DNA from: Protoeuglena noctilucae
Lineage: Eukaryota
Length of the DNA: 64,000 nucleotides
Direction: 5' to 3'
NCBI GenBank assembly: GCA_958009085.1
Contig: OY253678.1
Location: 868,001 to 932,000, forward strand
The notes beneath the pieces were generated by a model. It ran no database searches. It was not told where the DNA came from and saw only the letters and a list, made by a program, of their open reading frames with translations. Below, piece by piece: positions 1-64,000 of the stretch (positions are counted from its first letter, which is position 1; every line of letters starts with the position of its first letter). The translations under genes were made by a program, and so were the position numbers.

Positions 1-3000
1 CCAGTGCCGTCCACCTTGGCCATCGCCGTCACTTCGCCCCCTCCCTCCCCATCAGCCGTCACCACGCCTGATGGGTCGCCCTGTGCCCTCTCCCCCGCAG
101 CCCTGCTTGTCGACGCGTCGTGCAGGAGAGGACCGACGACTGCATCCCTGGCCTCTCCAGCATCCGCCCCTGCCTGAGACCGAGACTGAGCCTGTTAGGC
201 CCATCGCTCCAATGCGCCTCGCACCCGAGGCTCCCTTGCGAAGGGCGACGCGCTGGGCGTGCCGTCGACGCATGACGGTGCGGCGATCGCGCTTGTCGAA
301 GGGCCTGGAGCAACCAGGGATGTCGCGGTGGCTTGGGGCCCCAGGACAGGACCGTCGATACGTGGGAGGGCGATTGGCAGGAGCGATGCAGGGGTGTGGA
401 GGAGCGCGGGGAGAGGGGAGGAGGCCGGCGGGGTGCGGTGGGGAGGGCGGGCGTCCGGGGCGGGGGAGGTGCTGAGGCGGTGGCTCGGGGTCGTGGGAGG
501 GAGGGGTGGCAGCGCGGCGACGGGGCCGGGGGTGGTGGCGGGGGTGAATAGCAGCGCGACATGCGCGGTTGGGGCTGAGGCAGGGCCCATGGGGGTCGGG
601 GTGGAGGCGTCGTACGCAGCTGGCGATGCGGACGATGTCACGACTGCTCCTGGGGTTTGACTGGCGGCGCTGTCGGAGGGCGTGGTGGCGGACGGCGTAA
701 AGGACGGGGAAGGCGCGGCACTCCTGGCTGCAACGACGTCCTTGGATGCTGCGGGGGCCAAGTGGGCTGTGAAACAGCACGAGGCAGGGGAGGCAAGCCA
801 TGGCGTCCCTAAAATCACCGCATTGCAAATGAGTGTATCTTTTTCCCACGTCCCTCACCTCGGGAAGAGGCGTGCGACGTCTTGGTGGGTGCGGAGCGGC
901 TCGCCCGCCACGCCCGGCAGCTGCTCCGGCGCACGGCCGTCGCAAACCGGCTGGCCGAGGTGGCCAGCAAATCTGAGTGGCGGAACACGGTCCCCAAAGC
1001 ATTCGGCTCGTCGTCTGGCAAGAATGCGTCTGCGGCAACCGCAGCTGCCGGACGCCCGAGGCCGGGCGGGGCCACCTGCGGGTGTCCAGACAAGCAGCAG
1101 AGCGTGTCAGAGGTGGCGCTGTTGCATGAGCCGATCTATGCAGCCATCGTTTGGCCAACCCCGCCTTCCCAGCCACCGCCACACCGCCCCGGGCGACAGC
1201 GCGACCCTGCCGTTCGCCTCGCCTGATGCAAGCTGCGTCGGCCTGGGATGCGCGCCTCGGTCGCCGTCTTGCTGAAGCTCCTGCTCACATGGCTGCGGTC
1301 GTGGCTGCTTCGAGGGGCTTTGGACCCCGTCTCTGAGGGGCCGTCGTGGGTACCGTCGTTGTCCATCAGCTGCAGCATCGGCGACATGGTCACTGCGTGG
1401 TGGCGCAAGGGGGACGGAGGGGTTGGTAAGAAATGCACGGACGGGCGACGTTGAGCTGCAACGGAACGTTACCATCAAAGTCACACCCAGTAACACCCTT
1501 AGGATGCTGGGATGCTGGCCCAGGGCAAGGCACGAAGCGTGTCTGCTCGCGCGCCACCGCCACTCACGCAGGCCGCTCATGTACTTGGTCGGGCGGATGC
1601 TCTGCTGCGTGAAGAGCACCATCAGCGGCCTGCGCGACGGCTCTGACGACAACGTGCCCCCGGACACCGCATCTGACCCGGGCAGGGAGTCGTGCAGGGC
1701 TCCCCTGGTACCTGTCGCAGGCCTGCTGGACCCACCAGACCCACTGCCGTGCTCTCCGCTGCCTCGTTCTACGCTATCCGAGCCACTTGCGGCCTGTCCC
1801 TCCGCGCAAGTCACTGCGCTGTTGGTGCTGCTCGGAGAGGTCCCACTCGCGCCCCCACGGCCCTCGTCATCACCGCCTTCGAGCACAGCCACTGGGCTCC
1901 CCCTGCCGCTTCCCTCGTGCCTGTCGCACCCCATGTCCAGCTGCCGCGCTACGTGGCACTCGTGGTCCCCCTCAGCAGCTCCCAAACCACCCCGATGCCC
2001 TCCTTGCGCCCCTGCGTCTTCTGCCACCCGCCTGACCCCAGTGTGCACCTGGGGAGTCCCATCCAGAGCAAGCACGTCATCCCCCTCCACCAATACGATC
2101 CTCTCTCCAGTGCCCGGCACCCACGCCGGCCCCTCCTCCCCCGTCGCCTGCCTGACGCCCACCACAGCCGGCGGTGAGCCCACCTGTCCTGAGGCCGATA
2201 CCAGCGCCGCGTCACCGCGAAGCGGCCCTGGCCCAGCTTCCGGGGTCCTGGGGCCTCCCGTCGCTGCGCTGGTGCCCGGCGTGAGCCCCAGCGTGGCTCC
2301 AAGTGTCACCCCGTTACCCCCCGGGCTATGCCCTGACCCGTACCCAGCCCCGCCCCCCCCATTCTCGGACCCGCTGGCCCTCGCCGTCGACGCGCCGGAG
2401 CTCCCCACCAGCTTGAGGATCTCCACCGTGCCTGACGCAATGTACGCGACCCACGTACCCTCGGTACCCTCCTTCTGCGGGTGCAAGGCGACAGCGCCAC
2501 GTTGGTCTGAGCACCTCAAGACAATCGTGGGGTCTAGCAACGACCACCCATATCACGCCATGCACATCTCCACTCGTTGCTGAGTCAGCGCCACGGTGAG
2601 CCACTCACCATGAGAAATTGGCCGTCCTCGAACTCCTTCATCACGGCCCTCCCGACCTCGACCTCCTCCATGATCCGACGCTGCACGTCCAGGCTAAGAG
2701 TGAGCCCCGCCGCACCGATCGACTGCCGCAGTGCTGACACAGCGCCGTCCATCGGGAGCTCCACGGGGATGCTGCGGGACGTGAGATAGAGCGACTTTTA
2801 TTGGCGTCCGATATTGCACTGCACTGGCAGGCATCACCACCACAGCGCTCCGTGACTTGTGTAAACACGCGACGGAAAGCCTGCACCAGACTCACGTGGC
2901 CGCCTGGGAGGATCGTTCGGGAGCAGACGACAGCCATGGGTGCTCAGCCACCATCTCCTGCGCCAAAGGAAGGCGTTTCACACGTTGTTGGCAACCCTCA

Positions 3001-5663
3001 AAGATACCTCGCTTTCGCACCATGCATGCCGCAGACCATGCGCTTGTCCCCTTCCCACCCCTTACCAGCGTATATCGCTTGGCCGGGTCCCGCTCCAGCA
3101 TGTTTGCCAGCAGGTCTCGGCACTCGGGCGACGTGGGCGGGTCGTCTGGGATTACCAATGGGTCGTCGAGGATGGCGTCGTAGAGCGCAACGGGTGACAT
3201 GTCTTGTGAGCCGAAGGGTGGCCTCCCGAACAGGAAGTGGAACAGCGTGGCCCCCAGCGCCCAGATGTCTGCCGCGCGGCCGCTGCAGTGCTCCCCCAGG
3301 ATCAGCTCAGGTGCCAGGAAGGCCGGGGTGCCCTGCGTGACGAAAGCAGAAGAGCCAGATGAAACACAACAAGATCTCCTCTTGATTGCTTAACACCAGC
3401 AAGGTGTTAGTAAAAGAGCTCGTTGAGACAGCAAGGCAAGCCCCTGTCGCTTGCTTGGCAGCGCCCTTGCCCTCTAGCGCAGCCTGCGCAGTGTGCCTCC
3501 CTTAGCAACCACCCCCGCCGCACTCACCCTGGGCTTGGTGACGGTGTCGTTTTCCGGCGGGTGGCACACGGTGGCGCTCCCGAAGTCGGACAGCTTGACC
3601 TCTCCGTCGCCCGACAGGAGGATGTTGTCGGGTTTGATGTCCCCATGGACCACGCCCTTGTCGTGAAGGTACGACAGGCCCTCCACCAGGGCTGCCATGT
3701 ACTGCCGGCACGTCATCTCGGTCAGCGGCTCGCTGCCCTCGCGTGTGCGCTCCTGGACTGGCCCGCCCTCCACGAACTCCATCACCTGCATTGGAGCAAC
3801 ACCGGGCATTTTTGCAAGCATCGCTACTACGGACCGGAGACCCACCCACCCAGGCCAACCCGGGCATGACAAGACCGTGAGCCCAACAACCACCGCTCGG
3901 CAGCACTCACAACGAGGACGAAGGGCGAGCTTGCGTCATCGATGATTTCGTACACAGATACGATATTCGAATGGTCCAAATCCTTGATCAAGTGTGCCTC
4001 TCTGGGGAGCGTCTCGGCCCTGGGTGCACAGCGAGGTCTCGTGGTTGGTCAGGCCACGCACGCTGAGGGCGGGCAGGGTGCATGGCAAGGGTCCAGAGCA
4101 GGGGCCACAGCACCAGTATGGTGAGAAGCGAGAGCCTTATGCCTATTTCCTCGGCACTGTCGCCCACCATCGCATGCCCCGCACCTGTCCACAGTGGTTC
4201 CAAATGCGCGGTGCCGCCCCTGCGTCTCCTTAGCCACCACCTTCATTGCCACCAGCTCGCCAGAAAAGAGGTTCAAGCACAGGTGCACGCCCCCCGTGGC
4301 CCCTGCTCCCAGCAACTTGAGCAGGGCTGCGGACATCGGGAGCGATGATACGATGTGATATGTGCCACACTCTGACTAGCGACTGGCAAGTGCATTGGAA
4401 GTGCTGCAGTCCTCGCCCCCATTCCCATCGCGAGTACCCAGCCACACTCACCGTAGTTGTTGAAGAACATCGGCCCGCTCTCCTTGCCAGGCACGCCGCC
4501 CTTGTGCAGGATGGTGGTGTTCTTGAGCTGCCGGCGAAAGTCCACTGGCTCATCTGAGCTCTCGTCGTGTGACACGGTGGATGCGCCCAAGAGACTCTGC
4601 GTGGTTACAACAAAAGCAACTCGCTTTGATTGGAGTCGCCACCGCATGGCCAGTAAGTGGGGCAAGCGACCCCACCGCCTCAATGTGTCACGTGAGAGCC
4701 GCACTCGCCACGCACCACTCCAGAGCTCTTCTGCCTGACTTGGGCCGGTCCAGCGCACGTGAGGATGTCCTCGAAAGACATGTTCGCCTGTGCACCGCCC
4801 GGGAGTGGGGACCCGGCAGATGGAGTGGCAGACAGGCGCAAGTCCCGGGGGCTGTCATGCCACGCAGGGCTCGACGGGCTTGCTAGGGTCTCCGTCACCC
4901 AGCGGCCCCTGGGGAGCGCCAGCCACCGCCCGGAGCCGCCCTCGGTCACGTGCTGGTCGGACGGCCGGCAGGACGGGGACTGCCGCGGACTGCCGCGGAC
5001 TCGCGGGGCTCGGTGCCTGCGGCCGGGGTGACGTGGATGCGGTCGCCGAGTCGCCGGCGGCAGAGAGCAGAAGCCTGGGTCGAAGCATTCGTCACCTGGG
5101 GATGGCTGGATCCCGCTGCACGATCCTCCGACCTGCTTGGCGGGGATCCCTGCGCATCCAGAGGGCTTCCCAAGCGAAGATGCCCCGCGCCGGCATCTCG
5201 GTGATCGACTCGACTCGCCGGGGCCCGGTCGCCATCTGTATTCGCGGCAAGGAGGGTGCTTGCTGCGACTGTGCGATAACAAATGAATCCCCGCCGATCA
5301 TGACATCCTGGGCCCGGAGTCACCCGCGGGGTTGCCCTGAACGATCGCAGCGTGCGAGTTACGCGGCGGACCGTGGAATATAGCGCACTCGGTCGAAGTG
5401 TTGTCGCGACGACGAGCCTGCGCGGGTACGAGCCAGGGGCGCGCTCGAGAGATTGGGGCTGGGTCCCAGGCACCAGAGACTCAAGTGCTCGAACCAGTGC
5501 GACGATGGGTAGCGAAAACGCGCGCCCAACTGCGCCACCCGCGCAACAAAGTTCAAACTCTCGCACGCACCTGTCCGTCTGCCGGCGCGCCTGCTCCGGG
5601 CACTGTGGCCGCCGAGATCTCAGCCCCCGACTGTGCCGCGACTTTCGAAGCACGCACCCCCAT
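1..5663 (-). CDS. Multi-exon Ser/Thr protein kinase, CAMKK/GRIK-like, followed by a cNMP-binding-like segment and a long low-complexity tail (3' end uncertain, may run off the window)
   Basis: Spliced exons give LLGAGATGGVHLCLNLFSGELVAMKV (4230-4335), VMEFVEGG...HGDIKPDNILLSGDGEVKLSDFGSA (3530-3787) and GTPAFLAPE...ADIWALGATLFHFLFGRPPF...LERDPAKRYTL (3066-3333). The likely first exon is MGVRASKVAAQ...DGQ|GT from the ATG at 5663. Confidence 0.85.
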
Positions 5664-6056
5664 GGCGGCACCGGCCGAGAGCGAGGGAGGCGCCTAACAC
5701 CCGTCCTTAGGCCCCCATGGTCCTGTGCCGGGCCTCGAGCCACAAAGCCAAGCCGGGGTAAGGGCACGTCGCCTGTTCTCCCGCGTAATTCGACCCGAGT
5801 AACGGCGTTCCGCTGAAAAAGACGAAGCGCCAACTCGTGTCAGAGAAAGAGTTTCACGCAGAGAGCGGAGATCATCTCCATGATGGAGATTGGGACGCTT
5901 CCTTTGCTGCCTGCGAGCATCTCCCACGCGCACGCTAGCCCGACACTCCTGCTTTTCAGCGCGGCAGCTCTTCTTTCAGGGCTACTTCGCCGGTCCCTGC
6001 CGGGGCTCCGCATTTCTGTAGCTCCTGCGAGCAAGGGTTTCTTTGGTTTCGTCAGC

Positions 6057-7751
6057 ATGGCGGCCGCGGACGTGGCGATGAAGCCGGTGGAGGAGGCGGG
6101 ACCTCCTGGGGCCAGCGACACGTCCGTGCGGGACTTGTACAACAGGTGGGCTCCGCCTGCGTCGCGGACCGGTCGCCGGCGCTGCTGGGCAGAGGATGCG
6201 CGGCTCCGGGGGTCCGTCGGCGACGAGCCCCGCCAGCACCCCAGCTGTGACACGTCGCGCCCTCCCTCCGCGCGCAGGCTCAAGGCGTTGGAGCAGGAGC
6301 TGCAGTTTATCGAGATCCAAGAGGAGTATGTCAAGGAGGAGCAGAAGGCGCTCCAGCGGGAGCTGCTCCACGCGCAGGAGGAGGTGAAACGCATCCAGGT
6401 GCGTGGCGCTGGCCCGTCCGCGGCGCTCGCTTGTGCCTCGCGCGGTCGCGCGGACGAGCTAGTGTTTGTTGAGACAGTCTGGCTCCGGACACACCGCCGT
6501 CCGGCTTTTGCCGCCCGCAGTCGGTGCCCCTCGTCATTGGGCAGTTCCTCGAGATGATTGAGGAGAACACGGCGATTGTGGGGTCCACGACGGGGTCCAA
6601 CTACTACGTTCGGATCCTGTCCACGCTGGATCGCGAGCAACTCAAGCCCTCGGCGTCCATGGCGCTGCACCGGTGCGCTCGTTGCTCCCGACCCCCGTCG
6701 CCGCCCGCGGTCCTGCGTGCCCAGACGACGCCCGTCCCTGCCTCCCTCGCTCGCAGACATTCCAACGCGCTCGTGGGCTTGCTCCCGCCCGAGGCCGACT
6801 CGTCGATTTCGCTGATGAGCGACTCGGAGCGTCCCACCGTCACGTACAACGACATTGGCGGCTACGACATCCAGAAGCAGGAGATTCGGGAGGCGGTGGA
6901 GCTGCCCCTGACGCACTTCGACCTGTACCGGCAGATCGGCATCGACCCGCCCCGCGGCGTGCTCCTCTACGGTCCCCCCGGCACGGGCAAGACGATGATG
7001 GCCAAGGCAGTGGCGAACCACACCAAGGCCGCGTTCATCCACGTCGTCGGGTCCGAGTTCGTGCAAAAATACCTCGGCGAGGGCCCCCGCATGGTCCGCG
7101 ACGTTTTCCGCATGGCACGCGAGAACGCCCCTGCCATCATCTTCATTGACGAGGTGGACGCCATCGCCACGGCGCGATTCGACGCGCAGACGGGCGCCGA
7201 TCGTGAGGTCCAGCGCATCCTCATGGAGCTCCTCAACCAAGTGAGAAGCTCTGAGAGGCTCTGTTGTGTGTGACTGTCCCTGCCATCCATACCCAGGCGC
7301 AGGCGTCCTTGCAGCTCCCCAGCCACGAAGCCCGTGGCACCGCGCACCCTGAGCCCCGCCCGCGCTTGATCGACCGCAGATGGATGGCTTCGACCAGTCC
7401 GTCAACGTCAAGGTCATCATGGCCACCAACCGCGCCGACACTCTCGACCCCGCCCTGCTCCGGCCCGGCCGCCTCGACCGCAAGATCGAGTTCCCGAACC
7501 CCGACCGCCGCCAGAAGCGCCTCATCTTCCAGGTCTGCACCAACAAGATGAACCTGGCCCCCGACGTGGACCTGGAGGCCCTTGTGTCGAGGCCCGACAA
7601 GATCTCCGCCGCTGACATCGCGGCTATCTGCCAGGAGGCCGGGATGCAGGCCGTCCGGGCCAACCGCTACGTCGTCACGATGAAGGACTTTGAGGAGGGG
7701 TACAAGGCCAACGTCAAGCGGACCGAGGGGGAGTTTGAGTTCTACCGATAG
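6057..7751 (+). CDS. RPT3: 26S proteasome AAA-ATPase regulatory subunit RPT3 (6B), 5 exons
   Basis: Contains [34 protein letters not shown], Walker A GPPGTGKT, Walker [37 protein letters not shown] and a C-terminus ...FEFYR*. All four introns are GT-AG. Confidence 0.97.
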
Positions 7752-7956
7752 CGGAGCTGGGGTGCTTACACGCACGCGGGGCGCCAGCGCTGCCCAGTGC
7801 CTTGCCGCGAGCCACGCTGTTCCGCTGGAGTTGCACGAAGTGCGTTTCAATGCCACTACCATGGACTACCACACTACTTGCGTGGCCCCTCTACACCACT
7901 GCGCCCGTCGCCGCCACTGGGCTGCCCGCCACGCCTGCCGCCGGTCCCGAAGGTCC

Positions 7957-9667
7957 CTAGTACCGACGGTCGCCGTACCCCCCGCCGTAGCCGCGGTCTG
8001 CGGCGCGCAACGAACCACACCTGTCAGTGCATCCCTCAGCAAAGCACGCCATCTGCACACCGTGGAGGCGACAAAGCCTGAGCAGCATGAAGCGCGGCCC
8101 TCACCGTAACCGCCGCCGCCGCCGCCACCAGCGGGGTATCCGCCACCACCGTACCCGCCCCCGTAGTAGGTGCCGTAGCCGCCGGGGGGCCCACCGGCCG
8201 GGGCGCCGGGCACGCCGCCCTCCTTCTTGGGCTCGCGGCACTGGTAGCACTCGTAGCGATTGGCGAAGTTATGGCAGCCGCACTTGTCGCAGTACCAGTC
8301 GCCGGGCTTGAAGTTGCGCGGGGGTTGGCGCCCGTCCGGGGCACGCATGACCTCGTTGTCCGCGCCGTCCTTGCCCTTGCCGCAGCCGTAGCACCGGGAA
8401 CGGGAGGCGAAGTTGTGCGCGCGGCACGAGCTGCACTCCCAGTCGCCGGGCTTCCAGCTCTGAGGCTGGGGGCCGCCCCCGCCGCCGCCGCCGTAGCCGC
8501 CACCGCCGTAGCCACCACCCCCGTAACCGCCACCGCCGTAGCCACCGCCGCCGAAGCCGCCGCCGCCGTAGCCACCGCCGCCGTAGCCACCGCCGTAGCC
8601 GCCACCGCCACCGCCTCCGTACCCGCCGCCGTTGCCGCCGTGCCCGCCATGCCCGCCGCCGTTGTAGGCACCACCGCGATCGCGGGGGCGCTCCTGCGGC
8701 CGCTCGATCGGACGGTCAAACGACCGCGACCGAGGCCTGCGCGCATCGGGCCAGATGGGGGTTGGAATCCACAGCTCAGCTACGTGCCCTGCGCTACGCC
8801 CCCGCCTCTCTTAGAAGTCACGCCAAGCGCGCTCCTCGCACCTGCGGCCGGGACTGTCGCGCCGTTCTTGCGAGCGGGAGCGCGGCGGAGAGTTGTTGCG
8901 CCTGTCCCGGGGAGAGCGGCTGCCCCTGAAGGTGGCAAGCGCGGACGAGATCAGCTCGCAGCGCAGCGAGGGGCGGAGCTGGACCGCACCCCGCATTCCC
9001 ACAAAGATACTGCGTCCGCGGCACCGCTCCCAGGGAGGAGCGGGCGCGCGGGAAACGGGACACGAGAGGGCGGGCAGCAGCGTTACCTGGGTCACCACCA
9101 AGGCGGCCCAAGCACAGCCCCCCCGTTGCCAGCCAAGACGCCAGCCTATCCAAGAGCAGCCACACGTCGCCGGAAGCCAGCCAGCCAGCCAAAACCGAAG
9201 CGGGGATGCCGAAGCCAGTCCGGGCGGGGAGCCAAGAGCCCGGGACGCCGTCCTGCCCCGCGCCGGAGCCAGCCCACCACAAATTCAGCTTCCTTTACGC
9301 CCATGCCCACGGGACGCCCACAGCGCCGGTCCCCGGCGCTCCCGCCGCAGCCCTGGAAGCCGTTGCGCGCCCGGAGCGCAGGGCGGGGGCCGGGGAGCTC
9401 CGCTGGGTACCTCACGCGTCACGTAGGGCCCAGAGCCAACATCAGCAGCCATCCACACACGCAGGAGCCCCGTGGGAGCAGCGCAAAAGGCGCTTCCCGC
9501 CCGCTGTCACCCCAGCGTCTGTCCGCCCACCCCAGCCCCCCAGCGGCATCGCGTCTTCACCTAGACTTGGACCGCGAGCGAGATCGCGAGCCCCCCCTGC
9601 GCGGGGAGTTCCGGGGCGAGCCGCCCGGCGAGCGGGACCGGCCCGCAGGCTCTGGTGAGGCCGGCAT
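7957..9667 (-). CDS. RS/Gly-Tyr-rich RNA-binding protein with two RanBP2-type zinc fingers
   Basis: Zinc fingers WKPGDWECSSCRAHNFASRSRCYGC and FKPGDWYCDKCGCHNFANRYECYQC. N-terminal RS-rich exons (MPASPEPAGRSRSP...RSRSRSKSR), GGYGG repeats and a last exon DRGYGGGYGDRRY*. Confidence 0.85.
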
Positions 9668-10063
9668 GGTTTCCCGTCGTACCGCGAGCCAGATCCGACG
9701 AGATGGAGCGCGCGGGGCGCCCGGGGAGCACATTACCCAGCGAAACGCTCAGTCTGGCATCGAAAACCCGCCCGATGCAGCCTCCACAAGCGTGCCCGAC
9801 GTCCGTTCAAGGCATCTTTAGCTCTCGTGCCGCTCCCATCTCTGGATGTGGGCCCCCGCTCGCGTGGTAACTCGTTTGACCTGTCCCGCTCGGTTAGCGC
9901 TTGAGCCCGCATCACTTTGCTGTTGTGAAGAGGTCGAGCGTGCGCATGGGCGGGTGGTCGCGCGCAGCGCGAGCGTAGCTTGTGAGGGCTGGACCCTGAG
10001 CGGATGCCCTGGCGTGGGCAGGGAGTGCCGGGCGGGCTGCCTGCGCGTGGTTGGGCAGAGGCC

Positions 10064-13000
10064 ATGTCTCGGCCTCGTGAGGTGACTCGCAGGCGTGCCT
10101 GTCGAACTGGAGCGCCACCTGTCATCCTTGCGCGCGACGCGTGGAGGTTCCCACTTATCTCGCGCGACTTCCGCGGGGATGCCTCGCCCCGCGATCGCTG
10201 CGATCGCGGAGGCACCTGTTCGCGCGCCTGGCACCCCTTGCGACGCGGCCCCCTGTGCGGGAGGGTCACAGCATCGTCGCCCCGCCGAGGGTCGACAGCC
10301 TAGCCCCCGCAGCGCAAGCGGGACTTCACGGCGGACCTGGCCGCTGCGCTTCGACCAAACGCGGCCGTAAATGTCCTCCAGGAAGCCAAGTGAGCCTCGC
10401 CCGGATCCCTGCTGGTATATCTCGGCCTTGCAAATCGGGCCCCGTCCTATGCACACCTCCCCGCGCGCTTGCCTCCGTAGGGCGTCTCTGCGGGAGCCGA
10501 GCCGACCCTTCACGCCGGCCGACACCGGGCGACGTCTCTTCGTGCAGCAGGAGTACAGCGATCGCCCGCAGTCGTCGTACGGCGTCAACAACCGCGCGCT
10601 GTTCGGCCCCGACCCCACCTCAGACGCCCTTGCGTCCCGTTTCGAGTCCCTCGCGTCCGTCACCCCCGCCGATGCGCTGCTGCTGTCCGCGCGGGTGCCC
10701 TCCCGGGGCCTCGACATGACGGGCTCAGATCCAGTGGGGGCGTCGCTCGCCAGGGGCCAAACGCCCTCGTCCCCCGCCAGCAGCCGCGGCCTCCCACCAC
10801 GCCCGCGCTCGTCCCTCCGCGGCGAGCTCACCTCCCAGGGCGGTGAGGGGCGGCTGCTGCGCTGACGTGCATAGTCTACCGCCCCTGCCCATAGCAGCCA
10901 CCCCACCCTAAGTCACCCTCCTCGGCCATCTCGCAGGTCTGTCCGGCCGGCTCGACCCCTCCGTGTCTCTGCGGGCGCCCAGTCCGTCGGGTGCCATGGG
11001 CGCGGTGTCATCAGGGGCGACTGCCCCGCTGTCGGCCAGAGGCCGTGCTGAGTCTGCGAGGGCTGGGTCCTGGGGCCAGGCGCAGGACCTGGCGCACGAG
11101 GAGCAGTACGTCGTCCCGGGCAGAGACCGAGAGCGGCCGCGCACGGGTGAGTCTGCCGCGCTCAGCCCTGCTGAGAAGCACGCAATGCGCTGCGTTGTCT
11201 CGATGGTCTAACGGGGTGCCACTGAGAGCGGCACGGCCTGGGGCGATGGAAGGTTGCAATCCGCTGCCGCAGGGTCCCGCGGGAGCCTGGGACACCGGCT
11301 GAGTGCGACGCTGGCTGTGGCAGAGGATGCGGAGGTGGTGACGGTGGACACGGACCCATGGGAGCCGGGCCTGGCGAGGCGCATGGAGGGCCTGGGGGTG
11401 ACGGCGTGGTCGGGGACGGTGCCGCGGGGCGCGGAGGACGAGGCGGGGGCGGCATGGGCCGAGGAGGTGGGGGGGCACTTGAGGGAGGTGCTGCGGGAGG
11501 TGCCAGCGGGGGCAGCGGGGGCGGAGGAGCTGGCAAAGACCATGGGAGCGCTGCGGGCGGTCGCGGCTTGCGTCGAGCGGGCGAGCCCTCTGCCCGAGTG
11601 GCCGCGGTGGCTCGCCCTGCCGTGCGCAGTTGTGGCCGCGCCGCCGGGCGCGGGGAGCGGCGAGGGCCGGGGCCCGGAGCCGGGGACGGTGGCGTGGGCG
11701 CTGGAGGAGGCGATGGTGTCGCTGACGGACCTGCGGCACCCGGGCGCGGTGGCGCGGGCGTGCGCGGTGCTGCTGCGGGTGTCGTCATCGCCAGAGCGGT
11801 GCCTGCAGGCGTGCCGGGTGCTGTTCCGGCTGTCCAAGGACGCCTCCGCGGACGCGCACTTCCGAGGGGAGGGTGCGCTCCCGCCTCTGCTGGGGCTGGT
11901 CGACGCGAGGGGTGCGGCGGTGGGGGGGCGCGGGCCGGACGCGGGGACGTGGGCCGAGGCGCTCATCTATGCGGTGGGGGCGCTGAAGAACGTTTCGCAG
12001 GACGTCGGGTGCCAGCGGGCGCTGCACGCCGCGGGGGCGCTGGGGGTGGCGGCGCGTGCTCTCGTGGTGGTCGGGGGGCGGGCGGGCGTGCGGGGGGGCG
12101 CCGAGGGCCCCGAGGGGCAGCGGGGAGCGCAGCTGGCGGTGCAGGCGAGGAAGTGCAAGTGAATGGGGTCTTTGTACTTTCTTGCACTTGTTCGTTGGAC
12201 CGCCAGGGGCTGCACAGCCCTTCTAGCTGACCCACACCATTCCCGGCCTTGCGTCACAGGTGGTGGGCATGCTGCGCAACTTGTCGGTGGTCGTTGCGCA
12301 CGCGAGGGACTTCGCGCGGTCGGGCGCGGTGGCGGGGCTGATGACGGCGCTGGAGAGCCTCCCGGGCCACCACGAGCTGGCGGCCAACGCGGCCCGCGTG
12401 CTCAGCAAGCTGTCGATGGTGGCGGCGTGCCAGGCGGAGCTCGCGGGGAGCGTGGCGTCGCTGGACCTGCTCTTATCGACCGCGGAGAGGTTCCGCGACG
12501 ACCGTTCCCTGGCCGTGCGCCTGGTCTTCGCGTTGGCAAATGTGACCACGACCAGCGACGCGGCGCGCGACGTGATGGCAGGGGTGCCGGGGGCGGCCGC
12601 GCGCGTCGCGGCGCTCGCGGGGCACTTCGCCGACGCGCAGGGCGGCGCGGAGGTGCTGCTGAGGCTCATGAGGTGGGGGCTGCATGTGGGGGCGTCAGGC
12701 AGGGGCTCGAGCAGACTCGCTTGTTCTGCATCCGCACCTTTGCATCAGTACCAGTAACCACCCCAGCGCTACCCTGCACTGCCCTATTCACATGTTGCCA
12801 GGTACATTGCGAACATGGCCATCCACCCCAGCGCAGCCCCGCTCACTTTCATGTACTCTCGCTTGCCATCCCAGGCTCATTGCGAATATGGCCATCCACC
12901 GTGATATGGGGCCTCAGCTGGCCGCGGACCCCACCGTGACCCGCGCCGTCGTCCACGTCCTGGCTGACAAGTCGCGCCCAGTCATCGACGAGCTATCCCT

Positions 13001-14498
13001 CGTGAGTGAAGCAAAGTGGACAGGGTAACATATAGTTATACTATATGATATGGTTCAGGTCCTCTCTTGCTACCCTCTTGCTACCCTCTTTGCTGCCCAG
13101 CCTTTCCCCATCCACGCTGCTACTCACTTGCCTGCATTGCAGAACACCGTGTGCGCCCTCACCAACCTGACCTTCTACATGGGACCCGACAACCGCCTCC
13201 TCCACCTCCCGCCCTCCGAGGTGACCGGCACTCAATGTCCATCTCGACATGATCATGATGTTAATATGTTTGACTATGTGTGACGTTTCTGCACCAGCCC
13301 TCCGACACCCACGCTCTCATCTCCGCCCACCCCAGCTGCGACCACCCCTCTCCACCCCCTCCCTCACACCCAACACCCCCAGATCCTCCCCCTCGTCACG
13401 CCCCTCCTCCTCTCCTCCAACGACGAAGCCGTCGTTGAGGCCACGCGCGCCCTCGGCAACCTCTCCCGGCGACCCGAGGCGCGGCGGTGGATGCTCGAGG
13501 CGCGCATCGCCGAGGCCCTCGTCTTGCTGCTCAACCACGCCTCCCGCGCGGTCCTGCGGGCCGTCTGCGGCGTCGTCACCAACCTCGCCGCGGACCCCGC
13601 CCTCCGCCCCGCCCTCGCGGGGTTCGCTGCGCCGTCCCTCGTCGTCGACGTCCTCGACCGCGCCCTCACGCCAGAAACAGCCACGGCGCAGGGTGAGTGC
13701 CGAGGGGAGCAGGGGCGTGCGGGCGGGGCTTCCCTCCAACCGAGGCTGAGATGGCTTACATTTCCATGCCTCTGTGTATCTGCCTTGATCATCACTCACC
13801 GATACCTGCTTACGTCCTCACCCTGTCGCCCATCGCCGACCACCTCACGCCCCCCATCCCCGGCCCATCACCAGTCGCTGACCACCTCACACCCCCGCCC
13901 TCTCACCCCCCGCAGCGCCCGTCGCGGGCTCAGAGGACGGCGCTGCTCCCGAGGTCCCGGCCCCGGACCTGCCCCTGGCGGTGGTGGCGATGAAGGCGCT
14001 GGTGAATCTGCTGGCGCACGCGGGGGAGGACGAGGCGGCGCTGACGAGGGTGGAAATGGAGACGGCCGAGGAGCAGGCGGCTGTAGTTAGGTGAGAGGCA
14101 GTGGTGCATGGGGACTGCATGGGAGCAGGCCGCGGCGGTCATGTTAGGGGCGAATGGGCGGCGCTGTGCGACGGATCCACTGTTGGCGCCCTGAGTGTCG
14201 TGGGCAGGCATCGAGGGCCATGCCATGGTCGCGTGCCTGCAGGGAGCTGGCCTTGCGGGAGAGCACCGCTGGCGCCGCGCAGGACACAGTGCTGCTGTGT
14301 GACAGACTCTGCGACCTGCTGGCCGGGGCGCCAGTGAGGGAGGAGGATGACGGTGCGGGGGGCGCAGGGTCCGAGAGTGAGGACGCGGACGAAGGTGGCA
14401 TTGAGCCGTGGACGTCGCCGGAGGGGTCGCCCGGCGCGGCGCCGGCTGGTCGGTATTACGGGGACCTCGAGCCGCTGCCTGCAGAGGGGCGAACGTGA
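10064..14498 (+). CDS. ARMC2: Armadillo repeat-containing protein, ARMC2-like
   Basis: N-terminal motif LQEAKASLREPSRPFTPADTGRRLF. ARM-like helices include CRVLFRLSKD, YAVGALKNVS, NAARVLSKLS, VRLVFALANVT, RLIANMAIH and EATRALGNLSR. C-terminus DLEPLP. Start inferred from a short MSRPRE|GT exon. Confidence 0.8.
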
Positions 14499-14666
14499 CG
14501 CAAGAGCGGGTTTTGCCCTCTTGCAGGCGCATCTACAGATGCGGGCGTCGTTGGTTCAGCATGTTGTGATTTGTGTTGTTGTGTTGAGTGTATGCAATCT
14601 TTGGCGCTGCGGTTGGGTGCTCTGCTCTGAAGATTGGCGATTTCGGTGGCCGTGGCGGCGGGCAGG

Positions 14667-16777
14667 ATGGCGTGCGCCTCGCGAGCGCTTTTTGGGGCGG
14701 ACGCGACGTCGTCCTCGTCGATGCGAATGACCCCGTCGTTGCGGCGGAGCGTCTGGCGGTGCGGCGTCCTCCCAGCTGCGAAGCGGAGGTGCACCGCATT
14801 CGTGCGGCCGTGCCCGACGCCTCCGAGGGCTCAAGCCCCCGGTAGCGCTTCCGTCGGCTTATCTTCGGCCTCTGGGGAGAAGAGACCAGCTGCGGAGGCC
14901 GTCCGTGCTTTCTACGAGCGCGTGAACCGGGTGGGTGTCTCCTGGCTCGGATTTCGCCCGTCCTTTCTCGCCTCGCGCCTCAGCGCCTCGCGCTTGCACT
15001 GCACCTAAAGCTTTTGCGCCTTTATCACTTTAGCATGGCTAACCCATCCTCACCTGCAGGGCGATGCGGAGGGTGCATTGGCCCTCGTGAGCCCCGACAT
15101 CGTTTATGAGGACATGGTGTACGAATCGCCAGTGGTGGGCGCAGAGGCGCTGCGCAAGTTCCTGGGCAAGTTCAACACCGCGATGTCCGGCGGCTTGGCC
15201 TTTGTGATCGACGACATTTCCGAGGAGGATACGACCGCGGCCGGGCTCATCTGGGTGCGGCAGCATGCGCTCGGTCGCTTCGGTGTCGCCCAAGACCAAG
15301 CGTCCGCACCGCTCCCCACGCCCTGCACCTCGTTCCCTGCACCTCACTCCCTGCTCTCTCCTCCGTAGCATGTGGAGGTGCGGCCGGAGGGCATCCCCTT
15401 CCCATTCAGCCGGGGATGCTCCTTCGTCCGCGCCGACGACCAGGGGCGGATCTGCTACGTGCGCGACGTGGTGGAGCCGATGATGAAGCCCGGCGAGGCC
15501 ACGACGGGGCTCCTCGGGTTGCTCACGCCCCTGGTACGCAAGGTGAGCCGCATTGCCAGAACCAGCTGCATAACCTTGTTCACTTCTTGGCACTCCTTCA
15601 GTGCACGAATGAGACGCCCACCTCTCGCTCTTAGAGAGCCAGCTGACCTCTGCCGCTCTCACACGTGCTCCCTCACCTCCCAACTCATCTCATCCCCTCT
15701 CACCTCATCCCCTGTCATCCCCTCTCCTCTCAGCTCACCCCATCCCATCTCACCTCACGCCATCCCCTCTCAACTCACCGCATCTCACGTCGCCCTCAGT
15801 TCCCAGCGGCGTCCGACCCAGGCGTCCTCCTGGCTCCGCTCCCCTACTGGGCCGTCTACGCCGCTTACTGGTGGTACGTCATGCTGGACCCCGCCGCCCC
15901 CGGCAACCCCGTCTACGCTACCACCCCAGAGACCCTGGCCTCCGTGCTGCACCAGTCCGCCAACTTCGGGTTCGTCAACGTGGCACTCAACGCAGCGGGG
16001 TTGCACGCGGTGCCAGATATCGCGGAGAATCCCGTCAGCGAGGCGCTGTTCAATTTCGCGGCCGCGTGGGGGCTGGCGTTCCTCCCACTCATGCTGACCG
16101 ACCGCCGCTGCCCGCGCCACGTCCCCACGGGGCCTCTCTGGCTGGGGTCCTGGCTCCTCACCAACCTCTTCCTCACGCCGTGGATGGCGCGGCGCGTCGA
16201 GCGGGGTGAGCCGCGAGGCGACGATGGCAGGGAAGGAGGGGTGGCGCGTGCCCTATCCACCCCCTTGGCTGCTCGCGGCATCGGCGCCGTTTGTGCAGCC
16301 ATGGGGCTGGTGGCCGTCGCTTGGCTCTTCGTGGGCCGTGACGGCCTCGGGTTCGCGGACGCGGGGCTGCCGAGGGTAGCGGAGCTGGCGCGACTGGTCA
16401 CCACCTCTCGCGTCGACTACGGTGAGGGGCCATGGGTGCTTACGTGCCTGGTTGTAAGTGGTCGTGTCACGACCCCACGGGTTGGTGAGGGCCATGCGTG
16501 CTTGTGTGTGCGTGGTCACCACTGGTCACGACCTCTTGGGTTGCCCTGTCGCCTCGACAGCCTCTTGGCACACGACGTGTGACACTGGTGGGTAGTTAAC
16601 CCACTCATCCCCTGCGGTCTTACCCCCGCAGCCTTTGTGGCGGATATCGTGCTCTACTCTGCGTGGCAGTACGTGCTGATGGAGGAGGCACCGGGGCCGC
16701 TGAGACGGCTGCCCTTTGCGGGGCTCTGCGTGTGGCTCGTGCAGGGGATGCCTGGGAGACTGTCGGAGCGCTCGTGA
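14667..16777 (+). CDS. Putative plastid-targeted NTF2/SnoaL-like domain protein fused to a multi-pass membrane domain
   Basis: Ser/Arg/Ala-rich N-terminus. NTF2-like core AVRAFYERVNR|GDAEGALALVSPDIVYEDMVYESPVVG...IPFPFSRGCSF...ICYVRDVVEP. Hydrophobic C-terminal exons end ...RLPFAGLCVWLVQG...RS*. Confidence 0.75.
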
Positions 16778-17263
16778 AGACAAGACACAGGCTCAGGCTC
16801 ATGCTGAGGGTGCATGGGTGGATGTCTGAACTCTGATGGAGACAGGCACAGAGCTGGGATGGCATGGGGCATGGAACAGGCTAGACTGTCGACTGTTGAA
16901 GGACTCTACCTCCGTTTGGTGCATCAGAGGACAGTAAGGAGGGATTCCCTTGCTACTTGCAAAGGCAGTCGCATGTGGCTGCTCATTTCAAATCCAACAT
17001 GCATGCTTCGCAACAACACCGACAAGCCGTCGCCCGTCCCCTTCACCCCGATACTGCACTCTTGCTTCCACCCGCCCCCTCCGCTGCGCCCTTAGCAACC
17101 AAGCTGTCTGCTGCGCTGGTGCACGTCAGGCCACACCTGAATAGGCACACGGCCGGGATCGAGGATGTCTCAGCCCAGTGAAGCACGGACCGCGTGATGT
17201 GCCAGAAAGCTTGCCCACCTCGAGGCTCACCTCCAGGCGTGCGTCTCCGCAGAACACCACCGC

Positions 17264-18392
17264 TCAGCAGCCAAGCCGCGACCCCATCCCACACCCCGAC
17301 ACTGTGCACTCGCTGTGCGTAAGGGTGCTGTCGTGGATGCTGCAAAGGCCGTAGTGCTTGCAGTTAGTGATCTCCACGCCAACCACCTCCGCATGACCGC
17401 CATCTAGACAGAGCACCCCGTGCAACTCCTTGGACCCCGTGATGCGGCCCCCATGCATGACGACCCTGCTGCCCTCGCAGCTACAAAGCACACCACAACG
17501 CCTGCAATCAGAGATCTCCACATCCTGGACCTCCGCCTGACCACCCCGTTGGCAGGACACCCCGTGACGATCCTTACACCCCGTGATGCGCCCCCCATGC
17601 ACCACCACCCTGCTACCCACACCATCGCAAAGTACTCCGCACTTCTTGCAGTCGTCAATCTCCACGCCCATCACTTCTGCCTGACCGCCCTCTTGGCAGG
17701 ATACCCCGTGCAGCTCCTTGGACCCTGTGATGCGCCCTCCCTGCACCACCACCTTGCTCCTGCAACCCGCACAGCACACCCCTGTCACAGGCGCATCCGC
17801 CACGTGCGTGTCCACCAGCGTTGCTTCCCCACCCCTCTCGCACCTCACCCCCGTCCCCACCATCCGTACCCCTTCCAGCCGCAGCTTCCCACCACTCCTG
17901 ACCCTCAATGCGTACCCCTCGCCCAACGGGGCGTCCGACACCCGCAGCGTCCCGTTGCGGATCGTAACCGCCACGCCAGCCCCCGCCACCACCACCTCGC
18001 ATTCAAGCTCCACCTCCCTGCCCCCCAGGTCCACCACCCCGCCCCTCCTCGCCACCTCCGCCACCTCCTCCCCCGTCGTCGCAATCACCACCTCTGCCGC
18101 CGCCGCATCTGCCCCGCCCCCCCGCTGTCCCGCCCTGCCCCCAGCCCGCTGCGCCCGCCTCCGCCTCCACGTCCGCCCACGCCAGCCCTGCCCCCCGCAT
18201 CTCCGGCAACCCCACCACCGCCTCCCACGCCGCCCGCCTCCGCAGCTCGCTCGGCTGCCCCAGCATGTACAGCAGCGCGACCCACTCCTCGTCCGTCCGC
18301 TCCGCACCCCGGCTCGCAGTCTCCGCCCCGCCCTCGCCCGCCCCCGCCTGCTGCGGCCCGGCCCCGCCTCCCACCCCTCGCCCCCTCTCCAT
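17264..18392 (-). CDS. Intronless right-handed beta-helix (pectin-lyase-like) repeat protein, short copy; +1 frameshift near 18120 (pseudogene or homopolymer error)
   Basis: 48-aa units of the form GVxCxxGGxAEVxxVEIxDCxxxGVLCxxxGSRVVVxGGRITGxKxxH. The N-terminus (MERG...EEWVALLYMLGQP) is in a different frame from the repeats. A C7 run at 18117-18123 corresponds to 6 nt (ctcccc) in the paralog. Confidence 0.75.
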
Positions 18393-19160
18393 GCTCCCGC
18401 CCCGACCCCTGCGCACAGCCACACCGCCGCAGCATCAGCACCGGACCTCCGCACCCGCTACGGTCGTCGCCCCAGTCAGGGCCCAAGACGCACAGCTGCA
18501 CAGCCGCCCACGCAGAACTGCCCATCTCCACCACCCGCCCCCTGCGCATCCGCCGCCCCCGCCGCCCCCTCGCCTGCGCCCTCTCATGACGTCTGGACGT
18601 CTGCGCACCCTCCGCCGACCTCGCACGCCGCGATCGGCTGCGGGGGCCCCGAAAGCACAGACGGTCATTGCAGCGCCGCTCGCACTCGCATGCGCTCGCC
18701 GGGGCATGCGTCTCGCTGCCGCAATCATCGCTCGGATGGCCACCGACATCGCTGCGACTCCTCGCGCGACGATGCGAGGCCTCGGGGGTCCCCACAGATC
18801 CCACTGCGCTCTCTCTGAAGTTGCTGCGAAAACGGAGGCCCGCCACGCGGCGCGCCGTCTCGCTATGCCCTGCAGCCTCACCACTCACCGATCAGAGCCA
18901 CATCAAAGCAATTAAGACGACTCCAGACGGCCAAATCGCGCAGCTGCACCTGAGGGTGCAAGCCCGTTGCTGCCTGCCAACAAGACGTCCGCGGAGACGG
19001 ACAGCATTCAATGGCCAGGCGATAAGTGGACCGAGCTGGCTCGTGCGGACACCGGAGGGGCCTCGCGCAGAGAGGCCCGAAACCCCGTCTAGGTTATGCC
19101 TGGACACACCGCTGTGCCAGCCCCTGCGGCCGCTGGTCCGCGTTGAGGTGTCGCAGGGAT
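17940..19160. repeat. Direct segmental duplication, copy A (partner ~48010-49262, offset ~30,070 bp)
   Basis: 18381-19021 reads identically to 48451-49091, and similarity decays on both sides. Confidence 0.92.
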
Positions 19161-20934
19161 GCAGCGGAGGTCGGGTACAAGGCTGTGGCTCGGGGAGGAG
19201 GCGCTGGAGATCGGGCATGACCGAGCACAGAGCGGTGGGAGGTGGGTCCTTGGGGTGCGGGTACGGGTGCAGGCGAGGCGGTGCGGGTGATGTGGGCGCG
19301 GATGGGGACAAGGCGTTGGCACTGCTCGCTTGCTGTCCCATCTTGTCTTGTAAAACCAGCTGTCAGTGCAGGCTGCACGGGCCACGGTCGTGACTTCAGC
19401 CCCAGAACAGCATGGCTAAGACGACTGCCCTGGTGGGCTGGAGTGTATGTTAGGCGACTGGGCATTCAGGGAGGGTTCTGTTCTGTGGGGACATGGGGCG
19501 GGAAGCATGGGGGTGATGCGCTGAAGCTCAAGCCGGTGAGCGGTCCATCGCAACCCAGCCTCGTCTTGCGACTTGAACATGGGCACATGCTCTGAGAGAT
19601 AAGCTCCGATGATAGCTTGGGAAGACTGAAAGCTCTGCAGCCTGGGGACCTGCCAAAGGGGCCAATGTGGCCGGGGGTGAGTCTAGCGCCCTACACAACG
19701 CAGGAGGGTGCGCGTGCGTCGGTATGCTAGAGCTGCTCGTGCTGGTGCGCGGGACTGGCCATGTGGTCCGCTATTTGGCTCTTGTACCACTGCCTGCAAG
19801 GGTGGCAAGGGTGGCAAGGTCGTGTTAGGTCAGACAAGAACCGCAGAGCGCCCACGGCCAGGACGCGTGCGCCGAGCCAGCGACTCACGTGTGTGCGTGA
19901 GAAGTCTCTGAGAGTGTCATCTGGGCCAGCCGCTTGAACGCGATGGCGCGCTCCTCCTTTGTTTTGGCGAGGTGCGCCGCTAATGGCGCCGAGGAGTACA
20001 CCTGGGACGCGGGAGGTGGGCCAGGTTCTTTGGGTCGGCATTGAAAGGCGCAGGTCCACGGCGAAGCGCGTCTCGCGAGCCAGCCTCCGCCTGCGCCTTG
20101 CTGGCATGGCATGCATGCCCACCTGCTGCGCCCTCGAACCGGAGTAGGTCTCGAGCATCCAGACCGCGGGGCGGTCAGAAGGAGGGCGACTGACGACGAT
20201 GGTGAGGCGCGGGTTGACGGTGGAGGCCCCAGGACCGGAGGACCTCCCGCTTGAGCTGGCAGGAACTCCCCTCCCTCCGCGCACCGTCTCAGGGGCGGGC
20301 GCGGTGATGTTCGATGCGTTCTGCCATAAACGACGGAGGAGCGTCGATTGCGCCTCGTTATATCGGCTATATCGGGCCCAGCTGCTGCAGGGATGCCACG
20401 CGGCACCGCGGCCTCGTGATTCGATGAGCGGGCTCTCACCGCATGCTCGGCAGAAGCACGTATGAGAGGAGGCACGCCTCCGCGGAGAAGCATGCCGACG
20501 GCGTACATCGCTACCGACCCGACGGATTGCCTGGGGTGCGTCACTGGCTCCCTCGAAGGCGTATACGCGAGATATGCTTATCGGAATGCGTATGCGACGC
20601 GTGGACGAGCGAAGGTCCCGACGATTTGTGCAGAAAAGCCGGATTCAGAAAAGCAGCGCGACAGCTCGGCTTAGACGGGGACGGTTAGGGCGCGGGTGGT
20701 TGCTATGATGTCGCTGACGCGTGGCTGAGGTACTTATGGGCTGTGGCCACCCAGCTGACGTCAGACCCGCGGCCCTGAGTCGGGAATGTGTGCCAGTCAC
20801 ACGTCGAGTCGACCCTTTCGAATGCATGCACCTCGCAGGTCAAAAGAAGCTTGCTGTGCCGGCGTCGGGCCAGCAAAGCGTCGACAGGCACCCATGAGCA
20901 ACAAGATTCTGCGGTGAGAGTCGGCAGCGATGCG

Positions 20935-23001
20935 ATGCGGTGGGCGTCTTGCCCCGCAGGTTCTTTCTTGCGCCAGGAGCTGCCTCGTCGTGAGCTTTCT
21001 GGGGTCTCGACGTCCACCAGGTGCTACGCACGCAGGGTCCTTGCTACGCCCGTCTTCCGCCGACATTGGGTGTTTCACACGCTGCGAGACGCACAACAAC
21101 AGGTGCGAGGGAAGGATCGGAGTGCGTCCCAGGGCAGGGGCGCCGTAAGGAGACTCGAGCGCGCCACGGCTGCCACGTCACGACACGACCTGCGATGTCG
21201 ACCGCTCCCCGCGCGAGACGCCTAGATGCACCCGCTCGCAGGTGGAGAATGGCCTCCATCTCCGGGCAGAGGGCGCGGGCCCGCGATCCAACAGCCTGGC
21301 CGATCGCTGGGCGCTGGCGAAGCGGCAGATGGGCAGCTGGTGGTCGGGGACGGTGCAGGCGCGCATCAAGGAGCTGAGGGACGCACGGGAGGGTTCCCTG
21401 AAGAATCACGTGTTCCGCGTCATCCAGGCTGTGCTGTCCAGGGAGCACCCCGCCGAGAGTTTCCTCAAGAGCGTCCCCACCGAAGGCCCGGTGAGACCGG
21501 AGGGAGGAGGAGGGGGCTGGCACGGAGAAAGGTACCTGCGTCAGGCGTCCGAATCTTTCTTATTCGCTTCCGCCCTCGCATGCAGGTGTCTCTGGTCGTC
21601 CACTACCCCGCGGGCACCGCCGAGCGTCTCGTGCGCCGCCGCATGCGACTCCTGGCGCGTCGGGGGCGGTACCACTCTCGCATGCGGGCGCTCTTCGCCA
21701 TGGGCACTCTCCTCGTCAGGTGCAGCCGGGCACCGCGCCTGCCCAGCGCCACGCTTATGCCGTGCACGCCCCCTCCGCCATGCCCCACACCCTTGCCAAG
21801 GGATACTCTTGCCTCCCCTCCACCGCAGCCCCCTTCTTCTCCTGCCGATCCCCCTCTCCAACTTCCCCGTCTTCTTCTTCGTCTACCGCCTCCAATCCCA
21901 CCACCAGGCGCTGGCCGGGGCCAGGCAACTGCAGGCCGCGTTTGCTGCCTATGACGCTGCTGAGGGGAGGGACATGAGGGACCGGGCGCTGTTCGGGGAA
22001 GAGGCGGGCCGGGACGGAGGGGCAACGACGCGCGGAGCGGACGGGCCGGCGGGACCCAGCGGGAGTGTGTCAAATGCAGGTGTGTCAGGCGATGGTGTGT
22101 CCGGTGCGGGGGTGCCGTGGGCGGGGCCGCCGGTCCCTGGTGCGGTGTTCTACGAGGCGGTGCACCGGAACGCGGTGTTTCAAAACGCAATGGGAGCGAG
22201 TCGGGCTGAGGTGCCGGGTGGAGGGGAGGGGGTTGGTTCTGGGGCCGGCCCTCGGGAGGAATCTGCGGGGGGCGGTTCAGCATGGGCCGCAGCGACGGCG
22301 GGGCTGGGGCGCGTGGCGGGGATGGCGGCGGAGGTGTCCGGAGTGGGCCCGCGCCTGAGTCAGGGCGTTGCCTCTGTGGGGGAATACGTGGATGCGGCCT
22401 GGGCCCGGGTACGGGCCGTGGACCACGAGCGGCGGCGGGTGCTGAGGTCCCTGCAGGGGGCGCGGCGGGCGGTGGAGGCGCGCATCGAGGCGCTCATGCA
22501 CCGGGGACGGGGTGATGACGCGGGTGGAGCGGGAGCGGTGAGGGGCGTGAGGCATCGGCGGTGGGTGGGTGGGGTGGCTGGTCTGGGTTGCCGCATGGTT
22601 CCCAAGCGGGTCCGTTCCTTGCACGCAGCACATGGAAGACTCGGACTCTGATCCGAGCCGGGCGTCGGAGTTGTGGGAGGCGCTGGGGCACGCCGGGCAG
22701 CCGGTGCGATCGTGGCGCGACCCGACCATCCCTGTGTTTGTGCCCTCTCCCGAGCTGCGCGACATTCTGGCCACCGAGGAGCTTGGCGAGTTCCCCTTGC
22801 AGGCGAGACGCGAGCCTTTGCGGGGCGCTGGGTTTTGGGCGAGCGTCGCCAGCGACGTCCCGCACGCTCACGGCTCTTCCGCAGGACCAGGCGGCTTTCC
22901 GCATCGGGCGGCTGTTCGAGACGCGGGGTTTCATGGAGCAGGTGTCCAGGGCGCGTCGCAAATACTCGGGGGCCTTTTTCTACAGCAGGATCGGTGTTTG
23001 A
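20935..23001 (+). CDS. Mitochondrial K+/H+ exchange-related (Mit_KHE1-like) protein
   Basis: Spliced MR|VLATPVFRRHWVFH, ESFLKSVP, VHYPAGTAERLVRRRMRLLARRGRYH, SPLLLLPIPLSNFPVFFFVYRLQSHHQALAGARQL and a later FVPSPEL motif, matching my recollection of this family. Confidence 0.7.
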
Positions 23002-23479
23002 CCGATGATGTCACCGTGCCGCTGCTTACGCGGCGCCCGACTGGAACGTCCGCGTCGGCGATTCGGTCACGTGTTGCTTGAACATTTCATCCAACCGCAC
23101 GGTCGCCCGGGCAGACGCAGCGGCTCCGCATGCCAGCGTCCCACACTCGGCGTTCCTGCGCGACGCAGCGAAGGCCTGCGCGACGGGTCTGTCCGCAGAC
23201 ATTGTTTGCATGAAAACACGCGGCCTGTCGGGGGTCGCGAGGGCTGGGGTCCTCCTCCTGGTCGGGTCGGGCCTCGTGTGTGAAGCTGGGAGAGTTCTAG
23301 GGCGCGACCATGGGTGAGAGGCGCCCCTGTGCCTAAGAGAAAGCATGTCAAGCGACAACTAGCTTCGTGCAAACATGGTTGGGACGCCGGGGCCCGCTGG
23401 GCGACGGGCTAACGACCTTGGGGCTCTCACGTGCCACCCCTCGCCACCTTGAGCACTCCACGCGCCCACCCGCAGGGCC

Positions 23480-24440
23480 GGGCCGTCCGTTCGCGGCATG
23501 CCGCAGGGACTCCCGCGCAGGCTTCTCGGTGCCGCGCAGAGCGAAGCGTACTACACCTCCTGCGCACCCGGCCCCGGTCCCGTCGTCGCCATGTCGTCCC
23601 CTGCCAATCCCGGCGGCGTCACGGTCGTCGGCGGGCCGCCCTACGACCCCAGCGCCATAAACTTCGCGAACGGCGTCTCGACGGGCTCGCAGAGGCGCGC
23701 GGTGCATTGCGCCTCGCCACCCTGCCACGCGCATGTCAAGGCGCCCTCACCGCACGCCCTCCTCGCCCACGCAGCCCGGCATCCCTCGCCGGCCCGGCGC
23801 AGGGCCAGTGTTCCGCTGGGTGGAACGCCGCCTGGGTCGCCGCCCGCCTCCCGTTGCCCGGGTTCGACCCTTGGCCCCCGACCCGCACCATCCACCCTTT
23901 GACCATCGCCGACCTACCTCCAAACCCCCAAATCGACTGCGGTCCCAATGTGCTCGTCCCCGCCGTCGCCGGCTGCCTGCGCGGACCCACCCCCGAGTGC
24001 TGTGCGACGCTGCAGGTCCTGTTTAGCGAAGAGACGCGGCTCCCCAGCCGCAACTGCCTCTGTGAGACGCCAGCTGCTATGGTAGCATCGCTATGCTTGC
24101 CTCGGTCGCCCTACATGTGCTGGTCTCGTGTTTTACTTGGTCTCCACGGTCACCACCATGTTATGACCACCATGACCCACCACCGTCTCGCATACCCGCC
24201 GTGTGACGCCATGCGTGTAACCCTAACCCTAACCACTTCCATCGCCGTTCTTGCCATAAGCATAGCATTCCGCCACGCATGGCGCGTAGTTTGCGTCGAC
24301 GCATACTTGGGTTCCTCTGCTTTCCTCAGGTGTCCCTCAGGTGGCCCAGCAGGCGTACCTTCAAGGCGCGTCACAGAACACCAACCTCATTGCCGTGTGG
24401 GAGGCGTGCTATGCCACCTACCAAGTCGACTTCTTCTGGT
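23480..24440 (+). CDS. Hypothetical small Cys/Pro-rich spliced protein (boundaries uncertain)
   Basis: Coding-like segments SEAYYTSCAPG...PYDPSAINFANG and GQCSAGWNAAW...IDCGPN...GCLRGPTPECCATLQ...NCLCE, with plausible splice sites. Confidence 0.4.
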
Positions 24441-24913
24441 GAGCTGAGGGGTGCTGTGCTGATACTGACAATGCTAGTGTTGATTACTGATCTGCTGCGT
24501 ACTGATTGTTGATCACCAATCAGTCGTTTCCTGACAAGCAGTGGCACCAAGTCTAGGTCTACAGCAAGCCCAGGCAATGCCTCTTAGCACGTACTCGCTC
24601 GCAGGTTTACGCAACAAGGCGGCATGTGCCCTCTCTGACCCGACGCCCCAGCGCCACCCAGCGATTCCCAGTAGGGTAGCTAACGAGGAAACAACCAACC
24701 ATTGCGCTTCTTACATCATTTCAAACCTCGCCCGTGCGATGGCAACCAGAGACATCCCCGACGAGTATGCGAGTACTGTACGGACCTCGCCATGTCGACA
24801 ATGGCTTCAATAAGTGGCGTTCATCCATCGACCCACAGCCCTGCTCAGCAGTGAACCTGTCATCTATCGCTTTCAGCGCACCTCTCCCGCCAAAGAGATC
24901 GTCCCACGTCGCA

Positions 24914-27900
24914 TTATGCGCGTCGCTTGGCCTCCGCCACCACTGCCTCCAGCGATGCTGTCGCCCACTTGCCCCCGATCAGCGCCCGAATGGTCTGACT
25001 GGCCTGGTCAATCGCCAAGCTCACGCCACCGAGGGAGTACACAGGCAGACCCTCGTGCTGGCGACCGGGACGGGGCAGGAACTCGAACCCATTCTCAGTC
25101 GCGTACATCTCCAAAAGCTCACGCAACGGGGCAGGGGCCCCGTCCGGCTCGGGAGGCGCTGCGTCGGACGGCAGCGGCGGGGCTGGCGTGGCCTGGGGCG
25201 GCTCGTCCGCATCCCAGAGCGACGCCGGGCCGCGGGGGGCGGGGTGCGGGGGGGCGGCAGAGGGGACGGTATAGACGAATGGAGCGGCGGTGGCGGTGGC
25301 GGCGGTGCGGGCGGGGGTGGCGCGAGCGGCCACAACCCCCGCTTGCGCCGCCGCGAAGTGCCTCCGGATCGGCTCTTGGCTGGCGATGTCTTCTGGCAAT
25401 AGGCCCTGCCACCCCGCCAGCCATTGGACCACCTCGTCGTAGTTGGGAGATGCTCCCAGCCAGTGCTGGAGGACCTCGTGGATTTTGGGGAGCACGTGGG
25501 ACTCGAACAGGCGACCCAGCAGAGACGCGGAGAGCGTGCCGTGCCACTGTGTATGGGGGGGGGGGGTGCGTGGGGGTGTGTCAGTATCGGCATGAGTGCG
25601 CGCGTTTGTGTGATGGCGGAGACCGGCCTGGGGCACGCGTGCAGGCACGCGGCTAGCAAAACTTGTTCACTACATGTACACTTGCCACTGTGGTTTAGTC
25701 CCTACCCTCACATGTGTCCTAACCTGACCTCACTTCTCTCCACCACCACCCCCACCCCCGCACCCACCAACCCCGCACCCGCCATACCATTACCCATGCC
25801 ACATCCAGCGTCCCACGACATGCCAGTGTCACCTGCAGCGCCCACTCGACCGGCGCGAGGTCCTGGCTGGCGGGGTTGACGGCCATGGCATCGAGCGCAT
25901 ATGCGAGCTTGGGCATGATGCTGCGGTGCACGAGGGCCGCCCAATCCCTGGGATGGAACACCCCCGCCCAGGGCCGCAGCACGGCGACTGCGCTGGGATC
26001 GGAGGGGTGCCACTCGTGGAGAACGGCGGTGAGCTGGTGGCGTATGGCGGGGAACGACGCCTCCAATCGGTCCCCCAAATGGGGCAGCCAGGGGTGCGTC
26101 CAGCGGTGGAGGGGGACGGGGTCGGTGCGGGGGTCCCAGGCGGCGACGGCGGACTCGATCTGAGGGAAGGGGGGGAGAGGGGAGGGGTGTGAGTGATGTG
26201 AGGGGTGTGGGTGAGTGAAGTGGGGGGAGTGGGTGTGCGGGGGTGTGATGTAGCGATGGCGGACTCGATCTGGGGAGTGGGGGGAGGGGAGGGGAGGGGT
26301 GTGGGTGGTGTGAGGGGTGTGGGTGGTGATAGCGATGGCGGATTCGATCTGGGGGTAAGGGGAGAGAGGTGGGCGGTGGGTAAGGGTGGTGGTGCTGGAA
26401 TGGGAGTGGATAGGAGCGCTCATGATCCACATGTCAGCTTCTCTGCGCATTCTAGCTTCTCTGCATCCACACCCCCTCACCTTAAGCACACTATGCCATC
26501 CATCTAGACCAGTTAACCCCCCTCACCTTGGGCAGCGCCATGGACTGCAGCACCACGCCATTGGCATGTGACCATGCTCTCCAATTCTTTGCATCCACAT
26601 GACCCTCTCATTGATCTCACCTTGGGCAGCACCATGGACTGCAACACCATGCCGTGCATGTGACCCGGCATCGCCCCCTTCCACGCCTCCACCAGCGTCA
26701 ACGCCGCCTCGGGATCCCTCACATCCCACTCGGTCATCAGGAAAGCCCTTATGCGGGGCAGCACGCCCTCCTCGCAGACGCGGCAGCCGGGGTCCTCGGG
26801 GGCTCCGGGGAAGGAGGGGGAGGCGCTCATCAGGGGGAGCCACTGGGGTGGAGGGAGTGGATTGAGTTACAGTTTGTGAGTGGGTGAGTAACAGTGAGTG
26901 GGGCGGGGGAGTAACAGTGACTGGTAACAGTGACTGGGGTAAGGGAGCTGGCTCTCCCCAGCCCTACTTACCAATCCACCGCCCGACACCCCACACACCC
27001 CACCCCACCCCACCCCACCCCACCCCACACACCCCACCAACACCCCAACCCCCCCCCCCGCCCCTCACTCTTCGGAACTCCTCCGCCCCCCTGCCTGGGT
27101 CCTTCGCCACGTCCCAGTCCCTCAGCAGCGACCTCAGCAGCGGCCCAGCGAGGCCAGTTGCGAACGAGTGCAGTGCGAAGAGACGATAGTCGTCGGGGTG
27201 GCGGTGGCGGGCGTCCGAGAGGGCGGCGTGCATGGCGGCGAGGGTGGCGGTGGGGTCGTCAGCTGGTGAGGACTGCGGGGGCGCGGGTGGTGGGTGGTGG
27301 GTGAGAGTGGTGGGTTAATGGTGGAGGAGGAGAGGTGGGTTGGTTGTGGTGGGTGACAGGAGGGTGGGTGATGGGTGAGAAGGATTAAGTGAGCACCTAC
27401 ACGCGCTCTCACACCTTTGCCAGCACCATGCATCCATGCGCCCACCCACACATGCTCCCTCACCTTTGCCAGCGTCATGCACTGCTGGCATGCCACCTGC
27501 AGGTGTTCCCGCACCCGCAGCTCCCTCTCCACCTGCAGGGCGACAACGAAAAGAGAGGCACTGAGTACTGAACCAGACATAGTCACAGTGCTCGATGCGA
27601 TGCGGATCCTGTCCACGACGCCCACCACTCCCTTCCCTCCTTTCTCTCATCATCACCACTCACCCACTACCACCTACCGTCACTCTCTCTCACCTCCTCC
27701 ACCTCCCCCCCCGGCCTCTCCCTCTCCCTCTGTTCACCACTACTCATCACCCTCTCTCGACCATTACTCATCATTACACACCCACCACCCCTCCCTCACC
27801 TCCTCTACCTCCCCCCCCAGCCTCTCTCTCTCCCTGGCCAGCACCTCCATCGTGTCCTTCTGATGACGCAGACGAGCGTCCAATCGCTTCAGATCCGCCT

Positions 27901-30900
27901 CCGCCAAGTCCACAAGCAAAGTGATGTTGTGGCGGAGCTGAGGGCAAGGGGTGAAGGGCATAGATGGTCATGTTGAAGCGGGGCTGCGGGTGGGGGTAAG
28001 GGCACTTCACACTCCCCATATTGTGCAGGAACCCATGCCACGCACTGCTCCGATCCATCTGCATTCCTTTCCCTCACTGCCTACGCATGACCATCTCTCT
28101 CCCCCTCTCTACTTCCCTCACCTCACACCTCAATTCCCCCTCACCTCCCATGCCACCCCACTCCTCTCCTCTCTACCCCCACCCCTCCCTCTCACCTCAA
28201 GCGCCACCCCACCTCTTCTCAACACACTCTAACCCCTCCCCTCTCTACCCCCCCCTCACCTCCGGTGCCACCGCGTCTGTCCCTGCCCCCTCCCCCTCCC
28301 CCTTCGGCCCCTCCAGGTGACCCAGGTCCGTCACCACCCTCGCCCGCGGCCCACGCATGTCAATGACCGTGACGGAAGGCGCGAGACCAGCCCCCTCTTG
28401 CTGACGCAGTAACTCCTCCGCTGCGGGAGACGCGAAGAGTCGATTTTAAGTCACAATCAAGTCACAATAACGCTGTTCATCACAAAAAGTTTTGGGCTAA
28501 GGAGTGAGCATTGAGAGGGCTGATTAAGGACCAACTCTGGTGCGGAAACACCCGCTCGTCTTCAACCCACTCGTCACTGCGCCAACACACCAACCCCATG
28601 CGCCCCTCACCTGTCCTGTACTCCCTCTTCCCCGCCCCCTGCTCCGCCACCCTCCCCACTGTCCCAACATAGCACATCACACCCCATATGTCCCTCACCT
28701 GTCCTGTACTCCCTCTTCCCCGCCCCCCGCACCACCCCCCTCACTGTACTAACACACCAACCCCATGCACCCCTCACCTGTCCGGTACTCTCTCTTCACT
28801 GCCCCCTGCTCCGCCACCCTCCCCACTGTCCCAACATAGCACATCACACCTCATCTCACTCACCTGTGCGATATTCTCTCTTCACTGCCCCTTGCTCTGC
28901 CACCCTCCTCTTCCACGTCTTGGGACGCGCCTTGGCGTCGCCCTTCCCGGGGGCCGCCTCTTCTGTGGGTGTCTGCAGGGAAGGGGAGAGCACAGGTGAG
29001 TGAGTGAAGTAGCGAGAAGTGACTATGGGGCACTCTCACTTTCACCACGCCACTCTCACTCTCACCCCCACCCCCACCCCCACCTCCTTTTTGGCCTTCT
29101 CCACCAACTGGTGCTCACCCTCACTCTGACCCTCACTCTCACCCTCGCCCCCACTCCCATCCCCACCCCTCACCTCCTCTTTGGCTTTCTCAACCAACTG
29201 ATGCTCCTGCCCCGCGTACCCCAGCCCCATCTGATTGGGCCGCATCTTGACCTCAATGGCGCGAGCTATGCCCGTGCGTTTCTTCCCAAGGCCCTCCCCG
29301 GGGCGATAGCCCATCTGGGGGCAGCAAGGAGTGCATGGGGTTGCATGTAACTATGAGTAAAGTGCGTGGGATTGATACAGGGTGCGTGCGCGGAAGTGCA
29401 AAGGGACGTGTGCATGTGAGGTGGATGGCAGTGTAAAGTGTGCATGCGGTGCAGGGGTGCATGCCAGCAGCTAAGACACCACGCCCACGACAGTCGCCTT
29501 TCGCCAGCACCCAAGACACTACACGGCACGCACCGTGACAGTCACCCAGTCGTCACCTTCGCCAGCAGCTTCGATCCGATGCCTTTCGAGTACTTTTCGA
29601 ATCCCCCCAGGTCCTTCCACTCCCCCTGGCCCCCTTTCACGTTCGTGCCCTTGCGATACTCGGCATCCTTGGCAGCCTTGCGGCGCTCCTGGGGTGACGG
29701 AACACACGCAGGCCAGGTCCTATGCTGCCACTGCCACGGAGTAAGCGTCAGCAGTCGGTCATGCTCACTCTCACAGCATGGGCGTCTGTGGTCGGGCCAG
29801 ACCGTCACTCCCACAGCCTAAGCCTATGCATCCAGTCAGCCTGTCATCACCACACCCTGCCAAACCCCCCCCACTCGCCTCGGCTGCCCGTTTCAAGCGT
29901 CGCCCGAACGCCGTCTTTTCCAAAGCATCGTCGTCTTCCTCATCCCCACCACCCTCGCCACCCCTTGCCCCGATCCCTCCCCTCGCTGCACTGGTGCCCG
30001 CCCCAAGTCCCCCACGCCCACTTCCTGCCGCCTCCGCCCATCCGTCACCTCCCGCCCCTAGGCCCAGTCCCCCTCTCTGGAAACCCTCCATTTCTCCCTC
30101 GCCATCCCCGCTCACTCCCTCCTCCCCGGTACTCCAATCCCGCGATCGCTTGGACCCTGCAGCACCACACCGGCACCATCAGTTTAAATTGATAGGCGCC
30201 CGTGATGATCCCAAGGCAATCACCACAGAAGGGTACTTTTACAACATGCCACACTCCCCGCCATAAGTATGAGCAATCAACTCTCGTCACGCCCCTTTGC
30301 TTCGCTCCAAATGCCCCTCACCTGCATGCACCGACCCCGCCCCTTCACTGGCCGACGCGCCGCGCTCGTTCCCGCGACCCTTCTCGTCCCCCGCGCCGCC
30401 ACCGACATGCCCCTGCGATCAAAGACACAGAGAGGCGCTCAGTACCGAGCCCGCGGGGCGCGGCACAGCGCCAGCCACAACAGGCAACACCACGCGCCTT
30501 GCTGACGAACGCGACGGGCGCCGAGTAGTCCGCCTTCTTGTGCCGGCGGCCCCGCTCCCCGCCGCGCGCATCGATTTCATCGTCCGAGTCGGTTCCCGCA
30601 AACACCCTGCGGCGGATGCTCTCTTAGGAAGTTGAAATCGACCCTCCCCAGCGACCCATCCCCAGCCCATCTGCCGCGCCCGCAAGCGCTCCCGTGGTTC
30701 ATGCAACGCGCGCATAGCAACGTACCCGTAAAGCTGCTGGTCCCGCGTCTGTCGGCCCTTGCCCTCTCGCTTCCGCTTGTAGAAAAACTCGTCCCCAATC
30801 CTGCGCAGCACGCCGGGGCTCAGCTCGGTGCGGGCCAGCGCAATCGACGAGGGGCTTCGCAGCAACAAGCAGATAAGCAAGGCGATGCCCACGCAGGACA

Positions 30901-31060
30901 GCGGGGAAGCGGCGGCGCAGCGCCGGTCCAGCCACTTGCGACGCGGTCGTGCCCTGCGCAGCCCCAGCACAGGTCCAGGAGCGTGTCGGTCCCCTCACCA
31001 GGTGCCCCCCTCGAAATCTGCGTCGGTGTCGAAGCGGGCGTAGTGCTGTTCCTCGTCCAT
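24914..31060 (-). CDS. TFIP11: Tuftelin-interacting protein 11 / STIP / Ntr1 spliceosome-disassembly factor (TIP_N, G-patch, GCFC), about 14 exons
   Basis: Contains MDEEQHYARFDTDADFEGGTW|IGDEFFY, DYSAPVAFVSK, G-patch FEKYSKGIGSKLLAK|MGYRPGEGLGKKRTGIARAIEV, LRHNITLLVDLAE, WDPRTDPVPLHRWTHPWLP, PNYDEVVQWLAGW and a C-terminal GFEFLPRPGRQHEGLPVY. Confidence 0.93.
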
Positions 31061-31525
31061 CGCTCCAGATCCCAGCGCAAGCGAGCTCCGCAGAGGCCAG
31101 CGTCCGGCCCAGCGCCCGAGCCGACGCCCGGCTCCAACGGCGCGCTGTGGATGAGACGCACGTGCAGATGTGAGGTCGCCAGGCCGACACCCGATGAAAC
31201 TGAGTCCGTCTTTAGGCGCGAGCCGCAGCGCCACGCTCGCAGCCCCGCCGCGACACGGGAAGGGCGATACCGGCACGCAGGCAGCCCCCGCGCGACGATA
31301 ACAGCGCGACTGCGTTAGCGAGCGCCGCGCACGCCCTGTTCGCTCCCCCGAGCAGCTCGTCAGGCCTGGGTCAGGTGCCCTACGCGCCTCCGCGCTCCTT
31401 GCGACGCGGGCGACCCCGCGTGCGTCAAGTTTGACTCTATTCCGTGGCCCGCGTCACACCCCGCGCCGGTGGCGTGCCCCTCCTTTTGCACGCTCGCTCG
31501 CTGCGTCCTCGTTCCGCGCGCCGAG

Positions 31526-32979
31526 ATGTTCTCGGCAGGTGTGGGGAACGCCCGGCCGGCGCCGGCCTCTCAAGTCGCTCTTTCCAGCCAGGTGGGCGAA
31601 TTCGCGTCCGCCGGCGAGGGCGGTCGGACCGAGGGCGGGAAAGGGTCCGGAGCCCGGTTTTCTCGCCCCCGCGACGTCGTCGATGATCGCGGTACCTTTC
31701 GCGTGCGCTGGCCCGCCCGCGATCGGCCCCTCGCCCCCCCCGCGACCGCGGTCGTGCGGTCAAGACTGGTCGCACCCGTCGACGCGCGCGGGCCTGTCGC
31801 GGGCCGCTCGTGGCTCTCGGAAGCCCGTTAGTGCCGAACCGCGCGCCCGTGAGGGCCCCGGACCCCCACGACCCACCACGCTTTCGCACGCAGAGGCGGG
31901 CGCGTCCGCTTATCAGGTCGCACGCGACGGCGAAGGAGCGCTCGGACAGGGCTGTCAGCGGTGATGGACGCGACAGGCAGGAGCCGTCCACGACCGGGAA
32001 GGTCTCCCAGGTGCGCCGGGGACGGGCGGGTGCATGGGGCCAGCAGCGGCCCACCCGCTTCCGCGCCCTCGCCGCGCGCCTACCCCGCCCCGCGCCGCTC
32101 CGCCGCCCCAGGATGTGGTCACGATGTTTAAGGAGGCGCAGATGAACGTCATGGAGCTCAACCGCAGCCGCGTCAAGGCCCTCAACGAGCTCAAGGACGC
32201 CCGCAACCGCATTGCCGAGCTCGGTGAGGGACGCGCGCCGCGCCTCCGCCGCGTCCGCTCCGCTCGAGGCCTTTTGCGCGTGATCTCGTTTCGTCCGCGT
32301 CCGGCCGATCGGCGCGCGGACCCCGCGGCGCCCCGCCTGGCGCCCCAGCGACGCTGTGCCCAGCGTCCCCCTCCCCCGCCCCGCCCGGCCCGCAGAGCAC
32401 GAGCTGGCCGCCGTGAAGCGCTCCAAGGGCATGGATCCCACGAGCGTCGCGAGCACGAGCGCCGGGGCCCCGGCCGCGGCGTCGGGGTCGGCGTCGGGTT
32501 CGACCGGCACGCGCGATGTGCTTGTGGATTCGATCGTGCTCCTCTACAGCACCGGGTGGGACCGCGCCTTCATCCACTACGACGGCGGCAAGGGCTGGAC
32601 CAAGGCCCCGGGCGTGCCGATGACCGAGAAGTACCAGGGGTACGAGCAGTGGAAGGCCATCACGGGTGAGGGCTGGCAGGGCTGATGGGGAGAGGTAACG
32701 GTCGCTGACACCCTGCGACGCCCGATATCGAGCTAAGCCAGTCTCACATGCTTGGAGGAGTGGTGCTACTGTATCGGTGCGATGCTGTCGTGGGTGCGTG
32801 CATGGTCCTGCCTCACTTCCGGCGTCGCCTCGGTCCGCAGTTCCTTTCCCCAGCATCCAGTTCGTGCTGTGCAACGGAGACAACGTGTGGGACGGGCCCT
32901 TCGGCGGTGGCAACTACAAGATCACCGAGCCGGGCATCTACCGCCTCAAGAGCGGCAAGCTGGAAAAGGTGGAGGCCTA
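31526..32979 (+). CDS. Putative plastid coiled-coil + CBM25-type starch-binding protein (start uncertain)
   Basis: Transit-peptide-like RRARPLIRSHATA, then coiled coil MFKEAQMNVMELNRSRVKALNELKDARNRIAEL, then CBM25-like IVLLYSTGWDRAFIHYDGGKGWTKAPGVPM...IQFVLCNGDNVWDGPFGGGNY. Confidence 0.75.
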
Positions 32980-33591
32980 GGGGATCGATCGAGGGACGCC
33001 TTGTGCAGGTTTCGGGATGCAGAGGGTCGGCTAGGACCTGGCAGGCCAGGGCGCATGGGGCCCGCCTGTTTGCCAGGCACGGGTCGTGGGTGACGGCATG
33101 AGTCAGGTTTCGCAGCGCGTGGCGCGGTTGGGGTTGTCTCTCCATTCAAGGCACTCGTTTTGAAGTGGTGCTGCGCCGCGCGGCGACGAGGGTCTGCGGC
33201 GGCTGAGCGTGCTGACGACGCAAGGCAGGGCTTGCATGCGGGCAAGTGGAAAGGCCCAAGAGCGACCATGGCAAGCAGAGCAGTGCTGGCAGGAGTGGGC
33301 CAGGGCACCAAGGCCGACAAGTGAGGTAAGGCCCCGAGGTGGGCCGTTCATCAGCCAACCGCGGCACATCCGTGAGCATGCAACCACGAACGAGCAGCGG
33401 CGCGCCGACGGGGCGGCCGCGCAAGCACATTCCAGCCAGGGGCAAGGCAAATCGGCCAAGACTCCCAGTCGCGAGCCACCGACCAAGGCAAACGACCATG
33501 CCAACGCAAGGGCCGCTGCGCCCGGGGCGGGCCCCGGGGCAGCAGCGCATCCACAGCACAGGCACCCACATTCATCCACAGCGCGCACGCC

Positions 33592-35280
33592 TCACGCAAA
33601 CCCGGGGGGCTTCTCCCACTGAGACTGCCCCGAAATGCTGTTGTAGTAGTACGTGCGCCCCTGGTCGTCCACCACGGCCTGCCACACCGAGTTGGCCCCC
33701 ATGTTGGCCACCGCCCCGCCCTGCTGGTAGTTGGAGCCCTGCTGGTAGCCCCCGGCAGCGCTGCCGTACGACGCCTGCTGGCCGTACCCGCCCGCGTAGT
33801 CGTAGCCGCCGTAGCCGCCGTACCCGCCCTTCTGCGGGGCTGCCCCGCCCTGGTAGCCGCCCTGATAGCCACCGTACCCGCCGGCGCCGTAGCCGCCCGC
33901 GTTGTAGGGGCGCTGGCCACCCTGCACGCCGTAGCCGCCGTACCCGCCGAACGCGTTGGGGCCGGCCTGCTGGAAGATGCGGAAGCCGTTCCCACCGTTG
34001 ACGATGTCCTCAATGGCCCGGGCCGCCAGGTCGACGGACGAGGGGTTGCCCGCAACTGCGAGGGCGGGGCACGGCAGGGCCAGGTCAGGGTCAGAATCAC
34101 TGCTGAGTTGCAAGGGTGAGGTAACCGCATCGGGGTTGCCCGAGGGAGGGCACAGGGTGGGAGGTGGAGGCAGGGCGAGGGGTGCGTGCGGTGTGGCGTG
34201 CGCGTCGCTCTCTGGTCTCACCAGAGACGACGCAGGGGTCGTGGGACTGGTCAATCTGGATGCGTGCACCAGACTTGCTCTGGAGGTCACGAATGGTGGA
34301 GCCCTGCTTGCCGATGATCTTGGCGATGATGGCCTTGGGGGCGTGGAGGATCTTGGCGTTCGAGCCGGCAGCAGCCTGCGGAATGCGGGGACAGATAATG
34401 ATCAGCACACACCCGCACCCGTGGCCAGCACTCAGCTGGGGAGGCACCACACAGTGCGGCGGCGATAACATAACGACCGACGCGGAAATGACGCGGCCGA
34501 CGGCGCCTCTCGCTGCGCGCGGGCCCGTCGCTCGCCTGCGCCGCCTGCATGAGCTGCTGCATAGGCTCGTTGGATGCGTCCCCGATGAGGCGCCCCAGCC
34601 ACTCCTTGGCCTCGTGGATGCGGTCGGGGGTGCCGGAGATGATGACCTTGCGGGGCATACCCTCGGGCACCTCCTGGTTGATGCGGATCTGCGTCTTGGT
34701 GACCTGCTGCAGCGCGCGCACCGTCTCGCCCTGCCGGCCGATGATGCGCCCGACCATGTCAACCGGACAGTCGACCTCGTCCTCGGCCGTGTCGCCCGCG
34801 GGCACCTCGGGGGCGATGATCTCCATCGCCATCTGGTGCGCGCGGTCCACGGACGTCTGCGACTGACCCGACACGGTCACTTGCCGCTGCTCCCCCTGGG
34901 TGTGCGTGTGGTCGACCTGGATGCGGGCGCCCGACATGTACTGGATGCGCTTGAGCGTGTCGCCGCCCTTGCCGATCAGCTTGCCGACCATGTCATTCGG
35001 GATGTGAAACGACTTGCTGTACATGTGGCCCTCGCCCTGCCCCGCCATGCCACCCGCCGGGCTCCCGCCCATGCCGCCCGCCATGCCGCCCCCCGGCACC
35101 ATGCCCCCCATCCCCTGCCCGCCCGGCATGCCCTGGACCCCAGACATGCCCTGCGGCCGAGGAGGAAAGGCGCCGATCGGTGCGGGGCGCGCGACACGAG
35201 CGAGCTGGGCACCTTCCCCCCCGTCGCGGGAACGTACGGACCTGGTAGCCCTGCATTCCCTCGCCGCCGGCGGGATGCAT
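33592..35280 (-). CDS. KH-domain RNA-binding protein (3 KH) with a Gly/Tyr-rich linker and C-terminal WW domain
   Basis: GxxG loops VGKLIGKGGDTLK, VGRIIGRQGETVR and IAKIIGKQGSTIR. WW domain WQAVVDDQGRTYYYNSISGQSQWEKP. Confidence 0.9.
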
Positions 35281-36230
35281 TGCCCACACCACACTCCTGC
35301 GGAGAAAACGGGACCAGGCGGCCTCGTTGCGGTCGGAGGAGTCGATGGAGGGCAGGTGCCGCCCCAGCGCCCCCAGCGCCACCGCGCGTCCACGCCCCGG
35401 GTCCTCCACGGCAACGGGTGATCCATGTCAAAAAATGCGGCCGTGGCGTCGACGGAGGGCGGCATCGGGGCCCCGGGAGGGCGCCAAGACGCCCCCGCCA
35501 GCTGGCCCCGTCCCAGGACCCCGCAACGGCACTCCGGCAATCATCACGCAGCGGCATCGGAAGATGCGATCAAAGAGCTCGCGCCAGCCGCGGCGAGGGG
35601 CCCAACGGCTGTCGCGTGGGATTGGCAGCCCGGGGGCGGGCCGATTCGGGCCGGGCCGCCCCGGCGCGGCGCGCATCGGGGCCATATAAAGGCGAGGTCC
35701 AGGAAAGCGCTGTCGGGCAAGCACACGGCTCGTCCGCCCGGGCGCACGAGGGCCGGGCCGAGCAAGGGCGCCCCTAGATGGGCCCCCGAGAGAGTTGGTG
35801 ATATCAGGGACCTCCCGTGCATTGCAGGCGTCGGGGGAGGCCCGAGATCGCATGTGATAGCCGGGGGAGGGAGAATTACACACCTGGGCCTCGCGCGGTG
35901 GGGTCCCCGTCAAAGCTGCCAACCGCTTCCCCCTACGCGTGTTTCAGGGAGGACGTCGGGCACGCGGATGGCCCTTGCGTCCGCGGGAGGCCGCGGTTTT
36001 CCGGCGAGGGTTTCCCCCGGGCGCCGCAAGCAGCGCTTCGCCGCAATCTCCCACGCGGGTCTTTCCGCGGCACCGATATCGCACCGCTCGCGCACCTTCG
36101 CAGCGACCAGGCCCCTCTGCCAGGGCGCGGAGCTCCAGACCCCTGCGCAGCGTGCCCCAAGACAGTGCGGCGCTCATACGCCGTGCGCCAGACGCAGCGA
36201 GAGGAAAAGGGGCCGCGTGTACCGGAGAAG

Positions 36231-38157
36231 ATGGCGGCGCGCTCGTCCTTCGTGGGGGCACGGCTGCCCGTGCGCCCCGCGTGCGCGGCCAGGCGTCCCA
36301 GGTGCGCGCAACTCCTCGCCTAGCGCAAATGTCGATCTTGGGCTTGCCGACGCTGCACTCCGACGCGCCCCTCACGCGCCCGGCGCCCGGCGCGGGCCCC
36401 GCACATCTGCGACGTGGCGGCCCGCCCGTGTATCTCCGAAACCTCTTCTCCGCGGGGCGCTCGGCGTCTTCCGGCGGACCCGCGCTGCTGACTCCCATCC
36501 GTATTGCATCCTCCACGCCCCGCAGGACGGTCATGCGGGTGAAGGCGATGCAATTACTGAGCCAAAGGCCAGACGGTCCGGACGACGACATCCGGGACAC
36601 TATCAAGAACATCGCTCTCATTACGGCCATTAAGACGCCATATCTTCCGGACGGCAAGATGGACTTGCGGACATACGATCGCCTCCTCGAGGCCCAGATC
36701 CAGGTGAGCCGCGCCCCGAGCCGATGGGCTTGCACTCCAAACCAAGAGATTCCTCCATGCACCTTGACGCGGGCAGACCCTGACGCGTGGCCATCGGCGC
36801 TTAGGAGCGGCGCGCTGAAGGTCCTTGCCGTGCCCCGCTCCGTCCTCCGCGGCCCGCCACCCGCGCTCAGCGATCCCGAGCCCCGCAGAACGGCGTCGAG
36901 GGCGTCATCGTTGGCGGGACGACCGGAGAGGGCCAGCTGATGTCCTGGGACGAGCACATCATGTTGATCGCCCACACGGTCAACAAGTTCGGGAACCGGG
37001 TGCGAGGCCGCGCGCTCCTGCCTCGCCGCCGGCGCCGCCGGGGACTTGTTGGTCTGACGCTTTTCTGGCCCCCGCCCGCAGGTCGTGGTCGTGGGGAACA
37101 CGGGCTCCAACTCCACTCGCGAGGCGCTGCATGCGACGGAGCAGGGCTTCGCTGTGGGTATGCACGCGGCCCTTTCCATCAACCCCTACTACGGCAAGAC
37201 CTCCAAGGCGAGGGCACCGCTGGGGCACGTCCCTTGGCCGGCGGAGCTCCCACAGCGGCGCAAGGGTGACGGCTTGCATGCAGAGTGCGTTAGGTGTGTC
37301 CCTGCCAACTTCCCAGCGCGCCCGCGTGTTCGCAGAAGGGCGTGTTGGCGCACCTGAACGCGTGCATGGACATCGGGCCCACAATCGTGTACAACGTGGC
37401 GTCGCGGACGGGGCAGGATGTGACGCCCGACATCGTGATGAAGTTGGCAGAGCACCACAACTTCCTGGGGATGAAGGAGTGCGCGGGGAACCGGCGGATC
37501 GAGGGGTACGTCAAGGAGGGCATCCTGTGCTGGTCAGGCAACGACGATGAGGTGCGAGCAGGGCGGGGAGCCATGCGCATGCGTGTGTGCTCGGCGTGTG
37601 CGGTGGTGTATGCTCGGCGCCCTTCCCGCATGTCTGGCCTGACGCGGCCCCTCACTCTTTTCCCCAGTGCCACGACGCCGTGCACGAAATTGGCGCGCGG
37701 GGCGTCATCTCCGTCACGTCCAACATTGTCCCGGGACTCTTCTCCAAGCTGATGAAGGAGCGGGACGCGGACCTGAATGCCTCCCTCCAGCCCCTCATCA
37801 AGTGGCTTTTCCACGAGCCCAACCCCATCCCGGTCAACACGGGTGCGAGCATGCGTGCGTGCGTGCGTGCGTGCAGCACAAACCGGCAGGCCTCGCCTCG
37901 TCCGGGTGCCACGCCCTGCGCCTGGCCCGGCCTGCGTCCGGCAAGGAGTGCTTGACACAACGCCTTTACTCCTGCCTGCAGCCATGATGATGCTGGGGCT
38001 GTGCAACCCCGTGTTCCGCACGCCCTACGTCCCCTGTGACCGTTCGAAGCGTGAGGAGGGCGCCCGCCTCCTCGAACCCCTCCTCGCCCACATCCCCCTC
38101 AATAAGGGCGTCCAGGTCATGGAGGACGAGGACTTCCAGTGCCTGACGTGGTACTGA
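36231..38157 (+). CDS. dapA: 4-hydroxy-tetrahydrodipicolinate synthase (DHDPS), plastid-targeted, about 8 exons
   Basis: Contains [77 protein letters not shown], catalytic-Lys region [14 protein letters not shown] and [13 protein letters not shown]-terminus resembles a transit peptide. Confidence 0.96.
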
Positions 38158-38689
38158 CGCGGGGGTGCGCTGACACAGGTGCGCTGACGAGAGGGGCTCT
38201 CAAGAGGGAAGCGAAGCGGCGCGGATGTCTGGAGACCCAGAGCCCTTTGCAAGGCTGCCGGAGAGGAGTGTCGGTAACTGCCGTGGCAGGCATGTTAGCG
38301 ATTTCGGGGTCCGGCTGATGTGGGCACGCTCTGCGCCAGCTGCCGCTTTCTCTGGGTCTTGCAATGACGGGCGTGGGTGGCTGCCTTAGTAATCGCGCAA
38401 CCGTGCGGGCTTGTCGTCACAGGCTCCGCTGCCCTGCGCTCGTACACTTCCTAACATCCTTGGCTGCCGCGTTGCCTTGCCGTAGCGCTGCTCGGCCCGT
38501 CGACCCTTTGGCGCTTTCTGCTGCTGGCTGTGCCTGCGCGGCGCACGACACTGTTGCACGAACTCTCTTCGACGCTTCGCCGTCAACTGTGAACTGCCGG
38601 CAATGCATTAGGGCCGGTCAGGCGCGTGGGCCATCACAAGGGGGAGGGAACATGCACACACAAACCGAGGCGTGCGCGAGGTGGCCGCG

Positions 38690-40000
38690 TCACATCCGTG
38701 CGCGCTCTGCCCCGTCGTCCTCCACCCGCGGCTGCTCCTTGCGTTTCTGCGATATCGGAGCCGCATAAACTTCGTGTCGCCCATGCGCACGCCAAAGGCC
38801 TTGTCAAGCCGTGGCTCGGCACGGGCCGCCAAGCCCTCGCCTTGCCGCTCCCCAGGCGCTCGAACACTGCCCGCAGCGACGCAATAGCCGCCGGCTGGGA
38901 GAGCTGGTCCCACCCAAAGTCCGCCTCCGCTTCGGCAAAGTCGCGCCACGCCGCCCCGAAGTCCGCCCGCATTAGGTGCTTGGTCGCTCGGCGGCCCTGG
39001 TCGGGGTGCCGCAAGAGATCGCGCACACGCCGCTCCGCCTCCGCCACCACGAGCGCACAGGGCACCGCCGCTTGAGCCATGCCCAGCTCCAGGCAGCGGT
39101 GTGCGGGAGCCATGGTCCCGGAGAGGCACATGTCGGACGCGGGGCCCTCCCCGACGACGCGCGCCATCAGCGCGGACCAGTATTTGGGCACCGGAATCCC
39201 CAGCGCGACCTCATTGAGGCCGCAGCTCGTCACGTCTGCAGGCGAAGGGGCGAACGGCATCCAAAGAGCGGGTCTTGGCGGGTCGCTGGGGCAGGGACGG
39301 CTATGGCGCAACAAAGAGACGCGGCCCGCACCCGAGATGACGCGCACGTCGCTGCAGAGAAGCACCGCCGTTCCTCCCGCGGGGCAGAACCCACGGGCGG
39401 CTGTGGCGGTGACCAGCGGCGAAGTATAGAGGCGGGAGAGGAACGTGGTGAGGATGACCCAGAATTCCTGCGTTTGGGGGACGGCAGGGACCGTGAGGGG
39501 CCGCGGGGACGCGGCGGCAGGGCGGTCCGCGTCTGCCACGCACCTTGTAGCGCTCTCGCGTCGTCAGGGGCGCGTAGAGCTCTGTGAGGTCGTTGCCCGC
39601 CATGAAAACGTCCTTCTGCACGCGTGGGACGCGAGAAACCCGTTCCGGCGCCGCTCGCTCGGCGCGGAGGGGGCTAACAGCGGCAGGCGGGGCGCGTCGC
39701 GGGGAGGAGCCGCCGGGGAGCGCAGCGGAGCGTCGCTGCGGGACAAGCAGGGTGTGCACGGCATCGCGTCGAAAGGGCGCCCTCGGAGGGCGAGCGCACC
39801 TTCACGCCGGAAGCGATAACCAGAGCACGCGTCCCCGGCTCTTGCTCGCAGGCCTCCAGCGCCGACAGCATGCCCTCCCAGAGCGATCGGTCCATGGAGT
39901 TGACAGGCTCGCGCTGGATCCACATGATGGCGCAGCCATCGCCTCGGTGCTCGAGCGAGACATGGTCGCTCACGCGCCTCGAGCCCGTCGGGGCGCTCAT
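38690..40000 (-). CDS. Enoyl-CoA delta isomerase (crotonase superfamily), probably peroxisomal
   Basis: Contains REPVNSMD, VFMAGNDLTELY, LSRLYTSPLVT, GFCPAGG and GLNEVALGIPVP. The predicted last exon is KRKEQPRVEDDGAERARM*. Confidence 0.87.
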
Positions 40001-41140
40001 CACACAGGCACAGGCGCCCTCGGCGAAGGTATCGACAGGGGATAGGGTCGCACGAAATCCTCGCGGAACTGCGGCCCCTCGGGTTCGTTCTGCAAAAAGT
40101 GCACAGGCCAGTCAGACTGGGGCACTCTCAGCGTCGGAGGCGGTGAAGGAGCCGTTTGATTGCATGACATGACGACAACTCGCGCAGTCAAAGGGTCAGT
40201 CAACGTCTCCGGGAGGCAAATCTCGCTGTCAGGATTCGCTTTTCGCTGCAACCAGCCTTCAGGGGGGCGCTGGCCTCGCTGAGATTTTATTCCTCTCGAT
40301 AGCTTCCACAAGCATGAGGGAACTGGCTCGGCTGAAGCTCTGAGAAACGAAAACGCCCCTTTCAGGTGAAAACGGGGCTCCGGAACGCTCACCACGCGCT
40401 CGATTCCCGCCTTCTGCTGTATCATCGCACGCGCCGGTGGCTTACGGCGGTGAAGTCGACCCGGGGCTTCAGGAAGCCCGCTCTCCCATTCCCCGGCCTC
40501 TCCGTCGCGGAAACGTTTCGGAGGGTGTCGTTTTCGGCTCTCGTATCCCGTTTGCTCCGTCGCGGGGCCTCTCCGCCCTCCCCCGGCCCAGCGCGGCGCT
40601 GCCTTGCGCATACATTTTGTCTTCTCGCGCTCTGGGGGACGCGGAGGGCACGGCCGGGGCCGATTGGCTTCATCGGAAGCGTTCTTCGTCGCGCGTGTCG
40701 CGCGGTGGCGGCCTCGCGCTCGGTCAGCGCGTCCCCGCGCCAACGACCTGTTCGGCACCCGCCCCGCCGCGCGCCCGCGAATATTCGCCGCGGGAGGGCC
40801 GCCGCGCTGTCGCTTGGCGTCCCGTCATTTCACAACTCCGCCCTGCACCCCGGCCGCGCCGCAGTGTTTTCGCGGGAGGGGTACCCAACTGCGCGCCGAC
40901 CCATCTGACGTCCGGACCGCCCCGCGCGACCCCCCGCCCGCCCCGGCTGCGGCGGCGCGGCTATTCCGGACGCTCGCTACCCGCGCCGCGGTTAGCGCCC
41001 AGAGGAGCACGGGAGGGAGCGAGAGGTGCGCGTGGCCCCTCGTCGCCTTGCCCGCCGCCGCCGGCCGGCCTCGTGCCCCCCTCCGGCCGGCCCCCCGGTC
41101 GTCGTTCGCGACTTGTTTCATTTCCTGCCCGCGCCGCAGG

Positions 41141-44100
41141 ATGATTCGCGACCCGGTGGTGGACGCTTCCTCGGCCCCTGGCATGCGTTTCAGCTTGGGC
41201 CGCCTCCGCAGCTGGCTGCCGCAGTCCCTCGTGGGCAGGGTCATCAAGCCCAACCCGGACGCGCGCTCGCGGGACGCGGACGGCAACGGGGACGAGGACA
41301 GCATGTCGGTCGACCTCTCACGTGAGACGTGCCGCGCATCGTCGCGTGCCTGCCCATGCCAATGGCCACCATTGCCATCCCCACCGGCCTGGAGGCGTCA
41401 CGAGCAATGCGAATTCTGCTACCTTTCCTCTGTAGAGTCTGTCTTGCTCTTGCAAATGCCCCGCCTCGCTCTCTCAGCTCTTTGACCTCCTGCTCCTGCT
41501 CCCGCTCCCCTCCCCAGACGGCCCCAACGCCCCGCCCCGCCCCGCCCAGCCCTCGGAGTCCCCCCAGGGCCCCAAGGACGGCAGCGCGGTGTCGAGCCAG
41601 ACGGCGGGGTGGACGGTTTCCAGCGTCGCCTACACCCCCACGTCTGGCGTGGACATGCTTCGTGCTACGGCGTACGCGCCAGTGAACGAGCTCTCCTCGA
41701 AGTCCAAGCCGTCGCTGGAGTACCAGCCCCCGCCGGGCGCGGCGCTGGCGTGCGCCCCGCAGGACAAGGCTCCGTCGAACGAACACTCGCCCGTGCTGCA
41801 GATGGTGGGGGCGGCGGTCGACATCCCCCGCAAGGTCCCGTGGCCCTGCGTGTCGACGCGGTGCCCCCCTGCGATGCGCGACGCGCCCGTGGCGTGGACG
41901 GCGGCCCGCATCCGCCGCCTGTTCCCAATCGGCAAGGGCTTCATGTCTGAGGTGTACCACGCAGTCGACACGGCCTCGGGGACGCAGGTGGCGCTCAAGG
42001 TGTACGACAAGTCCAAGGTGAGACTGGAGGGGTGGTGCTCCCGCCAGCAGAGCAGCGTCTTGTTCTTTCCGCATACGCACCCCGCCCACCCACACGCAGC
42101 CCCACACCCCCACCGCCACCCCCACTGCCACCCCCACCCACCCACACCCCCACCCCCTCCCTCACCCTAGATGCACCGCCGCGACGTCGACCAGGTGGAG
42201 GAAGAGGTGGCCATCCACATCCACCTCACGCACCCCAACATCCTGGGCCTCTACGCGGCCTTCGCGGACGCCCAGCACCTCTTCATCGTGCTGGAGCTCG
42301 CGTCCGGGGATGATTTGTACAAGCGCATGTCGCGCATCCCCGTCTCGGAGCCGCTCATCACAAGGAGGTTCCTGCAGCCCATCCTGTCGGCGCTGGAGCA
42401 CTGCCACGCACGGGGCATACTGCACAGGTGAGGGAGAGGGTGGCAGTGAGTGAGTAGATGGGTTGCCCGCCGGTTGTCCTTTGCATACATTCCATGTGCT
42501 TCGTAACGCCCTCGCACCCGCCCCCCACCCGCACCCACCCTAATACCCCCCCCATCCCCCATCCCCCCAGGGACCTGAAGCCCGAGAACGTGTTGATGAT
42601 GGAGGACCAGACGTGCAAGCTGTGCGACTTCGGCTTCTCGATCAACACGGGCGTGCGTCGCCCCGTGTCGCGGCTGGGCACGCTCGACTTCATGGCCCCG
42701 GAGATCGTCATGGCGGGGAGGAAGGCGAGTGATGGTAGTGATTATTGATGGTTGATATGCGAGATGGACAGGATTAGAGGGATGTGACGGTGGCAATCAC
42801 CCACCTCCCTGCACCCACTAACACCACCCCACCCCTCACCCCACCCCCACCCCACCACCCCCCACACCCCTCCCACCACTCTTCCTTCACCCCACCTCAC
42901 CCCCCCAGCACCCCACCTCACCCCACCCCCACCCCACCTCTCACCCAGCACCTGGACGGCGTGAAGGACGAGGTGCACAACGACGCCGACAACTACGTCC
43001 CCAAGAGCGACCGCCCGTCGTACACCTCCGCCGTGGACGTGTGGGCGCTGGGGGGCGTGCTGTACGAGCTACTGGTGCGCGTCACCCCTTTCGCGTCTCA
43101 ATCCAAGAACCGCACCATGCGCAAGATATGCGGGGGGGAGCTGGTCATACCCGACACGCTGTCTCCGGAAGCGGCGGACTTCGTCAGGCAGTGCCTGAGG
43201 GTGGACCCGGCGGAAAGGCCCTCGTGCTCCCAGCTGCTCGCGCACCCGCTCGTCGCCAAGCACTGCCCGGAGGTGGCGGCGGCGGCGAGGGAGAAGCTCG
43301 CCATGGTGAGGGACGGGAGATGGGAGATGAGGGATGAGTAGATTGAAGAGGTGTGGTGATTGGGTGAAGCGTGTATATGTGATGGGAGATGAGAGGTGAG
43401 TGGCGGCGGCTGTTGGGGAGAACTTGCCATGCTGAGGGACGGGAGATGGGGGTGGGATGGATTGAGTAGGTGTGATGAGATATGAGTTGGGGTGAAGCGA
43501 GTAGTGAGGTGATAAGGTGTAAGCGTAGTTGTCAGTAAGCCTATCCAGTCCCACTCCCGCCATCAGCTCACCCTCACCCTCACCCCCACACCGCCCACCC
43601 ACCCCCCACACCCAACACCCCACCCCCCACCCACAGGACGCCCTCTCCGGCCCCATGTCCTGGGCAGTCTCCGCGTCGAGCAGCGGACCCACCAGCAGCG
43701 GAGTGAGCGCCGCCCACGGCCCCACCCACGCCGTCCGCCCCACCGCCCCCGCCCCCGCCCCCGCCCTCCAGCACGCCCCCACCTGGGCCCCGCGCCTCGT
43801 CAATGCCCCAGGCAGCTTCCCCGCCCCCGCCCCGCCCTCCCCCGCCGCCCACTCGCTCCACCAGCGTCCCCCGCCCCCGCTGCTACCCACCATCGAACCT
43901 CGCAGTCCGGTGGCGTCGCTGGGGGGCTCCAAGTGCCTCTCCCCCGTCGCCCCGCCTCCCCGGCAGTGGGGCCGCGCCGCCACGCGATCGATGGCGCCGT
44001 CTGAGGTGATGGGGGACGTGCCGGCGTCGCCTGTGGGCGTCAGCAGCGGCAACGGGGGCGGCTTTGGGGCGGCCCACGCCGACGAAGTTGGGGGGTTCCC

Positions 44101-44552
44101 GGCCGCCGCCCTCGTCTCGCCCACCAAGGTCAGTCTGGGCTGCAGTAGTGGTGTGTCATGATGTCATGGCAAGCTCCAATCTGTGCCTGGTCGTGGTTGT
44201 GTGACTCGTCTTGGTCGCCCCTCACGCCCACCTCTTCACAGCCCCCATCACCACCGCTCACCCCTCTGCAACCCCCACACCCCACCCCCACCCCCACCCC
44301 ACCCCCCAGGTCATGCGCGGCTGGGACGGCCCCGGTGCCCCGGTCCAGAAGCGCCACTCCATCGAGGGCATTCGGCGCGCGCAGGGCGCCCTGCAGCCTC
44401 TTTCCGAAGAAGATAACGCCGCTGCCGTGGCGGCCGCCCTGGGGTTCACACCCGGGATGGGGGGCGGGGTGGCGGTGGGGGCGTCTCGGCCCATCGTGCG
44501 CACGCAGAAGCGGCGGTCGCAGGACGTGCCATCCATGGGGCCCATCATATGA
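41141..44552 (+). CDS. Aurora-like Ser/Thr protein kinase
   Basis: Contains IGKGFMSEVY, VALKVYDK, EEEVAIHIHLTHPNILGLYAAF, HR|DLKPEN, DFG, RLGTLDFMAPE and VDVWALG. Low-complexity N- and C-terminal extensions. Confidence 0.88.
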
Positions 44553-45607
44553 GCGAAGGGCTCATTACCTGGGCTTGGGGCACGTTACATGGGCTTTGGG
44601 CTCGCTGGGCCCATCACTTGAGCAGAGATGTGGTACGACACGCACGGCGCATGATGGGATGGGCGAGGCTCCTCACCACCTGTCAACGCCGAGCGACGTC
44701 AGGTGCCCGCCTCGGCCCTCATGCCCCTCGTGCCATGCAACGCCCCCCAGTCAGCTCTGCTCTGCGCTCTGGGCACCAATACCCCGCCCCCAGCAACCCC
44801 TTAGCACCCCACACACATCAACGCCCCTAGGGGTCATACCCACCCACCCCCGCGCATGCCATGCTACCCCAGGCACCTGGCAGGCCCGCGAGCCGCGCCG
44901 TTACGTGCCCCGGCCGCCGCCTTGCCCGATTTTGCCCTACCTTGTCTATGCCAGAAAGTGCCAGAAGCTACTGGGCTCCCCACGCCCAGCCGCCACGCGC
45001 CCGGTGCCTGACTCAACCAGAAGCGCTTTGTTTTACTGGCTTTGTTCAAACCGGGGATGGTGGATGTGGGCTTTCTGGTCGAAGGGCGCTGCGCGCTCTC
45101 CTGCGCCCTCTCACGCCGGCTGCCACATGCCGCCTGCCGCCCGCGCTGCCCTGCACCGTGGTTCTCTTACCACAGCCGCCCGGCAGGGGTTGGTTGTGCA
45201 ATGCAATGCAACCCCATCCCCATTCTGCCGGAGTGGCTTGGCAGGCGCGACTGCGTGTGCGTCAGCTAAGGCCCGTCCCACCGCCCCACCCACCCCGGGC
45301 CCACCTATCCCGCCCTTTGCTGGCACCCCCGACCGCCAACTACGGAGTCCATCCCAAGTGCCTTCCCCATTGCGCCGTATGAAACATGGACTATGAATGA
45401 TGGACTTAGAAAGCAAACATAGAAGCGACTCTTTTGACTACCCATGGCAGTGCTACCTGAAAGGCAGGGTACTGCGTTGCTGCGTCGCTGGCCGTGGCTC
45501 TGTCAAGGGCGTATCCTCTCTGTTCCGTGCCCCCACGGGCCCTGTCCTGACTGGCGGTCACGCGTTTGAAACGAGTGCAGCGGTGTCGGTGTCAGAGAAG
45601 CAAGGGT

Positions 45608-45708
45608 GCTGTGCAGAGGAGCATGGGCGCTGTGCAGACAAGCATGGGCGCTGTGCAGCTGTGCAGACAAGCATGGGCGCTGTGCAGCTGTGCAGACAAG
45701 CATGGGCG
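45608..45708. repeat. Short tandem repeat (CTGTGCAGACAAGCATGGGCG, about 4 copies)
   Basis: Directly visible 21/29-bp periodicity in intergenic DNA. Confidence 0.85.
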
Positions 45709-46044
45709 ATGTCAAACAATCATTGGCTTCACAACAGCTAGTGCCGTCATACAATTGCATCTAAATCGAATTTGAAGCAGCGGATGTAGGTAACGAGGTG
45801 AGGTGAGCGTGTCTGCACTGTCCACACAAGGCCGGTACATGCCACAGCGACCTCCACGCAACATGAAACACACGGCAGCGCCTCCCTTGCCATCCTTGAT
45901 ATCGGCCGGCACATCACTGCTGCGGGGACGGACGCGGGACGCCTCAGGGCACGCGGCTGCGCCCCTGCCCACCACAGCGCAGGTGAGGATGGTGACGCAC
46001 ACCGTCGCATCTCGGGCTCACCTCGAGGCGCCAAGGGTCCCCGC

Positions 46045-48462
46045 TCAACAACGAAAAGTAGATCCTTTCTTGCACCCCGACACTGTGCAGTCGCCATGTT
46101 TGAGAGTGCTTCTGCCGTAGTGACAAAGGCCGTATTGCTTGCAGTCGGTGATCTCCACGCCCACTACCTCTGCCTGACCGCCCTCTAGGCAGCACACCCC
46201 GTGCAACTCCTTGGAACCCCTGATGCGGCCCCCATGCATCACCACCCTGCTGCCCTGGTCGCAGATTAACACACCGCTCTGCTTGAAGTCAGCGATCTCC
46301 ACGTCCGGCACCTCTGCCTGCCCCCCCCTTTCGCAGCCCACCCCGTCACCATCTTTTACCCCAGTAATACGCCCTCCCTGCACCAAAGCCCTGCTACCCT
46401 CGCCATCGCAAAATACACCGCACTGCTTGCAGTCAGTAATCTCAACGCCCACCACCTCCACCTGCCCGCTATCTGAGCAGCATACCCCGTACAACTCCTC
46501 AGACCCCGTAATGCGCCCTCCCTGCGCCACCACCCTGCTACCCACACAAATGCAGAGCACTCCGCAATCCTTGCAGTCAGTGATCTCCACATCCCGCACC
46601 TCTGCCTGCCCGCCATCTTGGCTCTGCATCCCATTGCCGTCTTTACACCCCGTGATACACCCTCCCTGCACCACCACCCTGCTACCCTTGCCATCGCAAA
46701 ACACGCCATTCTCCTTGCAGTCGGCAATTTCCACATCCCGCACCTCTGCCTGCCCGCCCCCTTCACAGCCCACCCCGTCACTATCTATTGGCCCCGTGAT
46801 ACTCCCTCCCTGCACCAAAGCCCTACTACCCTCACCATTGCAGAATACACCGCACTGGTTGCAGTCGGCGATCTCCACACCCACTACCTCTGCCTGACCC
46901 CCCTCTACGCAGCATACGCCGTGCGACTCCTTGGACCCCGTAATATGCCCCCCATGCACCACCACCTTGCTACCCTGGTCACCACTAAGCACTCCGCACA
47001 GGTTGCAGTCGGCGATCTCCACGTTAACCAACTCTGTCTGCCCGCCCTCGCAGCACCACACCCCGTGCCCCTCTTTCAACCCTGAAATGCGCCCCCCCTG
47101 CACCACCACACGGCTATCCACACTGTCGCTGATCACTCCGCACCGCTTGCAGTCAGTGATCTCCACGTCCCGCAATTCTGCATGCCCGCCTATTTGACAG
47201 CACACTCCATCATAGTCTTTGGACCCTGTAATGCGGCCACCCAGCACCACCACCCTGCCGCCTGTGGTGCTGACAACCCCGCTATGCCTGCAATCTGAGA
47301 TCTCCAAATCTCGCACCTCTGCCTGCCCGCCTATTTGACAGCACACCCCGTGCCCCTCTTTCAACCCTGAAATGCGCCCCCCCTGCACCACCACACGGCT
47401 ATCCACACTGTCGCTGATCACTCCGCACCGCTTGCAGTCAGTGATCTCCACGTCCCGCAATTCTGCATGCCCGCCTATTTGACAGCACACTCCATCATAG
47501 TCTTTGGACCCTGTAATGCGGCCACCCAGCACCACCACCCTGCCGCCTGTGGTGCTGACAACCCCGCTATGCCTGCAATCTGAGATCTCCAAATCTCGCA
47601 CCTCTGCCTGCCCGCCTATTTGACAGCACACCCCGTGCAACTCCTTGGACCCCGTGATGCGGCCCCCACGCACCACAGCCCTGCTACCCTTGCCGTCGCA
47701 GAGGACTCCGCTCTGCTTGCAGTCGGCAATCTCCACACCCACCACCTCTACCTGCCCGCTATCTGAGCAGCACACCCCGTGCAACTTCTTAACTCCCGTA
47801 ATACAACCCCCTTCCAAATTCACCTTGCTCTCGCGACCCATACACCACACCCCAATAACAGGCGCGTCTGCCACATTCGTGTCCACCAGCGTCACTCGCC
47901 CACCCCCCTCGCACTGCAGCCCTGTCCCCACCACCCGCACCCCTTCCATCCGCAGCTCCCCGCCCTCAGTGACCCTCAATGCGTACCCATTACCCAGCTT
48001 GGCATCCCGCAGCCGCAGCGTCCCGTTGCGGATCGTCACCGCCACCCCAGCCCCCGCCACCACCACCTCGCATTCAAGCTCCACCTCCCTGCCCCCCAGG
48101 TCCACCACCCCGGCCCTCCTCGCCACCTCTGCCACCTCCTCCCCCGTCGTCGCAACCAACACCTCTGCCGCCGCCGCATCTGCCCCGCTCCCCGCTGTCC
48201 CGCCCTGCCCCCGCCCCGCTGCGCCCGCCTCCGCCTCCACGTCCGCCCACGCCAGCCCTGCCCCCCGCATCTCTGGCAACCCCACCACCGCCTCCCACGC
48301 CGCCCGCCTCCGCACCTCGCTCGGCTGCCCCAGCACGTACAGCAGCGCGACCCACTCCTCGTCCGTCCGCTCCGCACCCCGACCCGCCGCCTCCGCCCCG
48401 CCCTCGCCCGCCCCCGCCTGCTGCGGCCCAGCCCCGCCTTTCGCCCGTTGCCCCCTCTCCAT
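46045..48462 (-). CDS. Intronless right-handed beta-helix repeat protein, long copy (11 internal 47-48-aa units plus capping units)
   Basis: Uninterrupted ORF of about 805 aa from MERGQ..., built from the same Cys-rich GVxC...VEIxDC...GGRITG repeats as the 17264-18392 copy. Confidence 0.88.
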   Translation of the reverse strand: MERGQRAKGGAGPQQAGAGEGGAEAAGRGAERTDEEWVALLYVLGQPSEVRRRAAWEAVVGLPEMRGAGLAWADVEAEAGAAGRGQGGTAGSGADAAAAEVLVATTGEEVAEVARRAGVVDLGGREVELECEVVVAGAGVAVTIRNGTLRLRDAKLGNGYALRVTEGGELRMEGVRVVGTGLQCEGGGRVTLVDTNVADAPVIGVWCMGRESKVNLEGGCITGVKKLHGVCCSDSGQVEVVGVEIADCKQSGVLCDGKGSRAVVRGGRITGSKELHGVCCQIGGQAEVRDLEISDCRHSGVVSTTGGRVVVLGGRITGSKDYDGVCCQIGGHAELRDVEITDCKRCGVISDSVDSRVVVQGGRISGLKEGHGVCCQIGGQAEVRDLEISDCRHSGVVSTTGGRVVVLGGRITGSKDYDGVCCQIGGHAELRDVEITDCKRCGVISDSVDSRVVVQGGRISGLKEGHGVWCCEGGQTELVNVEIADCNLCGVLSGDQGSKVVVHGGHITGSKESHGVCCVEGGQAEVVGVEIADCNQCGVFCNGEGSRALVQGGSITGPIDSDGVGCEGGGQAEVRDVEIADCKENGVFCDGKGSRVVVQGGCITGCKDGNGMQSQDGGQAEVRDVEITDCKDCGVLCICVGSRVVAQGGRITGSEELYGVCCSDSGQVEVVGVEITDCKQCGVFCDGEGSRALVQGGRITGVKDGDGVGCERGGQAEVPDVEIADFKQSGVLICDQGSRVVMHGGRIRGSKELHGVCCLEGGQAEVVGVEITDCKQYGLCHYGRSTLKHGDCTVSGCKKGSTFRC

Positions 48463-49262
48463 GCTCCCGCCCCGACCCCTGCGCACAGCCACACCGCCGC
48501 AGCATCAGCACCGGACCTCCGCACCCGCTACGGTCGTCGCCCCAGTCAGGGCCCAAGACGCACAGCTGCACAGCCGCCCACGCAGAACTGCCCATCTCCA
48601 CCACCCGCCCCCTGCGCATCCGCCGCCCCCGCCGCCCCCTCGCCTGCGCCCTCTCATGACGTCTGGACGTCTGCGCACCCTCCGCCGACCTCGCACGCCG
48701 CGATCGGCTGCGGGGGCCCCGAAAGCACAGACGGTCATTGCAGCGCCGCTCGCACTCGCATGCGCTCGCCGGGGCATGCGTCTCGCTGCCGCAATCATCG
48801 CTCGGATGGCCACCGACATCGCTGCGACTCCTCGCGCGACGATGCGAGGCCTCGGGGGTCCCCACAGATCCCACTGCGCTCTCTCTGAAGTTGCTGCGAA
48901 AACGGAGGCCCGCCACGCGGCGCGCCGTCTCGCTATGCCCTGCAGCCTCACCACTCACCGATCAGAGCCACATCAAAGCAATTAAGACGACTCCAGACGG
49001 CCAAATCGCGCAGCTGCACCTGAGGGTGCAAGCCCGTTGCTGCCTGCCAACAAGACGTCCGCGGAGACGGACAGCATTCAATGGCCAGGCGCTAAGTGAA
49101 CCGAGCTGGCTTGTGCGGATACCGGAGGGGCACCGCGCAGAGAGCGCCAGAGGCCCGAAAAAGAGGCCCGAAATGACCTATGGCAGCTAGGTCATGCCTG
49201 GATACACCGCAGGCCTCTGTGCAAGCCCCTGCGGCCGCTGATCCGCGTTGAGGTGTCGCAGC
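48010..49262. repeat. Direct segmental duplication, copy B
   Basis: Partner of 17940-19160; 48451-49091 reads identically to 18381-19021. Confidence 0.92.
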
Positions 49263-49387
49263 GATGCTTCGTGTCCCCATGCGTTTTCACATCCCCGCTC
49301 ATCTCACGCCCCCTCACTGCAGCGACACTGTCAGCTACGCGGCGCCCTCGCCCCCAGCTATGCAGCGCCCACTTTGCCCACGCCCCC

Positions 49388-52300
49388 TCACTGCAGCGAC
49401 GCCGTCATCGCTGCCGCGTGGCTCGTGAGCATCTCCATGGCCTGGTCTGCTGCCGCACGCGCGTACACCGCCGAGAGCCACGGCCGCACCACCCTGTAGA
49501 CACCCAGGGGAGCGACAAACACGTCAGATTGTAACCATTGCAATGTGTCATATCCTTTTCCCGTCCTTATCACAACAACGGTGGACACGTCACGCCCCGA
49601 CCAGTGTCTTGTCCTGTGTCCCTATGTCCCACACCCACCGCCTCACCTCTCCGCAACTGTCCCCTCCACCTCTCTCGCCCCCACCCACCCACCCAACCAC
49701 CGCCTCACCTCTCCGCGGCCGTCCCCTCCACCGCCCCCTCCACCTCTCTCGCCGCCTCCGCCAGCCGCCCACGCGCCAGCGATGCCCGCGCCCTCCCAAG
49801 CGCCCCCTCCACCCCCGCAGTTGCCGATCCCAGACGCAAAGATGCAGCCACTCGACCCAGCCAGGAGGCGAGAGGGCCCGGAGCCGGGGAAGACGATGGC
49901 AGGAGGATGAGGGTGCTGGGGAGATGGGGTGGTGGGGTGGTGGGGTGAGGGAGTGAGGGAGAGAGAGGGAGTAAGGGGGGTTGGGCGAGATGGTAGGGGT
50001 TGCGCTGCCAGGGGTTGCGCTAGCGATGAGGGAATGGCGGGAGGAGTCTCACGTAAGCGACAGAAAACGCAGCTATGCTACTTCACTGTTCACGTCACCG
50101 CATCTCCTCTCCTACTCCCTCACCCAACCCACTCACCGCATCTCCTCCCCCACCATCTCCAGCTCCTTCATCAGCTCCGCGTGAGTCGCCATGCCCCCCC
50201 GCGCCCCCGCCATGTCCTCGAGCGTCGGCCTCAGTGCTGCGATCACCGGGTCCGTGGGCGCCAGCAGCAGTAGGGCAGAGACGTCCGCCCGGGTCGATCG
50301 CCCCGCCTCCAGGGAGGCACGCAGGGCCAGGGAGGCGTGGGACAGGCGGTGGACGTAGTGGGAGTAACTGCGAAAGGGTTAATAGCAAGGGATGTCAATG
50401 TGGTGGGAATAACTGCACAGGGAGGCGTGGGAGAGGCGGTGGACGTGGTGGGAGTAACTGCGGAGAGCAATGTGAGGGACAAGGGCGGTGGGTGTGGTGG
50501 GAGTAAGTGACTGCACAGAGTGATGCATGGGACAGACGGCGAGCGTGGCTGGGGAGCGCACGATCGAATGAGAGATAGAGTGGGGTTGACAAGCAATTGC
50601 AAGCCCCAGTCGCAGTCACAGTGCACCTCTGGTCATCCGACCGCCTCTGCAGTGCCTCCACCATCGCATGCACCAATCACAGCCAATCATAAACACACCT
50701 CTGGTCATCCGACCGCCTCTGCAGCGCCTCCGCCAGTGCGTTGGTCTTGGCCCGCAGTGCGTCCACCCCTCTGGCCATCTCTGCCCGCTCCGCCAGCGAC
50801 CGCTCGCTCCACTGCAACTGCGCGCGTGCCGCCTCCTCTTCGACCCTCGCGGTGGCCACCGCCTCCAAATGGGACCTGGAGATGGGAGTAGAAGAGAGGA
50901 GGAATAGGTGAAGAGGCATGGCGATTATTGGGACCTGACGATCGGAGCAGGACAGAGCAAGGGGCATTGGCAAGTCCGCCTGCGCTCGCTCTTCATGTTT
51001 CCATGTCCCACCGCTCTCGCCTCAATGCCGCCGCACCAGTCCCGCAACCCTACTCCCACCCCCGCCACCCCACTCCCACCACCCCACTCGCACCGCCCCA
51101 CTCCCACCACCCCACTCCCACCCCTACCACCCCCGCTACCCCACTCCCACCACCCCACTCCCCCTAAACCCCACACACACCTGAGGTCCTTCGCAAATTT
51201 CCTGTACTCGTGCCTCTGCCTGTCGTACTCGTCCTCCAGGTCCGCGATGTACCGCGCCGCATCCGCCAGCATGCGCTCCCGCTGCTGCAGCGCCCACTGC
51301 ACCTCCGCCACGCGCTCGGCCACCATCGTGGAAAGGGCGCCGGAGATGCCCTGGATATGAGAAGGGAAGCAGAGCGAAGCCACAAGTCATCGTTAGAAAG
51401 AGGGAGGTGAGAAAGTGGCTTAAAGGTCGACACCGATACCCACGTTGCGCCCATCCCAGCCCACCTGCCACCGCCACCGCTACCCGCGTCACACCCATCT
51501 CCCTCCCCCAGACCCCCTCACCTCGAGTGCTTGCTGGAACTGCTCCCTATCGCTCTCCGCCTGCCCCATCATCACTTCAAACGCTCGCCAGTCGTCCCTT
51601 GAGGCGACGCCCTTTGCCTTGGCCGCCTCAACCAATGCCTGCACCGACAGCTCGGCTCGCTCCCGCAGCCTCGCCTCGGCACCCACGTCGCGGGCGGCGC
51701 GGTTCGCCACGCGACGCACCTGCGGGTCAGGGATCGAAAGGGAATGGCCTTACGTGTTGCGAGCCGTGTGCGGTGTAACCCCACTCCATGACGTCTCATT
51801 GCATACCGACTTGTTAAAAGAGAAAGGGTTTGCACGGAGATACCAAAAGCAACCTGCGCCATGCCCTCTGTCTGCATCTCTTCTTTAGAAAAAAGCAGTG
51901 CCCCACATCACCCATCAACCCCGCCCCGCTCACGTGTGCCGGCACAGGCGGCATCTCCTCCACCGCGAAGTCCGCCTCCCGCCGCGTCTCTGGCTCTTCC
52001 GGCTCCAACTCCGGCAGACGCACGCGGCTCAGCGCAGCGATTGCCGCGTCTCTTGCCGCCTCCGCCTCCGCACCCGCACCCGCACCCCACGTGCCATCCT
52101 CCCCCCGCTCTGCGCCCGCGCCCTCTCCCGCCCTAGCGTCCGCAACCTGCGCCGACGCATTATCTTCGTCCCCTGACCCCTCCTCCGCCCCTCCGGCCTT
52201 CGACACCTCTCCCACTGCCCCCTCCACTCCCTCCCGTGACATGCGCATTGCCTCCGCCTCTCTCCCTCCCCCGTCGTGCGCCAACAGCGCCTCGCTCCAC

Positions 52301-53311
52301 ACCTGCCGCACCGCGTCGATCTCTGCCTCCGTCGGTGCGACCCTCGCCACCACTGCGGCACACAGTAAGCGAGGCAAGGGGATTGAGAGAGGGTAACGTT
52401 GATGCTTTGCGGCTGCAAGGGACAGGCAGGACTAGGCACAGAGCACGATAAGGGGGCTGGGACGACATCGGCACTCAGATGGCGGCAAGCCACGGGCAGG
52501 ACGCGACATGCATCCCATCATAAACCGCATCGCGTGTTGTGTAAGCCCACGCACCGGCATGCTCGGGTGCCGGCGACTCATCTCCCGCCTCCGCTGCGCC
52601 CTCCTTCGCGCTGCTGGGCGCCTCTCCCTCTCCCACTCCCGCACCCGACCCATCTTGCCCCGCCACCGCTCCCTCTCCCCACCTCCCCTGCACTTCCACC
52701 TCGCCCCCACCCTGTTGCCCCTCGCTGTCCTTCTCCTGCGCCCCCGCCTGACCATCCCCTTCGCCCTCTTTGGAAAGAGCAGCGGGTGCGGGTGCAGGTG
52801 CGGGTGCGGGTGTGGTGGCGATGGCGGGCGTGGGTGGCACTGGGGTCCTGGTCACTTGCGGGAAGTCGTCCAAAGGCACACCGTGGGGCTTGCGGGGCGC
52901 CCACACGGCTTGCGAGCGGTCCTGCGGGGACTCAAACCGGGGATCCCGTCGACGCATGGGGCCGCGAGGTGCGGTGCGCCAGGGGCCGCCCTCCTCGCCC
53001 CCTTGCGGCCCAGCCCCGGCCCAGCCTCGCCTGCGACCCCGTGTAGGCGTAGACGCCGCCCATCGCCGCGAGGGTGACTGCGAGGTGGCGGATGTCAAGC
53101 GGCAGGGAAGGGTGCAGAAGCCACTTGGTGTGCGTGCGGGCCTTCCTGCGAGAAGAAACGGGCTCCGGGGAGGCGTCGGGCGGGGGGAGAAGGCATGAAA
53201 AGCACATGCGCGAAGGAGATCGGCGCGGGCGCAGCGCAGGGCGGAATTGCGCGAAGGCCGGAGGCGGGAGGGACGCGCCGTGGCGAGTGCGGCGCCGGGA
53301 CGGGGCCATCG
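49388..53311 (-). CDS. Hypothetical multi-exon coiled-coil protein (start uncertain)
   Basis: Helical exons bounded by splice sites: GISGALSTMVAERVAEVQWALQQRERML..., VRRVANRAARDVGAEARLRERAELSVQAL..., SHLEAVATARVEEEAARAQLQW... and a last exon ...AAAMTASLQ*. Confidence 0.6.
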
Positions 53312-53490
53312 CGTTCGCGATCGCCGCGCTCACATGAAAGAGGTTCCCTGCTCAGGAGGCCCGGAGGCGAAGCGTGCGACGGCGCGGAGGGCGGGGAGAT
53401 CCAGCCCCGCAAGTGCCGCGGCGATCGCCCGCACCCCCGCCCTCCTCGCGCGCCGCATCGGACCCATGGCGCCCCAGATGCTCTCCGGAT

Positions 53491-56400
53491 ATGTCAAAGA
53501 AGCGCAAGCACGCGAGCGCCTGCGAGCATCGCGCCGGGGCCGGTGGGACCAAGTGTGAGACGCTGGCGTGCAGGCATGCGAGAAACGAAGCGCGCACCCT
53601 GCGTTTCCAGGTCAGCAGGCGTTTGCCGGACGTGGCGAAGAGGCGTGCGCGGGACGGGAGTGCGCGTGCAAAGAGCTCAGAGGTCCGCTGGAATTTTGCA
53701 ATGCCTGCTTGCCTCGCCAGGGCTCTTACGTCGGGCCCAACACGCAGCAGACATGACAGCACAACGGCGTAGGCATCAGCGGACGGGATGTTGAAGGCGG
53801 CCGACGCCAGACACACCTCGCGAGGTGTGTCTGTGCGCGTGATTTCGTTTCAGAGGTAGCTGTCGACCAACTCTTCTAACAGATGACAGCGTGGAGCTAG
53901 TTGTGAGGTTGTGGCTTATCGGATCGGCTAGGCTATCAGATCCGCCGCTGCCGCCGCTGCGGCACTGCAGGCAGGTCCCAGCGATCTGATCGCGGCCCGA
54001 CCGTGCCACCGAGCCCCACAGGGGATTCAGGACATATGCCGCGCGGTACGTCGTTCCTCGAAGTCCTCTGCTGCGCCCTGCAGCAGCTGTTTCCCGCTTT
54101 GTCAAGTCAACAACCCTGTCCTGCGCAGGAGGCCGTAAGAAGACTGCCGCACAGGCCTCCGGAAAGCAACAGAAGCCCCGCAAGAAGCCCAAGAACGCCA
54201 AGGGATCCTCAGGCGCCCAGCCTCGGGTTGAAATCAAGGTCTTTCCGGCGCTGAGGCGCCTCTCCAGTTCGCAGCACTCATCTATCAGTGCGGGCAGCGA
54301 GCGGTCCATGAAAAGCGAGCCCATGAAGTGGCCCCCGAACGCGGATGAAAAGAAGGAAAACTTCGTCGTGATCGAGTGGGGAGGGCAGTTGCAGGAGCCC
54401 GTCGAAGGCCAGGAGGGCGGGTCCCGGGCGCAGTCGGGGGCAGATGCGGGACCTTCGCAGTCGAGGTGGGTCTCCCGTGTTGACGCCACCTCGGGCAACG
54501 ATTCCAACGATTGCTGAGCATTTATTGTTGGTTCCAGCGTCGCTTTTGCGTCCGCGTTGGCCGGCCCGGCTTCCCTGCGCCTAGCTGCACCCACAGCGCG
54601 CTGCCGCACGCTGCCACAAAAAAAAGCGCCCTGCGCATCTCTACGCAGTGACAAGGACCTGGAGGAGCAGAAGCGTGACCCTTCCGACCCCGTGGCGTTC
54701 TTCGAGAGCGCGGCGTTGGACTTTTACGAGGACGACGAGCCGACCAACTGCTTGGAAATTCGGGAAGGGAGCTTCGTGGAGCTGAGGGACGAGCTCATCA
54801 AGGGCGGGGTCAAGCTCGAGCCCCCCAAAAAACGGCCGTTCGTTGCTGAGGTGAGAGCGACGGCGGCAAGCGGGGCATCTGTGGCCCAACCGACCCACAC
54901 AGCTGCCACGTGCGCTGGGCCCGACTGCCTTGTGCCATGATGCGCTGTGCGCGTTTGGCCGTTCGCAGGTGTTGAAGCTTTTCCAGACCGGGGACGGCCG
55001 CCGGATGATGGAGGTCAGGTTCTTTCACCGATTGGAAAACACGGCCATTACGGAGAAGCACGGCTCCGGCAAGAAAAAGGACGACGACGACGGCGACGAG
55101 GAGGATGAGGAGGAGGAGGAGGAGGACAGCCAGAGGGACAAGATTGACGCAGCTCGAGAGAAGGAGGCGAGTGGCCGGGGCAGGGCGCACTGCGGAGCTG
55201 TTTCGTATGCCCGCCTACCATCGTCCACACCATCCCCTGTGGTTGCGTAGACTATGCAGTCCTGCCGCGTCTCCTAGGCACCTGCTCTCACTCCCCCCAC
55301 CACGCCCCCTCCCTTGCAGTTCCCCTGGTACCACTTCAAGGTGCACGGGGTCAAGCCCGGCGACAAATTGGACGGCCGGCTTTATTCGGAGCAGATATGG
55401 CTAAACCAGTCCGAAGGGACGCTGAGGTACTGCGACCTGCACCGGGTATGGAGGGTGGTGACGGTCAAGTTCGTGCAGGTGGAGTGGTGAGATGCGGGTG
55501 CGGGTGGTGGGGGAGGTCGTGAGATGCGTTTGTGGGTGGTGGGGGAGGTCAAATTTGTGCGTTTGGCTCGGTCAGGATAGAGACGGCAGCTTGTTTTTGC
55601 ACGCACGCGCTCATAGCTCGCTCCAGCCCCACGCTCTCGCTCACCCCACGCACTCTCTCTACCCCCACACGCCCGTGCCCTCACCCCACGCAACCCCCAC
55701 CCTTCCCTACAGCGAGAAGGGCGCAGGCAAGCGGTTGTGGAGTATGCCGGAGGAGCGTGACAGAGCGACGCGGGAAGGGTATGATTATTGGTATTGGGCC
55801 ACGCACCGCAAGGTGTTTATGGAGTTTTCTCGCGTGGAGCACGATGACGTAGCTCGTCTGGTGCCGGGGGGCCCGTGGCCCGAGCACTGGGCTAAAGAGT
55901 CTGGCATGCGGGCGGCATTGGAGAGGCGCAAGGAGCGAGAGGCGGGGGAGGGCTCTGGGGTAGCGATGGGGAAGGCGACGGAAGAGGAATCAGGGATGGC
56001 GATGGGGGCGGGCGGCGAGGGGGAGTCACAGGTCACGGGGGAGCCAAGGGAGAAGCGTGTGCTGCGGATGTTGGATCTGTTCAGGTAAGGGATTGGGGCT
56101 GGCGGCGAGGCAAGGCACCGTGTGCGCACCTGTGCGTGAGACCCATCTCACTTCCCCATCTCACCCCTCTCTCTCACCCCCCGTCCACCACTCTCTCTCC
56201 CCGCTTCTCCTATCTGAACCCCTCACCCCCCATCCACCCCTTCTCAACCCCCCAGCGGCTGCGGTGGCCTGTCATTCATGGACGGCGACAGCGACGGCTG
56301 TGTCATTAAGACCCTATGGGCCGTGGACGTGAACAAGGCGGCGCTCAACAGCTTCCAATTGAACTACCAGGACGCCCAGACGTTTCAGGACGTGAGGGGC

Positions 56401-59400
56401 GGTGCGGGGGTAGCATGCGTGTACCTGTTAACTGTGCGGTGATGGTGGTTGTGGTGGTTGTGGTGGGTGGTTGTGGTGTGGGTGGGTAGGTAAGAGAGGG
56501 TAAAGTGTTGGTGTGTAGAAACGAGGTGTGGCTGCGGGGGGGCTCTCCAGCCCCCTAGTCTTTTTTACTGCCTCACGATAGGAGATCGCCACTCCCACCG
56601 CAGGGCACCGAGCACTTCCTGGCGCTGTGTCAGTTGGTGGAGGACAGGTATACTGCGATATTGGCAAAGGGCGAGGAGTACGTGGCGAGGATGAGGGGGG
56701 AGATTGAAGACAGTGATAGCGAGAGCGGCATGGACAGCGACAGCAATGCCGATGGCAGCAGCTGCAGGGTGCGGGAGATCAAGGTGAGAGGGGAGGAGAG
56801 GACTGCAGTCGCGTCCGCTTTTGACGCTGCCGCGCTCACCACACCACACCGCCCATCGTTCGCACGCGCACCCTCGTCCATCGCCCTTCACCCACTCCAC
56901 CTCTCGCCCTCACTGCCCCCTCCTGCTCCCCCGCAGGACATCAAGGTCCAGATCAAGCCGTGCTACCGCCATGGCGAGCCCGACTCCATCTTTGTGTACG
57001 AGGGCAGCTTGGACGGGGATGGCGATGAGGGAGAGGAGGATGGGCTGGGCGACGAGGAGGGCGAGAAAGGGGCTGGGGGGACGGCTGCGGTCAGGAAGGG
57101 CAAGCCCGAAATTTGGGAGATCGCCAGACCCACCGAGTGAGAAGGGGAGGGGTGAAGGGGCGGCGAGGGAACGTGCTTTGGTTGATACCGTGCTGTGCGA
57201 TGCATGTGGCGGAGTGAACGTGCTCTGGGCAACAACTCACGCATTTGATCATCCTCACGTCTCATGCCATCCTCATATCTCCTTTTGTGCAACACAGGAA
57301 GAAGCATTTCGAGCTCATGTACCTGGTCGCCTGGGCCGGCGAAGACGCCAACGGTTACCCCCACGCCGACACATGGCTGCCCGAGAGCGTGGTCAATGCC
57401 CCTCAGCTCGTCGACAAGTGTGTGGTGCGGATGGTGGAGGAGCTGCGCATTCCGACTCGGGGGACGGTCGACGTCATCGCCGGTGGCCCGCCCTGCCAGG
57501 GCATCTCGGGGCTCAACAAGAATCGCAAAACCTGCGATGAGATTGAGAACTTCTTCCGGGTGGTGGACGAGGGTGAGGGGCTGCATGGGGTGGGCATGGC
57601 ATGCTATGGTGTATGTGATGTTTAGTTTCGGTGGGGTGAGGGCGGCGGGGCATACGCGATGTGCATGGGGTGAGGCCTCACCCCACCCCGCCCCACCCTC
57701 GCCCCTCTACCCCGCACCTCCACCGCTTGCCTCAACCCACCCCTGCCACCCCATCCCACCGCACCCTGCCCTTGCCGCCCCACCCCATCCCACCCTCGCC
57801 CCTCCCCCCAGACCCCCGCAACCGCCAGGGCCCCGTCTTCTGGTCGATCGTTGAATGGTTCAAGCCGTCGTATGCATTGATGGAGAACGTTGTGGATATC
57901 GTCAAGTACAAGGGTGGGACCTACCTCAACTACTGCCTCGTCAAGGTCCTGGGCATCGGGTACCAGGCGAGTTGGTATTGAGGTTTTGTTGGTGCTGGTA
58001 TCGGTATCGGTATCGGTATTGGTATTTGTATTTGTATTGGAGTTGGTGTTGGTGTCAGTGTTGGGCACCGCATATGTCACCTCGTGCCAGTGCATGTTTC
58101 ATGGCACGTGTTCCCGCATCTACCCATCCACATGTAACCCCACACCCCACCCCACCCAGCGCAGTGCCGCGTCGGCTGCCTCACCGCGGCGCAGTTCGGT
58201 GCGCCCCAGGGCCGCGCCCGCATCTTCCTGGTGGCTGCAAGGCCCGAGGAGGCATTGCCGCCCATGCCCCTCCCCACGCACCGCCCTTGGTTTGACACAA
58301 CGATCAACCTGCCCCAGGCCGTCAAGCAGTGCTTCATGGTGAGTGAGGGTTTGGCTATGTGGACGACAGCACTGCTCAGTACCAGTGAAATGGTGAGCGG
58401 GGTTGGCGCCAATATTGACTTGCCGACAGCCGTCCAACAATGCGCCGTGATGAGCGGGTGTGCGGTTATTTAGATAACAATGGTTGACAGGGGCGTTACA
58501 TGGCGTCGCAACAAAACTATCCCAACATAAGCCCCTCCTCACCCCAGAGATAAAGAAATGACAGGATGGTCTGTGTAAACCGTCTGACTCCACCTCTTCC
58601 CCCACTCATGCAGAAATACGAGAATCTGTCTCCCGATATTTACTCGCAACTGTGGGATCCGGTGCTGGTGGGGGATGCCCTCACCGACCTGCCTCCGGTG
58701 GACAACTGGAGGCGAGTGCGACTGTGACGGGGCGTGGTAGAATGTGACGTGGTAACATGGTCTGATATGATGGTATGTTGGTGCAGCGTGCTACGGTGCA
58801 TGTCGCAGTTTGACGCATGCCACCCCACGCCATCCACCACCCGAACCCAAGCCATGCACCACCCCACGCTATCCCTACGGACACCCTTACTGGCACGATT
58901 TGCATGACCCTTAGGTGACACTATTAGGGTTACCGAGTAGTACTCGGTAACCCTAATATAGTCAGTCGACATTGCCCGCCGCCCCTCACCCCGCCCCGCA
59001 CCCCCCAATAACCCGCAGCATCTCTGAGCACCTCCCGTACGCCCGCCCCCCGCAAACGCCCTACCAGCGCTACATGCGCCGCCCGCCGCCCAGGCAAGCC
59101 CAGCAATGCGTGTGGCGCTTTTGTGTTCTCTCCTAGGCACAGCACCCTTCACTGCGCATGCGCAGCACCCTTGTTGTCGATCAATTCATGTCGTTGCCAT
59201 TCTCGTCGTCACTGTCACTCTCGTGGTAACCGTCACTGGCATTGTCATGGTCATCGTCACTGTACCGTCACTCTAATTATCGTTGCCATCGTCATCGCAA
59301 CTCGCTCCCCTTTCGCGCAGGGATGCTGCCAGCTTGGAGTCCCGCCTGTCACAGGCTGACCCCCACCTCCGCAGCCAGCTCGACGCCATACGCAACGCCG

Positions 59401-62400
59401 TCAACTCGATGTGAGTGGCCGGGGTGGACGTTAATCGATTGCTATTGGATCAGTGTCAGTCGAAGTGCATGTGAATGGGTGTGGATGTGTTAGTGACTTT
59501 AAAAATGGTATCTTTTTCATTAGCTTCTCATTAATGTCTCTCTTGCTCTTTCTCTCCCCGCAGATCCACGGAAGCTCTGGGCCTGACGCAGACCACCCGG
59601 GGCGCCAACAGCAAGTGGGAGGAGTACGGGGCGGAGCGCATCGCGGGTGAGGGGGTGGTGGGCAACCGCAACAGCGGTTGATGTGGGAGGAGCATGTAGC
59701 TGAGCCGATCGCCGGTGAGGGGATGGGATGGGGTGGAAGTGGTTGATTGAAACTGACACAGTGCGTGACTCAGCATTGCTTGCTCTGCCGTATCATCATC
59801 ACCCCACCACCCTGCCACTCCACCACTCCACCACTCCCTCACCCTCACCCCACCCCACCCCACCACCACCCTCACCCCACTCCACCACCGCCACTTTGCC
59901 ACCCTCACCACTCCCCACTCCCCCCCTCACCCACTCTGCCACCCTTGCCCCCACCCCCGCAGCCGCATCGCAGCTGCCCCACTACTCCACCCACACACTC
60001 CGCCACCCTCACCCGACCCTCGCCCCCACCCCCGCAGCCGCTCGGCTGGACCAGAGCAAAGCTTTGGAATTGCAAGAGGAGAAAGATCAAGAACTCCAGC
60101 AGCCGAAGAAGCGGCAGCGGGTATCGAAGGCAAAGGGAAAGGGAAAGGGAAAGGCAAAGGCAGGGGGGGGTGCGGGGTCAAGGGGGGGGGATGGGGATGG
60201 GGTGGGGCAAAGCGGGGGTGGTGGGGATGGGGTGGGGGGTGAGGGGGTGGGGGATGGGGTGGGGAATGGGGCAGGAGATGGGGAGATGGGAGAGGAGGAG
60301 GAGGATCAGGACGCAGCGGCAAAGTTTGCAAACGAGGTGAGGGGTGGTGGGGTGTTGATTTGAATCCTCACACGTTTCAGCACCCTCAACATGCAGACCC
60401 CCACACCCTCGCACCCACACCCACACCCACACCCACACCCACACCCACACCCACACCCACACCCGCACCCACCTTGTGACTGCCCCCTGTGTTTTGCAAG
60501 CCTCTCACCTCGCAGCTCTCTCTCCGCAGGTGTACGCCACCCACATCCACCACGTCTGCAGCCAGGTGCCCAATGCGAGTGGCGTGGTGGAGGCGGGCAA
60601 GGGCGGTTACATCGACAAGTGAGGGAGCATATGGACATGGACGCAGATTACATAATGTTGCATATGATGGTACATGTGATGGAGCCTTTTCTCACCCACC
60701 CCACACCCTCGACATCCATTCACACCCACCCCATGATCGCTTATTGCCCCTCACCACCCCTTGTCACCCAACCCCACTCCCCATGCTAAGTAACCCTGAC
60801 CCACCCACTCCCTCACCACCCCTCGTCACCCACCCACTCCCTCACCACCCCTTGTCACCCATCCCCACTTCCTCACCACCCCTCCTCACTCCCTCACCCA
60901 CCCCCTCTCCCCCGCAGCTGTGTGGGCCTCTCTTGCACCCACGAGGCCCTCTTGCTGGGCCAGCAGCTGAGGGAGAGCGTGGCGAGGGAAGAGGAGGCGG
61001 CGGAGAGACGGGAGCGAGACAGGGAGGTGAGGGGATAACTGTTCTGTTTGCAGTAGTAGTTATATAGTGGTTACATAGTAATGGTTGGTCACGGTAAGGT
61101 TACAGTAAAGGGGGAGGCTGAAGAGGAAGTGGCAGAGAGACGGGAGCAAGACCGGGAGGTGAGGGGGTCTGTGGAGAATGAGAGGGGTGGGGAGGTGTTT
61201 AAGAGCGCCCTTTCACGCCTCACTGCCACCCTCGCCCTCACTGCCACCCTCCACACCCACCCCACTCACCCCAACCCCCACCCCCCCGCAGCTGCGCCTG
61301 CTCTACACCGTCCAATCCCACCGCCCACTCACTCTAAACATCGAAGACTATCTGCGAGTGTGTGCGGTGCCGAAGAGGGCGCCTTACGAGTGCGGGGATG
61401 ACGAGCGCGCGAATAGGCTCTATTACAACTTCCGTGACATGCCGGGGGTGGTGAACGGGGAGGGGAAGTCGGTGTGCGTGGGGCACTGGTGAGGGAGTGG
61501 TGTGGGTGTGGGTGTGTGTGCGTGGGGCACTGGTGAGTGGTGAGGGGGTGGGTCTGTTGATGTGTGGATGTGCGTAATGCACTGGTGCGGGTGTGGGTGT
61601 GGACGTGGGTGTATGTGCGTGTGTGTTTTGTGTGGGTGGGTGTGCGTGGGGCACCAGCCACCCTCGCCCTCGCCCTCGCCCTCACCCTGACCCTGACCCT
61701 CACCCCCCCCCCCCCCCGCCCCAGCCACGCCCCCATCACCTTCACCAAGCACAGAAAGACGAAGGTGGTGACAGAGCACGTCCCCTGCCGCTCCCGCACG
61801 CGCATCGTATCTCTCACCTGGAAGCGGGGCATGGCGCGGCCCAGGGTCGACATCCGCGAGAAGTGGGTGAGTGGGTGGGGATGGGCATGGATGGGGATGG
61901 ATGGGGGGAGGTGAAGGTGCAGTGCTGCAACCGGGGGTGTGGCGTGTACTGGCATCACAGTTGCACTTCACAGGGACAGATTACAGTTGCAGCTTTCCAT
62001 TGCCACGCGCCTCTCTGCCCACACCCGGGCGATTGCGACCCTTGCCCCCGCCAACCCCGCTCCCCACTCCCGCCCACCCACACCCACCCACAAGGCTACC
62101 CACTCCCCGCCACCCGCAGACTTTCCGGTGCACGGGCGCCCGCTGGTGCATGGCCTACACAGTGGTGAGCGTCATGTACTATGAACCTCATGCAATGCAT
62201 GCAACCGTAAGCTAGCGTCGATCGTTGCTCCGTCGGTCCCAGTCATTGCCACCCCTCTCTCTTCCCACCCCCATTGCCACCCACTCTTCTCTCTTCCCAC
62301 CCACCTGCCCCTCTCCGCGGCTCCTCCCCACCAACAACCCCTCCCTCACCCACCTATCACCCACACCCACACTGCTACCCACACCCACACCCACACCCAC

Positions 62401-64000
62401 CCCCCCACTCTCAGTACCTCCCCACCGCCGGTCTCCTCGTCACACGCTGGCTGCTCACCTTCCTGCGCGGCAAGAGCGGCGCCTCCCGCGGCCGCCAGTC
62501 GCCCTACGGCCGCCTTTTCTGGGACTGCCAAATGTCCACGGTGGTCACTAGAGCGGAGCCGCACAACCTGCAGCTGCTGCACCCCACGCAAAACCGAGTG
62601 CTCACGGTGCGGGAGATGGCGCGACTCCAGGGATTCCCGGACTATTTCGTCCTGCTGTGGGGCTCGGTGGAGTATGGGCCGTCGCTGGTGCGGTCGGCGG
62701 TGGTGCAGGACAGGTGAGGGGTGGGTGGGTGGGTAGATTGGTGGTTAGTGGTGGGGGTAGTGGTAAGGGTTGTAAGGGTGCTGGGGTGCAGGACAGGTGA
62801 GGGGTGGTGGGTGATGGCGAGGGTGGGGGCTGTGGTGGGTGGTGGGGGTAGCATTGGCGAGCTTTTTAGTAGCAGTGGTGAGGGTGGTGGTGGGACTAGC
62901 GGTGGGGCGAGGGCCGCCGTTCCCGACTCATTCCACACAATTAGTGTAATTTCCTCTCACACACCACTTCCCCTCTCTCTCCCAGGTACAACCAGATCGG
63001 CAACGCCGTGAGCCCCCCCGTGGCCACTGCGCTGGGCATCTGCATGCGGGCGGCGGCAGTGGGGGTGGCGCCGCACGGGGCGGGGGCGTCACCCTGGATG
63101 AGGGCGGTGGACCCGGAGAGGTGGGTGGGGGGATTGATTGGTGACTGGATGGATGAATGTATGAGAGAATGGTTGTTGTTGAGTATTGCATGGGATGGGG
63201 TGAAATGGGGGTGGGGTGTGTAGCCTGCCCCTCCGCCCTCTCTCCCACCACGCAGTGCGTGCGATGCGCCCCTCAACAACCCCACTCCCACACCCCACTC
63301 CCACCCCCACTCCCACTCCCACACCCACACCAACTCCCACCCCACACCCACACCCCACACCCACCCCCACTCCCACTCCCACACCCACACCCACTCCCAC
63401 CCCACACCCCACCCCGCCCGCTTCCCCAGGGTGCGATATGAGAACGACCGCGCCACTAAGAGCTTCTTCAGAACTCACATTCTGGAGAAAGGGGTCACGT
63501 ACATGGACCCATGGAGCAAGGCCACGGTCATGGCCAGGCTGGGGGACGACTACGTGCCGTGAGTGGTTGGATGATAGTTTACGTGTAATATAATTCATAT
63601 ATTAGATTTACTTTATGCTATAGTATACTAGCACTAAGCGCCAGTGTACGGATGTGATGGCGAGGCTGCCCACCGCCCACCCCCCACCCCCCTCGCAGTC
63701 ACATCAAAATCCGCGACTTTGCGCGGCTGTGGGCGGGGGTGTACCGGGCGCGGGGCGACGAAGGGCGTGCGCGCGATATGGAGAGACTGCTGGGGGTGTT
63801 TAGGGGTGCCGAGAAGCAGGTTGTGGTCAAGAAGGACCTCGAAGCACTGTGGGCGGATAAAGAGAGGTGAGGGGCGGGTGTGGGTGGGTGGTTGAGGGGT
63901 GAGGGGTGGGTGAGAGGTAGGTATGGGTTGTGGGGCGATGGGTGGGGTTGGTGTGGGTGCAACCCCCACTGCCACCCCTACTACCACCCCCACTACCACC
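53491..64000 (+). CDS. CMT: Chromomethylase-type DNA (cytosine-5) methyltransferase (BAH + chromodomain inside the catalytic domain); start uncertain, 3' end probably beyond the window
   Basis: BAH-like [27 protein letters not shown]. Motif I MLDLFS|GCGGLS. Chromodomain YLVAWAGE...DTWLPES. Motif [37 protein letters not shown]. Then PYGRLFWD...[27 protein letters not shown] and [14 protein letters not shown]. Confidence 0.92.
58916..58964. repeat. Perfect palindrome with 18-bp arms and a 1-nt spacer, inside a CMT intron
   Basis: TATTAGGGTTACCGAGTA-G-TACTCGGTAACCCTAATA (58922-58958), extended by TGAC/GTCA after a 2-nt mismatch. Confidence 0.9.
60411..60472. repeat. (CCCACA)n hexamer microsatellite in a CMT intron; a related CCCAC[A/T] array lies at about 63282-63415
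   Basis: Directly visible in the sequence. Confidence 0.9.

Follow-up and report, generated by a model that had tools for sequence, protein, structure and literature searches.

Splice-junction echoes in a green-alga-like genome as probable remains of short tandem duplications

Several introns of a green-alga-like, GC-rich genome, sampled in one 64-kb window (the whole stretch of DNA analysed, 64,000 nt), hold degenerate copies of their own neighbouring exon edges together with the splice site; these echoes are probably what is left of ordinary tandem duplications of short units (62-132 nt), each of which included an exon-intron junction. The mechanism is ordinary and the density is high: 15 junction-spanning events (11 donor, 4 acceptor) are counted against the gene model, and such duplications mark about 8% of modelled junctions in the window. 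One event lies in the ARM-repeat gene, six in the TFIP11-like gene, one in the second protein-kinase gene, three in the coiled-coil gene and five in the CMT gene; one additional pair, at a stop-codon/3'UTR boundary, stands outside the 15 junction events. The repeats are 26-88 nt long, their copies diverge by 5-25% and are offset by 62-132 nt, and the extra copy is on the non-coding side in every case.

Repeat pairs were found by self-blastn of the window and were then compared with a gene model based on codon scores and a splice matrix, which contains 91 introns and about 180 junctions. RNA contigs prove 4 introns (8 junctions), all 8 of which the model reproduces, and homologue continuity backs three further junctions; the other junctions are those of the gene model, and 10 of the junction events have the gene model alone as support. 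Both event lists, of 15 at junctions and 11 internal to introns, were curated by hand with low-complexity arrays merged, and the intron-internal count is uncertain because of that merging. All five pairs quoted in the initial annotation, and its TFIP11 and CMT sites, are present in the self-blastn. The features are as follows.

12798..12900, + strand: ARM-repeat gene, acceptor event; acceptor and exon head 12871-12900, echo 12798-12827 within intron 12673-12874; 90% identity, offset 73 (self-blastn); junction modelled.
26143..26354, - strand: TFIP11-like gene, acceptor event; true acceptor and exon head 26143-26213; two echoes, 26253-26325 and 26330-26354, offsets 110 and 79.
26522..26665, - strand: TFIP11-like gene, donor event; exon tail and donor 26616-26665, junction 26621|26620 (homologue continuity); echo 26522-26573; unit 92-94.
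27685..27835, - strand: TFIP11-like gene, donor event; true copy 27791-27835, junction 27800|27799; echo 27685-27729; unit 106.
28574..28908, - strand: TFIP11-like gene, donor event; 88-nt unit repeated in tandem (about 3.8 copies), the first copy (in transcript direction) containing the donor and the final 45 nt of exon 28864-28972, and the remaining copies all intronic.
29063..29206, - strand: TFIP11-like gene, donor event; modelled donor GAGGAG|GTGAGG at 29174|29173, echo AAGGAG|GTGGGG at 29084|29083; unit 90, in frame and stop-free; homologue alignment stops at 29168-29198.
43273..43450, + strand: second protein-kinase gene, donor event; copy 43273-43324, modelled junction 43305|43306; echo 43400-43450; 86.5% identity, offset and unit 127 (self-blastn).
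49305..49407, - strand: coiled-coil gene, stop-codon/3'UTR pair, no intron; 29-nt stop-spanning piece 49379-49407; echo 49305-49333, 74 nt downstream within the 3'UTR.
49635..49732, - strand: coiled-coil (mitofilin-like) gene, donor event; copy 49697-49732, junction 49709|49708; echo 49635-49670; 91.7% identity, offset and unit 62 (self-blastn).
50328..50462, - strand: coiled-coil gene, acceptor event; acceptor and exon head 50328-50372, junction 50367|50368; echo 50418-50462; offset 90, in a 45-nt periodic array at 50328-50506.
50624..50735, - strand: coiled-coil gene, donor event in the same intron as 50328..50462; copy 50696-50735, junction 50699|50698; echo 50624-50663; 95% identity, offset and unit 72 (self-blastn).
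59615..59726, + strand: CMT-type DNA methyltransferase gene, donor event; copy 59615-59658, junction 59646|59647; echo 59683-59726; unit 68.
59941..60041, + strand: CMT gene, acceptor event; acceptor tract 60016-60041, echo 59941-59966, offset 75; the repeat takes in just 4 nt of the modelled exon 60038-60336, whose 3' end is doubtful.
60988..61166, + strand: CMT gene, donor event; copy 60988-61034, junction 61026|61027; echo 61120-61166; offset 132.
61473..61621, + strand: CMT gene, donor event inside a 44-nt periodic G-rich array (61472-61621); copy 61473-61524, junction 61488|61489; echo 61569-61621; unit 96.
62702..62813, + strand: CMT gene, donor event; copy 62702-62731, junction 62713|62714; echo 62785-62813; unit 83.

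The echo observation is more than chance, and the similarity is particular to the neighbouring exon edge. Exon-only edges of 40 nt, stripped of splice-site bases, were compared with their own intron at a threshold score of >=15, which is reached by 9 of 87 edges on the donor side and 3 of 87 on the acceptor side; the same edges reach it against other introns in 1 of 7830 donor and 5 of 7830 acceptor comparisons, and controls from far exon edges and mid-exon positions do so in 0/76, 0/75, 0/70 and 1/68 cases. The ARM edge, for instance, scores 20.5 in its own intron and 11.0 at best among all other introns. The introns are of low complexity (rich in G at the 5' end and in C at the 3' end), with 99 rows of tandem repeats reported by Tandem Repeats Finder across the window, and such introns inflate short matches; chance similarity or an assembly artefact is nevertheless scarcely credible, as exon-only edges reach score 15 in just 6 of 15,660 other-intron comparisons, the divergence between copies is unlike that of a collapsed or doubled assembly, and contigs of run X6 (possibly the source sample) are identical to the window, with zero differences, over 49062-52774, 56449-60119 and 60477-61576. 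A scan of metagenomes turned up no relative. The compact genes, described at the outset as lacking echoes, do lack them: none is found in the RPT3-like, DHDPS and KH genes, whose introns are short, nor is any event found in the ECH and first-kinase genes, also with short introns. Introns with an echo have a median length of 266 nt (n=10) vs 171 nt for those without (n=81), and are thus about one unit longer.

The repeated entity is more than the 20-50-nt piece that was originally described; in gapped alignment the spacer between the two copies aligns with the stretch beyond the echo, and it is the whole unit of 62-132 nt that is repeated. When tested against windows from other introns the spacer is duplicated at p<0.05 in 7 of 10 donor events: TFIP11-like 26522..26665 (p=0.0026) and 27685..27835 (p=0.006), the kinase event (p=0.004), coiled-coil 50624..50735 (p=0.014), and CMT 59615..59726 (p=0.028), 61473..61621 (p=0.029) and 62702..62813 (p=0.012); TFIP11 29174 is borderline (p=0.06). 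Fisher's combined p over the 10 donor events is 3.8e-8, and in a shuffle test 8 of 14 events have <=3 of 300 shuffles that reach the observed score. Since the spacer is duplicated as well, the events are read as whole-unit tandem duplications. Spacer duplication is without support in two of the 10 donor events, coiled-coil 49697/49635 (p=0.20, not significant) and CMT 60988/61120 (p=0.80), the latter being the clearest exception to the whole-unit model, with an 85-nt AT-rich spacer whose second copy is undetectable; these exceptions may be partial duplications, or duplications later changed by indels.

The divergence of the copies fits neutral decay of one copy against a constrained exon. With the 10 donor events pooled, 269 positions of the exon part match, 37 mismatch and 3 are gap columns, and the corresponding figures for the spacer are 365, 85 and 139; gap columns make up 24% of the intron spacer part vs 1% of the exon part. 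The substitution divergence of the spacer (18.9%) corresponds to a one-lineage value of 9.9%, and the exon part is predicted to have 30.4 mismatches vs 37 observed, of 306 aligned positions. After a donor-side tandem duplication the order would be exon tail, donor and spacer followed by a second tail, donor and spacer, with the acceptor side mirrored; the copy contiguous with the exon would stay spliced, leaving the mRNA unaltered, and the second copy would become additional intron. One duplicated unit has grown further, into the 3.8-copy array. Selection would purge duplications entirely within exons, and this would account for every extra copy lying on the non-coding side. The exon part and splice consensus probably remain recognisable because the true exon is constrained and the sequence is complex; the G-rich or C-rich intron part would drift in both copies and lose register via indels. 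A mutational process of slippage, unequal exchange or break repair is inferred, as is which copy is derived and any cost of the decoy sites.

The local duplication proposed in the initial annotation is supported, in that the copy survives on the non-coding side only, lengthens the intron by one unit and leaves splice-site-like sequence; the suggestion that the process is aimed at junctions disagrees with the whole-unit repeats, with the placement null and with the repeats of intron interiors. Under a null of uniformly placed whole units with survivorship, 16.5 of 26 events are expected at junctions and 15 are observed (P(>=15)=0.80). Tiles flagged for local repeats number 107/1477 in intron interiors, 33/261 across donors and 14/344 across acceptors, and the local-repeat density of intron interiors is comparable to that of junction tiles. 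A similar duplication density away from junctions had been named in advance as the observation that would speak against a junction focus; such a density is essentially what is found, because the repeats are whole units, the placement null fits and intron-interior repeats are comparable. A junction-focused process is not needed to account for the echoes.

A mutational process aimed at splice junctions, which would copy the adjacent exon edge into the intron through transcription- or splicing-coupled breaks near the 5' splice site, or through template switching on the G-rich donor or C-rich acceptor tract, is therefore considered improbable. In its favour is a null of short repeats flanking a unique spacer, which expects just 9.1 of 26 events at junctions vs the 15 observed (P=0.011); this expectation rises to 11.4-13.0 if constrained copies are detectable 1.5-2 times longer, and the whole-unit null matches the junction share without any targeting. 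Ungapped similarity stops 3-19 nt beyond the junction in most events, as edge copying would have it, but this short similarity is partly the common consensus GTGAGGG, and edge-only copying does not predict the duplicated spacers of 7 of 10 donor events, even if the two events without one would suit it. The excess of donor over acceptor events (11:4) has a two-sided binomial value of ~0.12; the exon share of the unit, which is <=0.58 in all 10 donor events, has a probability of ~0.004 under a uniform model in a post-hoc test. The same pattern is seen at the stop-codon/3'UTR pair 49305-49407, a boundary with no splice site, and both copies of this pair are in the mature mRNA because a single RNA contig spans 48959-49495 unbroken. 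The donor excess, the limited exon share and the two or three spacer-less events could together be taken to indicate duplication tied to the 5' splice site, for which breaks or switching of templates where transcribed genes are G-rich at the donor would be candidates; alternatively, selection could keep strong decoy donors downstream as regulators coupled to decay. These readings are doubtful to much the same degree. If either were true, the genome would offer a natural system for studying intron growth and the spliceosome's disregard of a perfect decoy 60-130 nt away.

Staggered double-strand-break repair, as proposed for new and young introns in Daphnia, would leave a 26-55-nt direct repeat flanking filler DNA, and is judged a shade less probable again. 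In Daphnia, new introns are reported to have direct repeats of the exon end at their far end, and internal direct repeats are present in 55/90 of them (PMC4202315); the arrangement of repeat, unique spacer and repeat fits CMT 60988-61166 and may fit 49635-49732. The likeness to Daphnia extends to a copy of the adjacent exon end inside the intron and to recurrent local events that extend introns; the exon-shared repeats described there, however, are of 4-12 bp around inserted sequence (PMC4202315), vs 26-88 nt here, where the sequence between copies is usually duplicated itself. Short repeats flanking a unique insert fit 1-3 events in the spacer test, and no source of filler DNA is seen, because the spacers have no counterpart elsewhere in the window apart from low-complexity hits. 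Insertion of an introner or other transposon was also considered and rejected, the spacers not being a repeated family within the window: all matches of 14 spacers to either strand of the window are of low complexity or within the same array. Introners are transposon-derived intron families and resemble the echoes in adding intronic sequence to algal genes (PMC9860276).

Tandem duplication of a junction leaves a second splice site, and strong echo donors are, on sequence grounds, plausible decoys because 6 of 10 still equal or exceed the median score of real donors (6.4); 3 of 4 echo acceptors are above the median real acceptor (7.4). The echo donor is identical to the real one in coiled-coil 49635..49732 and CMT 62702..62813 and scores 9.8 vs 7.0 for the real donor in TFIP11-like 26522..26665. 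Use of an echo donor is predicted to cause a frame shift or stop in 9 of 10 cases, which is the design expected of a decay-coupled decoy. That selection retains the echoes as functional alternative or decoy splice sites, which might tune expression via unproductive splicing, is nonetheless decidedly unlikely, since the exon-derived part diverges at the neutral one-lineage rate and 4 of 10 echo donors are weakened, among them that of the kinase event, mutated from GT to CT (3.2 vs 7.8 for the donor at the modelled junction). True sites are used at five junctions, by RNA contigs and homologue continuity: RNA contigs from three runs prove junctions 50367|50368 and 50699|50698 (joint 50367/50699), and homologues are unbroken across 26621->26159 and 62713->62986. 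The TFIP11-like echoes at 26253-26354 are non-coding because homologues pass directly from 26621 to 26159; at CMT 62713, homologues are gap-free across the junction (from 62714 to about 62975) and RNA pieces from two runs stop at 62715. Splicing at echo sites is not seen in the RNA contigs of the three runs at the one intron that can be checked, which has echoes at both ends; such contigs drop rare isoforms, so rare use of an echo would escape them.

Among the closest known events are the internal (partial) gene duplications overlapping exon-intron boundaries of Gao and Lynch (2009, PNAS 106:20818), in which, as here, a short intragenic tandem duplication reportedly copies a splice site, one copy works and the duplicated sequence is spliced out. 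The events of the window differ in being small (62-132 nt) and dense (15 per ~180 modelled junctions in 64 kb), and they extend existing introns and create none.

The statement that such a pattern had not been described is only partly right. The copying of exon pieces together with their splice motifs is a standard model of intron evolution (PMC3443670, PMC2891723), and tandem repeats near junctions are known in two green algae (PMC3887541). In the model of Rogers, introns are gained via tandem duplication of an AGGT-containing exon segment, with an in-vivo test by Hellsten et al. 2011 (PMC3443670), and Drosophila cases of intron gain by tandem duplication are reported (PMC2891723). That model resembles the present events in that a tandem duplication gives a second splice site with the mRNA unaltered and nonsense-mediated decay as a buffer; it predicts, however, that the 5' end of an intron repeats the head of the downstream exon and the 3' end the tail of the upstream exon, displaced by the intron length, whereas the echoes lie inside older introns. 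Rogers-type intron birth was tried on the 91 modelled introns by comparing donor with acceptor windows, and was rejected: scores were confined to introns of 45, 46 and 68 nt, the windows physically overlap in these scoring introns (<80 nt), and the best remaining intron reaches 10.5, where unrelated pairs have a 99th percentile of 11. In their genome-wide study of Chlamydomonas reinhardtii and Volvox carteri, Zhao et al. (G3, 2014) find an enrichment of tandem repeats close to intron-exon junctions (PMC3887541); the likeness is that of a GC-rich green alga with very dense intronic tandem repeats in excess towards intron ends, and the difference is that repeats are counted within introns by relative position and a splicing role is proposed. 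Copies of an exon edge with its splice site are not described there (PMC3887541).

The window provides a quantified case of intron growth in a GC-rich alga, at 60-130 nt per surviving junction duplication, and the echoes record recent small duplications in a simple, clock-like way. Every surviving junction-spanning duplication leaves a splice-site look-alike; pairs of identical donors or acceptors within one intron are natural tests of the rules of splice-site choice. Gene finders are also misled by echoes, as the initial gene model placed a false 18-nt exon on one of them and a wrong donor at another.

Decayed intronic copies of a neighbouring exon edge together with its splice site, here termed echoes, are confirmed both by self-blastn of the window and by a test restricted to exon bases. 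All pairs quoted in the initial annotation were recovered by self-blastn; set against the gene model, 15 events span junctions (11 donor and 4 acceptor events), and all fall in the five genes it had named (ARM-repeat, TFIP11-like, second kinase, coiled-coil and CMT). The window has a G+C content of ~66% and carries densely packed, intron-rich genes, which were mapped from codon-score segments and by scanning 140 segments with Pfam; this map bears out the earlier gene names in outline.

Genes of the window, mapped in outline by codon score and Pfam
2.3-4.5 kb, minus strand, protein kinase
6.0-7.7 kb, plus strand, RPT3-like AAA ATPase
10.4-14.5 kb, plus strand, ARM-repeat gene
24.9-31.1 kb, minus strand, TFIP11-like gene (TIP_N, G-patch and GCFC domains)
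KH/WW gene
DHDPS
enoyl-CoA hydratase
41-44.5 kb, plus strand, second kinase
49.4-53.1 kb, minus strand, mitofilin-like coiled-coil gene
54.3-63.9 kb, plus strand, CMT-type DNA methyltransferase

Exons of the window are present in marine metatranscriptome runs, and two of its genes have green-algal proteins among their best relatives; the TFIP11-like gene reaches 53% against such relatives and the CMT gene 54-66%, the best matches of the latter overall being plant and algal chromomethylases. Two queries of a large protein collection found no near-identical protein (best 55% and 66%), and the one locus returned by a metagenome scan for relatives, with a GC of 42% and a match of 13 residues, is not one.

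RNA contigs from three metatranscriptome runs give four clean GT..AG introns, all on the minus strand in the coiled-coil gene; the loose ends of these contigs had no match in the window and added no junctions. The remaining gene structures come from a dynamic-programming model using codon log-odds, GT-AG boundaries, frame tracking and iteratively trained splice matrices, which recovers 8/8 RNA-proved junction coordinates and yields the consensus AG/GTGAGGG for donors and, for acceptors, CGCAG/ preceded by a C-rich tract (slash, junction). Removal of tiny exons and hand-correction of one donor leave 91 introns in the final model, their median length being 181 nt. Continuous homologue alignments back three more echo-adjacent junctions (TFIP11 26621->26159, CMT 62713->62986), and RNA pieces from two runs stop at 62715 in the CMT gene. 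At 43274-43287 in the kinase region, RNA contigs from two runs match up to 43287 within a GGC repeat and then diverge from the window; this break point lies upstream of the modelled, putative kinase donor at 43305, and the divergence may stem from strain variation, a paralogue or a chimeric contig. Echoes mislead gene prediction, and similar errors may be present in automated annotations of the Protoeuglena noctilucae genome; the model had placed a false 18-nt exon (26527-26544) on the donor echo at 26527, and had extended TFIP11 exon 6 through both copies as far as a third donor, 29066 (29066-29173).

For the exon-only test, just 40 exon bases beside each junction were sought in the adjoining intron, with the shared splice consensus excluded. 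A score of at least 15 was reached by 9/87 donor-side and 3/87 acceptor-side edges in their own intron, compared to 1/7830 and 5/7830 comparisons of the identical edges with the other 90 introns, and to 0/76, 0/75, 0/70 and 1/68 for the far edges and middles of those exons; the match is therefore far above chance and specific to the exon edge that adjoins the intron. Median length is 266 nt for echo-bearing introns (n=10) and 171 nt for the other 81. Assembly error as the source of the echoes is unlikely, because divergence between the copies is 5-25% and another run, possibly the source sample itself, has contigs that agree across three stretches holding seven pairs.

When aligned at a fixed offset, the similarity comprises 12-50 nt of exon and 3-19 nt of intron and then ends, with the copies 62-132 nt apart, as though an exon edge and its consensus had been copied but not the spacer, the sequence between true copy and echo. 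This partial-copy reading is overturned for most events by gapped alignments, in which the spacer can be aligned, allowing for indels, with the sequence past the echo, and by a null of other-intron windows, against which spacer duplication is significant in 7/10 donor events (p<0.05; Fisher's combined p 3.8e-8); the same two results stand, for most events, against templated insertion and long target-site duplications. The event at the TFIP11 junction 29174 gives p=0.06, while no duplicated spacer was found against other-intron windows for the events with true copy/echo starts at 60988/61120 (p=0.80; spacer 85 nt, AT-rich) and 49697/49635 (p=0.20). At one locus, 88-nt units form a plain array of 3.8 copies with the exon tail inside the first unit. 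An in-frame bias of the offsets was also considered and dropped, as 4/10 donor units are divisible by 3, the chance expectation.

Summed across the 10 donor events, alignments of the exon part contain 269 matches, 37 mismatches and 3 gap columns, and those of the spacer 365 matches, 85 mismatches and 139 gap columns. Spacer substitution divergence is 18.9%, or 9.9% per lineage, which predicts 30.4 exon-part mismatches if the echo copy alone is free to change; the observed count is 37, so echoes decay as neutral sequence does. Gap columns make up 1% of the exon part versus 24% of the spacer, and the echo stays visible because its partner, the true exon, is constrained and the echo itself gathers few indels.

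The initial annotation had attributed the echoes to a process focused on junctions or surviving only there. For a placement null, 26 curated events (15 junction, 11 intron-internal) were placed randomly in the modelled introns on the sole condition that the extra copy be wholly intronic. If whole units are duplicated, 16.5/26 are expected to span a junction versus 15 observed; if a short repeat with a unique spacer is placed instead, 9.1 are expected (P=0.011), or 11.4-13.0 on the assumption that a constrained copy keeps its pair detectable for 1.5-2 times longer. Of the 40-nt tiles, 33/261 of those crossing donors, 14/344 of those crossing acceptors and 107/1477 of those within introns were flagged as locally repeated. 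Additionally, a 29-nt piece over the coiled-coil stop codon has an echo in the 3'UTR, 74 nt further downstream, with both copies in one RNA contig, which shows the same survivorship at a boundary unrelated to splicing. From the placement null, the tile counts and the stop-codon echo, duplication density away from junctions is therefore essentially similar to that at junctions, and a junction-focused process is not required; what stands of the earlier interpretation is local duplication that survives on the intron side only, lengthens introns and leaves decoys. The donor bias of 11:4 is not significant but remains odd, as do the exon share of the unit, at most 0.58 throughout (probability ~0.004, post hoc), and the two spacer-less events 60988/61120 and 49697/49635.

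The decoy potential of 10 echo donors and 4 echo acceptors was scored with the trained splice matrices. Six of the ten donors equal or exceed the median real donor score (6.4) and four are weakened, one by a GT to CT change; three of the four acceptors lie above the median real acceptor, and the upstream echo acceptor at 50457 outscores its true site (8.6 vs 5.1). Use of an echo donor is predicted to cause a frame shift or stop in 9/10 cases, TFIP11 echo 29084 being the sole in-frame, open one. Across the one intron with echoes at both ends, RNA contigs from three runs join the true sites only, though rare or decayed isoforms could escape contigs.

Two further sources of such similarity were rejected. 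Had introns arisen through duplication of exon segments that carry AGGT (Rogers type), their two ends should be similar, and introns of at least 80 nt show no end-to-end similarity; within the window, the spacers lack the repetition expected of a mobile family. Gao and Lynch reportedly described internal gene duplications in 2009. A review covers intron-gain mechanisms including tandem duplication and break repair (PMC3443670), and a Drosophila paper treats intron sliding and tandem duplication (PMC2891723). In Daphnia, new introns are reported to carry exon-end repeats of 4-12 bp at their far end, and 55/90 new introns to hold internal repeats (PMC4202315); a tandem-repeat survey reports enrichment of intronic tandem repeats near intron-exon junctions in two green algae (PMC3887541). 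The claim that echoes were undescribed holds in part: literature searches returned no description of exon-edge-plus-splice-site echoes as a counted genome-wide class, but the mechanism behind them is standard, and the window shows a known kind of event at high local density.

Introns of the window also show a strong strand asymmetry: the donor is followed by G-rich runs (GGTGAGGG, GGGTGG), whereas runs leading up to the acceptor are C-rich (CCCAC, CCACC), examples being 26975-27064, 42824-42947, 51028-51162 and 60180-60297. Arrays with periods of 5-30 nt are numerous in them, and Tandem Repeats Finder gives 99 rows in the 64 kb. An intergenic tandem array at 45593-45727, with 21- and 29-nt units at 88-98% identity, likewise points to short tandem duplication being active outside genes. 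Gly/Tyr-rich repeats of 15-nt period (GCCGCCGTAGCC type, plus strand) at 8086-8685 and 33790-33966, in a RanBP-zinc-finger gene and the KH/WW gene, are coding low complexity and bear no relation to the echoes. A segmental duplication of ~1.84 kb (17356-19162 and 47430-49267, 88% identity) includes a minus-strand open frame without a Pfam match (17792-18401 and 47863-48471) and a 144-nt satellite, which has 3 units at 17356-17787 and ~11.6 units at a second locus, 46136-47802, with a higher-order period of 285 nt.

Follow-up and report, generated by a model that had tools for sequence, protein, structure and literature searches.

The question raised by this locus is why two beta-helix genes should be perfectly identical in their non-coding upstream DNA and divergent in the coding repeats beside it. 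The window, by which we mean the whole 64-kb stretch that was analysed (positions 868,001 to 932,000), lies on a contig of a 26.3-Mb, 27-contig, GC-rich genome assembly of Protoeuglena noctilucae, and the genes around the locus have an algal look. The first-pass annotation took the pattern as the reverse of ordinary paralogue decay and saw in it a diversifying recognition system, possibly spread as a mobile cassette. We give about an even chance to the proposal that the two genes, termed copies A and B, are shortened representatives of a recognition-protein family which acts in the cytosol, is confined to this lineage and evolves by birth and death; in it a groove would bind, a kinase and a RING1/Rcat module would signal, and the repertoire would be renewed in the germ line.

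Copy A and copy B

The features of the two copies are as follows:

17264 to 18392, minus strand: copy A, a family member without kinase or RING, frameshifted
18117 to 18123, minus strand: frameshift of copy A, a run of seven bases with one extra base (+1) relative to B and C
18165 to 18329, minus strand: helical segment of A, homologous to the helices after the Rcat-like domain of full-length paralogues (E 1.8e-4)
46045 to 48462, minus strand: copy B, an intact 805-amino acid ORF without kinase, RING or Rcat
46130 to 47811, minus strand: repeat array of B, 144-bp units (48 amino acids, two coils) in a single exon
47057 to 47638, minus strand: recent in-frame 285-bp tandem duplication in B, with units 3 and 5 identical
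48235 to 48372, minus strand: helical segment of B, a homologue of the post-Rcat helices by sequence comparison and model

Copy A possesses two near-full repeat units and matches the Pfam Beta_helix family (PF13229, E 1e-15). Its first ORF (18003-18392) specifies only 129 amino acids, the beta-helix cap, the two internal units and the end coil lying in another frame, since the extra base in the seven-base run places the N-terminal segment and the beta-helix in different frames. The frame break is probably real because the same 129-amino acid protein is recorded in another public assembly, on one contig of 201,526 bases. Copy A is probably a young pseudogene, and of the two genes of the first-pass annotation only B has an intact frame.

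Copy B comprises a disordered N-terminus, the helical segment, the beta-helix cap, 11 internal units (nine of 48 amino acids and two of 47) and an end coil. Both copies exceed the PF13229 cut-off of 25.9 bits, B with 137 (E 4e-40) and A with 58, and an AlphaFold model of B built from 17 family rows (mean pLDDT 89.8) shows three helices followed, from about residue 100, by a continuous right-handed beta-solenoid. The contrast of two against 11 units on a beta-helix, which had been read from the letters, was thus confirmed. The fold matches of the model are beta-helix proteins, namely phage tail proteins, alginate lyases and epimerases, and adhesins (best E 2.5e-6, identity 7-14%); a language-model search with B gave a best score of 0.84, which is a lead only. 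In two DNA-like read sets, X1 and X2, the 285-bp duplication appears as a 297-bp contig covered about twice as deeply as its surroundings. Two metatranscriptomes supplied RNA contigs that match parts of B exactly, at a depth of 2.5-13 against 2.5 over a neighbouring intron, and expression of B is not established. It is an open, sensor-only copy, either a partner or decoy for kinase-bearing paralogues or a gene that has not yet decayed; for B alone, neutral decay is about as likely as function.

The shared block and the mosaic copy

Four further features concern the DNA upstream of the two copies:

18380 to 19021 and 48450 to 49091: identical block of 642 bp, offset 30,070, all 642 positions matching
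18409 to 18573, minus strand: relic phase-2 intron of A, identical to the B copy and homologous to the paralogues' intron after the last kinase exon
48479 to 48643, minus strand: relic phase-2 intron of B (GC-AG), with the sequence around both splice sites alignable to the post-kinase intron in five paralogues
48449 to 48453: switch point in B, where A-type sequence upstream gives way to C-type sequence in the coding part

The identity is as exact as had been reported, and weaker homology continues past it to 19162/49267. The block occurs three times in the genome, all on one contig, in the neighbouring family copies A, B and C; copy C lies on the same strand 48 kb beyond B, and a fourth copy is cut off by the contig end. 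A collapsed or polished assembly is an unlikely source, because the read contigs of X1 and X2 carry both A's flank and B's flank and the block stands at about twice the depth of its flank in both. The block contigs reached depths of 95.8 and 108.3 in X1 against 56.9 for unique flank, and of 21.7 and 35 in X2 against 15, figures which are a hint and not a copy number. Among the variants listed for the short-read contigs, those inside the block are alleles of copy C. On this point the first-pass annotation, which had itself considered a collapse, stands.

In a three-way alignment of A, B and C, all 73 informative sites from 18889 to 18380 pair A with B, and from 18379 to 17820 the count becomes 44 sites for B with C, 9 for A with B and 7 for A with C (Fisher p 7e-28). 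At its 3' end B can be aligned over a longer stretch to C and to the fourth copy than to A, and a tree of the beta-helix cap pairs B with C (98/88). From the site grouping, the 3' alignment and the cap tree we conclude that B is a mosaic, and gene conversion or recombination among paralogues, as first suspected, is upheld. The block is a recent conversion or crossover tract between neighbouring paralogues and contains a relic intron; it is not the functional constant region that it had been taken for. Perfect non-coding identity beside divergent repeats is therefore the product of recent recombination between paralogues, which is an ordinary process.

Because the relic introns align with the paralogues' post-kinase intron, and the helical segments match those of the full-length paralogues, copies A, B and C are best described as last exons plus intron in which the kinase exons have been replaced. 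The genes had been called intronless, which is right insofar as each is a last exon and wrong for the block, which holds the remains of the post-kinase intron. RNA contigs that cross this intron in B are unspliced.

Several other roles for the block were considered. It had no match in Rfam at E 0.1, and a structured RNA is thus not supported. A kinase remnant or a promoter shared by the family was rejected since past the last ~60 bases only A, B and C match. An Ala/Arg-rich coding exon within the block, spliced in phase to B, is likewise not supported: its frame is broken in C and the RNA contigs are unspliced among the joints listed.

The family and its kinase and zinc modules

With B as query the genome gave 87 matches, which merge into 48 family loci on 17 contigs; as 56 of 86 candidates were scored, the family has at least this many. 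The pair that was first noticed therefore belongs to a large family with 1-11 near-full units per locus, and its variable repeat number, part of the original proposal, is confirmed. The arrays are single open frames. At least 15 of the 48 loci are broken by frameshifts or stops, and the frameshift of L059 recurs in all four public sequences of its cluster. Ten loci lack a kinase, a state which arose more than once. A subtelomeric bias (median 0.38 of half-length, p 0.004) was set aside, as the clustered loci are not independent. A Pfam scan of seven family ORFs gave no ROC-COR, LRR or F-box match, and word-index searches of other eukaryotes (8000 candidates each) gave no relatives of the beta-helix family, the strong matches all being the organism's own loci.

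The dispersal over 17 contigs and the mosaic nature of B might be read as the work of a mobile cassette, or of programmed (somatic) rearrangement joining a constant 5' part to swappable repeats. In five of 57 public proteins the N-terminus comes from one paralogue and the remainder from another, and one protein, P0165, has no exact counterpart in the genome (best match 75-77%), as such an origin would allow. The switches in those five lie inside a shared stretch, however, and may be assembly chimeras. Neither terminal repeats nor target duplications were detected, there being no 7-mer repeat at the ends of A and single 7-mers at B, and the block is confined to three neighbouring copies. No match to the repeat unit was found outside the two genes in the 64-kb window, which leaves no donor cassettes there of the kind used by lamprey VLRs. 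Read contigs from four of 23 listed runs were compared with B: X1 and X2 share a 1060-bp array contig without a difference, and no array-length polymorphism was seen, all listed joints having sides of 21-33 letters or known paralogue flanks, with no long-sided array joint among them. The 57 public proteins showed no change in unit number, although clustering at 90% identity may hide length variants. The array polymorphism among samples that had been anticipated was thus not seen, a mobile cassette is not supported, and we regard a cassette or programmed rearrangement as very improbable.

The fuller paralogues explain what A and B have lost. In its full form, as read from the genomic exons, a member consists of a kinase or pseudokinase (three exons), a phase-2 intron, a RING1 domain, a long helix, a Rcat-like zinc domain, a helical bundle and the beta-helix. 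The kinase domain (PF00069, E 1e-17), with its lysine, catalytic loop and DFG-type motif, is found in paralogues only and is absent from A and B. Among the 23 best genome matches to the family's kinase exon, 18 have a beta-helix directly downstream on the same strand, and nine of these 18 have a RING and/or Rcat-like zinc module in between; of the remaining five, four have RING and/or Rcat without a beta-helix and one has neither. In the loci read, the last kinase exon ends in phase 2, and the acceptor that follows it has the same phase. The catalytic aspartate is kept in L037, L040, L044, L050, L054, L064, L070 and L073 and lost in L039, L042, L045, L059, L062, L068 and L074. At L087 the same kinase-RING module is followed by a WD40 exon in place of the beta-helix.

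The zinc module is present in nine beta-helix paralogues and absent from A and B. Residues 1-88 of its model align with the RING1 domains of ARIH2, parkin, HOIL-1 and HOIP with modest Z scores of 4.6-6.1 (rmsd 2.6-3.3 over 64-83 residues). Parkin and HOIL-1L occupy Foldseek ranks 1-5, no match lying under E 0.001, and the language-model neighbours are IBR, Rcat and RBR clusters (0.90-0.91). Pfam scans of the module gave no match over cut-off, while the public copy P0004 carries a precomputed PF26191 match; a search of solved structures with a RING/Rcat profile reached E 0.05 at best. The Rcat-like part was modelled with a pLDDT of 43-61 and had no structural match. A presumably catalytic cysteine occupies the Rcat-like position in eight of nine aligned rows, being deleted in L087, and the spacing around it was set against what we take to be the usual Rcat spacing. 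The catalytic histidine expected two residues further on is absent, alanine or valine standing there. As in RBR ligases, a RING1-like domain is followed by a long helix and a second zinc domain, in which a cysteine stands at the presumed catalytic site, and the coupling to a kinase recalls PINK1-parkin. Unlike RBR ligases, the module has no middle BRcat/IBR domain, its place being taken by some 45 helical residues that offer no zinc ligands, it lacks the histidine, and it has the kinase on the same gene. The RBR account in PMC3940038 states that RING1, BRcat and Rcat had always occurred together, with no exception known to it; since BRcat is missing here, the module appears by sequence and model to be RBR-like but outside RBR membership.

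The RING/Rcat profile detected 2167 clusters in other organisms at E 0.001. Domains were scanned in 70 of the best 150, mostly the longer ones, of which four came from the same organism. The 66 non-self proteins included 31 with a kinase, four with an SF1 helicase, three each with ankyrin repeats and LRRs, two with WD40 and none with a beta-helix.

Variation on one face and its possible meaning

Entropy was computed from 193 near-full units out of 281. It is highest (3.5-4.0 bits) at the outward positions 14, 16, 37 and 39, against 1.2-2.9 bits on the other two strands; the flanking loops are also variable, whereas glycines, inward residues and the two remaining strands are conserved. The variable positions line what we take, from the DSSP pattern and the usual nomenclature, to be the groove in which beta-helix enzymes bind their ligand. 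In 32 disjoint pairs of units at 20-30% distance, dN was 0.65 on the variable strand and 0.20 on the other exposed strands, giving the variable strand an omega of 1.29 (1.09-1.53) against whole-unit dS and 0.76 against its own dS. The repeat framework has an omega of 0.05-0.3. A partition tree is 292 long for the variable strand; the remaining strands, the inward positions and the turns give lengths of 53-98. The acceleration of one face of the repeats is firm.

Codon models were fitted to 134 units, after 16 divergent loci and one duplicate were dropped. With shared dS, positions 10, 14, 16, 33, 37 and 39, all on the variable strand or in the loop before it, gave an omega of 1.4-2.8 in four of four settings (2dL 38-175). 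With their own dS omega was 1.0-2.0, and the gain over omega=1 was 0, 2.0, 3.3 and 18.8, significant in one setting of four; IQ-TREE gave 1.01 for the four strand positions. These site tests are weakened by recombination between units, which inflates them, and by a tree that rests on 144 bases. The suspected diversifying selection thus holds under shared dS and in one setting of four when dS is free, and positive selection on the groove sites is likely but not proven. The study of brown-algal ROCO genes used PAML site models with shared dS (PMC3341825).

The likeness of the fold to phage tail proteins, alginate lyases, epimerases and adhesins, together with the hydrophobic stretch in which a few family members end, could indicate a beta-helix that binds or cleaves carbohydrate of the cell coat, scale, prey or host, as in pectate and alginate lyases and tailspikes. 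The groove, however, contains no conserved catalytic residue, its positions being the most variable of the unit, the identity to those folds is 7-14%, and the N-terminal part, with no signal peptide visible on inspection, consists of a kinase or of disordered, charged sequence. We consider a carbohydrate role hardly probable. Glycan binding by a sensor would also fit the recognition family proposed here.

An omega near 1 when dS is free is what would be expected if a few functional ancestors had given rise to drifting duplicates with a face that is merely unconstrained, A, B and C being decaying last exons. The proportion of broken loci, the many kinases without the catalytic aspartate, the repeated loss of the kinase, the weak RNA support for B and the many upstream ATGs in the unspliced block agree with this. 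Yet the outward positions of the other two strands are also exposed and have changed three to four times less, the tree lengths differ as given above, and B has kept its 805-amino acid frame through an in-frame duplication. Such largely neutral proliferation is unlikely.

The same architecture might instead be directed at the alga's own proteins, as an enlarged repertoire of ubiquitin ligases and kinases that choose substrates, comparable to F-box expansions. In FBXO11, part of an E3 complex, substrates are recognized by right-handed beta-helix CASH domains (PMC8825234), and the beta-helix would here have the same place as the recognition part of a ligase; the RING1/Rcat-like module and the kinases with intact loops in several loci are in keeping with this. 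FBXO11 is, however, a single conserved gene with an F-box and a UBR finger, and the family consists of dozens of fast-changing paralogues, with no F-box in the seven ORFs scanned. Fixed substrates should moreover conserve the binding face, yet that face changes fastest, and about a third of the loci are broken. We think it improbable, to much the same degree as neutral drift, that own proteins are the targets.

We therefore return to the birth-and-death family of recognition proteins. The architecture, the splice phases, the beta-helix fold, the variability of one face, the mosaicism and the death of genes are observed, and ligand binding, activity and a role in defence are inferred from them. 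The variable groove would bind a foreign or damage-related ligand, binding would switch on the attached kinase and RING1/Rcat module, and these would modify the ligand or a partner by phosphorylation and ubiquitylation. New specificities would arise in the germ line through in-frame duplication or loss of units, point changes in the groove, and conversion or unequal crossover. Copies A, B and C would go back to a gene that joined a kinase to a beta-helix, unrelated DNA having since taken the place of its kinase exons, and a recent exchange between A and B would have left the 642 bp identical. The likeliest, though putative, pressure is a pathogen such as a virus. The layout suggests an undescribed intracellular recognition system.

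Lineage-specific expansions of repeat genes are known in small green algae (PMC3491373). The brown-algal ROCO genes resemble the family as an algal multigene system of signalling plus repeat domains, with birth and death, variable repeat number, intergenic recombination, and selected sites on one face of a solenoid under shared-dS models. They differ in their signalling part, which is ROC-COR or NB-ARC and not a kinase with a RING1/Rcat-like module, and in their repeats: the beta-helix coils here all lie in one exon, without shuffling or intronic spare exons, and the ROCO-type shuffling first envisaged falls away. Lamprey VLRs also bind through the variable face of a solenoid; their germ-line gene is incomplete and is filled somatically from cassettes that flank it. 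Copy B, in contrast, is a whole gene in the genome, and the window contains no cassettes beside it. The nearest non-self sequence relatives of the repeats are two bacterial proteins with a beta-helix and an AAA ATPase, P0208 and P0209 (E 7e-11 and 7e-4); they too combine an intracellular beta-helix with a signalling-type domain, but the identity is 24-35% and the domain is an ATPase in place of kinase and RING.

A wider reading is offered tentatively, as a possibility that falls well short of even. The kinase with an IBR-less RING1/Rcat pair may be an undescribed and widespread signalling-ubiquitylation module of microbial eukaryotes with interchangeable sensors (beta-helix, WD40, LRR, ankyrin, helicase, perhaps EGF), which would have expanded in this alga, with the beta-helix as scaffold, into an intracellular immune repertoire of an NLR-like kind, its groove tuned by selection and copies that keep the sensor alone, such as B, serving as partners or decoys. 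A literature search, with most subscription papers and genome-paper supplements outside its scope, returned nothing on the kinase-RING1/Rcat-beta-helix architecture or on an IBR-less RING1/Rcat pair.

For the recognition of viruses and other invaders by single-celled algae this family is a concrete candidate, with dozens of paralogues in which a constant frame carries a variable groove and is coupled to kinase and ligase-like outputs of the same gene. If active, its RING1/Rcat pair, represented in more than 2,000 clusters and often fused to a kinase, would amount to an RBR-type ligase in minimal form, lacking the middle domain.

Possible replacement of the beta-helix, and shortened members

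Full-length members of the family combine a kinase, a RING1/Rcat-like zinc module and helices with a beta-helix, and departures from this order were found at several loci (numbered L, in local coordinates):

L087:5150-6200 (G000:C23, about 282650-283700), +, putative WD40-type repeat exon after the kinase, RING and helix exons
L086:1567-3966, -, calcium-binding EGF-like repeats after kinase-RING/Rcat on the same strand, without beta-helix
L089:2600-3700, -, calcium-binding EGF-like repeats after kinase-RING/Rcat on the same strand, without beta-helix
L097:1700-2600, +, internal deletion
L039:5879-6364, -, internal deletion
L048 and L050, starts, internal deletion

From the predicted exons, the WD40-type repeats of L087 appear to occupy the position held by the beta-helix in other members. 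The EGF-like repeats, which in L089 are preceded by a hydrophobic stretch, could represent a membrane receptor form at both loci, or else belong to a neighbouring gene. In L086 an RNase H-like stretch was recognized by eye (2281-2600, -) within a long frame downstream of these repeats. Through the internal deletions, beta-helix units or the helical segment directly follow the beginning or the middle portion of the kinase, and these fusions show that short forms arose by several independent routes. A hydrophobic stretch following the beta-helix forms the C-terminus of L044, L064 (end at 7370), L040 and L042, and is possibly a tail anchor.

Introns and surroundings of the intact kinase-less copy

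GC donors were located at the post-kinase intron of several loci (window 48643; L037, L068 and L070), which suggests that this genome commonly uses GC-AG introns. An RNA contig from run X8 (depth 13, window 48959-49495) spans from the final exon of the adjacent gene on the minus strand into the upstream end of the 642-bp block; that gene may have a 3' UTR overlapping the block, or may read through towards the 805-aa copy. Downstream of this copy lies:

window 45593-45712, near-perfect 29-bp tandem repeat, 2.9 copies

Divergent and public relatives

A Pfam search of the whole genome returned 112 matches, some at loci beyond the 48 counted, and more divergent beta-helix genes include:

G000:C13:897217-901423, three genes in tandem
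G000:C3:1292515-1295601, very long beta-helix array

Public family protein P0165, from a 2.7 kb contig, shares 90 identical residues with L049, the remainder being unlike any locus in this genome. It occurs once and is probably either a strain-specific recombinant or a paralogue.
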